DNA from: Isurus oxyrinchus
Lineage: Eukaryota
Reading direction: 5' to 3'
Assembly: GCA_026770705.1 (NCBI GenBank)
Contig: JANJGN010000646.1
Location: 248,001 to 312,000 of the forward strand
Length of the DNA: 64,000 nt
The notes under the pieces are model-generated. The model did no database searches. It was given only the letters and a program-made list of their open reading frames with translations, and was not told where the DNA came from. Each line of letters begins with the position of its first letter. Positions within the stretch are counted from its first letter, which is position 1. Positions 1-64,000 of the stretch are shown piece by piece. Both the position numbers and the translations under genes were made by a program.

Positions 1-520
1 TACTTGTTATTTCTCAGCCCAAGCTGAGTGTTGCTCAGCTCTTGCTGCGTGTGGATATGTAAACTGTCACGCTGTAATTACAGCCTTCCACCAGAGGAGA
101 CACTGTCGGGCTAGAAGAAAAGAAAATGTCTTTCACATCATCAGGATGTTCACAGGGATTTGACAGTGGAGGAATTGCTTTAGAATAATGGGGTATTGAG
201 TGATAAACCTACAATTCTCTGTGCAGGGGGCTGCTCGTCCAATACAGGGTCTTGTTCAGCTGATGTCGTCAGTGTTTCAGAGCAGAATCTGGAGCAACGC
301 TCCAGTGCAGCACAGGGAGAACAGACAACACACACATGTCGGTGTGTGTGAGCAAGCACACGTGTGATTCTGTATGTATGCTTCTGTGTGTGAGCATACA
401 GGCGTGCACACCTGTGCACATGTGGGATTGCACATGAATGCTTGTTTGTATGCATGTGTGTATGTGTATGTGTGTGTGTGTGAATATGTGAGAGTGATGT
501 TGAAGTTTGCTTTAACTCAC

Positions 521-802
521 GTTCCACAGTGATGGTTATGAACCCCTCCACTGCTCCATGTTCATTCTCTGCCACACACTGATAGTCTCCAGTGTCCCTG
601 GATGTAACGTGAGGAAACACCAACCACAGCTCATTGTTGGAACTTGTTCTGTTCATTGTGACATTAAGATGTCGCCACGTCAGGTTAGAAGCTGGGAAGC
701 TCTCGACAGAGCAGATTATCACTGCAGAATTCTCCTCAATTATATTGACCGATGAAGCGTTAATCATATCAAGAGAATTAATTGAGAGATTCTGTGGTCC
801 AT
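521..802 (-). CDS. Gene A C2-set exon; the gene continues beyond the left edge
   Basis: 282 nt, phase 1-1; paralogue of 43930-44211. Confidence 0.9.
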
Positions 803-1229
803 CTAAAAATATATAAAGATTTTAATGTGAGCAAACACAGTGCACAGCAAAACTTCCTGTATCATCTCGCTGTAACTGATGCCTGTGTGCATTTCTAGGC
901 ACCTTCTCTCAAGATAAATTCCTATGTCACATTTACAATGGGCACTGCCTATGTAAACTGTCACACTGCAGGAGCATTCTCCCACCAGAGACCCTGCCCA
1001 TCCAGATTTAAAGAAACTGCCTTTCACATCCTCAGAATGTCCCCAAGGGCTTGACAGGCAATGAATTGTATTTGATTGATGGAGCACTGAGGGGTAAATC
1101 TACAATTCTCTGTTCAGGAGGTTGCTCATCCAATTCAGGGTCTTGTTGATCTGGAGTTTACCTTCCTTCAACACAGAATCGGAGCTGACACCGAGACTCC
1201 AGTGCAGCACTGAGTGAGGAGAGGGAGCT

Positions 1230-1565
1230 CACATGTGTGTATGTGTGTGTGTTTGTGTTTCTGCACAAGTGAGTGTGTTTGTGTGTGTGTATGTGTGTGT
1301 TTGTGTTTCTGCACNNNNNNNNNNNNNNNNNNNNNNNNNNNNNNNNNNNNNNNNNNNNNNNNNNNNNNNNNNNNNNNNNNNNNNNNNNNNNNNNNNNNNN
1401 NNNNNNNNNNNNNNNNNNNNNNNNNNNNNNNNNNNNNNNNNNATGTGCGTGCTTACGTGTGTGTGCGTATGTGCGTGTGTGTGTGTGCGTGTGTGTGTTG
1501 TGTGTGTGCACGTGTGCGTGTGAATGTGCGTGCTTACATGTGTGTGTGTGTCTGTTGGTGTGTGT
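1230..1565. repeat. Compound (TG)n microsatellite containing an N gap at 1315-1442
   Basis: Directly visible. The paralogous microsatellite and gap are at about 44625-45010 (N 44627-44878). Others lie at about 23012-23210 and 24060-24305. Confidence 0.95.
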
Positions 1566-1624
1566 CTGGTCTGTGTAACCTGTAAACCTAACCCTTCCAC
1601 ACTGATGGTCACGAACACCCCCCA

Positions 1625-2620
1625 CTACCAACAAATTTATCTCAGTAAGGAACATGGCACTGCCAACCTCGTCAATACCATCTTCTAAACGGGGGATTGG
1701 GTAGGAATCTGGTTTTATTGCTGCATTAACCTTTCTGTAATCTATGCAGAATCTGGTTAGAAATGAAATACCTGCTCCTTTTTACCTCCCTCCCTACGAT
1801 GGTATCGTTTTAACATATTGATGTGTCACAGCCGATTCTTTATTCTACAATCTGGGGTGTCTATCAAATAATTTACTTGACCAACCCTCCTAATTACCTT
1901 GTGGGGACCACTGAACCGCGCTTTCAGAGGCTCCCCCTGCCAAGGCAATGATACTAACACGTCATCCCCCTGGTTGTGATGTTCGGGTCACAGCTTGCCT
2001 GTCTGCCCCATTCCTTCATCTCTGTTTGAGAAACTATAAGATGTTCTTGTGCCACTTTGGAGGCTCCCATGAGCCGTTCCTGAAACGTGGACACATCATC
2101 TGAAATCCCTCTGTCCGGAATATCTTTCTTTGATGTATTTCAGACAGCCTCTTATCTCGTATCCATAAGTTATTCCAAAAAGACTAAAACCTGCCGATTC
2201 AGTTGGTGAATCTCGTGTGGGAAATACAAGAAAATCCAGAGCTTTGTCCCAGTCATGGGGAGTTCATGACAATAGCTTCAATCATTGTTTTGAGGGTTTG
2301 TTGGTCCCTCTCTAAAGATCCCTGTGTCTATGGATGATATGCTGTGGACTTTAACTGTTTTATACCCAAATTACTCATTATGTTCGGAAAATTTTAAGAC
2401 ATAGAGATGGAACCTTGATCTGACTGGATCTCCAGCGGTAATCCATAATGGGTAAAAAATTGGGTTAACTTCCCTAATACTACTTTAGCTGTAATTGTTC
2501 CTAAAGGGATGGTCTCTGGAAATCGAGTTGTCATATCCATCATAGTGAGGCCATACTGGAGTCCGGCTTTCATTTTCGATAATGGTCTAACACAGTCCAC
2601 TCATGCTCGTATCCAATGGT
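1625..2620 (-). mobile_element. Gypsy (Gmr1-like) pol fragment: integrase followed by RT; copy at about 45065-46075
   Basis: Integrase core ...MDMTTRFPETIPL...GLPLEIQSDQGS at 2400-2600, then RT motif RFCIDYRKVNAAIKPDSYPIPRLED at about 1680-1755. Confidence 0.75.
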
Positions 2621-2759
2621 AACGGACAATTAGCTCACTGGAGGAGGGGAATCCACAAATATCCCCATCCTCAATGAAGGGGGAGCCCAGCACATCAGGG
2701 CAAAAGATAAGGCTGAAGCATTTGCTACAACAATTATCCATTTCTGTCTGGCGTAAAAA

Positions 2760-4800
2760 TAAATCAGGAAATGGTGCTCAACCAGGGCTTACAAAAGAAA
2801 TTAGGGATAGTATTAGATCCAGAGAGGAGACATAAAATTGCCAGGGGAAGCAGCAATGCTGAGGATTGGGAGCAGTTTAGAATTCAGCAAAAGTGGACAA
2901 AAAGATTGATCAAGAAGGGGAAAATGGAACATGGGAGTAAACTTGCAGGGAACGTAAAAACCGACTGTAAAAGCTTCTATAAATATGTGAAGAGAGAAAG
3001 ATTAGCAGTGACCGATGTAGGTTCCTTGCAGTCAGAAATGGGGGAAATTCTAATGAGAAACAAAGAAATGGCAGAAGAACTGAACATATATTTTGGTTCT
3101 GTCTTCACAAAAGAGGACACAAATAATTTCCCAGGAATGTTAGGGAACCAAGTGTCTAGTGAGAGGGAGGAATTGAAGATAATCAGGATTAGTTTTAAAA
3201 AATGGAGCTGGAGAGATTAATGGGTTAAAGGTTGAACAGTCCCCAGGGCCTGAAAATCTACATCCCAGAGACTAACGGAAGTGACCCTGGAAATATTGGA
3301 AGCACTGGTGGTCATCCTCCAAAATTCTATAGGCTCTGGAGCAGTTCCTATAGATTGGAGGGTGGCAATTGTAACTCCACTATTTAAAATAGAAGGGAGA
3401 GAAAAAAACTGGGAATTACAGACCAGTTAGTCTAACATGGGGAAAACGCTAGAGCCTATTATATAAGGTGTGCTAACGGAACGCTTGGAAAGCTTTAATG
3501 GGATTCGACAAAATCAGCATGGGTTAATGAAAGGAAAATCATGCTTAACTAATCTACTGGAGATTTTGAGGATGTAACTTGTGGAATAGATAAGGGATAA
3601 CCAGTGGATGTGGTGTTTTTAGATTTCAAGAAGGCTTTTGATAAGGTCCCACATAAGAGGCTAGTGGGCAACATTAAAGCCCATGGGATTGGGGGTAATT
3701 TACTGGCATGGATTGAGAATTGGTCAACAGACAGGAAACAGAGGGTCAGAATAAATTAGTCTTTATCTGAGTGGCAGGCAGTGACTAGTGGTGTACCACA
3801 GGGATCCGTGCTTGGGACCTAACTATTCACGATATATTTAAATGACTTGGGTGAGGGAGCCAAGTGCAATATTTCCAGGTTTTCTGATGACACAACGCTG
3901 GGTAAGGGTGTGAGCTGTGAGGAGGATGCAAAGAGACTTCAAGGCGATTTAGACATGTTGTGTGTGTGGGCAAACACATGGCAGATGATGTGGATGAATG
4001 TGACATTGTAGGCTTTGGTGTGAAAAACAGAAAGGCAGAGTATTATTTAAATGGTGATATAATGGGAAATGTGGATGTACAAAGGGATCTGGGTGTCCTT
4101 GTGCACTAGCCAATGAAAGTAAACAGGCAGGTGCAGCAAGTAATTTGGAAGGCAAATGGTATGTTGGCCTTCATTGCAAGAGGATTTGTGTTCAGGAGTA
4201 GGGATGTCTTACTGCAGTTATACAAGGTCTTGGTGAGACTGCACATGGGGTACTACGTGCCGTTTTGGTCTCCCTCCCTAAAAAAGGATAGACTTGCCGT
4301 CAAGAGAGCGCAGAGAAGGTTCTCTAGGCTGATACCAGGGGCGGCAGGACTGTCGTATGAGGAGAATTGGTACGACTGGGTCTGTATTCACTAGAGTTTA
4401 GAAGAATGAGAGGAGACCTGAATAAACGTAAGAAATTCTAACAGAGATAGACAGACTGGATGGAGGGAGGATGCATCCCTTGGTTGGGGAGTCTAAAACC
4501 AAGGGCGACAATCTCAGGATACAGGGCAGGCCATTTTGGACTGAGATAGGGAAACATTTCTTCACTCAGAGGGTGGTCAATCTGTGGAATTCTCCATCAC
4601 AGAGGCTGTGGAGGCCGGGTCACTGAGTGTATTCAAGAAAGAAACTGATAAATATTTTGATATTAGGGGCATCAAAGAGTACGGAGAGAAAGCGGGAATA
4701 AGGCTTTGAGATAGAGGGTCAGCCTTGATCATATTGAATGGCGGAGAAGGCTTGAAGGGCTGAATGTCCTAATCCTGCTCCTAGTTTCTATGTACCTAGG
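2760..4800 (+). mobile_element. CR1-clade LINE, 5'-truncated and degenerate; copy at about 46215-48250
   Basis: Broken ORF2 motifs (KSFYKYVK, AEELNIYFGSVFTKED, VDVVFLDFKKAFDKVPH, KANGMLAFIARG) and a CR1-type 3' end. Confidence 0.9.
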
Positions 4801-5165
4801 TATCTATAGAACTATCTCTCTCCGTGTTCTATTCTCATGTGACCTTGAGTAACTGATGATAAATACTATCTATTTACATTGTTAATATTAAACTTTTATA
4901 CTACATCTCCCCCAAAATCTTTGACATCAATGAAGACAATATTTATATTATCCTATATTGTCTTTTAAGTTCAACCTTGGCCCCCTCTGCCCTATCAGGT
5001 AGGCATAAACAATCCCAAGGCTCAATACAGGAAGAGCTCTCCCTGGTCAATATCACTAATAAAAAAGGACCTGTTTTGTCTTCAACCCAGTGATGTTTGT
5101 GGGATCTTGCTCTGCACATTGTATCCTATTACAGCTAATATAGAATGAAGGGAATCCATACTTAC

Positions 5166-5462
5166 ATTTTACAGTTAGCATAAGGGTCTGCTCTGATGAA
5201 ACAGATGGATATCTCACTCTGCAGCTGAGAGTGTGTCCGTGGTGTTTGAGTGATGGGATCAGGGTCAGAACAGAAGTATAGGTCAGAGTGACACCATGCT
5301 GAGTTACAGTGTTTGAGACTGATCCAGGTACGTCAGTGGGAGTGTCCCAGGTTAAGACAGGTGCTGCTGTTCCATTGCACGTTGTGTTGAAGGTGCAGCT
5401 TACATCCACACGCTTTCCTGCAATAATTTCAGCAGGGAATATCATGGGTTTATCTGTGAAAT
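5166..5462 (-). CDS. Gene A C2-set exon (domain-2 type)
   Basis: 297 nt, phase 1-1; paralogue of 48618-48914. Confidence 0.9.
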
Positions 5463-6275
5463 CTAACAGACAGAGAATGGATCCTTTTAGAGAAATATAA
5501 CATGAAGCATCAGTTTAAATAGAAAGCACAGTCCCACAAGAGAAAGCAATTTTACAAGGATGATATCAGATCTGAGAGGTTACAATGATCAGGAGAGAAT
5601 TTCCTATTTTCAGACTTAGTGGAATTTCTGTCTCTCAGATGAATTCACTTCCACTTTGAGACAATTGAATTGACAATCCCAGGTGAGGGCGGGGGAGCAG
5701 CTCACAGTTCCTGACACACTGGCTTGTTACTTTCTCTGAAATCTGCCAGATTTAAATTCTATCCTGTCGCCACCAGGAGAGAATCCATTTGAACCAATCA
5801 CTGAACCGGCATCTAAAGCAGATGATCAGGTTATTGATCACATTGCTGTTTCTGGGAGCTTCCTGTGCACAAATTGGCTGCTGTGTTTCCTATATTACAA
5901 CAAGGGTTACATTTCAAGAATTATTTCAATGGTTGTGAATCCATTTGCGACGTCCAGAGGTGTTGAAAGGCGCTATAGAAATGCAAATCTTTCATTTGTT
6001 GATATGTAAGAATTTTAAACAGGATTAGGGAGATTGATGTAAGTGGATAACCTGATAACATTGATGGACACAGTCAATACATTTAATCATTGATATTAAA
6101 GTGATTATTAGAGGTTGTTTTAGGACTGAACTGGAAGCTATTAGCAGGTTATTGAGAATCAGACAGCGTGTTATAATAAGCTGTGTTTTGTGTTAATATG
6201 TAAACGTCACAGTTTGCGTTATTTCCCATTGAGTGTTGAATGTGAATTGTTGAGTAATTATAACACAGCACTTAC

Positions 6276-6644
6276 CAGAAACGTGAAGCTGGGTTACAGG
6301 GTAATAGTTATGGCTCGGACCATTGTCAAATTCTATTCTGAAAAAATAAGGTCCTGCATCTTCCCGTCTGATGTTGTTTATAATCAGGGAACAGTCGCCA
6401 TCTTTCAGGTCTCCAGACAGCCGGGTCCGATGGCGGAACCGTGGTAACTCGTGACTGTGATCCTTGGAGTAAAAGGCAATGGGAGCCCAGGAAATCTGTT
6501 CCTCATTATTAAACCAGACTCCACCTCGCGGTTGGTTTTCCAGACACGATGGATAACTGTAATGACACGGAATCAGTACACACGAATCTTCCTGCGCTGT
6601 CACCTCTCGTGGAGTGTCACCTTTCCACTCTTGTGAGGGTTCAG
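6276..6644 (-). CDS. Gene A V-set exon 2 (Arg intact)
   Basis: 369 nt, phase 1-1; SCVLIPCHYSYPSC...GDCSL...YFFRIEF. Confidence 0.9.
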
Positions 6645-6699
6645 CTGGGGAGAGAAATATCAATATTTAACTCTGGATGGTTTGTGGATCCACTAGACT

Positions 6700-7495
6700 C
6701 AAAATTTACTGATGAGGCTGAATTGGGGGGATGGTCAATACTGAGGAGAATGGCAACAAATTATTTTGGCAGGAAGAATAGAAAAACAGGATATTATTTA
6801 AATGGAGACAGGATGCAGAATGCAGTACAGAGGGATCTGGGTGTCCTTGTACATGAATCACAGAAAGTCAGCATTCAGGAACACCACGGAATGAGGAAGG
6901 CAAGTGGAATGTTGGCCTTTATTGCAAAGGGATGGAGTATAAAAGGAGGGAAGTCTTGCAACAGCTGCACAGGGCGTTAGTGAGATTGTAACAGGATCAT
7001 TGTGTACAGGCAGTTCAGAGAAGCTTCACTGGGCTGATTCCTGGGATTAAAGGGTTTGTCCTGTGAGGAAATGTTGAGCAGGTTGGGCCTGTATCCATTG
7101 GAGTTTAGAAGAATGAGGGGTGACCTTATTGAAACATATCCGATTCCGAGGGGGCTTGACAGGGTGGATGCTGGGAGGATGTTTCCCCCTCGTGGGGGAA
7201 TCTAGAACCAGGGAGCACAGTTTCGGAATGAGGCCTCTCCCATTTAAGACTGAGATGAGGAGGAATTTCCTCTCTCAGAGGGGCGCTAGCCTGTGGAATT
7301 CTCTTCCCCAGAGAGCAGTGGAGGCTGGGCCATTGAATAGACTCAAGGCTGAGTGAGGCAGGTTTTTGATCGACAAGGGAGTCAAGGGTTTGGGGGACAG
7401 GCAGGAGAATGGAGTTAAGGCCACAACCAGATCAGTGAGAGCAGGCTTGAGGGGCCGAATGGCCTGCTCCTGTCCCTATTTCTTATGTTCCTACA
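6700..7495 (+). mobile_element. CR1 LINE 3' fragment; copies at about 50150-50990 and 53715-54545
   Basis: QRDLGVLVHES...KASGMLAFIA and RRNFLSQR...LWNSLPQRAVEA motifs. Confidence 0.85.
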
Positions 7496-7569
7496 TTCAT
7501 ACCATCTTAAAATATTAAAGCTGCAGAATAAACATGCAAGTGACTGACCCGCTCGACCCACCTTCCATC

Positions 7570-8560
7570 AGGGGCTGGAGGAGGTTACACTGATAGGGAG
7601 GTTTGTGGGGGCTGTAGGAGGTAACAGAGATAGGGAGGGCTGTAGATACTGGAGGAGGTTACGCAGAGAGGGAGGGTGGTAGGACCTGGAGGAGGTTGCA
7701 GAGATAGGGAGGGCTGTAGGGATTTGAGGAGTTTATGGAGATGGGGAGCGTGTAGGGACTGGAGGAGGCTGCAAGGGCAGAGAGGGTTTTAGGGTCTGGA
7801 GGAGTTTACAGGGGTAGGAAGAGTTGTAGGGGCTGGACGGATTGCAGAGGTAGGGAGGCTTGGAAAGGCTGGTGGAGGTTTCAGAGGTAGGGAAGGTTGC
7901 AGGGACTGGAGGAGTTTACAGAGATGGGGGAGTTTTTGGGGCAGGATGGGGTTACAGAGATAGGGAGGGTTGTAAGGGCAGGACGAGGTTACATAGATAT
8001 GGAGTGTGGCTGGGGCTGAGGGAGGCTACAGAGATAGGGAGGGTTATAATGGCTGGAGGAGGTTACAGAGATAAAGGAAACTCTTAGGGACTGGAGGAGG
8101 TTACAGAGATAGGGAGGGTTGTAGTGGGCTGGAGGAGGTTACAGAAATATGAAGGGTTGTAAGAGATGGACCAGCTTACAGAGATAGGGAGAGGTATTCG
8201 GTCTGGAGGAGGTTGCAGAGATAGGGGAGGTTGTTAGGACTGGAGGAGGCAACAAATATCGCGAGGGTTATTGGGGCTTGAGGAGGTTAAAGAGATAGGG
8301 AGGGGTGTTGGGTCCGGAGGAGTTTGCAGTGATAGGAATGGTTTTCGGGATTGGAAGAGAGTACTGAGATAGGAGGGTTGTAGGGACTGGAGGAGTCTCC
8401 TGAGATAGGGAGGGTTGTAGGGACTGGAGGAGGCTCCTGAGATAGGGAGGGTTGTAGGGACTGGAGGAGGCTCCTGAGATAGAGAGGGTTGTAGGGACTG
8501 GAGGAGGCTCCTGAGATAGGGAATGTTGCCGTGGATGAAGATAAAGGAGGAGATTACTGT
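7570..8560. repeat. Approximately 37-bp purine-rich minisatellite
   Basis: GGACTGGAGGAGGTTACAGAGATAGGGAGGGTTGTAG-type units. Copies at about 51065-52040 and 54625-55600, and reversed at about 41990-42400. Confidence 0.9.
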
Positions 8561-8874
8561 AATAGGGAGGTGGTAAATTGCGCTGCAGAAATGCACATCT
8601 TTCTTTTATCGATACGTCAGACTTTTAAACAGGACAGGAGAGATTGATGGGAGTGGTAACCTGATAATACAGTTAATGTTCATCATCATTGATATTAAAG
8701 TGAGTATTAGACGTTGCTTTAGGACTGAACTGGAAGCCATCACCAGGTTATTGAGAATCAGACAATGTGTTAAAATAAGCTGTGTTTTGTGTTAATATGT
8801 AAACATCACAGTTTGTGTTATTTCCCATTGAGTGTTGAATGTGAATTGTTGAGTAATTATAACATAGCACTTAC

Positions 8875-9242
8875 CAGAAACGTGAAGCTGGGTTACAGGA
8901 TAATAGTTGTGGCTCCGACCATTGTCAAATTCTATTCTGAAAAAAAAAAATCCTGCATCTCCCCGTCTGATGTTGTTTATAATCAGGGAACATCACCATC
9001 TTTCAGGTCTCCAGACAGCCGGGTCCGATGGTGGAACCGTGGTAACTCGTGACTGGGATCCTTGGAGTGAAAGGCTGTAGACAATGTATTCCATTTGTCC
9101 CTCCTCATATTCCAGATTCCGACACGTGTTTTCTCTAACAAATGTGATGGGTAATTGTAATGACATGGAATCTGTACACATGAACCTTCCTGCGCTGTCA
9201 CCTCTCGTGGAGTGTTACTTTCCCATTCTTGTGACAGTCCAA
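8875..9242 (-). pseudogene. Gene A V-set exon 1, frameshifted
   Basis: 368 nt. A 1-nt deletion near 8992 turns GDCSL into GDVP*. Splice sites are intact, and downstream the original frame still reads GFFFFRIEF. Confidence 0.8.
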
Positions 9243-9869
9243 CTGGGGAGAGAAATATCAATATTTAAATCTGGATAATTTGTAGATCCACTAGACTCGA
9301 TATCCACTCCCTCCATCACTGGGGCACAGTGGCTGCAGTGTGGACCATCTACAGGACACACATGGAACTCCCCAAGGTTTCACAACGGATGGAAGGGAAT
9401 CCTGGACACAGGAGTTGACAAGGTCATTCTACATTGGCTCATGGTCCTCAGGACCCTGTTTGTGCACAAGCCTGCTATCCAACAGAACTGAAGTTGGGGA
9501 AAATCCATTTGGAATTCCACTGTCCAGGGCATTGGGTTAACTTGCTGAGTTTGTTTTAAATCTTACATCTATTTTTGGTCTGTTGCTTTAAAATGAGTGT
9601 AACTGGGGATCAGGTTAATTAGGAATTCGAGGAGTTATTATAACAGTCATTGTAGTCTTATGTATGTGCTTGAAATCTTTTATTTTGATGACAAATATTT
9701 TAATTTATTTTTTAATTCTCTAATTTTCTTGGTGGACTTATTGCTTCTGAATTCAGTGCACACATCTCATAATAAATACAAATTGCAAAATCATTATGAT
9801 AGTGTGACCACCTTTCTCTCATGGACTTGGTCTGCCTGGCACACATCACCTGCCAAGTGATAACACTAT

Positions 9870-11161
9870 TGTAATATGCCTTTCAGGGATAGCAGCATGA
9901 CATCACTCGAGGGGAAGTGTGTCATGTGATCTATAGGAACGGCGGATGGCTTAAGTCAGTTCTATGTGTCTATTTGTGTGTTAGGCATAAGGTCTATCTT
10001 TAAGTTCAAGTTTAGTTTGTATTTTTGTGTTTAGGTGTTTTGAAAAGATAGAATTTGACTTTAAAAGAAGCCAGCATTCCTTTGAGGTTTTATGACTGTT
10101 GAAGGGAAGTCAAAACAAATACAAGGTGTAAGAAACTGTGCTGTTGCCTAGCAACAGTGATCCAGAGGGAGGGAACCACAGAGACAGAGAAAAACAGAAA
10201 AGTACTTTCAGTTCAGTTGAAAGGAGTTGCCAGGAGAAGCAGCAAAGGAGCGGGACAGATAGTCAGTCCCAAAGTAAAGATGAAGCCAAAACCATCGAGT
10301 GGAACAGGAGAAAGGGCCCAAGAAAACCTTCTCGTCAAATCTGGAAAAGGCCCTGTAAAGTGAAGTTAAGAGTGAGGAGCAGAAGAAGGCTTCAAGCATA
10401 AAGGGAGAAAGCAGCAGGACACAGGCCTAAAGCAAAATAGGCTTGCGAGAAGCCAGAAGATCCTGGGAGACACCACAGGTTGGTGACTCATTACTACGGC
10501 CATGTGAAGCCATGGTGTTCCATTGACACGGCTGAGCATTGGAGAGACAGGGCGTGGAAGGAAGGCTGAATGCACGTGGCGATCCAGGGGGCAGGAACAT
10601 GGGAAGGAGAGTTTGAAATAGTGAAAGTGGACCCTTGTGGAAGGTGTCTGAGTGAAAGTGTCATGTTGGAGGAGATTCCAAAGAGAGTTCTTGGAGAGTG
10701 GAGATTGGAAACTCTCATATGAAAGAAGCTTTTCAGTGAGACTGGTTGGCTCACAGTGTAACAAGCGTCTGGGGACAGATGAGACATAGAAGTTGTTTCA
10801 AGTGGGCTCTGCCACTTGCTTTCAGAATGTTGTGTCCCTGACCACAGGTCGTCTATTGGTTTACACGGACTGTGTACTTAGTGTGAACATGAGAATATAA
10901 GATAGTTATCGTAATTTGTGTTCTACTTATGTATCTGTAAAGGTATAGTTCTGGGTGAAGGAGTAATGTCATATAGCTTGTCTTTCCTAGTTTAATAAAT
11001 GTTTTATTCTTTTGTTAGACGTTCATCAGATGACTCCTGTGACTCTGTTCAGTAGCCGCACTCCACATTCCAAAATAAAAAATAAAAGTTAGGACCTATC
11101 AAGCTGAGCTCCACCCTGGGATCTGACTTGCCCAGTAGTAACATCAGCTGGGATGATAACA
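9870..11161 (+). mobile_element. Solo-LTR-like element; copy at 57856-59145
   Basis: TGT...ACA termini, internal AATAAA near 10995, no coding motifs; target-site duplication imperfect. Confidence 0.5.
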
Positions 11162-11349
11162 CCATCCAGTCCAAGTTTCACTTTGGCCTGTGAGCAGAAC
11201 ACAGCTCACACAGTTTGGCTGCAGGTGTCTCCCAGTTTCTATCCTTGTGTATCTGTTCTCATGTCACTATTCTAAATAAATGAATCCACAATGTATTTAC
11301 CTAATTCCGTATCAGTGGCTGGTGCCTTTATATCATTATAAAAACACAA

Positions 11350-14300
11350 CATGGTGATCAGCGGTGGCCAAACATTCTGGCAGCAAGATTCAGTACAGGT
11401 ATGACGTGGTGAACAGCCTGAGATCGAGCTACATGACATGAGACGACCCTCAACGCTTTGGTCAGACCATAACAGAGACACAGCATCAGAGAGGGTTGAA
11501 ATCGCAGTGTACTGACTGCTCAGGAAACCTTTGAAGACACAGTGACGGGAAAGAGCTCAAGTAAAGAGCTGGGGAGCAAACGGATCCCTCGTGGTGAGAT
11601 CTGCTAGATAACACCAAAACCTATAGCATTGAAGAGCTACTCAAGGATCGACATAAATACGAAGTGATCCTCGCAGGTCAACGAAGCTTACAGGTCCTCA
11701 GTACAACATCAATTGTTGACACACTGACTAGAACATCCAAACCTAGTGAGACATGTGGAAGGTGTGGCCTTCTGCAGGCACCAAGGAAATGCCCAGCTTT
11801 CCACCAATCCTGCAAGGCTTGTGGCAGAAAGGGCCATTGACAGCGGCAGGGCACTAGAGCAAAGGCTCATGCAGCTACAAAGAGCCGTGCACTGATCCAA
11901 ACAGACCCTACACAACGGGGAACCTTCAAGCAATAAGAATGACCATCCGCTATTCCATCAGGAACATATACATGTGGTGACTGACAAACCAGGAAATGGC
12001 GATGATGTACACGGTGAGACGAGGAGCGCTGATCGATATTCCACCTCTCACACATATCCTGGCGTGGCTTGCCAATAAATTGTGGATTGTTGTCTTTAAA
12101 GATCTCTCTGGGCACATCAAATAAACTGAAAATGTCCCATAGGGGTGGGATTTTCTGGCCCCACCCACTGCCAGGATTGTCCGGTCCAGCCGAAAGCCAA
12201 TGTTTGTCCAATCTCCCACGGCAGGTCCCATCATGACTGTGCCGGAAAACCCCAACCTAGAGTTTGTGCAACAGTTGTGCTCAACGTATTGTACAATTGT
12301 TGAACAATTTCAAACCTTTTACACCATCAATCTCACGGAGAACAGATGCTGTCACATCACCTGCACTATTGGCCAAGATTCCAATTTTCTGCCCTGAGAA
12401 AGTTGCAACCTCCCCTTTATTGACCAAGATTGACACAGGGGCAAGTGCCAACATTCCCCTCCCACAGCCCACCCCAGCAAATTTTCAAAGACATGTATCC
12501 AAGGACATGGGAGGCCATGGGGAAACCTACTGCTGTGTACAACACTTCAACTCCATGTGCAGAATCCATAGTCCTGGGGTGCAAATACAATCAATCCTCC
12601 TGGGTGTCACAGATGTTCTACATCGTGGAGACTAAAGGCTGAGCAATTGCAAGTCTACCGGCATGCAGTGACCTCACACTAGTGACAATGCATGGAATCT
12701 GTCAGACTTCACATGGGTCAAATGCAGAAACTACCCCATCAACTCAGTTCATGGACATAACATTGAAATATGCAGAAAGTTTCAACAGTATTGTCAGTTT
12801 CAAGGGAGCTGCTACATTACACCTGCAGGAGAATGCAAGTCTGTCAATTGATCCAGTACATTTAGCACAACAGAAATGCCAGCAGCTACAAGAGGGAACA
12901 GTGAAAAATTCTGCAGGAACTGTGGAAATATCATTGAAAGGGTGGCCTGATTCAACTTGACCTCATCGAGATAAGCGAGGCATCTCCCAGGGAGTCATTT
13001 TTAATGGCAGGCAGGGCATCATACCGGCACATTTGTGATCCTATATTCTTCAACAACTTCATCCCTCACACATGGGCACAGATCACACAAGGAGACTCAC
13101 AAGAGATACAGTCCCTGGCCGGGTATGAACAATGACCTTGAAGTTGTTGTAGGGAAGTACGAGGCTTGTCAAGAGGATGAGCCAAGTCAACACAAAGAAA
13201 CATTGATTCCACAGGAAATTCCTGCCTATTCTTAGTCCAAAATCACATCTGAATCCTTTCATGTCCATGTCACTGACTTCATCGTCATCGTCGACAGCTT
13301 TACCAGATATCCCATTATTCAAAAATAGCACAACACACCGAGCACAACTGGTGCACACACTCTGAGCACTATTTTCAGTTTATTTGGTGAACCTAGGTTC
13401 ATGATTACAGATAATCTGGAATATCAATCACACTACTTCTTCTCCTCATTACCCCAGATCTAACAGCCTAGCTGAATGAATGATTCACACAGTGAAATCC
13501 CTAATTCTCAAATGTAGACAGACCAAGCAAGATCCACACATTGCAATGTTACATCTGAGATCGACACCTACAACTGCAACTTTGTTAAATTCATTCATGG
13601 GATGTGGGAGTCACTGGTCAGGCCAGGATTTATTACCCATCCCTAATGTAAGAGTCAACCACATTGACGTGGAGTCTGGAGTCACATGTCCGCCAGACAA
13701 TTTTGTTCCCTAAATGGCACTGGTGAACCAGGTGGGATTTCCAACAATGGTTTTGTGGTCATCACTAGACTTTGAATTTCATCTTTTTATTAAATTCAAA
13801 TTTCATCATCTATTATGGTCGGATTTGGACCCATATTCTCAGGACATTACCCTGGGTGTCTGAATTACTCATCTAGCAACAATACCACTACACCATCACC
13901 TCACCTTATTCCATCACTGACAGAGAACATGTTTGGTGGGCCAGTAGTGACCAATTTCGCTACTCTTACCCATTCTACTCTCTCAGAAACCAGAGGGCAA
14001 CTTTTAAAACTACAAGAGAAGATAAGGAATGTTCATGATAAAAATGGAGGTGCAGAGTTGCCAAGTTTACAGTTGGGACAAGTTCACATCCAGGATCCCA
14101 CAGAAGGTTCATGACCACCAGCCGAGGTGACAAGGATTTGTTCAGAACCAAGGGCCTATGGAGTCAAACACACAAGGGCACAGCGGTGAGGTGGAACCGA
14201 GGATAAATCAGATCCATTCCCGCTCCTATTTCATCGAGGAGAAGATCCCACATGAAATCAGGAACAACATCCAAGGGTGACAATCCCACAGATCACTGTG

Positions 14301-14430
14301 AGCAGTTAAAGACACCTCCAGACAAGGTAACCAGCACAAGATCTGGGTGGACCAGAAGGTTAAATCCACACTTTAGAGAGTCAAATATTCAACAGTTCCA
14401 TACACTTATGTAATTGTCAATAAATATGAA
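11350..14430 (+). mobile_element. Degenerate Gypsy LTR retrotransposon internal region; related copy at about 59333-61500
   Basis: PBS-like TGGTGATCAG after ...AACA, protease KIDTGASANI near 12425-12455, integrase-like remnants at 13000-13570. Gag-like SEFRMFKQRTELWF in the B copy. Confidence 0.75.
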
Positions 14431-15432
14431 CATGATATGAGAAACCGCTTGTTCCCTGCCCTTCTGAAAGATCCATTCCTGCAGCAGGAGCCTGAAGAGT
14501 TACTGATAAGAGATTTAATTTATCGGATTGTAGAATGATCCAGAACTGAAGGAAGCCATTTGGCCCATCGAGCCTGTGCTGCGCCTTTGAAAGATCTGTC
14601 CAATTCGTCCCACTCTCACCTCTGCTCTCTCCCCCACAGCCCTGCAAAATGTCCCCTTCAAGTATTTATCCAGTTCCCCTTCTGAAAGTTCCTGTTGAAT
14701 CTGCTTCCACCGGCCTTTCAGGCAGTGAGTCAATGGTCTCTCTCTGAACTGCAAAGTGATAAGTTTCAATGAAATATAAACTCTGCAGCAGATCAGAAAC
14801 AATCATGATAACTCGGAATATTTGACAGTTTTACACACAGACAGCTTTGCCTCCCTTCTCTCTATCAGTTATCTTGCTCCCTTATTGAAGTATCTAGCAT
14901 GGTGAGAAGGGACAGGAAGTGTGACGCTGAACAGCCTGTCTAATCTAAGAGCTTCTGTGTTGTCTTCATGGGAAGTTCTGATGAAAATCAGCAAGAGAGA
15001 AAAATTTCAGGGCATTGATATCGGAGTGCTTGCATCAGGATAGACTTCATCCCCCAGTTTTTATCCCTGCTTCTCTATTCAGCCGATTGCTCCCCTGTCA
15101 CTCGCTGACCTACGCTGGCTCCCAGTCCAGCAATGACTCAATTTTCAAAATCTCTTCATTGATTCCTTATCCCTCCATCCTCCCTCTCTAATCCCTATCA
15201 CTGTCACCTCCTCCAGCCCTGAAACCCTTTGAGGTCTCTGCTGTCCTGCAGTTCTGCTGTCAGACAGGGAGTCAGTGTATATCAGTGAGCACAGGGGTGA
15301 TGGGTGAATGGGACTTGGTGTGAGTTTGTACACTGGCTCACTGCTGAATCAGTTCCCTATCAGAGCTCAGTAAGAATGTTCTTTTACAAAGACTATTAGC
15401 CATAAGTCTGTCCAAGCTGACGATGATATTAC

Positions 15433-15472
15433 CTTGGAGAAGTGACAGGAGGAAGTAAGATTTCCCGATCAT
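15433..15472 (-). CDS. Gene A leader exon, MIGKSYFLLSLLQ
   Basis: ATG at 15472, 40 nt, G|gtaata donor; paralogue of 62510-62549. Confidence 0.8.
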
Positions 15473-15922
15473 TGTCCACTCCCAGATATTCCTTTAGCTT
15501 CTGACTCTTAAACTCTGAAAGAGAAAGGAGTTAATGAGACCTCACCTCTTGTCCGACAGCTCTCGAGAGATCAGAACTGCTTTTAGACAATGTCTTCACA
15601 GACTAATTTGGTTCTCTGTGGGATGATAGGTGCTCTGCAGAGAGTGAAAAAGCTTTAAAAAAATAAATCAATGAAGGACTTGCATTTCTATAGCACCTTT
15701 CACCACCTCAGGATGTCCCAAATCTCATACCCCTGATATTCCCTCATCCTTTGAGCTAGAAAGATATTCTGTACAACAGAACTGAGCCTCACACCCTGAT
15801 CTCAATGATCAGTAGAAATCTTTCAAAGGCATCAATCATTGGAATCTGTCTTTATAAAGTCACAACATCAATAAAGGATGGTGTTGGTCGTGGAAGTGAA
15901 TTCCAATCGTTCCGTTACTTAC

Positions 15923-16062
15923 CCAGGACCTGACCGACTGCTCGCCTGGGGAGGAACTGCCCACACGCTCTGCTTGGGCTGAATGACCTCTTCCTGTGCT
16001 GCTCCCTCTGTGTGTTTAAATAGAAAGGGTGGATGTGTCACTGTGAGACAAAATGAGGAAGT
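15923..16062 (-). promoter_or_regulatory. Gene A putative promoter / non-coding exon 1 with PU.1/ETS-like site
   Basis: Strong donor GG|gtaagt at 15923. AAATGAGGAAGTG (PU.1-like) at about 16051-16063. Lies upstream of the leader exon. Confidence 0.55.
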
Positions 16063-16179
16063 GGTTAGTCCCAAGTTAGAAAGCAACTCTTTGCCTCGCA
16101 CAGTTAGAAAACTGTTAACCCTTTGTGTGCCAAGAATGTGGCTGAAGGGCCATCGACTGTTCACATGCTTTAAGCTCGA

Positions 16180-16930
16180 GGTGGTTGAACGGGCCTCCTC
16201 GTGTTCCTGTGTAACAGGCTTGAGGGGCTGAATGGACCTCCTCCTGTTCCTGTGTAAGAGGCTTGTGTGGCTGAATGGGCCTCCTCCTGTTCCTGTAAAA
16301 CTGCCTCGAGGGACTGAATGAACCTCCTCCTCCGTTTCTTGTGTAACAGGCTTGAGGGGCTGTTTGGGCCCCCTCATGTTCTTATATAAGATGCTCGTGT
16401 GGCTGAATGAGACTTGTCCTGTTCCTATGTAACTGACTTGAGGGGCTTAATGGACCTCCTCCTGTTCCTGTTCATCAAGCTCATGGGGCTGAAATGACCT
16501 CATTCCGTTCTGGTGTTAGAGGCTTGAAGGTCTGAATGGGCCTCCTCCTGTTCCTGTGTAACAGGCTCGAGGGGCTGAATGGGCCTCCTCCTGTTCCTGT
16601 GTAACAGGCTCGAGGGGGCTGAATGGGCCTCCTCCTGTTCCTGTGTAACAGGCTCGAGGGGCTGAATGGGCCTCCTCCTGTTGCTGTGTAACAGGCTCGA
16701 GGGGCTGAATGGGCCTCCTCCTGTTGCTGTGTAACAGGCTCGAGGTGCTGAATGGGCTTCCTCCTGTTCCTGTGTAACAGGCTTGAGGGGCTGAAAGGCC
16801 TCCTCCTTTTCCTGTATAACAGGCTCATGGGGCTGAATGGCCTCCTCCTGTTCCTGTGTAACAGGCTCGAGGGGGCTGAATGGCCTCCTCCTGTTCCTGT
16901 GTAACAGGGTCGCGGGGCTGAATGTCCTCC
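16180..16930. repeat. Approximately 43-bp minisatellite resembling the CR1-type LINE 3' end
   Basis: Unit ACAGGCTCGAGGGGCTGAATGGGCCTCCTCCTGTTCCTGTGTA; compare the LINE ends at about 4750-4790 and 7445-7490. Confidence 0.85.
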
Positions 16931-16939
16931 TCTCATTAA

Positions 16940-17152
16940 AAATAAATACTGCAGATGTTGTAAATCTTCAATAAAAATGAAAAATGTTGCCTTAACTCAG
17001 CAGGTCTGGCAGCAGCTGTGGAGAGAGAAACAGAGTTTTTGCATATAGACTCTGAAGAAGGGTCATACGGACTCGAAATGTTAATTCTGTTTATCTCTCC
17101 TCAGATGCTGCCAGACCTACTCAGTTTCTCCAGCATTTTCTGTTTTTATTTC
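16940..17152. mobile_element. Penelope-type terminal inverted-repeat element with a degenerate hammerhead-like core
   Basis: Long imperfect palindrome around CTGAAGA...GAAA (17052-17078). The 3' half matches the end of the Penelope fragment at 43535-43602. Confidence 0.6.
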
Positions 17153-18269
17153 AGGTGCTCTCTTGTTCCTGTGTAGCAGGTTCGAGGGGGCTGAATGGCC
17201 TCCTCCTGTTCCTATTCAATGGGCAGTCAAAGTATGCATCTGATTTTGGACCTCAAACCCAATTCTCTCCTCAGGACATTGACAGATGGAGAGACCAGTT
17301 ACAGATCAATGCAGGAGGATTATTTATTTTCCCAATCTTTTATCCAAGAATGTCATCAAACATAGAGCAGAACCAGGATCAAGGATGTTGGTCTCTGTGA
17401 TCTGAAACACATCGCACAGTCCACCCATCCACTCAGCCTTCAGAATGGATGCTAATTGTACTCTCCAAGTGTGAAAGACTAAAATTGAGGTTTATTGCAG
17501 CTATATCTCATTCTGTTATCAAAGCTGTCTCATCCATCCATGAACTTCTGAAGAAGGTAAACCTGCAACCAATTTTTCACATCATAATTTCCTATGTTCA
17601 CTGGCAACATCAATGTAAACATGTCACGCTGAAATGATGTCCTCCCACCAGTGGTGGCACTGTAGCACATCTGTTCTCCTCTGAGCTGCAGAGAATTTCT
17701 CAAATCTCCAAACAAATTGTTTCCCTGTTTCCCAGATTGCTGTTAGTTTTGCTGTTTAACGATGAAGTGTAAAATCCAAATATATATCTAAAAATACATT
17801 TGATTACAAAATGCTGAGTAAATTTTGCCTATCTCCTCTGCTCCAATTATCCACCGATCCTGCATTTCCTGAAGTCTACACTGGCTGATGAATATTCTGT
17901 AAACACTGACTGACAGGAAGGTGAATAACAGAATGAAAATTAACTCATAATCATGGACACGGGATTGAATTTGTCCGTTCTGTCCTGGTACATCATCGAA
18001 CGATATCTAAAGACATTTACAATCAGAATGGAGAGAAGGATGTTTCCAACAGGGAGGGACAATTCTGAAGGAGGATGTTCGAATTGAAACCCACAGACAA
18101 TCATCCTGGATAGATCATTCCGAAGAAATTCCATCAGATTGTAACGAGAGGTTTAAATCTATTTCCTGGGAGTGAGTTCCTGTGGATATTAGGAAGGTAA
18201 GTTAGAGTTTTGAATGATTCTCCCGTTCTGTATTCTCCCTACACTGTGTGTGTCTCATTCTTGCTCAGT

Positions 18270-18386
18270 TTATAAATTCCCATAAACAGAATCCTTGGCA
18301 AATTCACAGTTTGCGTAAAGATCATCATCTGTATCAGGATTGACTCCGCGGTTAGATTTCATTTCCAGATCCTTCTCATCTTTCTT
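18270..18386 (-). CDS. Module C terminal exon with DLYANC and SVYGNL motifs
   Basis: 117 nt from the tattacag acceptor to TAA; KKDEKDLEMKSNRGVNPDTDDDLYANCEFAKDSVYGNL*. Paralogous to the 19020-19124 exon. Confidence 0.65.
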   Translation of the reverse strand, partial: KKDEKDLEMKSNRGVNPDTDDDLYANCEFAKDSVYGNL

Positions 18387-18482
18387 CTGTAATAGAAACA
18401 GAAATGATCAGAGTGACAATCAGAGTGATCAGTGTTTAGAATTATTGATCCAAATCGAAAATTCCACCCACAATGGATACAT

Positions 18483-18886
18483 TAATTATTGATACTGAAC
18501 AGGGTTTGATTATTGATACTGAACGGGGTTTGATTATTGATTCTGAACGGGGTTTGATTATTGATTCTGAACGGGATTTGATTATTGATTCTGAACGGGG
18601 TTTGATTATTGATACTGAACGGGGTTTGATTATTGATTCTGAACGGGGTTTGATTATTGATACAGAATGGGGTTTGTTTATTGATACTGATCGGGGTTTG
18701 ATTATTGATACTGAACGGGGTTTGCTTATTGATATTGAACGGGGTTTGATTATTGATACTGAATGGGGTTTGATTATTGATTCTGAACGGGGTTTGATTA
18801 TTGATACTGAACGGGGTTTGATTATTGATTCTGAACGGGGTTTGATTATTGATACTGATCGGGGTTTGATTATTGATTCTGAACGG
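18483..18886. repeat. 24-bp minisatellite (GGGGTTTGATTATTGATWCTGAAC), about 17 copies
   Basis: Directly visible; intronic between the module C tail exons. Confidence 0.95.
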
Positions 18887-19019
18887 TGTTGGGTGTGAGT
18901 TTGGTTGGGTTTGGGAGTGACTGTATAAAACATTGCAGATACAGGACTGGAGCAGCCATATCAATAACCAGGCTACTGGAGCAGCTGAGAGGCTGGTGAT
19001 CCTGTGGTGTGTGACTCAC

Positions 19020-19124
19020 CTGATTCCTCAAAGCCCAACCACGCTCACAGTTTTCATAAACAGGACCTCGATATTCATCAACACGGTGGTTCGATTTGAT
19101 TCCTGCTTTCCCCTCGCCTCTCTT
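19020..19124 (-). CDS. Module C cytoplasmic exon with PVYENC motif
   Basis: 105 nt, phase 0-0, tattacag/gtgagt; KRGEGKAGIKSNHRVDEYRGPVYENCERGWALRNQ. Confidence 0.6.
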
Positions 19125-19469
19125 CTGTAATAGAGATGGAAATGGACAGAGTGACAATCAACATGATGTGTATTCGGTGTTGGGTTTGATTATTGGGGAG
19201 AGAGTTCCAGATTTCCACTCCCCTTTGTGTGAAGAAGTGCTTCCTGACATCACCCCTGAACGGCCTGGCTCCAATCTGAAGTTCCGGCCCCCTTGTTCTG
19301 GACTCCACCCGACCCCCACCACCCACCCCCACCCGAGGGAATAGCTTCTCTCTATCGACCCTATCGAGTGTTTAATCAGTTTGAACCCCTCAATTAGATC
19401 ACTCCTTAATCTTCTAGGCCCGAGGGAATATAATCGTAGACTGTGTGTAACCTGTCTGCATAATTTAAC

Positions 19470-19775
19470 CAGAAAGATGTTCTGTACAACAGACTTGAGC
19501 CTCACACCCAGATCTCAATAATCAGTAGAAATCTTTCAAAGGCATCAATCATTGGAATCTGTCTTTATAAAGTCACAACATCAACAAAGGACGGTGTTGG
19601 TCATGGAAGTGAGTTCCAATCGTTCCGTTACTTACCCAGGACCTGTCCGACTGCTCGCCTGGGGAGGAACTGCCCACACGCTCTGCTTGGGCTGAATGAC
19701 CTCTTCCTGTGCTGCTCCCTCTGTGTATTTAATGAGAAAGGGTTGATGTGTCTCTGTGAGACAAAATCAGGAATT
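19470..19775 (-). promoter_or_regulatory. Ectopic copy of the promoter/exon-1 module inside module C
   Basis: Near-identical to about 15758-16062; donor at 19636; ETS site degenerate (CAGGAATT). Confidence 0.55.
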
Positions 19776-20009
19776 GGGGAACAATTGTGAAAACCCTTTC
19801 ATTGAAACGTAGGGCCTTAGTGTTGTGTTGTAAACAAACTGTTAACCCTTTGTGTCCTGACTCTGTGACGTGATTCCTGTGTAAAGCTGAGCAGTCGTTG
19901 AGCGAGTTTCAATTCACTGCTCACTCCAGGTGTTGAGGTGGATCTTCTGAAGGAGCAGATGTAGCTCAGCGCTCCTTAAAAATGTGAGAGACTGAACAAC
20001 GTGTAAGAG

Positions 20010-20270
20010 GACGAGAGAGAGAATGAGAAGGAGAGCATTAGTGGAGATAGGAGAGAGAGTGAATGAGAGAGAGAATGAGAAATAGAGCGTTAGTGGAGAT
20101 TGGAGAGAGAGTGAATGATGGAAAGAATGTGAAGGAGTGAATTAGTGGAGATAAGAGAGAGAGTGAATGAGAGAGAGAATGAGAAGGAGAGCATTAGTGG
20201 AGATTGGAGAGAAAGTGAATGAGAGAGAGAATGAGAAGGAGGGCATTAGTGGAGATAAGAGAGAGTGAAT
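20010..20270. repeat. GA-rich tandem repeat
   Basis: Repeated GAGAATGAGAAGGAGAGCATTAGTGGAGAT...GAGTGAAT units. Confidence 0.85.
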
Positions 20271-20581
20271 GAAACATGGAAAATGGAATGAGATTGCATG
20301 CACTAACGAAAGAAAGGTTTTCATTTATATAGCACCTTTCACATCCTCAAGGGGTCACAGGGTATTTTATGGTCCGGGTCAAAACTGCCAGTTACAGGAC
20401 TGAGTTGTCAAACAGGGAGTGTAGGATGAGGTGTTCAATAATGATTGAACATCAAAGCTCTTCAGGGGCTGTGAAGGGTTTTGGGTTGTGAAAGGTGCTA
20501 TAGAAATGCAAGTTTTTTCTATAAGGAGCGAAGGTTGAAGAAAACATTTTCAAAAACAACCAATTAAACCTTCACACTGAC

Positions 20582-20678
20582 TTTCTCACACACTTGAAGA
20601 TGAAGAATCCACTCAGTCCAACACTCAAACAGATTCCAGCTCCAAGCAATCCTGCTTTCCATTCATTGGAATCTCGCC
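20582..20678 (-). CDS. Orphan second transmembrane exon (module C)
   Basis: 97 nt, same phases as 40077-40173; RDSNEWKAGLLGAGICLSVGLSGFFIFKCVRK; ttttacag/gtcagt. Confidence 0.7.
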
Positions 20679-20879
20679 CTGTAAAATCAGCCAATGAATG
20701 ACTCTGGTACAGTTTGAGAATGGTTCCCTATGTACATGTAGTAATTCTGAACTTGTGAAGTGATATTGTCTATGCATGAAAGGTCTATACAAATAACATT
20801 TATCTATGTAATATTTATTGATAATATCCATGTACATGCAGGTTTCTATAAGGAGGATTCACATATAACAGAGGTGCCA

Positions 20880-21905
20880 AGCTGCTGAGGTGACACACAG
20901 GACTACATACACGCCAAACAGCGGAAACAACATGCTATAGACAGAGCAAAGCGATCCCTCAACCAACGGGTCAGATCTAAGCTCTGCAGTCCTGCCACAT
21001 CCAGTCATGAATGGTGATGGACAATTAAAGATCTAACAGGAGGAGGATGTTCCACAAATATCCCCATCCTTAATGATGGGGGAGCTCAGCACATCAGTGC
21101 AAACGACAAGGCTGAAGCATTGGCAACCATGTTCAGCCAGAAGTGCTGAGTGGATGCTCCATCTCGGCCTCCTCCAGAGGGTCCCAGCATCACAGATGTC
21201 AGCTTTCAGACAATTCGATTGACTCCACGTGACATCAGGAATCAGCTGATGATACTGAATACAGCAAAGGCTGTTGGCCCTGGCAATCACCTGGCAACAG
21301 GAAATAATGTGGCTAAGAGCGGGTCAGAGGCTGGGTACTCTGTGGTGAGTAACTCACCTCCTGACTCCCCAAAGCCTGTCCACTATCGACAAGGCAGAAG
21401 TCAGGAGTGTGATGGAATAATCTCCACTTGGCTGGATGAGTGCGGCTCCAACAACACTCAAGAAGCTCGACACCATCCAGGAGCAGCTTGTTTGATCGAC
21501 AGCCCATCCACCAGCATAAACATTCATACCCTCCACCACTGGCACACAATGGCAGCAGTGTGCACCATCTACAAGATGCACTGCAGCAACTCACCTAGGC
21601 TCCTTCGACAGCACTTTCCAAACCCTTAACCTCTTCCACCAGGACAGTTCCAAGTCAGTGTGGTTTGTGATTTGGAGGTGAACATGAGGTGGTGGTCTGC
21701 CCTGGACTTGGAACTATATCGGCCGTTCCTTCACTGTCGCTGGGTCAAAATCCTGGAACTCCCTCCCTAACAGCACTGTGGGTGTGCCTACACCACATGG
21801 ACTGCAGTGGTTAAAGAAGGCAACTCACCACCACCTCCTCAAGGGGCAGTTACAAATGGGCAATAATTTCTGGCCTTGTCAACAATGCCCACATCCCATG
21901 AGCTA
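20880..21905 (+). mobile_element. Non-LTR retrotransposon fragment; same family at about 26040-28075 (minus) and 39485-39940 (plus)
   Basis: Shared KKLDTxQDKAA and VCTIYKMHCS motifs and a shared 3' end ...ATGGGCAAT. Confidence 0.75.
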
Positions 21906-21939
21906 ACAACAAGAGAATGTTCAATTCTGTGTAACTCAC

Positions 21940-22005
21940 GTTCTACAGAGATGGTTATAAATCCCTCCACTGCTCCATGTTCATTCTCTGCCACACACTG
22001 ATAGT
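21940..22005 (-). pseudogene. 5'-truncated fragment of a C2-set exon (relic gene C)
   Basis: Encodes YQCVAENEHGAVEGFITISVE with a C|gtgagt donor. Homology to 521-802 stops abruptly at about 22005. Confidence 0.8.
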
Positions 22006-22204
22006 GATGCAGCACTCATTTAGTTCATGTCGTTGTTTCAATGCTACAAAACCACAGTGCATTCTGGACTATTTCTGCCTGACCTGCTGTCAGATACACA
22101 CAGTCTGACAGAGAGGCGGAAAAGTGGTCCCTAGCAACGTGTGAAACTGTGAACTCGGCTCAGTCAGAATGCACACGCAGACACACACACACATACACAC
22201 ATAT

Positions 22205-24035
22205 AAAAGGGAATTCGATCAGCATGTCTTGCATTCATTGTTGCAGACCAAGTAATCCCTTTTTTGATCTTTGCATCTCTGAAACATTTGATGCTTTTCA
22301 AGATATAAATCTACAGGAGATGGAGGCATTTCATCCTGCACAAGGGGTTTTGAATGATTGATGAATATCTGCATGGTGAGCAGTTCCCATTACCTTGATA
22401 GACCTACAGTGATCAAAGTCCAGCGCTTTGCATTTTTAAGGGAGCCCCTGTTTCAAGTGGACCCTGACACACCTCAGTGAGAACTTTCATGCAACATGTC
22501 TGTAGTGCAATTCATTTGAAGCTTTCCAGAGAAGTGATCAAGTTTGCAGTATCAGCAATCAGGTGACTCGTGACAGCCATTTATGATCAGAGCCTAATCT
22601 TGTACTTTTGAAAAACAGGTCTCCTTTAAACAGTTCAATACATTTTTGGCTCGTTGGTTAAGTTGAAGGAAGCTCTGTTATGACATAACAGATGGTAAAT
22701 GCTGAGCTGTTCAAATCCTGGAGGGAAACTTGAAACAACTGTCACAACTAATTTCCAACTTGTATGTTTTGAGATGTGGGCTTTGAATTCAGTAGTAATG
22801 AGGTTAAGAGGTTTAACAGGTAATTATGGTTGGTTGAAAGAAAGGGTTTAAAATATATTTTCCCCCAAATGCAATTTCCAAAACAAGTCTCTTTGGTTGT
22901 TAAGAATGAACCAATTAAACCATGTTTGGTTGAGTCAAAGAAAGAGTCAGTTTATTAGTTACCTAACTGGAGAAAAAATAATAAAAATGGGACACATTTT
23001 AATTTTTTAATTACACACACATACACACACTCACACAGACAGGTGCACAGACACACACACAGACAGGCTCACACGCACACACAGGCAAATGCACACACAC
23101 AGACACGCTCACACAGACACAACACACACACACACAGACAAGCACACACACACACACAAACAGACACACAGGCACACACACACAGACACACACATAAACA
23201 TACACACAGATATCAGAGGTAAAATAATTATAGAGTCCAATAAAAAATTAAGTGTCATTTGCTTGTACTGCAGCGTCGGCTGTGAAGTTTGAAGCTGTTT
23301 TAAATTAGTTGGTTTTCGGCAGATTCCTGTATTTCATCTGGCTCAGACTTGCACGTTGTTGAAGACTCTCTGTTAGCTTCAGACAGAGAGAGAGAGAGAG
23401 AGAGGAACAGAAAGAGAGGGAGGGAGAAATCATTTCTGCTTTTTTCCAGCAGTGTTTGTGGAAGACTGCCATATTTCTTTTTCCTCCTCCTTTCTCTTAT
23501 ATCTGCTTGGCAGAACCATTTGTTTAACTCCTGTCTGTATATTCCTGAAGGGAATTCAATCAGCATGTTTTGCATTCATTGTTATAGACCAAGTATTCCC
23601 ATTTTTTATCTTTGCATCTCCAAAACATTTGATGCATTTCAAAATATAAATCAACAGGAGATGGGGGTATTGTATCCTCCACAGGGGGTTTTGAATGGCT
23701 GATGATTATCCGCTTGGTGAGCAGTTCCCACTGTTTTGATAGAACTACAGCTGATCAAAGTCCAGCACTTTGCATTTTAATGCCTTCCTTTTAAGAGCGC
23801 CCCTGTTTGAAGTGAACCCTGACAAACACCAGGCATGAACTTCCATGCAACAGGTCTGCATTGCAATTCATTTGAACCTTTCCAGAGAAGTGATCAACTT
23901 CACAGTATCAGCAATCAGATGACTTGTGTCAGCCATTTTTGATCTGTGTACAATCTTGTATTTCTTTGAAAAACAGGCCACTTTCAGACAGTTCAATATG
24001 TCTTTGTTCTGTTAGTTAAGTTGTAGGAAGCTCTT
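22205..24035. repeat. Diverged direct repeats of about 470 bp (22205-22675 and 23546-24035)
   Basis: Both start AAGGGAATTCRATCAGCATGT and are collinear through ...AAGTTG-AGGAAGCTCT. Confidence 0.75.
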
Positions 24036-27023
24036 AATCGCAGTTTGCTGTCAGGATATTTGTGTGTGTGTTTGCCTGTGTGTGTGTGAGTGTGTGTGTG
24101 TGTATGTGTGTATGTGTGTGTCTGTCTGTAAGTGTGTGAGCGTGCGTATGTGTGTTTGTGTATGTGTGTGTGCGTGTGTGTGTGTGTGAGTGAGAGTGTG
24201 TGTGTGTGCGTGCCTGTGTGTCTCTGTGTATGTCTGTATGTATGTGTGTATGTGTGTGTCTGTGTGTGTCTGTACGTGTGTGAATGTGTTTGTGAGAGAG
24301 AGAGAGCAAGCGCTTCACAGAGTGAAACCTCCCTGAGTGTGGCCGGTGTGTTTAACATTTAAGCCACACAGACAGGATGTGGTTAAAAGGTGAAACCACA
24401 AGGAGTGAGTGTGTTTCCCAGTGACTGTCTCTCTGTGGGTTTCCTGTGGGTTTCTGTGAACTGCCTGTGGTTTTAAAAAAATCTTCCAACCCCACATGCA
24501 CGGCATCAAATAAGGATTTGGAAGCTGCTGCTCAGAGAGTAACTAGTCCCCCGAGAATTCACAGCCCCTCAAACACAGATTAACAGCATTAATCCTGACC
24601 GTCAGCCCACTCACTCATTGCCTCTTGTCTCAGACACTAGAAAGTGGAAGTTAAGGCCGGATTTTCACTCCCGGGTCGGGGGACACAGAGACGGCAGGAA
24701 AAAATAACAAAATAGGTTTCGAGCACACAGAGCTCCAAGGGAAGGGTCGTGCTGCAGCTAAGGTGTGAGACATGGTACACTCCCCGGATGCAGCATTGAG
24801 GCTTGTATGTCTACACAGCTGATGTAGGTGCACATGGAACACATGTGAATGAGCACTGTGATGCACACACACCCTGGAGAGTAATATCCCTCCATGCACT
24901 ACATATCAGGCTAACATCAACTCATGTTGTCATTGCTGACTCACAGGGTTGAAGCAGGTCACAGAGACGGCTGCGTCTGGGGTTGGGCCAGCCTCCCTGA
25001 GAGTCACCGTCCTAACATTTGATTGGATCACGTCCGATCTGTATCTTAACCCCATCCACCCGCCTCGGTTCCGTGACCCTTAACCCCCGACCCAACAACA
25101 ATCTCCCAATCTCAGTTTTGAAATTTACAATTGACCCCTCCCAGTCTTGACAGCTTTTTCTGGGGGAGAGAGTTCCAGATTTCCACCCCCGCTTTGTGTG
25201 AAGAAGTGCTTCCTGACATCACTCCCTGAACGGCCTGGCTCCAATTTTAATGTTCTGCCCCCTTGTTCTGGACCCCCCCTCACCTCACCCCCACCCCCAC
25301 CCCCACCCCCACACCCCCACCCCCACCCCCACCCTCACCCCCACCATCCGGAGAAATAGTTTCTCTCTATCGACCCACCGAATCCTTTAATTATCTTAAA
25401 CCCCTCGATTAGATCACCCCTTAATCTTCGAGACTTGAGGGAACACAAGCCTGGTCTGTGCAACCTGTCCTCGGGATTTAACCCTTTCAGCCCCGGGATC
25501 GTTCTGGTGACTCTGCACAGCACCCCCTCCAAGGACAATATATCCTCCCTGAGGTGCGGTGTTCTGGACTGAACCCAGTGACTCCAGATTGGGTGTGAGG
25601 GGACCTTCATAAAACTGTGCCAGACACTTCAAAAATCTCTTCAATTCAACCTTGTAAACGCAGTAGGAAAAATCCCAGGGGGCCATTGTATCTTAGCAAC
25701 ATTGTAAACTTGGCCAAAAGAATCCCCCTGGTCACTCCTGAGTGTTACTTATATTGTAAACACAACGTTTCCAGCTCCTCCAGTCTCTGAGAAGCAAAGG
25801 TAGGACACTAGAGCACCACCACTGGTAGGAGGCTGTAATTACAGTGTGACATGTTTACATGGGAATGTTCCATTACCAATGACACAGGAATTTAAATAAT
25901 CAGAAGGACATGTGACAACAGGAAGTGGTGCCTTGGAGAATGGAATTATTCACTAGAGTACGTATTTAATTTGATAAAAATGTACAGAAATGTCAGGGCA
26001 TTTTAATTGCTTCTTTTTTGTATTCATTCACTGACACTGGCTAGGCCAGAATTTATTGCCCATCCCTAATTGTCCTTGAGAATATGGGGGTGAGCTGTCT
26101 TCTTGAGCTGCTGCAGTCCCTGTGGTGTATGTACACCCACAGAACTGTTTGGGAGGGAGTTGCAGGATTCTGACCCAGCGACAGTGAAGGAACGGTGATA
26201 TATTTCCAAGTCAGGATGGTGAGTGACTTGGAGGGGAACTTCCAGGTGGTGGTGTTCCCCATGTGTCTGCTGCCCTTGTCCTTCTAGATGGTAGTGATCA
26301 TGTGTTTGGAAGGTGCTGTCTAAGGAGGCTTGGTGAAACCCTACGTTGCATCTTGTAGATGGTACACACACTGCTGCCACTGTGCGTCAGTTGTAGAGGG
26401 AGAGAATGTTTGTGGACGGGGCGCAAATCAAGTGCGGCTGCTTTGTCCTGGACGGTGTCGAGCTTCTTGAGTGTTGTTGGAGCTGGACTCATCCAGGAAA
26501 GTGGAGAGTATTCCATCACACTCCTGACCTGTGCCTTGAGGTTGGTGGACAGGCTTTGGGGAGTCAGGAGGTGAGTTACTAACCACAGGATTCCCAGGCT
26601 CTGGCCTGCTCTTATAGTCACAGTGTTTATATGGCTAGTCCAGTTCAGTTTCTAGTCAATGTTAACCCCCAGAGTGTTGATAGTGTGGGATTCAGCAATG
26701 GTGATGCTATTGGACATTAAGGGATATTCTCTCTGTTTGGAGATGGTCATTGCCTGGCACTTGTGTGGCATGAATGTTACTTGCCACTTGTCAGGCCAAG
26801 CCTGGATATTGTCCAGGTCTTGCTGCATTTGGACATGGACTGCTTCAGCATCTGATGAGTCATGAATGATGTTGAACGGTGTGCAATCATCAGCGACCAT
26901 CCATAATTCTGACCATCTGATAGAATGAATGTCATTGATGAAGCAGCTGAAGATGGTTGGGCCTAGGACACTACACTGAGCAACTCCTGCAGTGATGTCC
27001 TGGAACTGAGATGACTGACCTCC

Positions 27024-27977
27024 AACAACCACAACCACCTTCCTTTGTACTTGGTATGAATCCAACGAGTGGAGAGTTTTCCCTGTGACATGACATGGCA
27101 GATGATGTGTGCTTGGTGCTCCAAATCCACAAGGGAAAATTGGTCATGCTATCACAATAGTTTTGCAATTTGTATTTATTACAAGAAGCGTGCACTGAAT
27201 TCAGGATAATGAGATGACCACAACCTTTAGACATTTTAAAAATTGGATTAAGATACTTATTAACAAAATAAAAGATTTCAAGCACAGACATAATACCACA
27301 GTTAGTTACAATTAAAATAAATTCTCAAATTCCTAATTAACCTGACTCCCAGTTACAGAGCCCGTTTAAGGCAACAGTCCAAAATAAGATTTTAGATTAA
27401 AAACAAACCCAGCGAGTTAACACAGCACACACTTGACAGTGGAATTCTAAATGGATTTCTCCAACTTTATTTACTGAACATAACAGACTTATGCACAAAT
27501 GCCTGGAGGCTTCTTCAAGCCTGTTTCACACACTCCTGTTAGATCTTACATGGCCCCCAACATAGCCTTTCATTCTCCTTTATACATGTTTCTCTCTCTT
27601 TGATGTGTAAATTCTTTGGAACTGTACCTTTCCCATAATATAAACTTTCATGTTGCCAATATTGTCAATGAAGTTTGGGTAAAATTAAAAAAAAACTCCT
27701 TAGCTTTGCTATTTGGGCTTGTCCTAAACAGACCGACATCCCTTTGAAATCTAAACAACCCCTTCACACCTTACATGTTAACACAGCCTCCATGTGTTCT
27801 CATTAGCATTTCAAGTACATTTCTACATCTAGCTTCTTTTGATAATCTCAAACTTGCAGTCTACCTGTCTCCAGATGTAATTAAACCACACAGACAGACC
27901 CATCTACACTCACACTCATAAACCTTGTTTACAACAAACCAGGAGAATATTATGCAAATTATTATACTTTCGTACCA
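27024..27977 (-). mobile_element. LTR-like insertion within a LINE, related in reverse to about 9330-9865
   Basis: TG...CA ends flanked by tccc/accc; the LINE resumes on both sides; reverse-complement similarity to 9550-9865. Confidence 0.55.
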
Positions 27978-28268
27978 ACCCTGATTCTCATTGACTCCAG
28001 TTATGCTCGGGATCCTAGAGGCCACACTCGGTCAAATGCAGCCTTAATGTTAAGGGCTGTCACTCTCACCTCACCTTGTATTAACAGATGTTAAATTATA
28101 CATAACCCATAAGCTTCTCACAATCTTTTACAGCATGGAAAAAGGTGCAGCATTCAGAAAGCTCACTCAGAACCAATAAAAAAAAGTTGAGCAACATCAT
28201 ATTTGTGTTCATTACTATTTGGCCATGTTGGCTGCACACACCCCACAGCCCCGCTCCCTGTTTCACAC

Positions 28269-28517
28269 TCAGTTTTTCTGGAACCTGATCTGTGTGTATT
28301 CCGTGTCCTCGCTCCTGTGCACAGTCCTGTCACCGCCGGGCAGCTTTGAAAAGTTGATGTTGGCGTAGAGAAGCTCGTCGGTATTGTCGGGGTTCCCATG
28401 TCCAACATCGCCTCCCACTGGACCTTCAGAGAGATCCCGGGGAGCTGGGGTCTCCCCCTCACTAGTTGTGTCTCTGGTTGTGTTCCGGGGCTCAGTAATC
28501 AGCACGTTCTGTTTACC
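28269..28517 (-). CDS. Duplicate terminal exon (tail 2): ITIM-like LLYANI plus ITSM-like TEYTQI
   Basis: 249 nt, open, intact acceptor; ...DELLYANINFSKL...EDTEYTQIRFQKN*. Confidence 0.7.
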   Translation of the reverse strand, partial: GKQNVLITEPRNTTRDTTSEGETPAPRDLSEGPVGGDVGHGNPDNTDELLYANINFSKLPGGDRTVHRSEDTEYTQIRFQKN

Positions 28518-28702
28518 CTACAGAGAAATGGAAACAGAAGACATCCTCACATCATTTACTGGCACTGATAGGGTTAAATTATTGTGCAGCCTCGTTAGTG
28601 TCAGTCGTGTCTCAGTGGGTTTAAGCCTTTTTTTCACTCTCTTTCTCTGTCTCTCTTTCTCTCTCGCTTTCTCTCTCTCTTAATAATTTAATCTCTATCG
28701 CA

Positions 28703-31700
28703 CTCCAACAGTGCAGCACTCCCTCAGTACTGACCCTCTGACAGTGCATCACTCCCTCAATACTGACCCTCCGACAGTGCAGCACTCCCTCAGTACTGAC
28801 CCTCTGACAGTGCAGCACTCCCTCAATACTGACCCTCCGACAGTGCAGCTCTCCCTCAATACTGACCCTCTGACAGTGCAGCACTCCCTCAATACTGACC
28901 CTCCAACAGTGCAGCACTCCCTCAGTACTGACCCTCTGACAGTGCAGCACTCCCTCCGTACTGACCCTCTGACAGTGCAGCACTCCCTCAGTACTGACCC
29001 TCTGACAGTGCAGCACTCCCTCAGTACTGACCTTCTGACAGTGCAGCACTCCCTCAGTACTGACCCTCTGACAGTGCAGCACTCCCTCAATACTGACCCT
29101 CTGACAGTGCAGCACTCCCTCAGTACTGAACCTCCAACAGTGCTGCACTCCCTCAATACTGACCCTCTGACAGTGCAGCACTCCCTCAATACTGACCCTC
29201 TGACAGTGCAGCACTCCCTCAGTACTGACCCTCCGACAGTGCAGCACTCCCTCACTACTGACCCTCTGACAGTGCAGCACTCCCTCACTACTGAACTTCT
29301 GACAGTGCAGCACTCCCTCAGTACTGACCCTCTGACAGTGCAGCACTCCCTCAGTACTGACCCTCCGACAGTGCAGCACTCCCTCAATACTGACCCTCTG
29401 ATAGTGCAGCACTACCTCAATACTGACCCTCCAACAGTGCAGCACTCCCGGAATACTGACCCTCTGACAGTGCAGCACTCCCTCAATACTGACCCTCTGA
29501 CAGTGCAACACTCCCTCAGTACTGACACTCTGACAGTGCAACACTCCCTCAGTACTGACCCTCCAACAGTGCAGCACTCCCTCAATACTGATCCTCTGAC
29601 AGTGCAGCACTCCCTCACTACTGACCCGCTGACAGTGCAGTACTCCCTCAGTACTGACCCTCTGACAGTGCAGCACTCCCTCCGTACTGACCCTCTGACA
29701 GTGCAGCACTCCCTCTGTACTGACCTTCTGACAGTGCAGCACTCCCTCAGTACTGACCCTCTGACAGTGCAGCACTCCCTCAATACTGACCCTCTGACAG
29801 TGCAGCACTCCCTCAGTACTGACCCTCCAACAGTGCTGCACTCCCTCAATACTGACCCTCTGACAGTGCAGCACTCCCTCAATACTGACCCTCTGACAGT
29901 GCAGCACTCCCTCAGTACTGACCCTCCGACAGTGCAGCACTCCCTCACTACTGACCCTCTGACAGTGCAGCACTCCCTCAATACTGACCCTCCGACAGTG
30001 CAGCACTCCCTCAGTACTGACCCTCTGACAGTGCAGCACTCCCTCAGTACTGACCCTCTGACAGTGCAGCACTCCCTCAATACTGACCCTCTGACAGTGC
30101 AGCACTCCCTCAATACTGACCCTCCAACAGTGCAGCACTCCCGGAATACTGACCCTCTGACAGTGCAGCACTCCCTCAATACTGACCCTCTGACAGTGCA
30201 GCACTCCCTCAGTACTGACACTCTGACAATGCAACACTCCCTCAGTACTGACCCTCCAACAGTGCAGCACTCCCTCACTACTGACCCGCTGACAGTGCAG
30301 CACTCCCTCGCTACTGATCCGCTGACAGTGCAGTACTCCCTCAGTACTGACCCTCTGACAGTGCAGCACTCCCTCCGTACTGACCCTCTGACAGTGCAGC
30401 ACTCCCTCCGTACTGACCCTCTGACAGTGCAGCACTCCCTCAGTACTGACCCTCTGACAGTGCAGCACTCCCTCAGTACTGAACTTCTGACAGTGCAGCA
30501 TTCCCTCAGTACTGACCCTCTGACAGTGCAGCACTACCTCAATACTGACCCTCTGACAGTGCAGCACTCCCTCAGTACTGACCCTCCAACAGTGCTGCAC
30601 TCCCTCAATACTGACCCTCTGACAGTGCAGCACTCCCTCAATACTGACCCTCTGACAGTGCAGCACTCCCTCAGTACTGACCCTCCGACAGTGCAGCACT
30701 CCCTCACTACTGACTCTCTGACAGTGCAGCACTCCCTCACTACTGACCCTCTGACAGTGCAGCACTCCCTCAGTACTGACCCTCCGACAGTGCAGCACTC
30801 CCTCACTACTGACTCTCTGACAGTGCAGCACTCCCTCACTACTGAACCTCTGACAGTGCAGCACTCCCTCAGTACTGACCCTCTGACAGTGCAGCACTCC
30901 CTCAGTACTGACCCTCCGACAGTGCAGCACTCCCTCAATACTGACCCTCCAACAGTGCAGCATTCCCTCAGTACTGACCCTCTGACAGTGCAGCACTCCC
31001 TCAATACTGACCCTCTGACAGTGCAACACTCCCTCAGTACTGACACTCTGACAGTGCAACACTCCCTCAGTACTGACCCTCCAACAGTGCAGCACTCCCT
31101 CAATACTGACCCTCTGACAGTGCAGCACTCCCTCACTACTGACCCTCTGACAGTGCAGTACTCCCTCAGTACTGACCCTCTGACAGTGCAGCACTCCCTC
31201 TGTACTGACCCTCTGACAGTGCAGCACTCCCTCACTACTGACCCGCTGACAGTGCAGCACTCCCTCGCTACTGATCCGCTGACAGTGCAGTACTCCCTCA
31301 GTACTGACCCTCTGACAGTGCAGCACTCCCTCCGTACTGACCCTCTGACAGTGCAGCACTCCCTCCGTACTGACCCTCTGACAGTGCAGCACTCCCTCAG
31401 TACTGACCCTCTGACAGTGCAGCACTCCCTCAGTACTGAACTTCTGACAGTGCAGCATTCCCTCAGTACTGACCCTCTGACAGTGCAGCACTACCTCAAT
31501 ACTGACCCTCTGACAGTGCAGCACTCCCTCAGTACTGACCCTCCAACAGTGCTGCACTCCCTCAATACTGACCCTCTGACAGTGCAGCACTCCCTCAATA
31601 CTGACCCTCTGACAGTGCAGCACTCCCTCAGTACTGACCCTCCGACAGTGCAGCACTCCCTCACTACTGACTCTCTGACAGTGCAGCACTCCCTCACTAC

Positions 31701-32892
31701 TGAACCTCTGACAGTGCAGCACTCCCTCAGTACTGACCCTCTGACAGTGCAGCACTCCCTCAGTACTGACCCTCCGACAGTGCAGCACTCCCTCAATACT
31801 GACCCTCCAACAGTGCAGCATTCCCTCAGTACTGACCCTCTGACAGTGCAGCACTCCCTCAATACTGACCCTCTGACAGTGCAACACTCCCTCAGTACTG
31901 ACACTCTGACAGTGCAACACTCCCTCAGTACTGACCCTCCAACAGTGCAGCACTCCCTCAATACTGACCCTCTGACAGTGCAGCACTCCCTCACTACTGA
32001 CCCTCTGACAGTGCAGTACTCCCTCAGTACTGACCCTCTGACAGTGCAGCACTCCCTCTGTACTGACCCTCTGACAGTGCAGCACTCCCTCAGTACTGAC
32101 CTTCTGACAGTGCAGCACTCCCTCAGTACTGACCCTCTGACAGTGCAGCACTCCCTCAATACTGACCCTCTGACAGTGCAGCACTCCCTCAGTACTGACC
32201 CTCCAACAGTGCTGCACTCCCACAATACTGACCCTCTGACAGTGCAGCACTCCCTCAATACTGACCCTCTGACAATGCAGCACTCCCTCAGTACTGACCC
32301 TCCGACAGTGCAGCACTCCCTCACTACTGACCCTCTGACAGTGCAGCACTCCCTCACTACTGACCCTCTGACAGTGCAGCACTCCCTCAGTACTGACCCT
32401 CTGACAGTGCAGCACTCCCTCAATACTGATCATCTGACAGTGCAGCACTCCCTCACTACTGACCCGCTGACAGTGCAGCACTCCCTCACTACTCACCCTC
32501 TGACAGTGCAGCACTCCCTCAGTACTTACCCTCTGACAGTGCAGCACTCCCTCAATACTGATCATCTGACAGTGCAGCACTCCCTCACTACTGACCCGCT
32601 GACAGTGCAGTACTCCCTCAGTACTGACCCTCTGACAGTGCAGCACTCCCTCAATACTGACCCGCTGACAGTGCAGTACTCCCTCAGTACTGACCCTCTG
32701 ACAGTGCAGCACTCCCTCAATACTGACCCTCTGACAGTGCAGCACTCCCTCAGTACTGACCCTCTGACAGTGCAACACACCCTCAGTAATGACCCTCCGA
32801 CAGTGCAGCACTCCCTCAGTACTGACACTTCGACAGTGCAGCACTCCCTCACTACTGACCCTCTGACAGTGCAGCACTCCCTCACTACTGAC
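28703..32892. repeat. 33-bp minisatellite (ACAGTGCAGCACTCCCTCAGTACTGACCCTCTG), about 127 copies, intronic
   Basis: Directly visible. Short copies also occur at about 38190-38270, and in reverse at about 63366-63690 and 63915-64000. Confidence 0.97.
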
Positions 32893-33105
32893 ATCAGGTG
32901 CCTCGTCATTATTGTGTTCATGTTTAAGGTCAAAGAGCGAGTGATGGAGGGAGACAGAGCCTGGGAGCGAGAGACAGTGCTGACCACTGCGCCATTGCTG
33001 ACTTCACAGGGCGATATCTGTGTGTAACCCAGCTGAGAATCTGGTATACGTGTTGTCTACACACTGAGGTTGAAGCTTTGGTGTGAGTGTAAACAGCTCC
33101 TGTAC

Positions 33106-33187
33106 CTGGTGCTTCACAGAGAGTGGACTGGGGGTCAATACAATGTCACTGGTCCCTGAAACTCTCTCCTCCATCGCTGTCTTTCTC
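33106..33187 (-). CDS. Duplicate cytoplasmic exon 1 (tail 2)
   Basis: 82 nt, near-identical to 39271-39352 with intact splice sites; RKTAMEERVSGTSDIVLTPSPLSVKHQ. Confidence 0.65.
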
Positions 33188-33729
33188 CTGCAATAACACA
33201 ATATCACACTGTGGTTATCATATAGCAGAGAGTCAGTGCAGCACAGACACAGAGCCCACTGTAACCTTACACCAATGACTGGACTGTCTCTAGTTCCAAT
33301 AAGGGGTATCAGCGTGACATCACTATAATGGAAGTGTGACATGTGATCCAATCTTAGTTTGACATTTGCTTTGAGCAGAGCACACACTCACAGCTCTGAT
33401 ACCTTCAAGCTTTCTCCGTATGTATAACTGTTCTCGTGCCGAGTCTTGATAAACAAATCATTAACATTCTCACCCAATCCCTGTGAGCGATTGGTGCTTT
33501 GTTTCTTGTACAATAAATAAGCCTAAGGTATAATATCATTATAATAACACGCCATATCTTTGACCCCCCCTCCACCCCTGCTCTTCCCCCCATAGCCCTT
33601 CAAATGTTCCCCCTTCAAGTATTTATCCAATTCCCCTTTTGAAAGTTCCTACTGAATCTGCTTCCAGCGCCCTTTCAGGCAGCACCTTCCAGATCACAGC
33701 AACTGATTATTATTCATCTGGATAACAGG

Positions 33730-33956
33730 CATTGGAATCTGTCTTTATAAAGTCACAACATCAACAAAGGACGGTGTTGGTGGTGGAAGTGAATTCCAAT
33801 CGTTCCGTTACTTACCCAGGACCTGTCCGACTGCTCGCCTGGGGAGGAACTGCCCACACGCTCTGCTTGGGCTGAATGACCTCTTCCTGTGCTGCTCCCT
33901 CTGTGTATTTAATTAGAAAGAGCTGATGTGTCACTGTGAGACAAAATGAGGAAGTT
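33730..33956 (-). promoter_or_regulatory. Ectopic copy of the promoter/exon-1 module upstream of tail 2
   Basis: Near-identical to about 15838-16062; donor at 33816; GAGGAAGT at 33948-33955. Confidence 0.6.
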
Positions 33957-34079
33957 GGAACAAAGTGAGTGAACAGCACTTTGCTGTGCACTGTCAGTAA
34001 ACCCTGTGTCTGTATAAGAATATAAGAACAGAACAAGTAGGATCAGCTGGACACCCTGACATTTTCATTCCTTATATTC

Positions 34080-35960
34080 CATCCGCTCATTTTTTTATCC
34101 ACTCACTGAAACTATTTATCTCCCTCTGCAGCCTCTTTGTGTCCTCCTCACAACTTGCTTTCCTGCCCAGCTTATATATTTCCTACCTATCTTCACCACA
34201 CAGTCAGAAAATCTGCCTACAGTACAGTCAGTCCCTTCATCCAAGTCACTAATGTAGATTGTGAATAGTTGAGGCCTCAGCACTGATCCCTGTGGCTCTC
34301 CACTAGTTACAGTTTACCAAGCTGAAAATCACCCATTTATCCTGGCTCTCTGTTTCCTGTCAGTTAGCCAGTCCTCTATCCATATTAATATATCACCCCC
34401 AACACCATCCAATTTCACCCTGTGCAGTATCCTTTGATGTGGCACCTTATCGAATGCCTTTTGGAAATCCAATGTCATGAAGAGATATTTGTGTGTAACA
34501 TGTGCTTGGAAATAATATCTTCAAATAGAATTCTAGTGGTGGTCCATGTATAGGTGTGTGTCTGGGTGTGTCTTAATTGGATTAAAGCCAGCTGGTCTGT
34601 GTGCTTTGATGTTTAGTAGTTTTGAGATGTTAATTGGGTGAATTGTGAGGAGAACAGTAAAGTGTTCATTTGTAATTGTTGAATAAACCATTCCAGACAG
34701 GGGGTAAAATCTTGCACCTAGTTAGAAGGAGCCAAAAAGATGTGTTTTTTCTTGAACTTACTAATGAAATTGGTGCTATGAAAGGGGGTTTTATTGTTCG
34801 AAGAGCCGGAGTTCAGAAGACCGAGTGATACAATGGAAAATTTACATTCAAAGGGAAAGCTAGCTATATAAAGGAAGGAGTTTGTGTGTGTGAGGCAGGA
34901 GCATTTCAGACCGAACCAGCCTGTAGCCTCCAACCAACTTGCAAAGGAACCTCATTCGGAACTCGTAATGTCAAATGTGCTTTGCCTGGTGTCTATATTA
35001 TGTCAATGGTTCATTGTTGCCTTAGTAGAGATTTACGTGAGGTTGATTAATTTGGGGATTTGTTAAAATGTTATTATAGTAGTTATTTGTAGCCAATGTG
35101 TATGTGTTAAATTTGTTGTTAAATTAATAAATGGTTTATTTGGTTTCATATAAAAGACCCAAAATCCTCGGTGGTCTTTTTCCTACTGAATTCAAAGTCT
35201 TCATCTCGAAATTACAAACAGCAAAATTAGGTTATGACAGTTGTTTCAATTTTCCCTCTGGGATTTGAACAACTCAGCCTTTACCCTTGGCTGTGTCATA
35301 GTCCCTAATACACCACATCTACAGATTCCCCTTTATCCAATCCACTTGTTACATCCTCGAGGAAATCTAATTATTTTTTCAAACATGATATCCCTTTCAC
35401 AAACCCATGTTGACTCTGTCTGATTGAATTATGGTTTTCTAAATGTCCTGCTGCTCCCTCCTTCATAATGAATTCTGGTATTTTCCCAATGACAGATATT
35501 AGACTAACTGACCTGTAGTTTCTTGCTTTCTGCCTCCTCCCTTTATTGAGCAGAGATGTTTTATTTATGTTTTTCCAATCCGCTGGGACCTTCCCATAAT
35601 CTAAGGAATTCTGGAAGATTACATCCAATGCATCCACCGTCTCTGCAGCCATTTCCTTTCAGACCCTCACATTCAGGCCGTCTGCTCCATGGGACTTGTC
35701 AGCATTTGTCTCATTAGTTTTCTTAATACTTTTTCTCTGGTGATAGTGATTGTTTTATGTTCCTCCCTCCTTGTTGCACCGTGACTTTCTCCTGCTATTG
35801 GGATGGTTTTAGAGATTTTTACTGTGAAGACAGACACAAAATTCTTGTTGAAAGTCTCTGTCATTTCCTGTTTCCCATTATTAATTCCCCAGTCTGATTT
35901 TCTATGTGTCCCATTATTACTGTAGCTTCTCTCTTATTTTAATGTACAACATCTCACTGT
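34080..35960 (-). mobile_element. CR1 LINE fragment interrupted by an LTR-like element (about 34473-35300)
   Basis: IFQNSLDYGKVPADWK...NYRSVSL motifs. The inserted element is homologous to about 38415-39135. Confidence 0.7.
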
Positions 35961-37791
35961 CATTGTTTATGGTTCTTGCTAGTTTACTCTCATATCATCA
36001 TTTCTGCCTCTTTATTATTCTGCTGGGATCCTTCAGGTCAGATTTTTGACCTCGGCAGGGGTGCACAGGGCTGGGGGCGGTGAGGAATCCGACTATCGCC
36101 TGCGATCAGCTCCGCGCTGCGATTTTACGCAGCCGGGCTAATTAAGGCCTGCCAGCATAAGATGTGGCTGCAGAATGAGTGCAAAGGGGCGGGCAGGCGT
36201 GTGTGCTTAGTGACTGCTTGGACCAATGGTGACCCAGCGGCCGATTGAAATCTGGCCACGGCAACCTTCAAAAGGCTTCCGGTGAAGGACGTTGAAATCA
36301 TGGTGGACAGCGTTCCGGGTGGAGGGGCATTCGGCCCTGCGTTTCCCTGATGAGTGATGCTGCCCTCCTGGAGGGTGTGGATATTGACCCCACTGCTCCC
36401 CCTCCCCCACTCCGCCATTCTATCCTGGGAGACCTGCCAGGTTCCTTGTTCCAGCTGCGATGGGCAGCCCTTCCACACTTTCCTGTGGGCCCCGCCCTTC
36501 ATGTCCAAAAGCGCTAAGTTTGAGCAGGGATGGAGAAATGAACAGGGGGTGTGGGATAAGTGTGGGGGTCTCACAGCCAGAACAGATGCTGCCTCAGGAG
36601 GGGGGGGGAGGTTTCACCAGCTCTCTGTCTTAACAACATCGTAACCACAGTGTGAAGATTGTCCCCATTCCCTGTATCTTAATAATATTGTAAAGACAAA
36701 TGGGAGATGTGCTGCAATCGCTGAGAAAGTACTTGGTGTGCTTACAGCACCACCACTGGCAAGAGACTGTAAGTACAGTGTGACATGTTTACATGGGAAA
36801 TTTTCATGATAAATGTGGACACAAGAATTTACATAATTTGGTGGGGAAATGCAATGACATGAATTAACAGATTGGAGCAGGGAGGTTGTCCCAGAGTAAG
36901 ATGTTTAATAAAAATATATCTGTACAGAGTTGTCTGGGCATTTCAATCCCTTGTGACAATAAATGTAATATTATAGAAAATGCAAAAGCTTCTTGTAATC
37001 TATCACAGAATAAACAAGATGCAGAATTCAGAAAGCACATTCTGAAATGTTAACAAGGTTCAGTGATGTCACATTTCTGCTAATTACTATTCGGCCATGT
37101 TGGCTGCATGCAGTCAGGCAGTCCCTCGGTTGTGATGTGTCCACACAGCAGGACTGGGATGCATCAGCATCAAAGGACATGCTTAGTTGTTGCCGTGCAA
37201 TGCATTTATTGTGAGCCTGTTGCACACATGCCCTGTCGAAGGATTCTCCGTGTTTCCATTCTGAATCGAGGCAGATCAACGTTACTACAACAACTTGCAT
37301 TTATATAGCACACTTAAAGTAGCAAACTGTCCCAAAGCTCTTCAGGGGATTGTTAACCACATATAAATCCATCTCTGAGACAAATAATGAGATATAAGGG
37401 ACAGGTGACAAAAAGCTGAGTTAACAAAGCCAGTTAATAAGGACCATGTTAAAGGAGGAGAGAGATAGACAGAGATGCAGAGGGAGAGAGACAGAGAGAG
37501 AGAGACAAAGAAGGAGAGAGAGACAGAGAGAGAGAGAGAGACAGACAGAGAAGGAGAGAGAGATAGAGAGACAGACTGGGAGAGAGAGAGACACTGAATC
37601 TCTGTCCCCAATGACTCAGCATCAAGTCGTCTCTGGGGAAACGTTTCATTCCAAACCACACCAACCACAGACCCATTCAGTCCCTTCCTCCCTCTCTCCC
37701 CCTCTCCCCCAGTGGGTTGTCTCATGTTTCAAGGAATCACAATCCCTGCCCCCATCCACAAACCTCCTCACCCCCTCTCCCCGTTTCACAC

Positions 37792-38040
37792 TCAGTTTCG
37801 CTTGAATCTGATCTGTGCGTATTCCGTCTCCTCTTCCCTGTGGACAGACCCATCACCACTGGGCACCCTGAAGACTTGGGGATTGGCGTAGAGAAGCTCA
37901 GCGGGATTGTCAGGGTTCCCATGTCCAGCACCACCTCCCACTGGACCTTCAGAGAGACCCCGGGGAACTGGGGTCTCCCCCTCGCTAGTTGTGTCTCTGG
38001 TTGTGTTCCGGGGCTCAGAAATCAGCACGTTCTGTTTACC
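37792..38040 (-). CDS. Gene B terminal exon (tail 1): degenerate ITIM LLYANP plus ITSM-like TEYAQI
   Basis: 249 nt from the tctgtag acceptor to TGA; ...ELLYANPQVF...EETEYAQIRFKRN*. Confidence 0.85.
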   Translation of the reverse strand, partial: GKQNVLISEPRNTTRDTTSEGETPVPRGLSEGPVGGGAGHGNPDNPAELLYANPQVFRVPSGDGSVHREEETEYAQIRFKRN

Positions 38041-41000
38041 CTACAGAGAAATGGAAACAGAAGACATCCTCACATCATTTACTGGCACTGATAGGGTTAA
38101 ATTATTGTGCAGCCTCATTAGTGTCAGTCGTGTCTCAGTTGGTTTTACTCTCTCTCTCATATCATAAAAAAGAAACCACCTATGACAGGGCAGCACTCCC
38201 TCAGTACTGACCCCCGACAGCGCAGCACTCCCTCAGGACTGACCCTCTGTCAGTCTCGCACTCCCTCGGTAATGTCTCTGGCGAGTGCCGGCTTGGATTC
38301 TGCACTCAGGTGCCTGACGTGAGGCTCATTAACAAGAACCTTGTAATCAGAGAGAGGATGAGAGGGAAGAGAAAGAGAGAAAGGGATAGAGATAGGGTGT
38401 TATTAATCTATTAATGTATGTAATGTAAGTGGAAATTGTCTTTTTAAACAGGGGTTTAGTCTGTGGTTGTGTCTGTGAGTGTTTTAATTGGATTAAAGCC
38501 AGCCAGTCCGGGTACTTTGATGTCAAGTAGTTTTGAGATGTAAACAAAGAGGTAAAGGGGTAATTTCCATTTTTAAACAGAGCATTCAATGTCTGGGAGT
38601 GAAATCTTAAACGAATCAATGTTTATATTACTAATAAAATTGATACGATGAAGGGTGGAGTTCAAAGGTCCTGATGATTCAATGAGAATTTACATTCAAA
38701 GAGAAGCATTGGGTATAACTTGAGCAGTTTTGTGTGTGCAGAGCAGACGCTTGTAACATCAAAGCAGCTGTAAGCCTACACCTGTCTGCAAAGGAACCAA
38801 AGTGAAAGGAACCTCATTTGGAATTTGTGAGGTGAAAATGCTTTGCCTGGAATCTGCTTAAAGTCTATGGGTTGTCTTAGAGGAGATTAGTTTGAGAATT
38901 TGTTAAAAAGTTATGATAATACTAGTTTGTAGCCATGTGCATATGTTTAACTTGTGTTAATTAATAAATGTCTCATGTAGTTTGATATAAAACCATCTCG
39001 AGAACTGGTGTTCTTATTCCTGAATTTAGAGCTGCATCTCAAACATTCCACTGGGAAATATAGGTTATGACAGTTGTTTAAAGTTTCCCTCTGGGATTTT
39101 AAACAACAGCCTTTACCAGTTGTTGTGTCATAACAGAGAGACTGCATGATACTGAACCATTGCTGACTCCACAGGTACAAATCAGTGGGTAACTGGGCTG
39201 GGAATCTGGGACACGTGTTGTCTACACACTGAGATTGAAGCTTTGGAGTGAGTGTAAACAGCTCCTGTACCTGGTGCTTCACAGAGAGTGGACTGGGGGT
39301 CAATGCAATGTCTCTGGTCCCTGAAACTCTCTCCTCCATCGCTGTCTTTCTCCTGCAATAACACAATATCACACTGTGGTTATCATATAGCAGAGAATCA
39401 GTGCAGCACAGACACAGAGCCCACTGTAACCTTACACCAACAACTGGGACTGTCTCTTTAAATCACTTCTGCACAAAGCACAGAATCAAGAAGCTTGACA
39501 CCATCCAGGACAAAGCAGCCCGATTGATCTACACCCCATACACCACATTAAACATTCACTCCCTCCACCATGAACACACAGTGGCAGCAGTGTGTGTACC
39601 ATCTACAAGATGCACTGCAGCAAATCAGCAAGGCTCCTTCGACAGCTCCTTCCAAACCCACGACCTCTACCATCTAGAAGGACAAGGGCAGCAGACACAT
39701 GGGAACACCACCACCCGGAAGTTCCCCTCCAAGTCACTCACCATCCTGACTTGGAAATATATCACCGTTCCTTCACTGTCGCTGGGTTAACATCCTGGAA
39801 CTCTCTCTCTAACAGCACTGTGGGTGTACCAACACCACATGGACTGCAGCGGGTCAAGAAGGCAGCTCACCACCACCTTCTCAATGGGCAATTAGAGATG
39901 GGCAATTTAATAACGGCCTCACCATTGACAGTCACATTCGATTAAAGAATTTAAAATCTCACAGCTCAGGAGGAAGCCAGTCAGCCCATCGTGCCTGTGC
40001 TGGCCCTTTGTAAAAACTGTCCAATTAGTCCTAAACAAATGTTTATATTAAAATCAAGTTAAATCTTCAGACTTACTTTCTCACACAGATGAAGATGAAG
40101 ATTCCAGCCAGGAAAACACTCAACATGATCCCAGCCGTGAACAATCCTACTGTCCATTTACTGGAGTCTCTACCTGTAAAAACAGCCATTAATTACTGCA
40201 CTACAGGTTTACAATGATGCTCCGATGTATCTCGAGAAGCGATACACTCACTCAGTGTTTAAATACTCATTCTCGGGCAATGCTGACATTTATTGTCCAT
40301 CCCTAGTTTCCCCTTGAGAAGGTGGTGGGGAGTCTTCCTCCTGAACCACTGGTTTGTCCCAAACTGGGAGACCAGTTCAGAGGGCAGGTAAGAGTTAACC
40401 ATGTTGGTGTCTGAGACTGGAGTCACATATACACCCAGACCTGTTAAAATGGACAGGTTTCCCTCCCTTAAGATAATTAGTGACCCATATTATATATGTA
40501 ATTTCTATATATATGTATCAACTAACCTCCCTAAAATAATCAATTATCACCTCAATTTCATGCTGTTGTTTGTGGAATCTTGCTGTGCACAAATCAGCTG
40601 TTGCGTTTCCTACATGATGACAGTGAGCTCACTTTGAAACTGCTTCACTGGTTATCGAGCGTTTTGGGAATTCCTAAGTATTTTATCAACGCAAGTCTTA
40701 TTTTTCGATTTAATCCATGTAACATTTATATATAATATTTATCAATGTGATCCCTACAGCATAAATTTATAATATTTATCAATATAATCTATGTAACATT
40801 TATATATAATTTTTATCCATTTAATCTCTGTAATATTTATATATAATGTTTCTCGATTTAATCCATGTAACATTTATATATAATATTGCCCAATGTAATA
40901 TATGTAACATTTATATATATTTATCCATTTAATCTATGTAACATTTATATATAATATTTCTCAATGTAATCTATGTAACATTTATATATAATATTTCTCA

Positions 41001-44000
41001 ATGTAATCTATGTAATATTTATATATAATATTTAGTCGTTTGGGAGGAGAACCTGAGTATTGCTGAGAAAGGACATTTTGTCAAAGCTTTCTGTCTTGCA
41101 CCCAATGAAGCAGCTTATCTGGGGGAGAGGGTTCCAGATTTCCACTCCCCTTTGTGTGAAGAAGTGCTTCCTGACATCACCCCCTGAATGGCCTGGCTCC
41201 AATTTGACCAAGTGTTGCCATTGTCACATGAGATCAGGTGATTCAAAGCTTGGTCAAAGGGGTAAGTTCTAAAGAGCATTTTAGAGGAGGTAGAGAGAGA
41301 GGTGGAGAGGTTGAGGGAGGAAATTCTCGAGTTTAGGGATCAATCCAGCTGAGTGGAGATCGATCCTGAGCGAGTCTCTCACCTTTGACCCACACATACA
41401 CCTTGAACATGGCTTCCCCGTGTGGGTTTTGAACCGAGCAGGATGCAATCACTCCCCCCTCATCCTGGGGTCTCATCAGGGTGAGGGAACCAGTCACCAG
41501 ATGCCCATCTCTGACCTGCCACGACACAAAACCTCCGTGTGTTTGGTTACCACTGATGTTGGCACTGGGCAGGTGCCAGGTGAGGTCTCCGGGTGGGTTG
41601 GAGGTGGCCACACAGATGCAGGTGACCCCCTCTGATCTCCGAGTGCACTCCGACTGCTGGGAAATCTCCGGCTTATCTGAGGAGGGAAGGATAACAATAA
41701 GACAACGTCATAGCAAAGTTAGAGCGTAAGATAGAATCTTAACACTGAAACACTCATTCCTGCCTTTGTTACCTCTGCACTCAACTATCCCAACACTCTC
41801 CTGCCCGACCTCCCATCTTCCACTCTCCGTAAACATCAGCTCATCCCAAACTCTGCTGTCCCCATGTCCTAACTCACACCGAGTCCCGTTCACACATCAC
41901 TCCCTGTTGGTCACTGAGGTACACTGGCTCCCGGTCCGACAATGCCACAATTTTAAAATTCACATTGTTTCAAATCCCTCCTTACCCCCTCCCTATCTCT
42001 GATACCTCCTTCAGACCCTTCAACCCTCCCTATCTCTGTAACCTCCTCCAGCCCCTTCAACCCTCCCTATCTCTGTAACCTCCTCCAGCCCCTACAACCC
42101 TCCCTATCTCAGTAACCTCCTCCAGCCCCTTCAACCCTCCCTATCTCTGTAAACTCCTCCAGAACCTTCAACCCTCCCTATCTCTGTAACCTCCTCCAGC
42201 CCCTTCAACCCTCCCTATCTCTGTAACCTCATCCAGCCCTTACAACCCTCCCTATCTCTGTAACCTCCTCCAGCCCCTACAACCTTCCTTATCTCTGTAA
42301 CCTCATCCAGCCGATTCAACCGTCCCTATCTCTGTAACCTCCTCCAGCCCCTTCAACCTTCCTTATCTCTGTAAACTCCTCCAGCCTCTACAACCCTCCG
42401 AGATCTCTGTGCACCTCCAATTCCAGCTTCTTGACATTCCCCCGATTCCTATCGCTCCACCATTGGCAGCCGTGCCTTCAGCTGCCTGGATCCTAACCTC
42501 TGGAATTCCCTCCCTCATTTCTCACCTCCTTCGGACAAAATCTGACCACCACCAAAAGCATCTTCCCTTCACCCCCATCCCGTTGGCATTCCACAGGGAT
42601 CATTCCCTCCAGGACACCCTGGTCCACTCCTCCATCACCCCTAGCACCTCAACCCTCTCCGATGACATCTTCCCATGTATTTGCAGAAAGTGCAACACCT
42701 GCCCCTTTACTTCCTCCCCCCTCACTGTCCAATGACCCAAACACTCCTTCCAGGTGAAGCAGCGCTTCATGTACACTTCCTTCAATTTAATCTACTGCAT
42801 TCGCTGCTCCCAATGTGGTCTCCTCTACATTGGAGACACCAAACACAGACTGGGTGATCGCTCTGATGAACACCTTCGGTCTGTCCACAAGCATGACCCA
42901 GACCTCCCTGTCGCTTGCCATTTTAACACTCCACCCTGCTCTCATGCCCACATGTCCGTCCTTGGCCTGCTGCATTGTTCCAGTGAAGCCCAACACAAAC
43001 TGGAGGAACAACACCTCATCTTCCGACCTGGCACTTTACAGCCTTCCCGACTGAATATTGAATTCAACAATTTCAGATCATGAACTCTCTCCTCGATCTT
43101 CACTGCTTTTTGAACCCTTTTTTAATGTATTCATTTTAATTGTTTTTTTTGTTAACTGTTTTCCACTTATTTTTATTATTATTATTTGAAATTCATTTCC
43201 ATTTTTATTGATTGTTTTATCCGCAGATTTTAGTCTATTTTCGATCTTTATTCCCTCCACCGTCCCCTCCCCCCTGCCACACCCCCACGAGGGCCATCTG
43301 TCTCTTTCCAGAGTGCTTACCCTGGTCCGCCCATTATCACACTCTGCTTAATGTCACCATTAGCACCTCCTTTATCCAATACCACCACTGTTAACAACCC
43401 TTTGACCTTTTGTTTATGACATTTTTCACAATCTCTCCATTGCCTCCACCTATCGCTGGTTTTCTATCCAGCTCCACCTGTCCCATCGCCCCCCCTTAGA
43501 CAGGATATATTTCACCACATGTCTACTTCCCTTTAGCTCTGAAGAGGAGTCTTACGGACTCCAAACGCTAACCCTGTCTTTCTCTCCACAGATGCTGCCA
43601 GATGCTCAGAATCAGCTGGATGGACAGAAAGACCAATGAGTGGCTTAGATCAAGAGGAGACGTTCAGCAATTAAAAGGGTTGTTCAGGACAGTTAGAGAG
43701 AGAAAGGTCGTCAAGTATGGAGATTGGAAACGAAGACCTGACAGCCTTGTCCTCACAACCATTGAAGGAGAAACTGAGAGCAAAAACAGAAAGGGAGAGG
43801 AAAAATTGGGTGTGTGGATAACGTGGACTGAGCGAGGATTGAAGAAAACTGGATTAAAAACAACACGATCCCAATGGCTCCACGGAGACCACGGAGACAA
43901 CAAACAAACAAATGTATCTCCACACTCACATTCCACAGTGATGGTTATGAACCCCTCCACTGCTCCATGTTCATTCTCTGCCACACACTGATAATCTCCA

Positions 44001-47000
44001 GTGTCCCTGGATGTAACGTGAGGAATCACCAACCACAGCTCATTGTTGGAACTTGTTCTGTTCATTGGGACATTAAGATGTCGCCACGTCAGGTTAGAAG
44101 CTGGGAAGCTCTCGACAGAGCAGATTATCACTGCAGAATTCCCCGCAATTATATTGATCGATGAAGCGTTAATCATATCAAGAGAAGTAATTGAGAGATT
44201 CTGTGGTGCATCTAAAAATATATAAAGATTTTAATGTGAGCAAACACAGTGCACAGCAAAACTTCCTGTATCATCTCGCTGTAACTGATGCCTGTGTGCA
44301 TTTCTAGGCACCTTCTCTCAAGATAAGTTCCTATGTCACATTTACAATGGGCACTGCCTATGTAAACTGTCACACTGCAGGAGCATTCTCCCACCAGAGA
44401 CGCTGCCCATCCAGATTTAAAGAAACTGCCTTTCACATCCTCAGGATGTCCCCAAGGGCTTGACAGGCAATGAATTATATTTGATCGATGGAGCACTGAG
44501 GGGTAAATCTACAATTCTCTGTTAAGGAGGTTGCTCCATCCAATTCAGGGTCTTGTTGATCCGGAGTTTACCTTCCTTCAACACAGAATCGGAGCTGACA
44601 CCGAGACTCCAGTGCAGCACTGAGTGNNNNNNNNNNNNNNNNNNNNNNNNNNNNNNNNNNNNNNNNNNNNNNNNNNNNNNNNNNNNNNNNNNNNNNNNNN
44701 NNNNNNNNNNNNNNNNNNNNNNNNNNNNNNNNNNNNNNNNNNNNNNNNNNNNNNNNNNNNNNNNNNNNNNNNNNNNNNNNNNNNNNNNNNNNNNNNNNNN
44801 NNNNNNNNNNNNNNNNNNNNNNNNNNNNNNNNNNNNNNNNNNNNNNNNNNNNNNNNNNNNNNNNNNNNNNNNNNNNNNATGTGCGTGCTTACGTGTGTGT
44901 GTGTGTGTGTGTGTGCGTGTGTGTGTGTGCGTGTGTGTGTTGTGTGTGTGCGCGTGTGCGTGTGAATGTGCGTGCTTACATGTGTGTGTGTGTCTGTTGG
45001 TGTGTGTCTGGTCTGTGTAACCTGTAAACCTAACCCTTCCACACTGATGGTCACGAACACCCCCCACTACCAACAAATTTATCTCAGTAAGGAACATGGC
45101 ACTGCCAACCTCGTCAATACCATCTTCTAAACGGGGGATTGGGTAGGAATCTGGTTTTATTGCTGCATTAACCTTTCTGTAATCTATGCAGAATCTGGTT
45201 GGAAATGAAATACCTGCTCCTTTTTACCTCCCTCCCTACGATGGTATCGTTTTAACATATTGATGTGTCACAGCCGATTCTTTATTCTACAATCTGGGGT
45301 GTCTATCAAATAATTTACTTGACCAACCCTCCTAATTACCTTGTGGAGACCACTGAACCGCGCTTTCAGAGGCTCCCCCTGCCAAGGCAATGATACTAAC
45401 ACGTCATCCCCCTGGTTGTGATGTTCGGGTCACAGCTTGCCTGTCTGCCCCATTCCTTCATTTCTGTTTGAGAAACTATAAGATGTTCTTGTGCCACTTT
45501 GGAGGCTCCCATGAGCCGTTCCTGAAACATGGACACATCATCTGAAATAGAGGATTCATCCCTCTGTCCGGAATATCTTTCTTTGATGTATTTCAAACAG
45601 CCTCTTATCTCGTGTCCATAAGTTATTCCAAAAAGACTAAAACCTGCCGATTCAGTTGGTGAATCTCATGTGGGAAATACAAGAAATCCAGTCCTTTGTC
45701 CCAGTCATGGGGAGATCATGACAATAGCTTCAATCATTGTTTTGAGGGTTTGTTGGTCCCTCTCTAAAGATCCCTGTGTCTATGGATGATATGCTGTGGA
45801 CTTTAACTGTTTTATACCCAAATTACTCATTATGTTCGGAAAATTTTAAGACATAGAGATGGAACCTTGATCTGACTGGATCTCCAGCGGTAATCCATAA
45901 TGGGTAAAAAATTGGGTTAACTTCCCTATTACTACTTTAGCTGTAATTGTTCCTAAAGGGATGGTCTCTGGAAATCGAGTTGTCATATCCATCATAGTGA
46001 GGCCATACTGGAGTCCAGCTTTCATTTTCGATAATGGTCTAATACAGTCCACTAATGCTCGTATCCAATGGTAACGGACAATTAACTCACTGGAGGAGGG
46101 GAATCCACAAATATCCCCATTCTCAATGAAGGGGGAGCCCAGCACATCAGGGCAAAAGATAAGGCTGAAGCATTTGCTACAACAATTATCCATTTCTGTC
46201 TGGCGTAAAAATAAATCAGGAAATGGTGCTCAACCAGGGCTTACAAAAGAAATTAGGGATAGTATTAGATCCAGAGAGGAGACATAAAATTGCCAGGGGA
46301 AGCAGCAATGCTGAGGATTGGGAGCAGTTTAGAATTCAGCAAAAGTGGACAAAAAGATTGATCAAGAAGGGGAAAATGGAACATGGGAGTAAACTTGCAG
46401 GGAACGTAAAAACCGACTGTAAAAGCTTCTATAAATATGTGAAGAGAGAAAGATTAGCAGTGACCGATGTAGGTTCCTTGCAGTCAGAAATGGGGGAAAT
46501 TCTAATGAGAAACAAAGAAATGGCAGAAGAACTGAACATATATTTTGGTTCTGTCTTCACAAAAGAGGACACAAATAATTTCCCAGGAATGTTAGGGAAC
46601 CAAGTGTCTAGTGAGAGGGAGGAATTGAAGATAATCAGGATTAGTTTTAAAAAATGGAGCTGGAGAAATTAATGGGTTAAAGGTTGAACAGTCCCCAGGG
46701 CCTGAAAATCTACATCCCAGAGACTAACGGAAGTGACCCTGGAAATATTGGAAGCACTGGTGGTCATCCTCCAAAATTCTATAGGCTCTGGAGCAGTTCC
46801 TATAGATTGGAGGGTGGCAATTGTAACCCCACTATTTAAAATAGAAGGGAGAGAAAAAAACTGGGAATTACAGACCAGTTAGTCTAACATGGGGAAAACG
46901 CTAGAGCCTATTATATAAGGTGTGCTAACGGAACGCTTGGAAAGCATTAATGGGATTAGACAAAGTCAGCATGGGTTAATGAAAGGAAAACCATGCTTAA

Positions 47001-50000
47001 CTAATCTATTGGAGATTTTGAGGATGTAACTTGTGGAATAGATAAGGGATAACCAGTGGATGTGGTGTTTTTAGATTTCAAGAAGGCTTTTGATAAGGTC
47101 CCACATAAGAGGCTAGTGGGCAACATTAAAGCCCATGGGATTGGGGGTAATTTACTGGCATGGATTGAGAATTGGTCGACAGACAGGAAACAGAGGGTCA
47201 GAATAAATTAGTCTTTATCTGAGTGGCAGGCGGTGACCAGTGGTGTACCACAGCGATCCGTGCTTGGGACCTAACTATTCACGATATATTTAAATGACTT
47301 GGGTGAAGGAGCCAAGTGCAATATTTCCAGGTTTTCTGATGACACAACGCTGGGTAAGGGTGTGAGCTGTGAGGAGGATGCAAAGAGGCTTCAAGGCGAT
47401 TTAGACAAGTTGTGTGTGTGGGCAAACACATGGCAGATGATGTGGATGAATGTGACATTGTAGGCTTTGGTGTGAAAAACAGAAAGGCAGAGTATTATTT
47501 AAATGGTGATATAATGGGAAATGTGGATGTATAAAGGGATCTGGGTGTCCTTGTGCACTAGCCAATGAAAGTAAACAGGCAGGTGCAGCAAGTAATTCGG
47601 AAGGCAAATGGTATGTTGTCCTTCATTGCAAGAGGATTTGTGTTCAGGAGTAGGGATGTCTTACTGCAGTTATATAAGGTCTTGGTGAGACTGCACATGG
47701 GGTACTACGTGCCGTTTTGGTCTCCCTCCCTAAAAAAGGATAGACTTGCCGTCGAGAGAGCGCAGAGAAGGTTCTCTAGGCTGATACCAGGGGCGGCAGG
47801 ACTGTCGTATGAGGAGAATTGGTACGACTGGGTCTGTATTCACTAGAGTTTAGAAGAATGAGAGGAGACCTGAATAAACGTAAGAAATTCTAACAGAGAT
47901 AGACAGACTGGATGGAGGGAGGATGCATCCCTTGGTTGGGGAGTCTAAAACCAAGGGCGACAATCTCAGGATACAGGGCAGGCCATTTTGGACTGAGATA
48001 GGGAAACATTTCTTCACTGAGAGGGTGGTCAATCTGTGGAATTCTCCATCACAGAGGCTGTGGAGGCCGGGTCACTGAGTGTATTCAAGAAAGAAACTGA
48101 TAAATATTTTGATATTAGGGGCATCAAAGGGTACGGAGAGAAAGCGGGAATAAGGCTTTGAGATAGAGGGTCAGCCTTGATCATATTGAATGGCGGAGAA
48201 GGCTTGAAGGGCTGAATGTCCTAATCGTGCTCCTAGTTTCTATGTACCTAGGTATCTATAGAACTATCTCTCTCCGTGTTCTATTCTCATGTGACCTTGA
48301 GTAATTAATGATAAATACTATCTATTTACATTGCTAATATTAAACTTTTATACTACAACTCCCCCAAAATCTTTGACATCAATGAAGACAATATTTATAT
48401 TATCCTATATTGTCTTTTAAGTTCAACCTTGGCCCCCTCTGCCCTATCAAGTAGGCATAAACAATCCCAAGGCTCAATACAGGAAGAGCTCTCCCTGGTC
48501 AATATCACTAATAAAAAAGGACCTGTTTTGTCTTCAACCCAGTGATGTTTGTGGGATCTTGCTCTGCACATTGTATCCTATTACAGCTAATATAGAATCA
48601 AGGGTTTCAGTACTTACCTTGTACAGTTAGTACAAGGGTCCGCTCCGATGAAACAGATGGATATCTCACTCTGCAGCTGAGAGTGTGTCCGTGGTGTTTG
48701 AGTGATGGGATCAGGGTCAGAACAGAAGTATAGGTCAGAGTGACATCATGCTGAGTTACAGTGTTTGAGACTGATCCAGGTACGTCAGTGGGAGTGTCCC
48801 AGGTTAAGACAGGCGCTGCTGTTCCATTGCACGTTGTGTTGAAGGTGCAGCTTACATCCACACGCTTTCCTGCAATAATTTCAGCAGGGAATATCGTGGG
48901 TTTATCTGTGAAATCTAACAGACAGAGAATGGATCCTTTTAGAGAAATATAACGTGAAGCATCAGTTCAAATAGAAATCACAGTCCCACAAGAGAAAGCA
49001 CTTTTACAAGGATGATATCAGAACTGAGAGATTACAACGATCAGGAGAGACTTTCCTATTTTCAGACTTAGTGGAGTTTCTGTCACTCAGATGAATTCAC
49101 TTCCACTTTGAGACAATTGAATTGACAATCCCGGGTCAGGGTGGGGGATCAGCTCACAGTTCCTGACACACTGGCTTGTTACTTTCTCCGAAATCTGCCA
49201 GATTTAAATTCTATCCAGTTCCCAGCAGGAGAGAATCCATTTGAACCAATCACTGAACCGGCATTTAAAGCAGATGATCAGGTTATTGATCACATTGCTG
49301 TTTCTGGGAGCTTCCTGTGCACAAATTGGCTGCTGTGTTTCCTATATTACAACAAGGGCTACATTTCAAGAATTATTTCAATGGTTGTGAATCCATTTGC
49401 GATGTCCAGAGGTGGTGAAAGGCGCTATAGAAATGCAAATCTTTCTTTTGTTGATATGTAAGAATTTTAAACAGGATTAGGGAGATTGATGTAAGTGGAT
49501 AACCTGATAACATTGATGGACACAGTCAATACATTTAATCACTGATATTAAAGTGAGTATTAGAGGTTGTTTTAGGACTGAACTGGAAGCTATCACCAGG
49601 TTATTGAGAATCAGACAGCGTGTTATAATTAGCTGTGTTTTGTGTTAATATGTAAACGTCACAGTTTGTGTTATTTCCCATTGAGTGTTGAATGTGAATT
49701 GTTGAGTAATTATAACACAGCACTTACCAGAAACATGAAGCTGGGTTACAGGGTAATAGTTATGGCTCGGACCATTGTCAAATTCTATTCTGAAAAAATA
49801 AGGTCCTGCATCTTCCCGTCTGATGTTGTTTATAATCAGGGAACAGTCGCCATCTTTCAGGTCTCCAGACAGCCGGGTCCGATGGTGGAACCGTGGTAAC
49901 TCGTGACTGTGATCCTTGGAGTGAAAGGCAATGGGAGCCCAGGGAATCTGTTTCTCATTATTAAACCAGACTCCACCTCGCGGTTGGTTTTCCGGACACA

Positions 50001-53000
50001 ATGGATAACTGTAATGACATGGAATCTGTACACACGAACCTTCCTGTGCTGTCACCTCTCGTGGACTGTCATCTTTCCACTCTTGTGAGGGTTTATCTGG
50101 GGAGAGAAATCTCAATATTTAACTCTGGATGGTTTGTGGATCCACTAGACTCAAAATTTACTGATGAGGCTGAATTGGGGGGATGGTCAATACTGAGGAG
50201 AATGGCAACAAATTATTTTGGCAGGAAGAATAGAAAAACAGGATATTATTTAAATGGAGACAGGCTGCAGAATGCAGTACAGAGGGATCTGGGTGTCCTT
50301 GTACATGAATCACAGAAAGTCAGCATTCAGGAACACCACGGAATGAGGAAGGCAAGTGGAATGTTGGCCTTTATTGCAAAGGGATGGAGTATAAAAGGAG
50401 GGAAGTCTTGCAGCAGCTGCACAGGGCGTTGGTGAGATTGTATCAGGAGCAGTGTGTACAGTTCTGGTCTCCTTACTTAGGGAGGGATAGAGTTGCATTG
50501 GAGGCAGTTCAGAGGAGGTTCACTGGGCTGATTCCTGGGATTAAAGGGTTTGTCCTGTGAGGAAATGTTGAGCAGGTTGGGCCTGTATCCATTGGAGTTT
50601 AGAAGAATGAGGGGTGACCTTATTGAAACATATCCGATTCCGAGGGGGCTTGACAGGGTGGATGCTGGGAGGATGTTTCCCCCTCGTGGGGGAATCTAGA
50701 ACCAGGGAGCACAGTTTCGGAATGAGGGCTCTCCCATCTAAGACTAAGATGAGGAGGAATTTCCTCTCTCAGAGGGGCGCTAGCCTGTGGAATTCTCTTC
50801 CCCAGAGAGCAGTGGAGGCTGGGCCATTGAATAGACTCAAGGCTGAGTGAGGCAGGTTTTTGATCGACAAGGGAGTCAAGGGTTTGGGGGACAGGCAGGA
50901 AAATGGAGTTAAGGCCACAACCAGATCAGTGAGAGCAGGCTCGAGGGGCCGAATGGCCTGCTCCTGTCCCTATTTCTTATGTTCCTACATTCTTACCTTC
51001 TTAAAATATTAAAGCTGCAGAATAAACATGCAAGTGACTGACCCGCTCGACCCACCTTCCATCTGGGGCTGGAGGAGGTTACACAGATAGGGAGGTTTGT
51101 GGGGGCTGGAGGAGGTAACAGAGATAGGGAGGGCTGTAGATACTGGAGGACATTACGCAGATAGGGAGGGTGGTAGGACCTGGAGGAGGTTGCAGAGATA
51201 GGGAGGGCTATAGGGATTTGAGGAGTTTATGGAGATGGGGAACGTGTAGGGACTGGAGGAGGCTGCAAGGGCAGAGAGGGTTTTAGGGGCAGGAGGAGTT
51301 TACAGGGATAGGAAGAGTTGTAGGGGCTGGACGGATTGCAGAGGTAGGGAGGGTTGGAAAGGCTGGTGGAGGTTTCAGAGGTAGGGAAGGTTGCAGGGAC
51401 TGCAGGAGTTTACAGAGATGGGGGAGTTTTTGGGGCAGGATGGGGTTACAGAGATAGGGAGGGTTGTAGGGGCAGGACGAGGTTACATAGATATGGAGTG
51501 TGGCTGGGGCTGAGGGAGGCTACAGAGATAGGGAGGGTTATAATGGCTGGAGGAGTTACAGAGATGAAGGAAACTCTTAGGGACTGGAGGAGGTTACAGA
51601 GATAGGGAGGGTTGTAGTGGGCTGGAGGAGGTTACAGAAATATGAAGGGTTGTAAGAGATGGACCAGCTTACAGAGATAGGGAGAGGTATTCGGTCTGGA
51701 GGAGTTTGCAGAGATAGTGGAGGTTGTTAGGACTGGAGGAGGCTACAAATATCGCGAGGGTTATCGGGGCTTGAGGAGGTTAAAGAGATAGGGAGGGGTG
51801 TTGGGTCCGGAGGAGTTTGCAGTGATAGGAATGGTTTTCGGGATTGGAAGAGAGTACTGAGATAGGAGGGTTGTAGGGACTGGAGGAGTCTCCTGAGATA
51901 GGGAGGGTTGTAGGGACTGGAGGAGGCTCCTGAGATAGGGAGGGTTGTAGGGACTGGAGGAGGCTCCTGAGATAGAGAGGGTTGTAGGGACTGGAGGAGG
52001 CTCCTGCGATAGGGAATGTTGCCGTGGATGAAGATAAAGGAGGAGATTACTGTAATAGGGAGGAAAAATATTCAAAAATTTGGACATTGAGACTTTGCTT
52101 GACCAGGAGCCAGTCTCGGTCATCGAGCAGAGCGGGTGATAAGGGAACGGGACTTGGTGTGAGTAAGGACGTGGTCAGCAGTTTTGGATGGCCTCAAGTT
52201 TATGGAGTGTAGAGCATGTGTTGGAACAGTCGAGTCTGGAGGTAATGAAGGCGTGGATGAGGGTTTCAGCAGCAGATGAGCTGAGACAGGGTGAAGTCGT
52301 ACGACGTTATGGAGGTGGAAATAGACGGTGTTAGTGAGGGCGCAGATATGAGGCCGGAAGCTCATCTCAGGATCAAATGGGACAACAAAGCTGTGAACAG
52401 ATTGGCTTCAATCTCAGAGAGCTGCCAGGGAGAGGAATGGAATTGGTAGCGAGGGAACAGAGTTTGGAGCGGGGAATGAAGACAATGGCTTCAGTCTTTC
52501 CAATATTTAATTGGAGGGAATTTCTGCCCATCCAGTACTGGATGTCGGATAAGCAGCCTGATAATTTAGCAGCAGTGGAGGAGTCGAGAGAGGTGGTGGT
52601 GAGATAGAGCTGGGGATCCTCAGTGGACAGGTGAAAACTAACACTGTTCAGATGATGCTGCAAAGCCATTGCAAGTGATTCTCTGGCTACGATGAGATGG
52701 ATAAGAATGGAGCCAGGGGAGAGCAGTCCCACCCAGCTGGACGACAGTGGACAGGTGTTGGAGGAGGATGGTGTGGTCGAGCGTGTCAAAGGCTGCAGAC
52801 AGATCGAGAAGGACGAGGAGGGAAAGTTGACCTTTGTCACAGTCACACAGGATGCCATTTGTGACCTTGATAAGAGCTGTTTCAGCACAGTGGCTGGGGT
52901 GGGAACCTGATTGGAGGGATTCAAACATGGAGTTCTGGGAAAGATGGAACCGGATTCGGGAGATGGAAACACGTTCAAGGACTTTGGAGGGGAAAGAGAG

Positions 53001-56000
53001 GCTGGAGATGGGACGGGGGTTTACACGGACAGTGTGAGGGGTGGAAGGTGTAGTGGGGAGGAGACACTTCACTCAGGGGGGAGGTGTCATCACCCCTCAG
53101 CTCGGTTTACGTTACAGCTATGATGTGGATTCAATCACACACAATAAGCTCATGGATCTGGGAGCAGAAATAGACAAATCATTAAAAATAGTGACGCTGG
53201 TTAACACGGCCAAAAAACAAGCAAATCAAACACTATTATTTCCCATTGAGTGTTGAATGTGAATTGTTGAGTAATTATAACACAGCACTTACCAGAAACG
53301 TGAAGCTGGGTTACAGGGTAATAGTTATGGCTCGGACCATTGTCAAATTCTATTCTGAAAAAATAAGGTCCTGCATCTTCCCGTCTGATGTTGTTTATAA
53401 TCAGAGAACAGTCGCCATCTTTCAGGTCTCCAGACAGCCGGGTCCGATGGTGGAACCGTGGTAACTCGTGACGGTGACCCTTGGAGTGAAAGGCAATGGG
53501 AGCCCAGGGAATCTGTTTCTCATTATTAAACCAGACTCCACCTCGCGTTTGGTTTTCCAGACACGATGGATAACTGTAATGACATGGAATCTGTACACAC
53601 GAACCTTCCTGCGCTGTCACCTCTCGTGGAGTGTCACCTTTCCACTCTTGTGAGGGTTCAGCTGGGGAGAGAAATCTCAATATTTAACTCTGGATGGTTT
53701 GTGGATCCACTAGACTCAAAATTTACTGATGAGGCTGAATTGGGGGGATGGTCAATACTGAGGAGAATGGCAACAAATTATTTTGGCAGGAAGAATAGAA
53801 AAACAGGATATTATTTAAATGGAGACAGGCTGCAGAATGCAGTACAGAGGGATCTGGGTGTCCTTGTACATGAATCACAGAAAGTCAGCATTCAGGAACA
53901 CCACGGAATGAGGAAGGCAAGTGGAATGTTGGCCTTTATTGCAAAGGGATGGAGTATAAAAGTAGGGAAGTCTTGCAACAGCTGCACAGGGTGAGATTGT
54001 ATCAGGAGCAGTGTGTACAGTTCTGGTCTCCTTACTTATGGAGGGATAGAGTTGCATTGAATGCAGTCCAGAGGAGGTTCACTGGGCTGATTCCTGGGAT
54101 TAAAGGGTTTGTCCTGTGAGGAAATGTTGAGCAGGTTGGGCCTGTATCCATTGGAGTTTAGAAGAATGAGGGGTGACCTTATTGAAACATATCCGATTCC
54201 GAGGGGGCTTGACAGGGTGGATGCTGGGAGGATGTTTCCCCCTCGTGGGGGAATCTAGAACCAGGGAGCACAGTTTCGGAATGAGGGCTCTCCCATTTAA
54301 GACTGAGATGAGGAGGAATTTCCTCTCTCAGAGGGGCGCTAGCCTGTGGAATTCTCTAACCCAGAGAGCAGTGGAGGCTGGGCCATTGAATAGACTCAAG
54401 GCTGAGTGAGGCAGGTTTTTGATCGACAAGGGAGTCAAGGGTTTGGGGGACAGGCAGGAAAATGGAGTTAAGGCCACAACCAGATCAGTGAGAGCAGGCT
54501 CGAGGGGCCGAATGGCCTGCTCCTGTCCCTATTTCTTATGTTCCTACATTCTTACCATCTTAAAATATTAAAGCTGCAGAATAAACATGCAAGTGACTGA
54601 CCCGCTCGACCCACCTTCCATCAGGGGCTGGAGGAGGTTACACAGATAGGGAGGTTTGTGGGGGCTGGAGGAGGTAACAGAGATAGGGAGGGCTGTAGAT
54701 ACTGGAGGAGGTTACGCAGAGAGGGAGGGTGGTAGGACCTGGAGGAGGTTGCAGAGATAGGGAGGGCTGTAGGGATTTGAGGAGTTTATGGAGATGGGGA
54801 GCGTGTAGGGACTGGAGGAGGCTGCAAGGGCAGAGAGGGTTTTAGGGGCAGGCGGAGTTTACAGGGATAGGAAGAGTTGTAGGGGCTGGACGGATTGCAG
54901 AGGTAGGGAGGGTTGGAAAGGCTGGTGGATGTTTCAGAGGTAGGGAAGGTTGCAGGGACTGGAGGAGTTTACAGAGATGGGGGAGTTTTTGGGGCAGGAT
55001 GGGGTTACAGAGATAGGGAGGGTTGTAAGGGCAGGACGAGGTTACATAGATATGGAGTGTGGCTGGGGCTGAGGGAGGCTACAGAGATAGGGAGGGTTAT
55101 AATGGCTGGAGGAGGTTACAGAGATAAAGGAAACTCTTAGGGACTGGAGGAGGTTACAGAGATAGGGAGGGTTGTAGTGGGCTGGAGGAGGTTACAGAAA
55201 TATGAAGGATTGTAAGAGATGGACCAGCTTACAGAGATAGGGAGAGGTATTCGGTCTGGAGGAGGTTGCAGAGATAGGGGAGGTTGTTAGGACTGGAGGA
55301 GGCTACAAATATCGCGAGGGTTATCGGGGCTTGAGGAGGTTAAAGAGATAGGGAGGGGTGTTGGGTCCGGAGGAGTTTGCAGTGATAGGAATGGTTTTCG
55401 GGATTGGAAGAGAGTACTGAGATAGGAGGGTTGTAGGGACTGGAGGAGTCTCCTGAGATAGGGAGGGTTGTAGGGACTGGAGGAGGCTCCTGAGATAGGG
55501 AGGGTTGTAGGGACTGGAGGAGGCTCCTGAGATAGAGAGGGTTGTAGGGACTGGAGGAGGCTCCTGCGATAGGGAATGTTGCCGTGGATGAAGATAAAGG
55601 AGGAGATTACTGTAATAGGGAGGAAAAATATTCAAAAATTTGGACATTGAGACTTTGCTTGACCAGGAGCCAGTCTCGGTCATCGAGCAGAGCGGGTGAT
55701 AAGGGAACGGGACTTGGTGTGAGTAAGGACGTGGTCAGCAGTTTTGGATGGCCTCAAGTTTATGGAGTGTAGAGCATGTGTTGGAACAGTCGAGTCTGGA
55801 GGTAATGAAGGTGTGGATGAGGGTTTCAGCAGCAGATGAGCTGAGACAGGGTGAAGTCGTACGACGTTATGGAGGTGGAAATAGACGGTGTTAGTGAGGG
55901 CGCAGATATGAGGCCGGAAGCTCATCTCAGGATCAAATGGGACAACAAAGCTGTGAACAGATTGGCTTCAATCTCAGAGAGCTGCCAGGGAGAGGAATGG

Positions 56001-59000
56001 AGTTGGTAGCGAGGGAACAGAGTTTGGATCGGGGAATGTAGACAATGGCTTCAGTCTTTCCAATATTTAATTGGAGGGAATTTCTGCCCATCCAGTACTG
56101 GATGTCGGATAAGCAGCCTGATAATTTAGCAGCAGTGGAGGAGTCGAGAGAGGTGGTGGTGAGGTAGAGCTGGGGATCCTCAGTGGACAGGTGAAAACTA
56201 ATACTGTTCAGATGATGCTGCAAAGCCATTGCAAGTGATTCTCTGGCTACGATGAGATGGATAAGAATGGAGCCAGGGGAGAGCAGTCCCACCCAGCTGG
56301 ACGACAGTGGAGAGGGGTTGGAGGAGGATGGTGTGGTCGAGCGTGTCAAAGGCTGCAGACAGATCGAGAAGGACGAGGAGGGAAAGTTGACCTTTGTCAC
56401 AGTCACACAGGATGCCATTTGTGACCTTGATAAGAGCTGTTTCAGCACAGTGGCTGGGGTGGGAACCTGATTGGAGGGATTCAAACATGGAGTTCCGGGA
56501 ATGATGGAACCGGATTCGGGAGATGGAAACACGTTCAAGGACTTTGGAGGGGAAAGAGAGGCTGGAGATGGGACGGGGGTTTACACGGACAGTGTGAGGG
56601 GTGGAAGGTGTAGTGGGGAGGAGACACTTCACTCAGGGGGGAGGTGTCATCACCCCTCAGCTCGGTTTACGTTACAGCTATGATGTGGATTCAATCACAC
56701 ACAATAAGCTCATGGATCTGGGAGCAGAAATAGACAAATCATTAAAAATAGTGACGCTGGTTAACACAGCCAAAAAACAAGCAAATCAAACACTATTATT
56801 TCCCATTGAGTGTTGGATGTGAATTTTTGAGTAATTATAACACAGCACTTACCAGAAACGTGAAGCTGGGTTTCAGGGGAAACGTTATGGCTCGGACCAT
56901 TGCCAAATTTTATCGTGAAAAAATAAGGTCCTGCATCTTCCCGTCTGATGTTGTTTATAATCAGGGAACAGTCGCCATCTTTCAGGTCTCCAGACAGCCG
57001 GGTCCGATGGTGGAACTGTGATAACTCGCGACTGTGACCCTTGGAGTGAAAGGCTATAGACCATTTAGACCATTTGTTCTGTATGTATCTTCTCATTTTC
57101 CAGATTCCGACCTGTGGTTTCTTTACCAAATCTGATGGATAACTGTAATGACATGGAATCTGTACACACGAACCTTCCTGTGCTGTCACCTCTCGTGGAG
57201 TGTCACCTTTCCACTCTTGTGACAATCCAACTGGGGAGAGAAATATCAATATTTAACACTGGATGTTTTGTTGATCCACTAGACTCGATATCCACCCCCT
57301 CCATCACTGGGGCACAGTGGCTGCAGTGTGGACCATCTACAGGACACACAATGAACTCCACAAGGTATCACACCAGATGGAAGAGAATCCTGGACACAAA
57401 AGCGGAAAAGTTCATTCTACATTGGTTCATGGTCCTCAGGACCCTGTTTGTGCAGAAGCCTGTTCTCCAACAGAACTGAAGTTGGGGACAATGCATTTGG
57501 AATTCCACTGTCCGGGGCATTGGGTTAACTTGCTGATTTTGTTTTCAATCTAACATCTATTTTTGGTCTGTTGCCTTTAAGGGACTGTAACTGGGAGTCA
57601 GGTTAATTAGGAATTTTAGGAGTTATGATAGCAGTCTTGTAGTTATGTATGTGCTTGAAATCCTTTATTTTGATGACAAATATGTTAATTTATTGTTTTA
57701 AATCTCTAAAGGTATTGGTGGAGTTATTGCTTCTGGAGTAAGTGCACACATCTCATAATAAATACCAATTGCAAAATCATTATGATAGTGTGACCAGGTT
57801 TCTCTCAGGGACTTGGTCTGCCTGGCACACATCACCTGCCAAGTGATAACACTGTTGTAGTATGCCTTTCAGGGACAGCAGCATGACATCACTCGAGGGG
57901 AAGTGTGTCATGTTATTTTTAGGAACTGGTGTTCGCTTAAGTAAGTTCTATGTGTATTTGTGTGTGTTAGGCAAAAGGTCTATCTTTAAGTTCAAGTTTA
58001 GTTTGTATTTCTGTATTTGGGTGTTGAGAAAAGGGGGAACTTGAGTTAAAAAGAAGCCAGCATTCCATTGAGGTTTTATGACTGTTGAAGGGAAGTCAAA
58101 ACAAATACAAGGCGTAAGAAACTGTGCTGTTGCCTAGCAACAGTGATGCAGAGGGAAGGACCCACAGAGACAGAAAAAAACAGAAAAGTACTTTCAGTTC
58201 TGTTGAAAGGAGTTGCCAGGAGAAGCAGCAAAGGAGCGGGACAGATAGTCAGTCCCAAAGTAAAGAAGAAGCCAAAACTATCGAGTTTGACAGGAGAAAT
58301 GGCCCAAGAAAACCTTCTAGTCAAATCTGGAAAAGGCCCTGTAAAATGAAGTTAAGAGTGAGGAGCAGAAGAAGGCTTCAAGCATAAAGGGAGAAAGCAG
58401 CAGGACACAGACCTAAAGCAAAATAGGCTTGTGAGAAGCCAGAAGATCCTAGGAAACACCGCAGGTTGGTGACTCATTACTACGGCCATGTGAAGCATGG
58501 TGTTCCATTGACACGGCTGAGCATTGGAGAGACAGGGCGTAGAAGGAAGGCTGAATGCACGTGGCGATCCAGGGGGCAGGAACATGGGAAGGAGAGTTTG
58601 AAATAGTGAAGGTGGACCCTTGTGGAAGGTGTCTGAGTGAAAGTGTCATGTTGGAGAAGATTCCAAAGAGAGTTCTTGGAGAGTGGAGATTGGAAACTCT
58701 CATATGAAAGAAGCTTTTCAGTGAGACGGGTTGGCTCACAGTGTAACAAGCGTCTGGGGACAGATGAGACATAGAAGTTGTTTCAAGTGGGCTCTGCCAC
58801 TTGCTTTCAGAATGTTGTGTCCCTGACCACAGGTCGTCTATTGGTTTACACGGACTGTGTACTTAGTGTGAACATGAGAATATAAGATAGTTATCGTAAT
58901 TTGTGTTCTACTTATGTATCTGTAAAGGTATATTCTGGGTGAAGGAGTAATTTCATATAGTTTGTCTTTCCTAGTTTAATAAATGTTTTATTCTTTTGTT

Positions 59001-62000
59001 AGACGTTCATCAGATGACTCCTGTGACTCTGTTCAGTAGCCGCACTCCACATTCCTAAATAAAAAATAAAAGTTAGGATCTATCAAGCTGAGCTCCACCC
59101 TGGGATCTGACTTGCCCAGTAGTAACATCAGCTGGGATGGTAACACCATCCAGTCCAAGTTTCACTTTGGCCTGTGAGCAGAACACAGCTCACAGTTTGG
59201 CTGCAGGTGTCTCCCAGCTTTCTATCCTTGTATATCTGTTCTCATGTCCCTGTTCTAAATTACTGAACCCACAATGTATTTACCCAATTCCGTATCAGTG
59301 GCTGGTGCCTTTATATCATTATAAAAACACAACATGGTGATCAGTGGTGGCCAAACATTCTGGCAGCAAGATTCAGTACAGGTATGACGTGGTGAACAGC
59401 CTGAGATCGAGCTACATGACATGAGACGACCCTCGACGCTTTGGTCAGACCACAACAGAGACACAGCATCAGAGAGGGTTGAAATCGCAGTGTACTGACT
59501 GCTCAGGAAACCTTTGAAGACACAGTGACGGGAAAGAGCTCAAGTAAAGAGCTGGGGAGCAGACGGATCCCTCGTGGTGAGATTACAGCACACGGCCTGT
59601 AGGTCAGTGAGTGGGACAGTGTGTATCGCCAGGACCAGCAGCGGGTTAGCTCAGTCAGGGAAGGCGAGTGACCAGGGTGTGGGCTGGATCGATAGTGAGC
59701 GAGGGAGAGTCAAACACACAAAAACCATTATAAAAATCAGCCCAGAGAAGTTAGTGATTATAACGGGCGGCTTCGAGATTGCTGAACAGCAAATTGAATA
59801 AAAAACAAAGACTCCATTACTCCGTGGTGTGTTCCTGCCACAACCCGTCTTCGTGGGCGGAGCTTCGGAAAAGCACACGAAAGGGGCTAAAGCGACACTC
59901 ATCCCAGGTCCTGTAGGAGAAGGAAGGTCAAAGGAATATTGTCAGAATGTCCACGAAATTCCCCAGTTTGAACTGGGATGTAGCTGACCGACTATCTGAA
60001 TTCAGAATGTTTAAACAGCGTACAGAGCTCTGGTTTCCTGATTCAGGTGTGACTGAACCAGACGAGCAAGCCATAAAAATTCACCTCGCGATTGGGAATG
60101 AAGGTCTACACAGGCTGAGCACATCAGGATTAACAGCAGAAGAGCGAAAGGATCCCCAATAGATACGGACGATATTGGAAGACAGGTTCAGAAGCAGGTG
60201 AAACTCCATATTCATCAACTAGAGTTTATGTCATTTCATCAGCCTACACAACCCATAGACCACTTCATCAGCCGATGTAGAGAAAAGGGTACGCACTGTG
60301 ATTTCAAACACAGAGCCTGCAGACAGAATTGTTGAGTTGGTGATCGCATCCACTCCCATGGAAGCCTTCCAGAAAGATCTGCTAGATAAGACCAAAACCT
60401 ATAGCATTGAAGAGCTACTCAAGGATGGACATAAATACGAAGTGATCCTCGCAGGTCAACAAGCTTACAGGTCCTCAGTACAACATCAATTGTTGACACA
60501 CTCACTAGAACATCCAAACCTAGTGAGACGTGTGGAAGGTGTGGCCTTCTGCAGGCACCAAGGAAATGCCCAGCTTTCCACCAATCCTGCAAGGCTTGTG
60601 GCAGAAAGGGCCATTGACAGCGGCAGGGCACGAGAGCAAAGGCTGATGCAGCTACAAAGAGCCGTGCGCTGATCCAATCAAACCCTGCACAACGGGGAAC
60701 CTTCAAGCAATAAGAATGACCATCCACTATCCCATCAGGAACATATACATGTGGTGACTGACAAACCAGGAAATGGCGATGATGTACACGACGAGACTAT
60801 GAGCGGTGATCGATATTCCACCTCTCACACATATCCTGACGTGGCTTGCCAATAAATTGTGGATTGTGGTCTTTATTGATCTCTCTGGGCACATCAAATT
60901 AACTGAAAATGTTCCCATAGGGGTGGGATTTTCTGGCCCCACCCACTTCCATGATTGTCCGGTCCGGCCGAAAGCCAATGGATTTATGTCTGTCCCAGTC
61001 TCAGAAACTATCCCATCAGCTCAGTTCATGACATAACATTGAAATATGCAGAAAGATTCAACAATATTGGCAGGTTCAAGGGAGCTGCAACATTACACCT
61101 GCAGGAGAATGCAAGTCTGTCAGACTCCTTGCATTAAAATTAATACAATCCAACTTTGCCACGCTATCTTGAGCCTTAAATGGCCAATAATTTCTATGCC
61201 TTCCAGTTTCATTTGCTCTCTCTTCTAATTTTGGCCGTGCATCTCTCTCTGTTGAACCTCCTCTCGGGATCCGATCCCCTGCCATATTAGTTTAAAGCCT
61301 CCTCAGTTGCATCAAGGGTGTAATGTCAATTGAAACCAGGGACAACATCGAAGAATGACAATCCCACAGATCAATGTGAGCAATTAAAGAAACCTCCAGA
61401 CAATTTTGCCACCACAAGATCTCGATATAACAGCAGATTACCTCTACGCTTTAGAGACTCAAATATTCAACAGATCTATACACTTATATAATTGTCAAGA
61501 AATATGAAAATGATACCAGGAACCTCTTGTTCCCTGTCCTTCTCAAAGATCCATCCCTGCAGCAGGAGCCTGAAGAGTTACTGATGTGGGGCTTAATTTA
61601 TCAGATTGTAGAATGATCCGGAAATGAAGGATGCCATTTGGCCCATCGAGCCTGTGCTGGGCCTTTGAAAGATCTGTCCAATTAGTCCCACTCTAACCTC
61701 TGCTCTCTCCTCCACAGCCCTGCAAAATGTCCCCATCAAGTATTTATCTAGTTCCCCTTCTGAAAGTTCCTGTTGAATCTGCTTCCACCGCCCTTTCAGG
61801 CAGTGAGTCAATGGTCTCTCTCTGAGCTGCAAAGTGCTAATGTTCTGAGAACTTTAAACTCTGCAGCAGATCAGAAACAATCATGATAACTCAGAATATT
61901 TGACAGTTTTACACACAGACAGCTTTACCTTCCTTCTCTCTTTCAGTTATCTTGCTCCCTTATTGAAGTATCTAGCATGGTGAAGATGGACAGGAAGTGT

Positions 62001-62549
62001 GACACTGAACAGCCTGTCTATTCTAGGAGCTGCTGTGTTGTCTTCATGGGAAATTCTGACAAAATCAGCAAAAGACACAAAATTTCAGGGCATTGTTATC
62101 CGAGTCCCAGCATCAGGATAGACCTCATCCCCCAGTTGGTATTCCTGATTCTCTATTAAGCGGATCGCTCCCCTGTCACTGGCTGAACAACACTGGCTCC
62201 CAGTCCAGCAATGACTCAAATTTCAAATTCTCATCATCGAGTTCTTACCCCACCATCCCCCCTCTACACTCTCTATCTGTGTAACCTCCTCCAACCCTAA
62301 AACCCTCTGTGATCTCTGCTCTCCTCCAATTCTGCTGTCAGACAGGGAGTCAGTGTATATCAGTGAGCACAGGGGTGATGGGTGAATGGGACTTGGTGTG
62401 AGTTTGTACACTGGCTCACTGCTGAATCGGTTCCCAATCACACTCAATAAGAATGATCTTTTACAAAGACTATTAGCCATAAAACTGTCCGAGCTGACGA
62501 CGTTATTACCTTCGAGAAGTGACAGGAGGAAGTAGGATTTCCCGATCAT
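37792..62549 (-). CDS. Gene B: Siglec/MAG-like Ig receptor, spliced CDS of 10 coding exons, 818 aa (leader-V-V-V-C2-C2-Ig-TM-tail)
   Basis: Exons 62549-62510, 57230-56853, 53661-53293, 50096-49728, 48914-48618, 44211-43930, 41676-41383, 40173-40077, 39352-39271, 38040-37792. All have AG/GT boundaries and compatible phases. Lengths sum to 2457 nt = 819 codons including the stop. Confidence 0.85.
39271..39352 (-). CDS. Gene B cytoplasmic exon 1 (tail 1)
   Basis: 82 nt, phase 2 to 0; RKTAMEERVSGTRDIALTPSPLSVKHQ. Confidence 0.75.
40077..40173 (-). CDS. Gene B transmembrane exon
   Basis: 97 nt, ttttacag/gtaagt; GRDSSKWTVGLFTAGIMLSVFLAGIFIFICVRK, an uncharged hydrophobic helix. Not in the ORF track. 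Confidence 0.85.
40710..41035. repeat. AT-rich tandem repeat of about 38 bp
   Basis: Repeated AATCTATGTAACATTTATATATAATATTT units. Confidence 0.85.
41383..41676 (-). CDS. Gene B membrane-proximal Ig exon resembling MAG (Siglec-4) domain 5
   Basis: 294 nt, phase 1-1; YKPEISQQSECTRRSEGVTCICVATSNPPGDLTWHLPSAN...CSVQNPHG. The S-x-C...C-x-C...SNP pattern recalls MAG D5 (recognised from memory, not by search). Confidence 0.8.
42540..43602 (+). mobile_element. Penelope-like element, GIY-YIG endonuclease 3' fragment
   Basis: NLIYCIRCSQCGLLYIGDTKHRLGDR..EH...PVACHFN (ORF 42754-43083). Confidence 0.85.
43930..44211 (-). CDS. Gene B C2-set Ig exon
   Basis: 282 nt, phase 1-1; APQNLSI...IICSVESFPASNLTW...DTGDYQCVAENEHG. 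Confidence 0.9.
48618..48914 (-). CDS. Gene B C2-set exon (Siglec domain-2 type)
   Basis: 297 nt, phase 1-1; DFTDKPTIFP...VSCTFNTTCNGTAAPVLTW...HHGHTLSCRV, carrying the extra Cys typical of Siglec D2. Confidence 0.9.
49728..50096 (-). CDS. Gene B V-set exon 3 (Arg intact)
   Basis: 369 nt, phase 1-1; SCVQIPCHYSYPLC...YFFRIEF. Confidence 0.9.
52040..53060 (-). mobile_element. L2-type LINE RT fragment; copy at about 55600-56620
   Basis: ETALIKVTN...SLLVLLDLSAAFDTLDH and WMGRNSLQLNIGKTE motifs. Confidence 0.8.
53293..53661 (-). CDS. Gene B V-set exon 2 (Arg intact)
   Basis: 369 nt, phase 1-1; SCVQIPCHYSYPSC...GDCSLIINNIRREDAGPYFFRIEF. Confidence 0.9.
56853..57230 (-). CDS. Gene B V-set exon 1 (distal; essential Arg replaced by Thr)
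   Basis: 378 nt, phase 1-1, cccag/gtaagt boundaries. Siglec V hallmarks SCVQIPC and GDCSL are present, but the F strand reads YFFTIKF. Confidence 0.9.
62510..62549 (-). CDS. Gene B leader (signal peptide) exon, MIGKSYFLLSLLE
   Basis: ATG at 62549, 40 nt, phase-1 donor G|gtaata. Joins the V exon to give MIGKSYFLLSLLEVGLS-QEW. Confidence 0.8.
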
Positions 62550-62999
62550 TGTCCACTCCCAGATAATTCATAAGCTTCTGACTCTCAAACTCTGAAAGAG
62601 AAAGGAGTTAATGAGACCTCACCTCTTGTCCGACAGCTCTCAAGAGATCAGAACTGTTTTTGGACAATGTCTTTACAGACTAATTTGATTCTCTGTGGGA
62701 TGATAGGTACTCTGCAGAGAGTTACAAGGCTTTAAGAAAGAAAAACATTAAAGGATTTGCATTTCTATAGCACCTTTCACCACCTCAAGACGTCCCAAAG
62801 CTCATGTCTCTGCACTTCCCTCATCCCTTGAGCTAGAAAGATGTTCTGTACAACAGACTTGAGCCTCACACCCAGATCTCAATAATCAGTAGAAATCTTT
62901 CAAAGGCATCAATCATTGGAATCTGTCTTTATAAAGTCACAACATCAACAAAGGACGGTGTTGGTCGTGGAAGTGAATTCCAATTGTTCTGTTACTTAC

Positions 63000-63140
63000 C
63001 CAGGACCTGTCCGACTGCTCGCCTGGAGAGGAACTGCCCACACGCTCTGCTTGGGCTGAATGACCTCTTCCTGTGCTGCTCCCTCTGTGTGTTTAATTAG
63101 AAAGGGTGGATGTGTCACTGTGAGACAAAATGAGGAAGTG
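63000..63140 (-). promoter_or_regulatory. Gene B putative promoter / non-coding exon 1 with PU.1/ETS-like site
   Basis: Same module; donor at 63000, GAGGAAGT at 63132-63139. Confidence 0.55.
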
Positions 63141-63365
63141 GGTAATCAGTGAGAAGATCGAGCATGTTTTGTGCTCTCAGCAAAACGTTTACCATGTGTG
63201 ATCTGTCAGCTCATATTTGGGCAGCTGTAGTCATGAAGCTTCTCCATTGGCTCCGTGGGATTAGACTCCTCCCCCTCACCACAGAGGCTGAAACTCAGGC
63301 GATAGAGTCCCCAATACAGGTCTCGGGCCGTATGATACATTTCAACGACCCCTGTTATCATTACG

Positions 63366-64000
63366 GAGGGAGTGCTGCACTGTCAGCGGGACTCTACTGT
63401 GGGAGTGCTGCACTATCAAAGGGTCAGTAATGGGAGAGTGCTGCACTGTCAGAGGGTCAGTAATGAGGGAGTGCTGCACTGTCAGAGGGTCAGTAATGTG
63501 GGAGTGCTGCACTGTCAGAGGGTCAGTAATGAGGGAGTGCTGCACGGTCAGAGGTTCAGTACTGAGGGAGTGCTGCACTGTCAGAGGGTCAGTAATGTGG
63601 GAGTGCTGAACTGTCGGCGGGTCTGTATTGAGTGAGTTCCGCACAGTCAGAGGGTCAGTATTGAGGGGGTGCCGGACTGTGGGAGGGTTAGTACTGAGGT
63701 AGAGCCGAGTGTGAGAAGATATCCTTTCATGGCAAAGTTTAACTGGAATTTATTTAAACAGAATTCTTGTACTGTGTGTTATTGCAAAAGAAAGGATTTG
63801 AGGAACTAAGTCTTGTTCCCGTAAGCCTAAAAATAATTTTCACCGATTCAATGATTTAGCATTGAAACCTCCCTCTTTGGGCACCAGTCTTGATTGAATC
63901 AACTCGAACAGCACCGTGGGAGGGTGAGTACTGAGGGAGTGCTGCACTGTGGGAGGGTGAGTACTGAGAGAGGGCTGCGCTGTGGGAGGGTGAGTACTGA
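63366..64000. repeat. 33-bp minisatellite, reverse orientation, upstream of gene B
   Basis: GAGGGAGTGCTGCACTGTCAGAGGGTCAGTAAT units, interrupted at about 63700-63915. Confidence 0.9.

What the first reader, a model, noticed from the sequence alone, without database searches (positions are those of the whole stretch)
18270..41676. One ectodomain followed by three phase-compatible signalling tails: possible tail-switching receptor
Seen: downstream of gene B's last Ig exon are TM1 + tail 1 (LLYANP / TEYAQI), an intact duplicate tail 2 (LLYANI / TEYTQI) with no ectodomain or TM of its own, and TM2 + tail 3 (YENC, YANC, SVYGNL). TM1 splices in frame to either 82-nt exon, and the 41383 donor is in phase with TM2. 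Inference: alternative 3' splicing could switch one ectodomain between weak-inhibitory, strong-inhibitory and adaptor-recruiting outputs. That would be a paired-receptor system within one transcription unit, possibly combined with V-exon choice. The conservative alternative is remnants of deleted paralogues, which the truncated exon at 21940-22005 supports.
Basis: partly seen in the sequence, partly recalled or inferred. Interest (0 to 1): 0.8.

Follow-up and report, generated by a model that had tools for sequence, protein, structure and literature searches.

The report
Shark Siglec gene with spare tails
A shark immune-receptor gene is followed by a spare copy of its signalling tail and by the leftover end of a deleted neighbour gene; related shark genes are annotated as splicing such spare tails in, but nothing yet shows that this gene does.

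Summary
They lie in a shark Siglec-type receptor cluster. Public contigs at least 95% alike, so family level only, show last Ig exon > TM1 > 82-nt exon > tail exon. They cannot tell whether tail 2 is used.

The second 82-nt exon plus tail 2 is the second cassette of a tandem tail duplication. Six gene models in great white and basking shark share it. In this window the donor needed for appending reads AG|AT. Tail 1 is therefore terminal, and tail 2 is reachable only by exon skipping, which is unverified.

It is the intact 3' end of another Siglec gene type whose front was deleted.

Two-tail switching is plausible but unproven. Three-way switching is unlikely. The scan met doubled tails before on other pieces of this genome (s1-865407, s1-872013, s1-865411).

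The parts
41383..41676 (-). Gene B last Ig exon (294 nt, phase 1 to 1)
   Evidence: AG/GT and frame. Pfam Ig_3 E 9.6e-05, below the curated cut-off. 89.6% to great white P0020 over 106 aa. Joint 40171|41381 in contigs of X5 and X6.
40077..40173 (-). TM1 exon (97 nt, phase 1 to 2), no charged residue in the core
   Evidence: Joint 39351|40076 in X5 and X6.
39271..39352 (-). 82-nt juxtamembrane exon, copy 1 (phase 2 to 0)
   Evidence: Joint to the tail exon in X6 and X1.
37792..38040 (-). Tail 1 exon. LLYANP is not an ITIM (P at +3). TEYAQI follows, then stop. The site used as an internal donor in relatives reads AG|AT here.
   Evidence: An X1 contig identical over 37700-37829 runs unspliced past the stop.
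33816..33900 (-). Copy of the 85-nt 'exon X' element between tail 1 and cassette 2. AG/GT are intact, but it is out of frame with the next exon.
33106..33187 (-). 82-nt exon, copy 2 (first exon of tail cassette 2)
   Evidence: 2 of 82 nt differ from copy 1. Flanking intron is 98.9% and 92.9% alike.
28708..32892 (.). 33-bp satellite, 126.8 copies, filling the intron of cassette 2
   Evidence: A few units also lie in the matching intron of cassette 1 near 38200-38300.
28269..28517 (-). Tail 2 exon: LLYANI (ITIM), TEYTQI, stop. Carries the AG|GT site five codons before the stop.
   Evidence: 88-90% alike to tail-2-type modules of great white and basking shark.
21934..22005 (-). 3' stump of a C2-type Ig exon (last 22 codons plus donor). 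No acceptor, and no 5' part anywhere in 22-28 kb.
20582..20678 (-). TM2 exon (97 nt), tail-3-type anchor
   Evidence: 31 of 32 aa identical to great white P0062. 75.6% nt to the TM1 region.
19636..19720 (-). Exon X (85 nt, phase 2 to 0), needed to join TM2 to the YxNC exons.
19020..19124 (-). First YxNC exon (YENC)
   Evidence: 34 of 35 aa identical to P0062. Skipped in great white isoform P0063.
18270..18386 (-). Second YxNC exon (YANC, YGNL) with stop
   Evidence: 33 of 38 aa identical to P0062.

Best explanation
Gene B is an inhibitory-type shark Siglec gene. It has a leader, three V exons, C2 exons and TM1, and its message normally ends at tail 1.

Behind it lie two kinds of leftover.

(1) The second 82-nt exon plus tail 2 is the second cassette of a two-exon tail duplication common in this gene family in lamniform sharks. 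In relatives, a donor five codons before the stop of the first tail lets the second cassette be appended in frame. In gene B that site reads AG|AT. Tail 1 is therefore a terminal exon and cassette 2 is stranded. It can be reached only if transcription runs 4.6 kb or more past tail 1 and the splicing machinery skips tail 1. That could use TM1 > second 82-nt exon, or first 82-nt exon > tail 2. I expect this to be at most a minor event here.

(2) The stump of an Ig exon, TM2, exon X and the two YxNC exons are the intact 3' end of a neighbouring Siglec gene of another tail type. A deletion removed the front of that gene.

Shown here: the exons, their phases, the splice-site letters, the homologies, the isoforms annotated in the relative, and family-level splicing into the tail exon. 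Inferred: that tail 1 is the usual end, that cassette 2 is little used here, and that a deletion made the remnant.
For: - Exon structure and phases.
- Exon map with no spare TM or ectodomain exons.
- Contigs of 2 of 4 runs (X5, X6) join Ig > TM1 and TM1 > 82-nt exon. X6 and X1 join the 82-nt exon to a tail exon.
- An X1 contig with 0 differences over 37700-37829 runs unspliced across the tail 1 stop into its unique 3' flank.
- AATAAA lies 582 nt after the tail 1 stop.
- The internal donor site reads AG|AT in tail 1 and AG|GT in tail 2.
- Tandem-tail models occur in 8 protein ids (6 gene models) of great white and basking shark. In all 8 the first module is the YxxP type, as in gene B.
- None of the listed contigs carries the second letter specific to the second 82-nt exon, 39305 G>A (6 rows not shown).
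- Remnant: the stump is 92.9% and 90% alike to the C2 exons of genes B and A. TM2, exon X and the YxNC exons are 97%, about 86%, 97% and 87% identical to great white P0062. That gene has its own V domain, which is absent from the window.
- In the great white, accession runs on one 646-kb contig place a tail-1+2 gene, a tail-3 gene and a tail-1 gene in succession.
Against: - Cassette 2 is fully intact: acceptors, donor, open frame, canonical ITIM and TEYxxI.
- Its tail type is the ancestral one, kept in other shark orders (14 of 20 distinct non-lamniform modules).
- For a similar great white gene, NCBI lists isoforms X4 and X5 that skip tail 1 in favour of tail 2. It also lists an out-of-frame isoform X3 that an ab initio predictor would hardly invent. 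Such skipping therefore probably happens in a relative.
- I could not lay reads on cassette 2, TM2 or tail 3.
- The laid contigs are family-level: many carry letters of paralogues. Contigs also drop rare forms.
- The tail-3 module is also intact and lies in the same orientation downstream, so occasional read-through splicing cannot be excluded. One basking shark model, P0096, is a read-through chimera between neighbouring genes.
Confidence: 0.55

Rival explanations
1. True two-way tail switch. Gene B regularly makes two proteins with one ectodomain. One ends in tail 1 (YxNP plus TEYAQI, no canonical ITIM). The other ends in tail 2 (ITIM plus TEYTQI). The choice depends on whether tail 1 is spliced and polyadenylated or skipped.
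For: - Phases fit and the acceptors are letter-for-letter alike.
- Great white isoforms X4 and X5 use exactly these routes, and all six isoforms of that gene end in the tail 2 exon.
- The order type-1 module then type-2 module is shared with three great white models: the P0015 group, P0033 and P0031.
- Both tail types are old. A type-1-like tail occurs in a catshark model, P0046.
Against: - No RNA evidence in this species.
- The proximal acceptors are transcribed first, with introns of 0.72 and 1.23 kb against 6.9 and 10.75 kb. The longer route includes a 4.2-kb satellite.
- Gene B's tail 1 resembles the great white P0020 type, whose five listed isoforms all stop at the natural tail 1 stop.
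- Database isoforms are automatic models, and I could not see their evidence lines.
Confidence: 0.27
2. Three-way switch. The last Ig exon can also splice to TM2, giving the same ectodomain a YxN-rich tail 3.
For: - Donor 41383 and the TM2 acceptor are both phase 1.
- All four tail-3 exons are intact.
- Read-through between neighbouring Siglec genes is modelled in basking shark, P0096.
Against: - The acceptor lies 20.7 kb downstream, past two tail exons with their stops and poly(A) hexamers.
- A stump of the module's own Ig exon sits just before it.
- In great white and basking shark this module belongs to separate genes with another V domain. None of the six isoforms of the tail-1+2 gene uses it.
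Confidence: 0.06
3. Cassette 2 is a small gene of its own. The exon-X copy at 33816-33900 would serve as a first exon spliced to the second 82-nt exon and tail 2, giving a receptor-less ITIM protein. This is the reading of note s1-870944.
For: The same element is used as an upstream 5' exon in a great white model (N-terminus of P0034). Copies of it sit about 400 bp before the leader exons of genes A and B.
Against: - The element ends in phase 0 and the 82-nt exon needs phase 2. The join runs into a stop after 13 codons.
- The window copy has GTG where the great white model starts with Met.
Confidence: 0.03

Closest known systems
Great white shark 'myelin-associated glycoprotein-like' gene, isoforms X1-X6 (XP_041037215 to XP_041037221; NCBI automatic models)
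   Same: Same exon types in the same order: last Ig exon, TM, 82-nt exon, type-1 tail (Y..P), second 82-nt exon, type-2 tail (ITIM, TEYTQIRFQKN). Its isoforms append, skip or swap the cassettes.
   Different: Gene B's tail 1 lacks the internal donor (AG|AT) and keeps the natural stop, like the P0020 type. Gene B has three V exons and lacks one C2 exon. Orthology is not one-to-one: gene B's last Ig exon and tail 1 are nearer to P0020.
Shark tail-3-type Siglec genes (great white XP_041037222 to XP_041037225; basking shark XP_078390089 to XP_078390091)
   Same: TM2, exon X and both YxNC exons match at 87-97% identity and in the same order. The first YxNC exon is optional in the great white.
   Different: The window copy has no leader, V or C2 exons of its own. 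Only the last 22 codons of the preceding Ig exon remain.
MAG (Siglec-4) L-MAG / S-MAG
   Same: One Siglec ectodomain with two alternative cytoplasmic ends made by alternative splicing. Source: abstracts of PMC3683929 and PMC2116301, seen in the search listing.
   Different: MAG uses inclusion or skipping of one small exon carrying a stop. It has no duplicated two-exon tail cassette, and its tails are not ITIM variants of each other (the last point is recalled).
NKp44 (NCR2) isoforms 1-3
   Same: Alternative splicing gives one Ig receptor a long tail with an ITIM-like motif or short tails without it (passages of PMC13072323).
   Different: No duplicated cassettes. The receptor also signals through DAP12, and that paper found the ITIM-like tyrosine acts as an endocytosis motif rather than as an inhibitor.
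Mammalian CD33-related Siglecs and the Siglec-5/14 pair
   Same: V-set plus C2-set ectodomain. The tail has a proximal ITIM and a distal TEY..I-type motif. The cluster evolves fast and has paired members (V exon hits Siglec-5, -7, -8, CD33 and MAG; abstract of PMC4042635 in the listing; the tail motif comparison is recalled).
   Different: In mammals the paired outputs sit on separate genes. Here the spare tails sit behind one gene. Orthology of the shark cluster to CD33-related Siglecs was not tested.

Membership tests
Siglec family (Ig-type sialic-acid lectins) | N-terminal V-set domain alike to known Siglec V domains | tested here: met
   V exon 53204-53683 against solved structures: Siglec-5 9.7e-15, MAG 8.7e-14, Siglec-7 1.8e-13, Siglec-8, CD33, Siglec-10, sialoadhesin. 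33 distinct sequences matched at E up to 0.001.
Siglec family (Ig-type sialic-acid lectins) | Conserved arginine of the sialic-acid site (FFR-type motif on strand F; the position is recalled) | tested here: met
   2 of 3 V exons of gene B read YFFRIEF. The outermost reads YFFTIKF. Binding itself was not tested.
Siglec family (Ig-type sialic-acid lectins) | C2-set Ig domains between V and membrane | tested here: met
   Exon 43931-44209: Ig_3 2.5e-12, I-set 1.9e-10. Exon 41384-41674: Ig_3 9.6e-05, below the cut-off.
Inhibitory Siglec tail (ITIM plus distal ITIM-like/ITSM motif) | Proximal (S/I/V/L)xYxx(I/V/L) and distal TxYxx(V/I) | tested here: met
   Tail 2 meets both: LLYANI and TEYTQI. Tail 1 meets only the distal one: LLYANP has P at +3, TEYAQI fits. 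Phosphatase recruitment is not testable here.
Receptors with alternative cytoplasmic tails by splicing (MAG L/S, NKp44 type) | Two or more tail-coding 3' exon sets behind one TM exon, same strand, compatible phases | tested here: met
Receptors with alternative cytoplasmic tails by splicing (MAG L/S, NKp44 type) | Transcripts that join the shared exons to each tail | tested here: inconclusive
   Family-level contigs join the 82-nt exon to a tail exon. The short sides and loose ends (10-20 letters) fall within the first 21 letters, which both tails share. A relative's annotation lists such isoforms.
Paired activating/inhibitory receptors | Partner with a basic residue in the membrane core that recruits an ITAM adaptor | tested here: not met
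   The TM2 core has no K/R/D/E. The K just outside the membrane is present before TM1 too. An arginine-bearing anchor exists elsewhere in the family (P0039) but not in this stretch.
Tail-3-type shark Siglec genes | TM2-type anchor, 85-nt exon X, one or two YxNC exons ending in YGN[LV] | tested here: met
   All four exons are present, in order and in frame, with AG/GT. Own ectodomain exons are not present.

The most novel reading that the evidence does not exclude
In lamniform shark Siglecs the cytoplasmic tail is built from tandem two-exon cassettes that splicing can string together, skip or swap. One ectodomain could then carry a YxNP/TEY-only tail, a full ITIM tail, or both in series. Gene B would be a case where loss of the serial donor turned 'append' into an either/or switch between a weak and a strong inhibitory tail.
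Probability: 0.25. Interest if true: 0.65.

Novelty: new variant of a known kind. Interest (0 to 1): 0.4.

Why it matters
Immune receptors usually change their signal by gene duplication, giving paired genes. A few do it by splicing one small exon. A receptor family that keeps tandem tail cassettes and mixes them by splicing would be a third route.

It would occur in sharks, where ITIM-bearing Siglec clusters are not described in the papers I could search. A 2020 survey of fish Siglecs states that fish genomes lack CD33-related Siglecs and does not mention sharks (passages of PMC7226832).

For this locus the practical value is more modest. It shows how birth-and-death evolution leaves intact-looking tail exons behind a working gene. 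It also warns that such exons, and automatic isoform models built on near-identical exons, need transcript proof.

Tried and rejected
- Tail 2 peptide alone against the 90%-clustered protein collection gave no candidate. The length window of 45-143 aa excludes full proteins.
- I looked for a TM exon belonging to cassette 2, and for an 82-nt-type exon near TM2. Neither exists.
- My own idea that a second donor 4 nt after the TM2 donor makes TM2 > first YxNC exon in frame was dropped once exon X was found.
- Mini-gene reading (exon-X copy > second 82-nt exon): out of frame, with a stop after 13 codons.
- Activating-anchor reading of TM2: no charged core residue.
- dN/dS between tail 1 and tail 2 (0.7 overall) is uninformative because the pair is a mosaic. 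dS is 0.065 in the first 40 codons and 0.46 in the last 42. The intron before the exon is 98.1% alike and the ITIM half 76.7%. This reflects gene conversion or two old tail types, not a clean duplicate.
- Loose ends at 39270 and 40076 read only 10-17 letters, which both copies share.
- The X1 loose end at 41676 belongs to a paralogue. It differs at 3 of 30 letters from the window's C2-1 exon end.
- Literature. 'Siglec'+'shark': 325 papers, 15 listed, none on shark Siglec genes. 'Siglec'+'cartilaginous fish'+'ITIM': 3 papers, all on CEACAM. 'Siglec'+'elasmobranch': 6 papers, 5 listed, none on topic. The whale shark genome paper names Siglecs once, as a gene family, and points to Supplementary file 9, which I could not see.

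Full report
WHAT IS THERE

The stretch is read on the minus strand. Going down in coordinates, it holds the following:
- Last Ig exon of gene B, 41383-41676, phase 1 to 1.
- TM1, 40077-40173, 97 nt.
- An 82-nt exon, 39271-39352.
- Tail 1, 37792-38040, with LLYANP and TEYAQI.
- A second 82-nt exon, 33106-33187.
- Tail 2, 28269-28517, with LLYANI and TEYTQI.
- The last 22 codons of an Ig exon, 21934-22005.
- TM2, 20582-20678.
- Two YxNC exons, 19020-19124 and 18270-18386.

All have AG acceptors and GT donors. The stump of the Ig exon has only its donor.

TM1 ends in phase 2 and both 82-nt exons start in phase 2. The 41383 donor and the TM2 acceptor are both phase 1.

One thing was missed. TM2 (phase 2) does not join the first YxNC exon (phase 0) in frame. 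An 85-nt exon at 19636-19720 lies between them and restores the frame.

CONTEXT

tblastn with 8 shark proteins maps every coding exon of the window to the minus strand.
- Gene B: leader 62511-62591, three V exons, two C2-type exons, then the exons above.
- Gene A: leader 15434-15514, two V exons and two C2-type exons, running off the window's start.
- Blocks 515-16064 and 43924-63141 are 90-98% alike, a tandem duplication of about 43 kb.
- No V, C2 or TM exon lies between tail 1 and tail 2, or in 22-28 kb.

FAMILY

- A V exon matches solved Siglec-5, MAG, Siglec-7, Siglec-8 and CD33 V domains at E 1e-14 to 1e-11.
- Pfam finds Ig domains in the C2 exons.
- A profile of the two tails found 11 proteins in 1.84 billion. 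The 10 I looked up are NCBI automatic models named Siglec-8, -10, -11, -12, -13, CD33-like or hemicentin-like, plus one uncharacterized protein. They come from basking shark, great white, zebra shark, epaulette shark, catsharks and a houndshark.
- The window is nearest to the two lamniform species but identical to neither.

RNA

The run search returned only Logan contigs, with RNA status guessed.
- Contigs join 41381|40171 and 40076|39351 in X5 and X6 (2 of 4 runs).
- Contigs join 39271|38039 in X6 and, at low depth, in X1.
- X9 showed none of these among the listed rows. 13 joints and 259 loose ends were not shown.
- These contigs are 95-99% alike to the window and often carry letters of paralogues. 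For example, 39313 T>A appears in 16 contigs of X1. They show the splice pattern of the closest expressed family members, not of gene B alone.
- The short side of the 82-nt > tail joint (20 letters) and the loose ends at 39270 and 40076 (10-17 letters) fall where both copies are identical. They cannot tell tail 1 from tail 2.
- One X1 contig is identical to the window over 37700-37829. It runs unspliced from tail 1 across its stop into the unique flank.
- No listed contig carries the second letter specific to the second 82-nt exon (39305 G>A). Six rows were not shown.
- An X9 contig stops being alike exactly at 37808, the internal-donor position, with 30 letters unlaid. This is a hint of serial splicing in some paralogue. 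I could not read those letters.

CASSETTE 2

Among the 117 shark proteins gathered, 46 distinct tail modules were found.
- The ITIM type (tail 2 type) is the form in other shark orders: 14 of 20 distinct modules. One is YxxP and 5 are other.
- In the two lamniform species, 15 of 26 are the YxxP type (tail 1 type), 8 are the ITIM type and 3 are other.
- Nine protein ids carry two modules. One of them (P0045) is a fusion of two genes.
- The other eight represent six gene models on five contigs, some of which may be haplotype copies. All eight have an 82-nt-exon peptide between the modules, no TM between them, and a YxxP-type first module, as in gene B.

The six isoforms of one great white gene are the key.
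- X1, X2 and X6 leave tail 1 five codons before its stop and continue in frame into the second 82-nt exon and tail 2.
- X3 leaves at the same point and enters tail 2 directly, out of frame.
- X4 goes TM > second 82-nt exon > tail 2.
- X5 goes first 82-nt exon > tail 2.

As I recall NCBI's practice, extra isoforms need transcript support, and the out-of-frame X3 is not something a predictor would invent.

WHY GENE B DIFFERS

- At the internal-donor site tail 2 reads AG|GT but tail 1 reads AG|AT. The serial form cannot be made through that site, and tail 1 keeps its natural stop.
- This is like the great white P0020 type, whose listed isoforms all end there.
- The two cassettes are a mosaic. The 105 nt of intron before the tail exon are 98.1% alike, the first 120 nt of the exon 94.2%, and the ITIM half 76.7% (dS 0.065 against 0.46).
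- The 82-nt exon (97.6%) is no better kept than its flanks (98.9% and 92.9%). This speaks for gene conversion between old tail types and gives no exon-specific sign of selection.
- Using cassette 2 would need read-through past tail 1, where AATAAA lies 582 nt after the stop. It would also need a choice of distal acceptors over identical proximal ones, across a 4.2-kb satellite of 126.8 units of 33 bp.

TM2 AND TAIL 3

- TM2, exon X and the two YxNC exons match the great white protein P0062. Identities are 31 of 32, about 25 of 29, 34 of 35 and 33 of 38 residues.
- The same tail occurs in models from at least seven further shark genera. It is a real, old tail type.
- In great white and basking shark it belongs to separate genes with another V domain. 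That V domain is absent from the window.
- On one 646-kb great white contig the accession runs go tail-1+2 gene, then tail-3 gene, then tail-1 gene. This is the same order as gene B, remnant, gene A here. Adjacency is my inference.
- The stump at 21934-22005 is 92.9% and 90% alike to the C2 exons of genes B and A, and it breaks off inside the exon.

HOW IT MOST LIKELY WORKS

Gene B makes an inhibitory-type Siglec ending in tail 1. Its proximal tyrosine has lost the ITIM fit (P at +3) but keeps YxN and the distal TEYAQI. Cassette 2 is a stranded second module. The tail-3 module is a remnant.

My odds:
- About 0.55 for this reading.
- About 0.27 that tail 1/tail 2 switching is a regular feature of gene B.
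- About 0.06 for the three-way switch.
- About 0.03 for a mini-gene from the exon-X copy, which is out of frame.

KNOWN PARALLELS AND NOVELTY

- One ectodomain with alternative tails is known for MAG (abstracts in the listing) and for NKp44 (passages).
- I found no description of tandem tail cassettes used in series or as alternatives. My searches found no paper on shark Siglec clusters.
- A fish Siglec survey says fish lack CD33-related Siglecs and does not mention sharks.
- The family is, however, already in automatic annotation.
- Earlier agents of this scan reached the same reading of doubled and fourfold tails on other pieces of this genome.

LIMITS

- Exons were never joined into a spliced model for any search.
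- The N runs were not touched.
- Supplementary files were not consulted. Supplementary file 9 of the whale shark paper may list the family.

Noticed in passing
window 15923-16009, 19636-19720, 33816-33900, 63000-63086 (minus): An element of about 230-300 bp holding the 85-nt 'exon X' occurs four times, 94-96% alike, each with AG/GT. It serves as a cytoplasmic exon in tail-3 genes. It also sits about 400 bp before the leader exons of genes A and B. A great white model starts in it (P0034), and a basking shark model reads through it into the next gene (P0096).
   Followed up: partly
window 28708-32892; also about 38200-38300 and 63358-63720 (inverted): A 33-bp satellite grew to 126.8 copies in the intron of cassette 2, while the matching intron of cassette 1 has only a few units. 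Contig depth over 38102-38369 was enormous in all four runs, so the repeat is abundant in those data.
   Followed up: partly
window 515-16064 vs 43924-63141: A tandem segmental duplication of about 43 kb (90-98% alike) carries the front halves of genes A and B. Inside gene B, a 3.6-kb unit holding a V exon is itself doubled (49671-53717 vs 53236-57286, 97%).
   Followed up: no
window 56764-57252 (minus): The outermost V exon of gene B reads YFFTIKF where the two inner V exons read YFFRIEF. The arginine expected for sialic-acid binding is missing from the outermost domain.
   Followed up: partly
window 37808 (X9 record 24): A contig 95-98% alike to tail 1 stops matching exactly at the internal-donor position, with 30 further letters unlaid. 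This may be a serially spliced paralogue.
   Followed up: no
window 41676 (X1 loose end) and 48610-48640: An X1 contig joins the last Ig exon to the end of a C2-1-type exon, skipping the C2 exon at 43931-44209. It differs at 3 of 30 letters from the window's own C2-1 end, so it is a paralogue with the great white P0020 layout.
   Followed up: partly
window 18485-18890: A 24-bp satellite (16.9 copies) lies in the intron between the two YxNC exons. It gives long spurious ORFs on both strands.
   Followed up: no
proteins P0032, P0041, P0043, P0116 (great white): Annotated isoforms of related genes drop or truncate V exons.
   Followed up: no
all three tail types: Every tail type has tyrosines followed by N at +2: YANP, YANI, YENC, YANC, YGNL. 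This fits the recalled pYxN rule for Grb2-type SH2 domains and may be a shared feature of the family's signalling.
   Followed up: no

What the first reader, a model, noticed from the sequence alone, without database searches (positions are those of the whole stretch)
28269..33956. Possible receptor-less cytosolic ITIM/ITSM mini-gene
Seen: a copy of the promoter/exon-1 module with an intact GAGGAAGT site and an intact donor at 33816 sits 630 bp upstream of the tail-2 exons. Splicing 33816>33187>28517 gives an in-frame ATG in strong Kozak context (GCG ATG G). The product is a 105-aa ORF, MEERVSG...LLYANI...TEYTQIRFQKN, with no signal peptide or TM. Inference: a deletion fused promoter to tail, possibly creating a soluble SHP-1/SHP-2/SAP-binding decoy or adaptor.
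Basis: partly seen in the sequence, partly recalled or inferred. Interest (0 to 1): 0.7.

Follow-up and report, generated by a model that had tools for sequence, protein, structure and literature searches.

The report
Headless shark Siglec tail gene
A deletion, likely recent, joined the start of one shark immune-receptor (Siglec-like) gene directly to its signalling-tail exons, leaving an intact 105-residue reading frame with no membrane anchor that is most likely an idle by-product of a large, constantly rearranging gene cluster, although a soluble decoy role is untested.

Summary
A deletion (junction 33731-33730, 2-bp microhomology) joins the non-coding exon 1 of a shark Siglec-like gene to its two tail exons. 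Splice sites and a 105-aa ORF with ITIM (LLYANI) and ITSM (TEYTQI) are intact; no signal peptide, TM or Cys. A near-identical fused copy lies on contig C926.

Function is unsupported. The start Met is inherited (ATG in 121 of 134 tail contexts). The copy has only 6 private changes, so intactness shows no selection (p=0.6). Fragments are the norm: 17 of 26 gene units on two contigs are incomplete, and 7 of 82 tail groups lack a TM. The fused junction was not testable in the RNA held. One white-shark model (212 aa) starts at the same Met without TM; context unseen.

Best reading: young birth-and-death remnant, probably transcribable, likely inert without a membrane anchor. The scan noted a similar deletion remnant elsewhere in this genome.

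Better-supported side result: at least 25 of 75 receptors carry 2-3 tandem tail cassettes spliced in frame, and the exon-1 module doubles as a coding tail exon in another subfamily.

The parts
33948..33955 (+). ETS-like octamer GAGGAAGT in the exon-1 module (binding untested; ETS label recalled)
   Evidence: kept in 49 of 54 exon-1-position copies, 0 of 7 tail-position copies
33816..33960 (-). Non-coding exon-1 module; start site not measured; it also carries internal acceptors opening at 33933 and 33900; donor GT at 33815-33814
   Evidence: acceptor use in family RNA contigs
33730..33815 (-). Stub of intron 1 (86 nt); deletion junction at 33731-33730 with TG microhomology
33188..33729 (-). 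3' part of the intron that normally follows the TM exon (holds a short repeat fragment near 33566-33704)
   Evidence: 96-97% to 38 paralogues; TM exon lies upstream of it in intact genes
33106..33187 (-). Tail-2A exon (82 nt, phase 2 to phase 0); ATG at 33174-33172 is the internal Met of KRKTAMEER
28708..32892 (.). 33-bp minisatellite, about 127 copies, in the tail intron; shorter in the C926 copy, present in paralogues
28269..28517 (-). Tail-2B terminal exon, 82 codons plus stop
28356..28373 (-). ITIM-consensus motif LLYANI (Ala at pY+1)
   Evidence: consensus from PMC8631942 passages
28287..28304 (-). ITSM-consensus motif TEYTQI
   Evidence: consensus from PMC8631942 passages
27466..27471 (-). 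First AATAAA downstream of the stop (candidate polyadenylation signal)
37792..63147 (-). Upstream neighbour, gene A: exon 1, signal exon, three V, C2, two further Ig exons, TM 40173-40077, tail-1A 39352-39271, tail-1B 38040-37792 (LLYANP, TEYAQI); the exons found are open; possible read-through donor of exons to tail-2

Best explanation
A deletion removed the signal, Ig and TM exons from one copy of a tandem Siglec-like receptor gene and left exon 1 joined to the two tail exons, giving a likely young gene remnant that would make, at most, an unanchored 105-residue peptide that is probably inert. Shown: the junction, the intact splice sites and ORF, the second copy on C926, the scarcity of private changes, and the abundance of other broken units. 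Inferred: repair by end joining at a 2-bp microhomology; transcription from the retained exon-1 region; escape from nonsense-mediated decay because the stop is in the last exon; poor tyrosine phosphorylation and fast turnover because the peptide has no TM, no Cys, no N-terminal Gly and starts after the KRK juxtamembrane stretch, whereas ITIM/ITSM docking needs prior phosphorylation, normally by membrane-bound Src-family kinases (recalled knowledge).
For: Junction: left side matches intron 1 of paralogues, right side matches the pre-tail intron, sharing only TG. Rarity: 2 of 40 scored matches span the fused form, against 255 exact tail-A acceptors and 609 exact exon-1 donors in G000; in the first 2.82 Mb of C52, 0 of 49 tail-A sites have a same-strand exon-1 donor within 9 kb. 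Youth: 6 private sites in 2169 nt compared with 32-100 paralogous copies per segment, 0 of 331 coding against 6 of 1838 non-coding, Fisher p=0.60; the C926 copy differs at 6 of 2455 compared positions of the fused unit. Background: 17 of 26 assignable gene units on C646 and C926 are incomplete by exon layout (hand count), and 7 of 82 tail groups lack a TM upstream. The Met is inherited and is replaced by Thr or other residues in 13 of 134 contexts and in several shark homologues. No anchor.
Against: Promoter region, splice sites, ORF, both tyrosine motifs and a poly(A) signal are all intact, and the exon-1 region is 99-100% identical to intact paralogues, so expression is plausible. The fusion exists in two contigs with different flanks, so it has been copied or inherited at least once. 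A white-shark RefSeq model, XP_041037072.1 (P0021, 212 aa), begins at the same Met with two tail cassettes and no TM; its genomic context could not be seen. The selection test has almost no power.
Confidence: 0.68

Rival explanations
1. The fused copy is a functional mini-gene: a leukocyte-expressed cytosolic ITIM/ITSM peptide that, once phosphorylated, sequesters or activates SHP-1/SHP-2 or SAP-type SH2 proteins.
For: Intact exon 1, ETS-like octamer, splice sites and ORF; ITIM with Ala at pY+1, the SHP1-favouring residue (PMC8631942 passages); two copies; a TM-less white-shark model from the same Met.
Against: Every intact feature is inherited from a 97-100% identical receptor tail; no membrane-targeting signal; no exon-1-to-tail fusion among 82 other tail groups; no 45-144-aa relative of the tail in the protein collection (a word-limited search); the white-shark model has two cassettes, so it is not the same event, and may be a split annotation.
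Confidence: 0.11
2. Tail-2 serves as an alternative cytoplasmic end for the upstream receptor gene A by read-through: TM (40077, phase 2) to tail-2A, or tail-1A (39271, phase 0) to tail-2B, both in frame, replacing the non-consensus LLYANP of tail-1 by a consensus ITIM.
For: Phases match. Read-through into the module from upstream sequence is seen in family RNA contigs (joint 35513>33933 in X2; loose ends at 33935-33937) and in a basking-shark model (P0013). Extra terminal tail-B exons follow complete tails at L076 and L094.
Against: Tail-1B here is the type without the internal GT donor used by tandem tails. Eight AATAAA/ATTAAA hexamers lie between tail-1B and the module. If the module is included after TM or tail-1A, tail-2A is read out of frame and stops.
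Confidence: 0.15
3. The junction is an assembly artefact in a highly repetitive cluster.
For: Hundreds of 97-99% identical paralogues.
Against: The same junction stands in two contigs that differ by substitutions, minisatellite length and flanking gene order; a 2-bp overlap is not what a repeat collapse produces.
Confidence: 0.03

Closest known systems
CD33-related Siglecs / MAG-like receptors of sharks (RefSeq models in Carcharodon, Cetorhinus, Mustelus, Rhincodon, Hemiscyllium)
   Same: Tail exons are 56-90% identical to their ITIM/ITSM tails; neighbouring V exons hit V-set and Ig_CD22 and Siglec-5, CD33, Siglec-7 best in the PDB (E 2e-15 to 6e-14).
   Different: The fused copy has no signal peptide, V-set, C2 or TM exon, so it cannot be a receptor or lectin.
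Deletion-born hybrids in immune-receptor clusters: SIGLEC14-SIGLEC5 fusion (PMC6288428, passages) and LILRB5-3 (PMC11130398, abstract and outline)
   Same: A deletion in a tandem cluster joins the 5' part of one gene to the ITIM tail exons; LILRB5-3 is transcribed and translated.
   Different: Those keep an ectodomain and TM and join homologous segments; here the whole ectodomain and TM are gone and the junction has 2-bp microhomology. Parentage from one gene or two neighbours cannot be told.
XP_041037072.1 (LOC121274003, white shark, 212 aa; P0021)
   Same: Starts at the same Met, tail sequence only, no TM.
   Different: Two tail cassettes; automated model; first exon and genomic context not seen, so it may be a split annotation.
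Intracellular-domain-only receptor isoforms from alternative starts (e.g. ALK-ATI, tr-kit; recalled, no call)
   Same: Cytosolic product from the 3' exons of a receptor gene.
   Different: Those carry a catalytic kinase domain and come from an intact gene; this is a motif-only disordered tail from a deleted copy.

Membership tests
Siglec receptor (fused copy itself) | N-terminal V-set domain with the sialic-acid-binding Arg | tested here: not met
   No V exon between 33816 and 33187
Siglec receptor (fused copy itself) | Signal peptide and single TM segment | tested here: not met
   No signal or TM exon; best 19-residue hydropathy 0.13
Siglec receptor (fused copy itself) | Cytoplasmic ITIM plus ITIM-like/ITSM motif | tested here: met
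   LLYANI at 72-77, TEYTQI at 95-100 (consensus). The stricter ITIM ending in L/V (PMC7226832 passage) is not matched.
Siglec-like family (parent cluster) | V-set domain with paired N-terminal Cys and YFFR strand, followed by C2-set domains, TM and tyrosine motifs | tested here: met
   the Arg is present in V2 and V3 of gene A and replaced in V1
Siglec-like family (parent cluster) | Sialic-acid binding | not testable with these tools
   Needs a binding assay
Functional cytosolic SH2-binding adaptor or decoy | Own transcript (exon 1 spliced to tail) | tested here: inconclusive
   No such joint in X1-X3, but no run was shown to carry the fused DNA
Functional cytosolic SH2-binding adaptor or decoy | Purifying selection on the ORF | tested here: inconclusive
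   0 of 331 coding against 6 of 1838 non-coding private sites, p=0.60
Functional cytosolic SH2-binding adaptor or decoy | Tyrosine phosphorylation and SHP-1/SHP-2/SAP binding | not testable with these tools
   Needs cells and phosphoprotein
Deletion-born cluster remnant or hybrid | Junction between two non-adjacent parts of the canonical gene, each matching paralogues | tested here: met

The most novel reading that the evidence does not exclude
Lamniform shark Siglec clusters repeatedly shed the ectodomain and TM to make promoter-driven, cytosolic ITIM/ITSM peptides (this 105-aa one; the 212-aa white-shark model) that titrate SHP-1/SHP-2/SAP, as one end of a modular system in which the same tail cassette is multiplied one to three times on receptors or released from the membrane altogether.
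Probability: 0.1. Interest if true: 0.72.

Novelty: new variant of a known kind. Interest (0 to 1): 0.34.

Why it matters
If inert, it is a clear base-resolution example of gene death in a Siglec-like cluster of several hundred copies, in a lineage where such an expansion was not found described in the searches made (listings only; a 2020 paper reports only four regular Siglecs in bony fish, PMC7226832 abstract and passages). If functional, it would be a host-encoded, receptor-less ITIM/ITSM modulator, for which searches found no described example. The side results matter more surely: receptors with one to three in-frame ITIM/ITSM cassettes give a natural series for testing how motif number sets inhibitory strength, and one exon serving as 5' UTR in some genes and as coding tail in others is a neat case of exon reuse.

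Tried and rejected
RNA test of the fused junction: contigs of X1, X2, X3 (one sample, RNA by guess) and X14 on 33040-34020 show no joint at all (44 loose-end rows hidden); X1, X2, X11, X13 on 32900-37400 show no 33816>33187 joint among 15 rows shown, 90 hidden. No listed contig bridges the DNA junction at 33730 either; those ending there continue into normal intron 1. No run held half of the stretch's words. So none of these runs is shown to carry the fusion and the absence says nothing. Contigs cannot show a start site.

Copy-specific coding marker: none exists; tail-2A is identical to 16 of 38 paralogues and no coding site is private, so family RNA cannot be assigned to this copy.

Tail-1B to tail-2A splicing as the source of the tail-B>tail-A RNA junction: rejected, tail-1B lacks the GT in both the window and C926; tandem-tail paralogues explain it.

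C926 as a simple second haplotype: not resolved; it shares about 25 kb of order with the window but not the wider gene order.

The 'second GAGGAAGT' at 15449 and 62526 as extra ETS sites: they lie inside the signal-peptide coding exon.

Search for short tail-only proteins (45-144 aa): no candidate; weak, word-limited.

Frames omitted base 33816 and are superseded. A search for the source of one mixed loose end found nothing. No structure or complex prediction was run: the peptide is motif-only and binding needs phosphotyrosine. Literature searches gave no paper on a TM-less ITIM mini-gene or on tandem tail cassettes in shark Siglecs (listings and abstract starts only; subscription journals are largely missing; no supplements were read).
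Full report
Setting. The window lies at G000:C646:248001-312000 in a 4.98-Gb genome. It holds minus-strand genes of a Siglec-like family: a V exon hits Pfam V-set and Ig_CD22 and Siglec-5, CD33 and Siglec-7 best among solved structures, and the tail exon finds 19 shark proteins, the closest from white and basking shark. The family is very large: 609 exact copies of the exon-1 donor motif and 255 of the tail-A acceptor motif, with 0 matches for the reversed controls.

The normal gene. In six intact paralogues the module is followed about 430 nt later by a signal exon (MIGKSYFLLSLLQ) and then a V exon; C2 and further Ig exons, a TM exon ending in phase 2, tail-A and tail-B follow. RefSeq models of other sharks have the same layout and one splices the module to the signal exon. 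Family RNA contigs show TM>tail-A and tail-A>tail-B joins as loose ends at 33187 and 33105. Modules of intact genes sit about 4 kb behind the previous gene's tail-B, as the one at 33.9 kb does.

The observation. Confirmed as described: octamer at 33948-33955, donor after 33816, acceptor at 33187, donor after 33106, acceptor at 28517, ORF of 105 aa from the ATG at 33174, with LLYANI and TEYTQI matching the ITIM and ITSM consensus given in PMC8631942 (passages). The product has no hydrophobic segment, no Cys and no N-terminal Gly.

The junction. The first 86 nt of intron 1 are joined to the intron that normally follows the TM exon; the two parents share only TG at 33731-33730. Of 40 scored matches to the 861-nt fused stretch, 2 span it whole (the window and C926:14767) and 38 match only the part behind the junction. 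The C926 copy differs at 6 of 2455 compared positions within the fused unit, none coding, has a shorter minisatellite, and shares gene order with the window for about 25 kb only. The fusion is therefore real; whether C926 is an allele or a duplicate is open. Only the best 40 candidates are scored per search and only the first 100 of 255 tail-A sites are listed, so other fusions elsewhere are not excluded.

Is the ORF special? The ATG is the tail's own Met, present in 121 of 134 distinct tail-A contexts held. Tail-2A is identical to 16 of 38 paralogues. Against 32-100 paralogous copies per segment the fused unit has 6 private sites in 2169 nt, 0 of 331 coding and 6 of 1838 non-coding (Fisher p=0.60). 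The copy is too young for intactness to mean selection, and the test cannot exclude it either.

Background of breakage. By exon layout (BLAST probes, hand count, units running off an edge left out) 9 of 15 units on 294 kb of C646 and 8 of 11 on C926 are incomplete. The first 100 listed tail-A sites form 82 tail groups: 75 have a TM exon upstream, 7 do not, and none has a same-strand exon 1 directly upstream. Six of the seven look like copies of one orphan. So TM-less tails are common debris, and a promoter-driven one is rare.

For expression and function. The exon-1 region is 99-100% identical to that of intact genes, and the octamer is kept in 49 of 54 exon-1-position copies but in 0 of 7 tail-position copies, which share ancestry. 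There is no upstream ATG and the stop is in the last exon. A transcript and some peptide are therefore plausible (inference). The white-shark model XP_041037072.1 starts at the same Met, has two tail cassettes and no TM; had a TM exon been in the model, its Met would be expected to give an earlier start (inference), but the context could not be seen. RNA contigs held here could not test the junction (see Tried and rejected).

Mechanism. ITIM and ITSM bind SHP-1, SHP-2 or SAP only once phosphorylated (PMC8631942 passages), which for receptors is done by membrane-bound Src-family kinases after clustering (recalled). A small, acidic, hydrophilic peptide without anchor, from one or two copies among some 250 receptor tails, would be poorly phosphorylated and outnumbered (inference). 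I put 0.68 on an inert remnant, 0.15 on use as an alternative tail of gene A by read-through (in frame from TM or tail-1A, out of frame if the module is included), 0.11 on a working decoy, 0.03 on artefact.

Side results. First, at least 25 of the 75 TM-bearing tail groups carry two or three tandem tail-A/tail-B cassettes. All 21 internal tail-B ends printed have a GT right after the ITSM (one more was not printed); RNA contigs of X1 and X3 (one sample) join such a tail-B to tail-A in frame, and four RefSeq models of white and basking shark contain the same join. Second, in the TM3 subfamily (window 20.7-18.3 kb) the same module is a coding cytoplasmic exon between the TM exon and two tyrosine-motif exons, with both joins seen as loose ends at 33900 and 33816. 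Neither was found described in the searches (listings only).

Comparison and verdict. It is not a Siglec receptor (V-set, signal and TM absent) but derives from one. It resembles deletion hybrids such as SIGLEC14-SIGLEC5 (PMC6288428, passages) and LILRB5-3 (PMC11130398, abstract and outline), differing in loss of ectodomain and TM. PMC8455134 (passages) mentions Siglecs once and does not describe this cluster in those passages. Verdict: new variant of a known kind, real but most likely a by-product; interest 0.34, part of it owed to the tandem-tail and exon-reuse results.

Noticed in passing
L059-L076, L097, L139, L141, L146, L150, L153, L161, L167, L171 (G000 C52, C71, C121): Receptors with two or three tandem tail cassettes (at least 25 of 75 TM-bearing groups); internal tail-B exons carry a GT after the ITSM and are spliced in frame to the next tail-A in RNA contigs X1 and X3 and in white- and basking-shark models (P0001-P0004). 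ITIM/ITSM number varies by cassette duplication.
   Followed up: yes
window 20680-18267 (-): TM3-type gene end: the exon-1 module (19720-19636) acts as a coding cytoplasmic exon between the TM exon and two tail exons with YEN, LYANC and VYGNL motifs; joins supported by RNA loose ends; these copies lack the ETS-like octamer. This unit lacks its 5' exons.
   Followed up: partly
L004, L006, L008, L011, L016, L019, L020: Tandem arrays of a 1.76-kb unit holding exon 1 plus the signal exon (2 to 5 units seen per 10 kb); an X2 contig splices a signal exon into the next module.
   Followed up: partly
L152, L160, L162, L168, L169, L174: Orphan tail-B/tail-A groups with no TM within 5.6 kb upstream; in three of them an exon-1 module lies about 1 kb upstream on the opposite strand (head to head).
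   Followed up: partly
L184: Ig exons followed by tail-A with no TM exon detected between them.
   Followed up: no
G000:C926 about 31900-39400: Unit with exon 1, signal exon, a V remnant, TM and tail but no complete Ig exon; its tail-B is frameshifted.
   Followed up: partly
window 9242-8875 (-): First V exon of gene B is frameshifted (368 nt); the second V (6644-6276) is open with the Arg.
   Followed up: partly
window 57230-49728 (-): Gene A has three tandem V exons; the first has Thr in place of the Siglec Arg (YFFTIK), the other two keep it.
   Followed up: partly
window 38040-37792 (-): Tail-1B has a non-consensus first motif (LLYANP); two tail-B types (…NP and …NI) coexist across the cluster.
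   Followed up: partly
P0013 (basking shark model), X2 joint 35513>33933: Read-through splicing from one gene's tail or from intergenic repeat sequence into the next gene's exon-1 module.
   Followed up: no

What the first reader, a model, noticed from the sequence alone, without database searches (positions are those of the whole stretch)
56853..57230. Outermost V domain of gene B has lost the sialic-acid-binding arginine and has a remodelled binding face
Seen: YFFRIEFDNGPSHNYYPV in the inner V domains becomes YFFTIKFGNGPSHNVSPE (AGA to ACG at 56914-56916). The C-C' region is replaced by a longer basic/aromatic WKMRRYIQNKWSKWSIAF, while the framework is nearly unchanged. Known: the F-strand Arg is essential for sialic acid binding in Siglecs. 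Inference: the exposed domain binds another ligand or evades sialylated pathogens while the inner domains keep Arg. Clustered nonsynonymous change suggests diversifying selection.
Basis: partly seen in the sequence, partly recalled or inferred. Interest (0 to 1): 0.7.

Follow-up and report, generated by a model that had tools for sequence, protein, structure and literature searches.

The report
Shark Siglec heads repeatedly lose arginine
In a shark family of several hundred sialic-acid-receptor (Siglec-like) gene copies, one type of outermost domain has lost the arginine that grips the sugar, several times over, while the inner domains keep it, so the tip of these immune receptors likely reads a different, still unknown ligand.

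Summary
In detail: Thr105 (ACG) sits at the Siglec F-strand Arg site of the first V domain of an intact 818-aa gene; V2 and V3 keep Arg. It is not a one-gene event. The exon belongs to an N-terminal V class with a long basic/aromatic C-C' hairpin ('MRR'). On contig C52, 28 of 47 such exons lack the Arg (Thr 16, Ser 10, Met 1, Gly 1; three or four origins), whereas 66 sampled inner exons hold 64 Arg and 2 Lys. Of 74 Arg-less exons, 69 are intact; they sit on inhibitory-type and activating-type tails; one Thr exon is spliced to an inner V in a public run. Corrections: the hairpin is older than the Arg loss (present with Arg here and in basking and white shark), and diversifying selection is not shown once gene conversion is allowed for. 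Arg loss in Siglecs is known (human Siglec-XII, ape Siglec-5/14); a position-specific, subfamily-wide, repeated loss in tandem-V receptors was not found in my searches. The scan noted a similar single case elsewhere in this genome (e1-9511875). Ligand untested.

The parts
62510..62549 (-). Gene B leader exon (MIGKSYFLLSLLE)
   Evidence: same leader in annotated shark Siglec-like proteins
56853..57230 (-). V1 exon, MRR class, Thr105 in place of the sialic-acid-binding Arg; Lys44, Lys107, Val116-Ser117; Siglec-type Cys21, Cys26, Cys87 kept
56914..56916 (-). ACG (Thr105) codon at the canonical Arg site
   Evidence: 48 genomic matches
57058..57099 (-). C strand to C' strand hairpin (residues 44-57, KMRRYIQNKWSKWS), class signature shared with Arg-bearing domains
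53293..53661 (-). V2 exon, inner class, Arg (AGA), extra BC-loop Cys
49728..50096 (-). V3 exon, inner class, Arg (AGA), extra BC-loop Cys
48618..48914 (-). C2-type domain 1 exon
43930..44211 (-). C2-type domain 2 exon
41383..41676 (-). C2-type domain 3 exon
40077..40173 (-). Uncharged transmembrane exon
39271..39352 (-). Cytoplasmic exon 1
37792..38040 (-). Last exon: degenerate proximal ITIM (LLYANP) and distal ITSM-like motif (TEYAQI), stop
   Evidence: same tail form in white shark proteins P0012, P0087
28269..33187 (-). Second, open copy of the two cytoplasmic exons (33187-33106; 28517-28269) with a canonical ITIM (LLYANI) and TEYTQI; possible alternative tail
   Evidence: use not shown

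Best explanation
The exon is the Arg-less outermost domain of an intact tandem-V shark Siglec-like receptor and belongs to an N-terminal domain class that has lost this Arg several times, likely because its exposed face now binds a ligand other than canonical sialic acid while the inner domains are predicted to keep sugar binding. Shown: position of Thr, intact gene, class membership, repeated loss confined to first-position domains, spread over different signalling tails, gene conversion, one spliced Thr transcript. Inferred: the order of events (the long basic/aromatic C-C' hairpin arose first in the lineage shared with basking and white shark, the Arg then became dispensable, and Arg-less heads were amplified by duplication and moved between genes by conversion); loss of canonical sialic-acid binding in V1 (from established Siglec biochemistry); an anionic or protein ligand for the hairpin (from its charge and aromatics only).
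For: Thr aligns with the Siglec Arg; model from 46 sequences (pLDDT 86.9) matches MAG and sialoadhesin best (Z 18.3 and 18.0, rmsd 1.6). Gene B is an open 818-aa frame with GT/AG at all internal junctions. Of 228 distinct V exons fetched, 74 of 108 MRR-class exons lack Arg (Thr 51, Ser 10, Met 7, Gly 6; sample enriched for Thr by design), but of 105 inner exons 103 have Arg and 2 Lys. Census of all 47 MRR motif hits on C52: 28 non-Arg. Tree without the codon: Met nested in Thr, Ser separate, Gly twice, so three or four origins. No Arg-less MRR exon had a V upstream in the DNA fetched; for 61 of 74 the next V was read whole and all 61 have Arg. Eight first-position V exons of other types in multi-V genes all keep Arg, so plain redundancy does not predict the asymmetry. 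69 of 74 Arg-less exons are intact, against 27 of 34 Arg-bearing ones of the class; residues 1-31 remain under purifying selection (allele ratio 0.46, p 0.007). F-G region constrained in inner V (0.43, p 0.004) but not in the MRR class (0.73, n.s.). Thr exon spliced to an inner V in run X2. Precedent for Arg-independent and protein ligands: Siglec-6 (PMC10122656, passages), Siglec-5 with streptococcal beta protein (PMC3190825, abstract).
Against: No ligand or binding data. Counted as independent events the contrast is modest: 4 of 4 events p 0.04, 4 of 5 with the inner Lys p 0.12. Positive selection is not robust: M2a beats M1a (2dlnL 47.4) but recombination is present (p about 0.001), distinct-allele N/S is 0.73 and nonsynonymous sites are no more homoplastic than synonymous ones. 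Purifying selection on the inner Arg codon itself is not significant (omega 0.6, CI 0.1-1.9), and 83 of 103 inner exons have Arg with His rather than Tyr at the G-strand aromatic position, so inner-domain sugar binding is assumed. 19 of 47 MRR exons on C52 and 10 of 11 in other sharks keep Arg, so the class has not abandoned it wholesale. The transcript is one contig (depth 6) with 4 differences from gene B.
Confidence: 0.45

Rival explanations
1. Relaxed constraint only: with one to six Arg-bearing V domains behind it, V1 is a redundant spacer; Arg losses drifted and were multiplied by segmental duplication.
For: Recombination-insensitive N/S near or below 1 in all regions; near-identical copies show recent amplification (mean pS 0.044 among 33 Thr exons); only three or four origins.
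Against: Redundancy should hit inner domains and other first-position domains too: 0 of 105 inner exons and 0 of 8 other first-position exons of multi-V genes have a non-basic residue. The class keeps a distinctive, length-variable hairpin across several lamniform species.
Confidence: 0.25
2. The positive charge moved: Lys107 and Lys44 replace Arg105, so the Thr/Met heads still bind sialic acid or a bacterial nonulosonic acid in a shifted pose.
For: All 58 Thr/Met exons have Lys107 and 56 have Lys44, against 1 of 34 Arg exons of the class; by the usual V-set strand register (recalled, not measured on the model) both lie on the same outward face as residue 105.
Against: Ser and Gly heads have Tyr44/Glu107; Lys107 also occurs with Arg in other sharks; linkage in one ancestral haplotype explains the association.
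Confidence: 0.13
3. Escape: selection removed the Arg so that sialic-acid-coated pathogens cannot engage the inhibitory receptor.
For: Site 105 falls in the omega>1 class (posterior 0.97; site omega 3.7-4.0); 12 of 16 Thr heads on C52 sit on uncharged anchors of the tyrosine-tail types; such pressure is argued for human Siglecs (PMC6288428, passages).
Against: 7 of 10 Ser heads and 2 of 16 Thr heads sit on Arg-containing, activating-type anchors; V2/V3 keep Arg and could still be engaged; the omega signal is confounded by conversion.
Confidence: 0.12
4. Sequencing error or decaying pseudogene.
For: The cluster holds broken copies (gene A V1 is frameshifted); some near-identical copies on different contigs may be haplotype duplicates.
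Against: 48 ACG matches, 16 on one contig; open 818-aa frame; spliced Thr contig in an independent run; 47 of 51 Thr exons intact.
Confidence: 0.03

Closest known systems
Human Siglec-XII (SIGLEC12; two V-set domains, R122C)
   Same: Tandem V-set Siglec whose essential Arg is lost so that sialic acid is not recognised (PMC6288428, passages).
   Different: One gene, one mutation, often followed by null alleles; here dozens of intact copies, four replacement residues, and Arg kept in the inner domains.
Great-ape Siglec-5 (and the Siglec-5/14 and 11/16 pairs)
   Same: Arg mutated in ape Siglec-5; paired inhibitory/activating receptors homogenised by gene conversion; a sialic-acid-independent bacterial protein ligand is known (PMC6288428 passages; PMC3190825 abstract).
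   Different: Single V domain, so loss removes sugar binding from the whole receptor; pairs rather than a family of several hundred copies with three or more tail types.
Siglec-6 non-canonical pocket
   Same: Ligand binding that does not need the canonical Arg (PMC10122656, passages).
   Different: Siglec-6 keeps the canonical Arg and its second site lies at the V/C2 interface; nothing here shows such a site.
MAG (Siglec-4) and sialoadhesin V domains
   Same: Best structural matches of the model (Z 17-18).
   Different: Conserved single-copy genes with one V domain and the Arg; 27-28% identity only.
Annotated elasmobranch 'Siglec-like' gene models (basking, white, cat sharks, rays)
   Same: Same leader, tandem V exons, tails; up to 78% identity; MRR hairpin in basking and white shark.
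   Different: 138 V domains in 86 proteins: 128 Arg, 9 Lys, 1 Ser, no Thr; names are automatic, no function tested.

Membership tests
Siglec family (by descent and fold) | N-terminal V-set domain of Siglec type followed by C2-type domains, type I membrane protein | tested here: met
   Pfam V-set and Ig_CD22 above cut-off; best PDB sequence and fold hits are Siglecs; leader-V-V-V-C2-C2-C2-TM-tail
Siglec family (by descent and fold) | Intra-sheet B-E disulfide, no F-strand Cys, and an inter-domain Cys (features recalled) | tested here: met
   Cys21, Cys26, Cys87 invariant in 46 sequences, Phe at 104; candidate partner Cys in V2, V3 and C2-1; bonds not observed
Siglec family (by descent and fold) | Essential F-strand Arg in the N-terminal V domain | tested here: not met
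   Thr105 in V1; Arg only in V2 and V3. By the primate convention this would be a Roman-numeral Siglec (PMC6288428)
Siglec family (by descent and fold) | G-strand aromatic next to the sugar site (role recalled) | tested here: inconclusive
   His114 in V1, V2, V3; Tyr in 17 of 103 inner exons; register against CD33 is uncertain by one residue
Siglec family (by function) | Binds sialic acid | not testable with these tools
   No binding data for any domain
Inhibitory CD33-related Siglecs | Proximal ITIM plus distal ITIM-like/ITSM motif | tested here: inconclusive
   First tail LLYANP (degenerate) + TEYAQI; downstream second tail LLYANI + TEYTQI; splicing choice unknown
CD33-related Siglec clade (orthology) | Phylogenetic or syntenic placement with mammalian CD33-related genes | not tested
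   Sequence hits favour Siglec-5/CD33, fold hits MAG/sialoadhesin, by small margins
Paired receptors | Near-identical heads on inhibitory-type and activating-type anchors | tested here: met
   On C52, Thr heads: 8 anchor A, 4 anchor B, 2 Arg anchor, 2 Gln anchor; Ser heads: 7 Arg anchor, 3 anchor A; signalling itself untested

The most novel reading that the evidence does not exclude
Lamniform sharks have turned a Siglec cluster into a large germline repertoire of two-input receptors: a variable, conversion-shuffled N-terminal head that has given up sialic acid and senses microbial or allogeneic ligands through a basic/aromatic hairpin, stacked on inner V domains that still check for self sialic acid, and wired to either activating or inhibitory tails.
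Probability: 0.28. Interest if true: 0.78.

Novelty: new variant of a known kind. Interest (0 to 1): 0.5.

Why it matters
Siglec dogma puts sugar binding in the one N-terminal V domain through one Arg, and fish are said to have about four regular Siglecs and no inhibitory CD33-related ones (PMC7226832, abstract and passages; teleosts only). Here a shark has several hundred Siglec-like copies in which natural Arg/Thr/Ser/Gly variants sit on nearly the same domain and inner V domains keep the Arg. That gives matched natural pairs to test whether inner V domains can bind sialic acid, what Arg-less Siglecs bind, and why the Arg keeps being lost (an open question for human Siglec-XII and ape Siglec-5).

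Tried and rejected
Single-sequence fold (pLDDT 66.9, C strand as helix) was discarded for the alignment-based model. Whole-exon site models were not accepted as proof of positive selection: recombination, allele counts and homoplasy comparison do not back them; the run with codon 105 left out of the 3' tree (omega 12.5) is inflated by a poor tree and not used. The MRR motif count genome-wide (199) includes chance hits on large contigs (23 in the reversed control) and was used only on C52. First exon joining had wrong borders and was redone. The regex survey of other sharks missed a few domains and was redone by alignment. Run search: no RNA holder on record; X1, X5, X10, X23 showed only AGA contigs at the site, X13 laid nothing, X17 did not cover the site; contigs drop rare variants, so this is no evidence of absence. 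'Near'-length protein search gave 3 proteins, the two new ones with Arg. Tail type does not separate Arg-less from Arg-bearing heads in any clear way. Seven literature searches found no study of shark Siglec expansion or Arg loss; subscription papers are not covered and no supplements were read. No complex prediction was run, as no partner is known.

Full report
Setting. The window is G000:C646:248001-312000. Its closest annotated proteins are Siglec-like gene models of basking and white shark at 70-78% identity, so the source is a shark, probably lamniform (inference from homology). The finding lies on the minus strand in gene B: leader 62549-62510, V1 57230-56853, V2, V3, three C2-type exons, an uncharged anchor and two cytoplasmic exons. 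Joined, they give an open frame of 818 residues with GT/AG at all internal junctions. The tail has a degenerate ITIM (LLYANP) and TEYAQI; this form is old (white shark P0012, P0087; 124 genomic matches). A second open pair of cytoplasmic exons with LLYANI lies downstream.

Observation. V1 has ACG (Thr105) where V2 and V3 have AGA. Thr105 aligns with the Arg of YFFR in Siglec-5 and CD33 and with a column that is Arg in at least 90% of 46 aligned shark sequences. The model built from that alignment (pLDDT 86.9; strand F 100-108, C 39-49, C' 52-61) matches MAG and sialoadhesin best (Z 18.3 and 18.0, rmsd 1.6). By the usual V-set register (recalled) the outward neighbours of 105 are Phe103, Lys107, Ile42 and Lys44; no Arg is in place. 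The canonical Arg is required for sialoside binding in Siglecs (PMC10122656, passages), so loss of canonical binding in V1 is inferred, not shown.

The family. Exact motif counts in this assembly: 493 leader matches and 570 F-strand matches, of which 48 ACG, 6 ATG, 6 AAG and 510 with G in the middle of the codon (of the first 100 listed, 99 Arg and 1 Ser); a wider pattern gave 8 GGA. Counts may include haplotype duplicates and pseudogenes, and miss variants of the motif. I fetched 190 loci; the first 150 and the window gave 228 distinct V exons, chosen around Thr exons, their closest relatives and C52 motif hits, so this set is not a random sample.

Two V classes. 108 exons have the long W-x-M-R-R hairpin (MRR class); 106 of them had no V upstream in the DNA fetched, and the two inner ones are frameshifted. 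74 of the 108 lack Arg: Thr 51, Ser 10, Met 7, Gly 6. Of 105 inner exons, 103 have Arg and 2 Lys. The least biased figure is the census of all 47 MRR motif hits on contig C52: Thr 16, Ser 10, Met 1, Gly 1, Arg 19, against 64 Arg and 2 Lys in 66 inner exons sampled there (Fisher p 7e-12, but copies are not independent). A leader was seen upstream of 35 of the 74; for 61 the next V was read whole and all 61 have Arg. A tree without the codon nests Met in Thr, puts Thr on a second, shorter-hairpin background, Ser in its own group and Gly in two places: three or four origins. As events the contrast is modest (p 0.04 to 0.12). Eight first-position exons of other types in multi-V genes keep Arg; of eight single-V exons, 5 have Arg, 2 Lys and 1 (broken) Ser.

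The hairpin came first. It occurs with Arg in 34 exons here and in basking and white shark (11 domains: 10 Arg, 1 Lys). Across 86 other shark and ray proteins, 138 V domains give 128 Arg, 9 Lys, 1 Ser and no Thr (the database shows one protein per 90% cluster, so variants can be hidden).

Function or decay. 69 of 74 Arg-less exons are intact, against 27 of 34 Arg-bearing MRR exons and 95 of 103 inner ones. In public run X2 a 137-base contig (depth 6, 4 differences from gene B) keeps ACG and runs straight into the first 31 bases of an inner-type V exon: a spliced Thr-class transcript, from one sample, of a paralogue or allele. Other runs laid showed only AGA contigs or did not cover the site. 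On C52 the 16 Thr heads sit on four anchor types (8 gene-B type, 4 second uncharged type, 2 with Arg, 2 with Gln) and the 10 Ser heads on 7 Arg anchors and 3 gene-B type, as expected of paired receptors that trade heads.

Selection. My own codon models (74 unique MRR exons, 83 other unique exons; broken exons left out) favour a class with omega 3.1 in MRR exons (2dlnL 47.4) with site 105 in it (0.97), and a weaker one in the others. But recombination is present (p about 0.001); by segment, residues 36-62 give omega 0.85 and no positive class, while 63-98 and 99-125 keep a signal. Measures that ignore the tree do not confirm it: pairwise pN/pS 0.79 overall and 1.08 for F-G in MRR, 0.37 in inner exons; distinct-allele N/S 0.73 for MRR overall and for F-G, 0.43 for inner F-G (p 0.004); nonsynonymous homoplasy equals synonymous. 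V1 against V2 in the window: pS 0.67, pN 0.55 in residues 32-56; 7 nonsynonymous and 1 synonymous change in 99-125. What stands is release of the F-G face from constraint in the MRR class; diversifying selection is possible, not shown.

Mechanism. Most likely (0.45) the MRR head has another ligand, so its Arg is dispensable, while inner V domains carry any sialic-acid sensing. The asymmetry argues against plain redundancy (0.25), since inner domains are as redundant and are not hit. A moved charge (Lys44, Lys107; 0.13) fits only Thr/Met heads. Pathogen escape (0.12) fits poorly with activating-type anchors. Error or decay is nearly excluded (0.03).

Known and new. Arg loss is known for human Siglec-XII and ape Siglec-5, and paired Siglecs evolve by conversion (PMC6288428, passages); protein and Arg-independent ligands exist (PMC3190825 abstract; PMC10122656 passages). 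The whale shark genome paper mentions Siglecs once, in a list (PMC8455134, passage). Seven searches found nothing on shark Siglec expansion or position-specific Arg loss. Earlier scan notes on this genome report a single similar case, Arg anchors and head shuffling; I reproduced the anchor and conversion patterns independently. Verdict: new variant of a known kind, interest 0.5.

Noticed in passing
window 28269-33187 (-); also G000:C52 near 365251, 911652, 1929820, 2655469: Duplicated cytoplasmic exons: a first tail with degenerate ITIM (LLYANP) followed by a second with canonical ITIM (LLYANI); alternative splicing could switch signalling strength.
   Followed up: partly
   Followed up: partly
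G000:C52:737228 and 3200424: The Arg of the activating-type anchor is Gln in two genes, both with the short-hairpin Thr head.
   Followed up: no
G000:C52:1871385-1886674 and 3539149-3554450: Genes with a Ser head followed by six Arg-bearing V exons at about 2.3 kb spacing and an Arg anchor.
   Followed up: partly
L135, L137, L146, L149 (C52): A related first-position class (WYVK) whose hairpin varies by three-residue repeats (14, 17, 20 residues) and keeps Arg.
   Followed up: no
window 8875-9242 (-): Gene A V1 is a frameshifted MRR-class exon with Arg; an intact near copy lies at G000:C52:4102808.
   Followed up: partly
window 15923-22003 (-): Orphan 3' gene fragment: partial C2 exon, second-type anchor (20680-20581) and cytoplasmic exons like basking shark P0039, with no V exon of its own in the window.
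   Followed up: no
window 28700-32890 and 63358-63690: Minisatellite with a 33-base unit giving a long open frame; it lies between the two exons of the second tail, so probably intronic.
   Followed up: no
window 515-16070 vs 43924-63147: Genes A and B are tandem duplicates at 90-97% identity over long blocks, introns included.
   Followed up: partly
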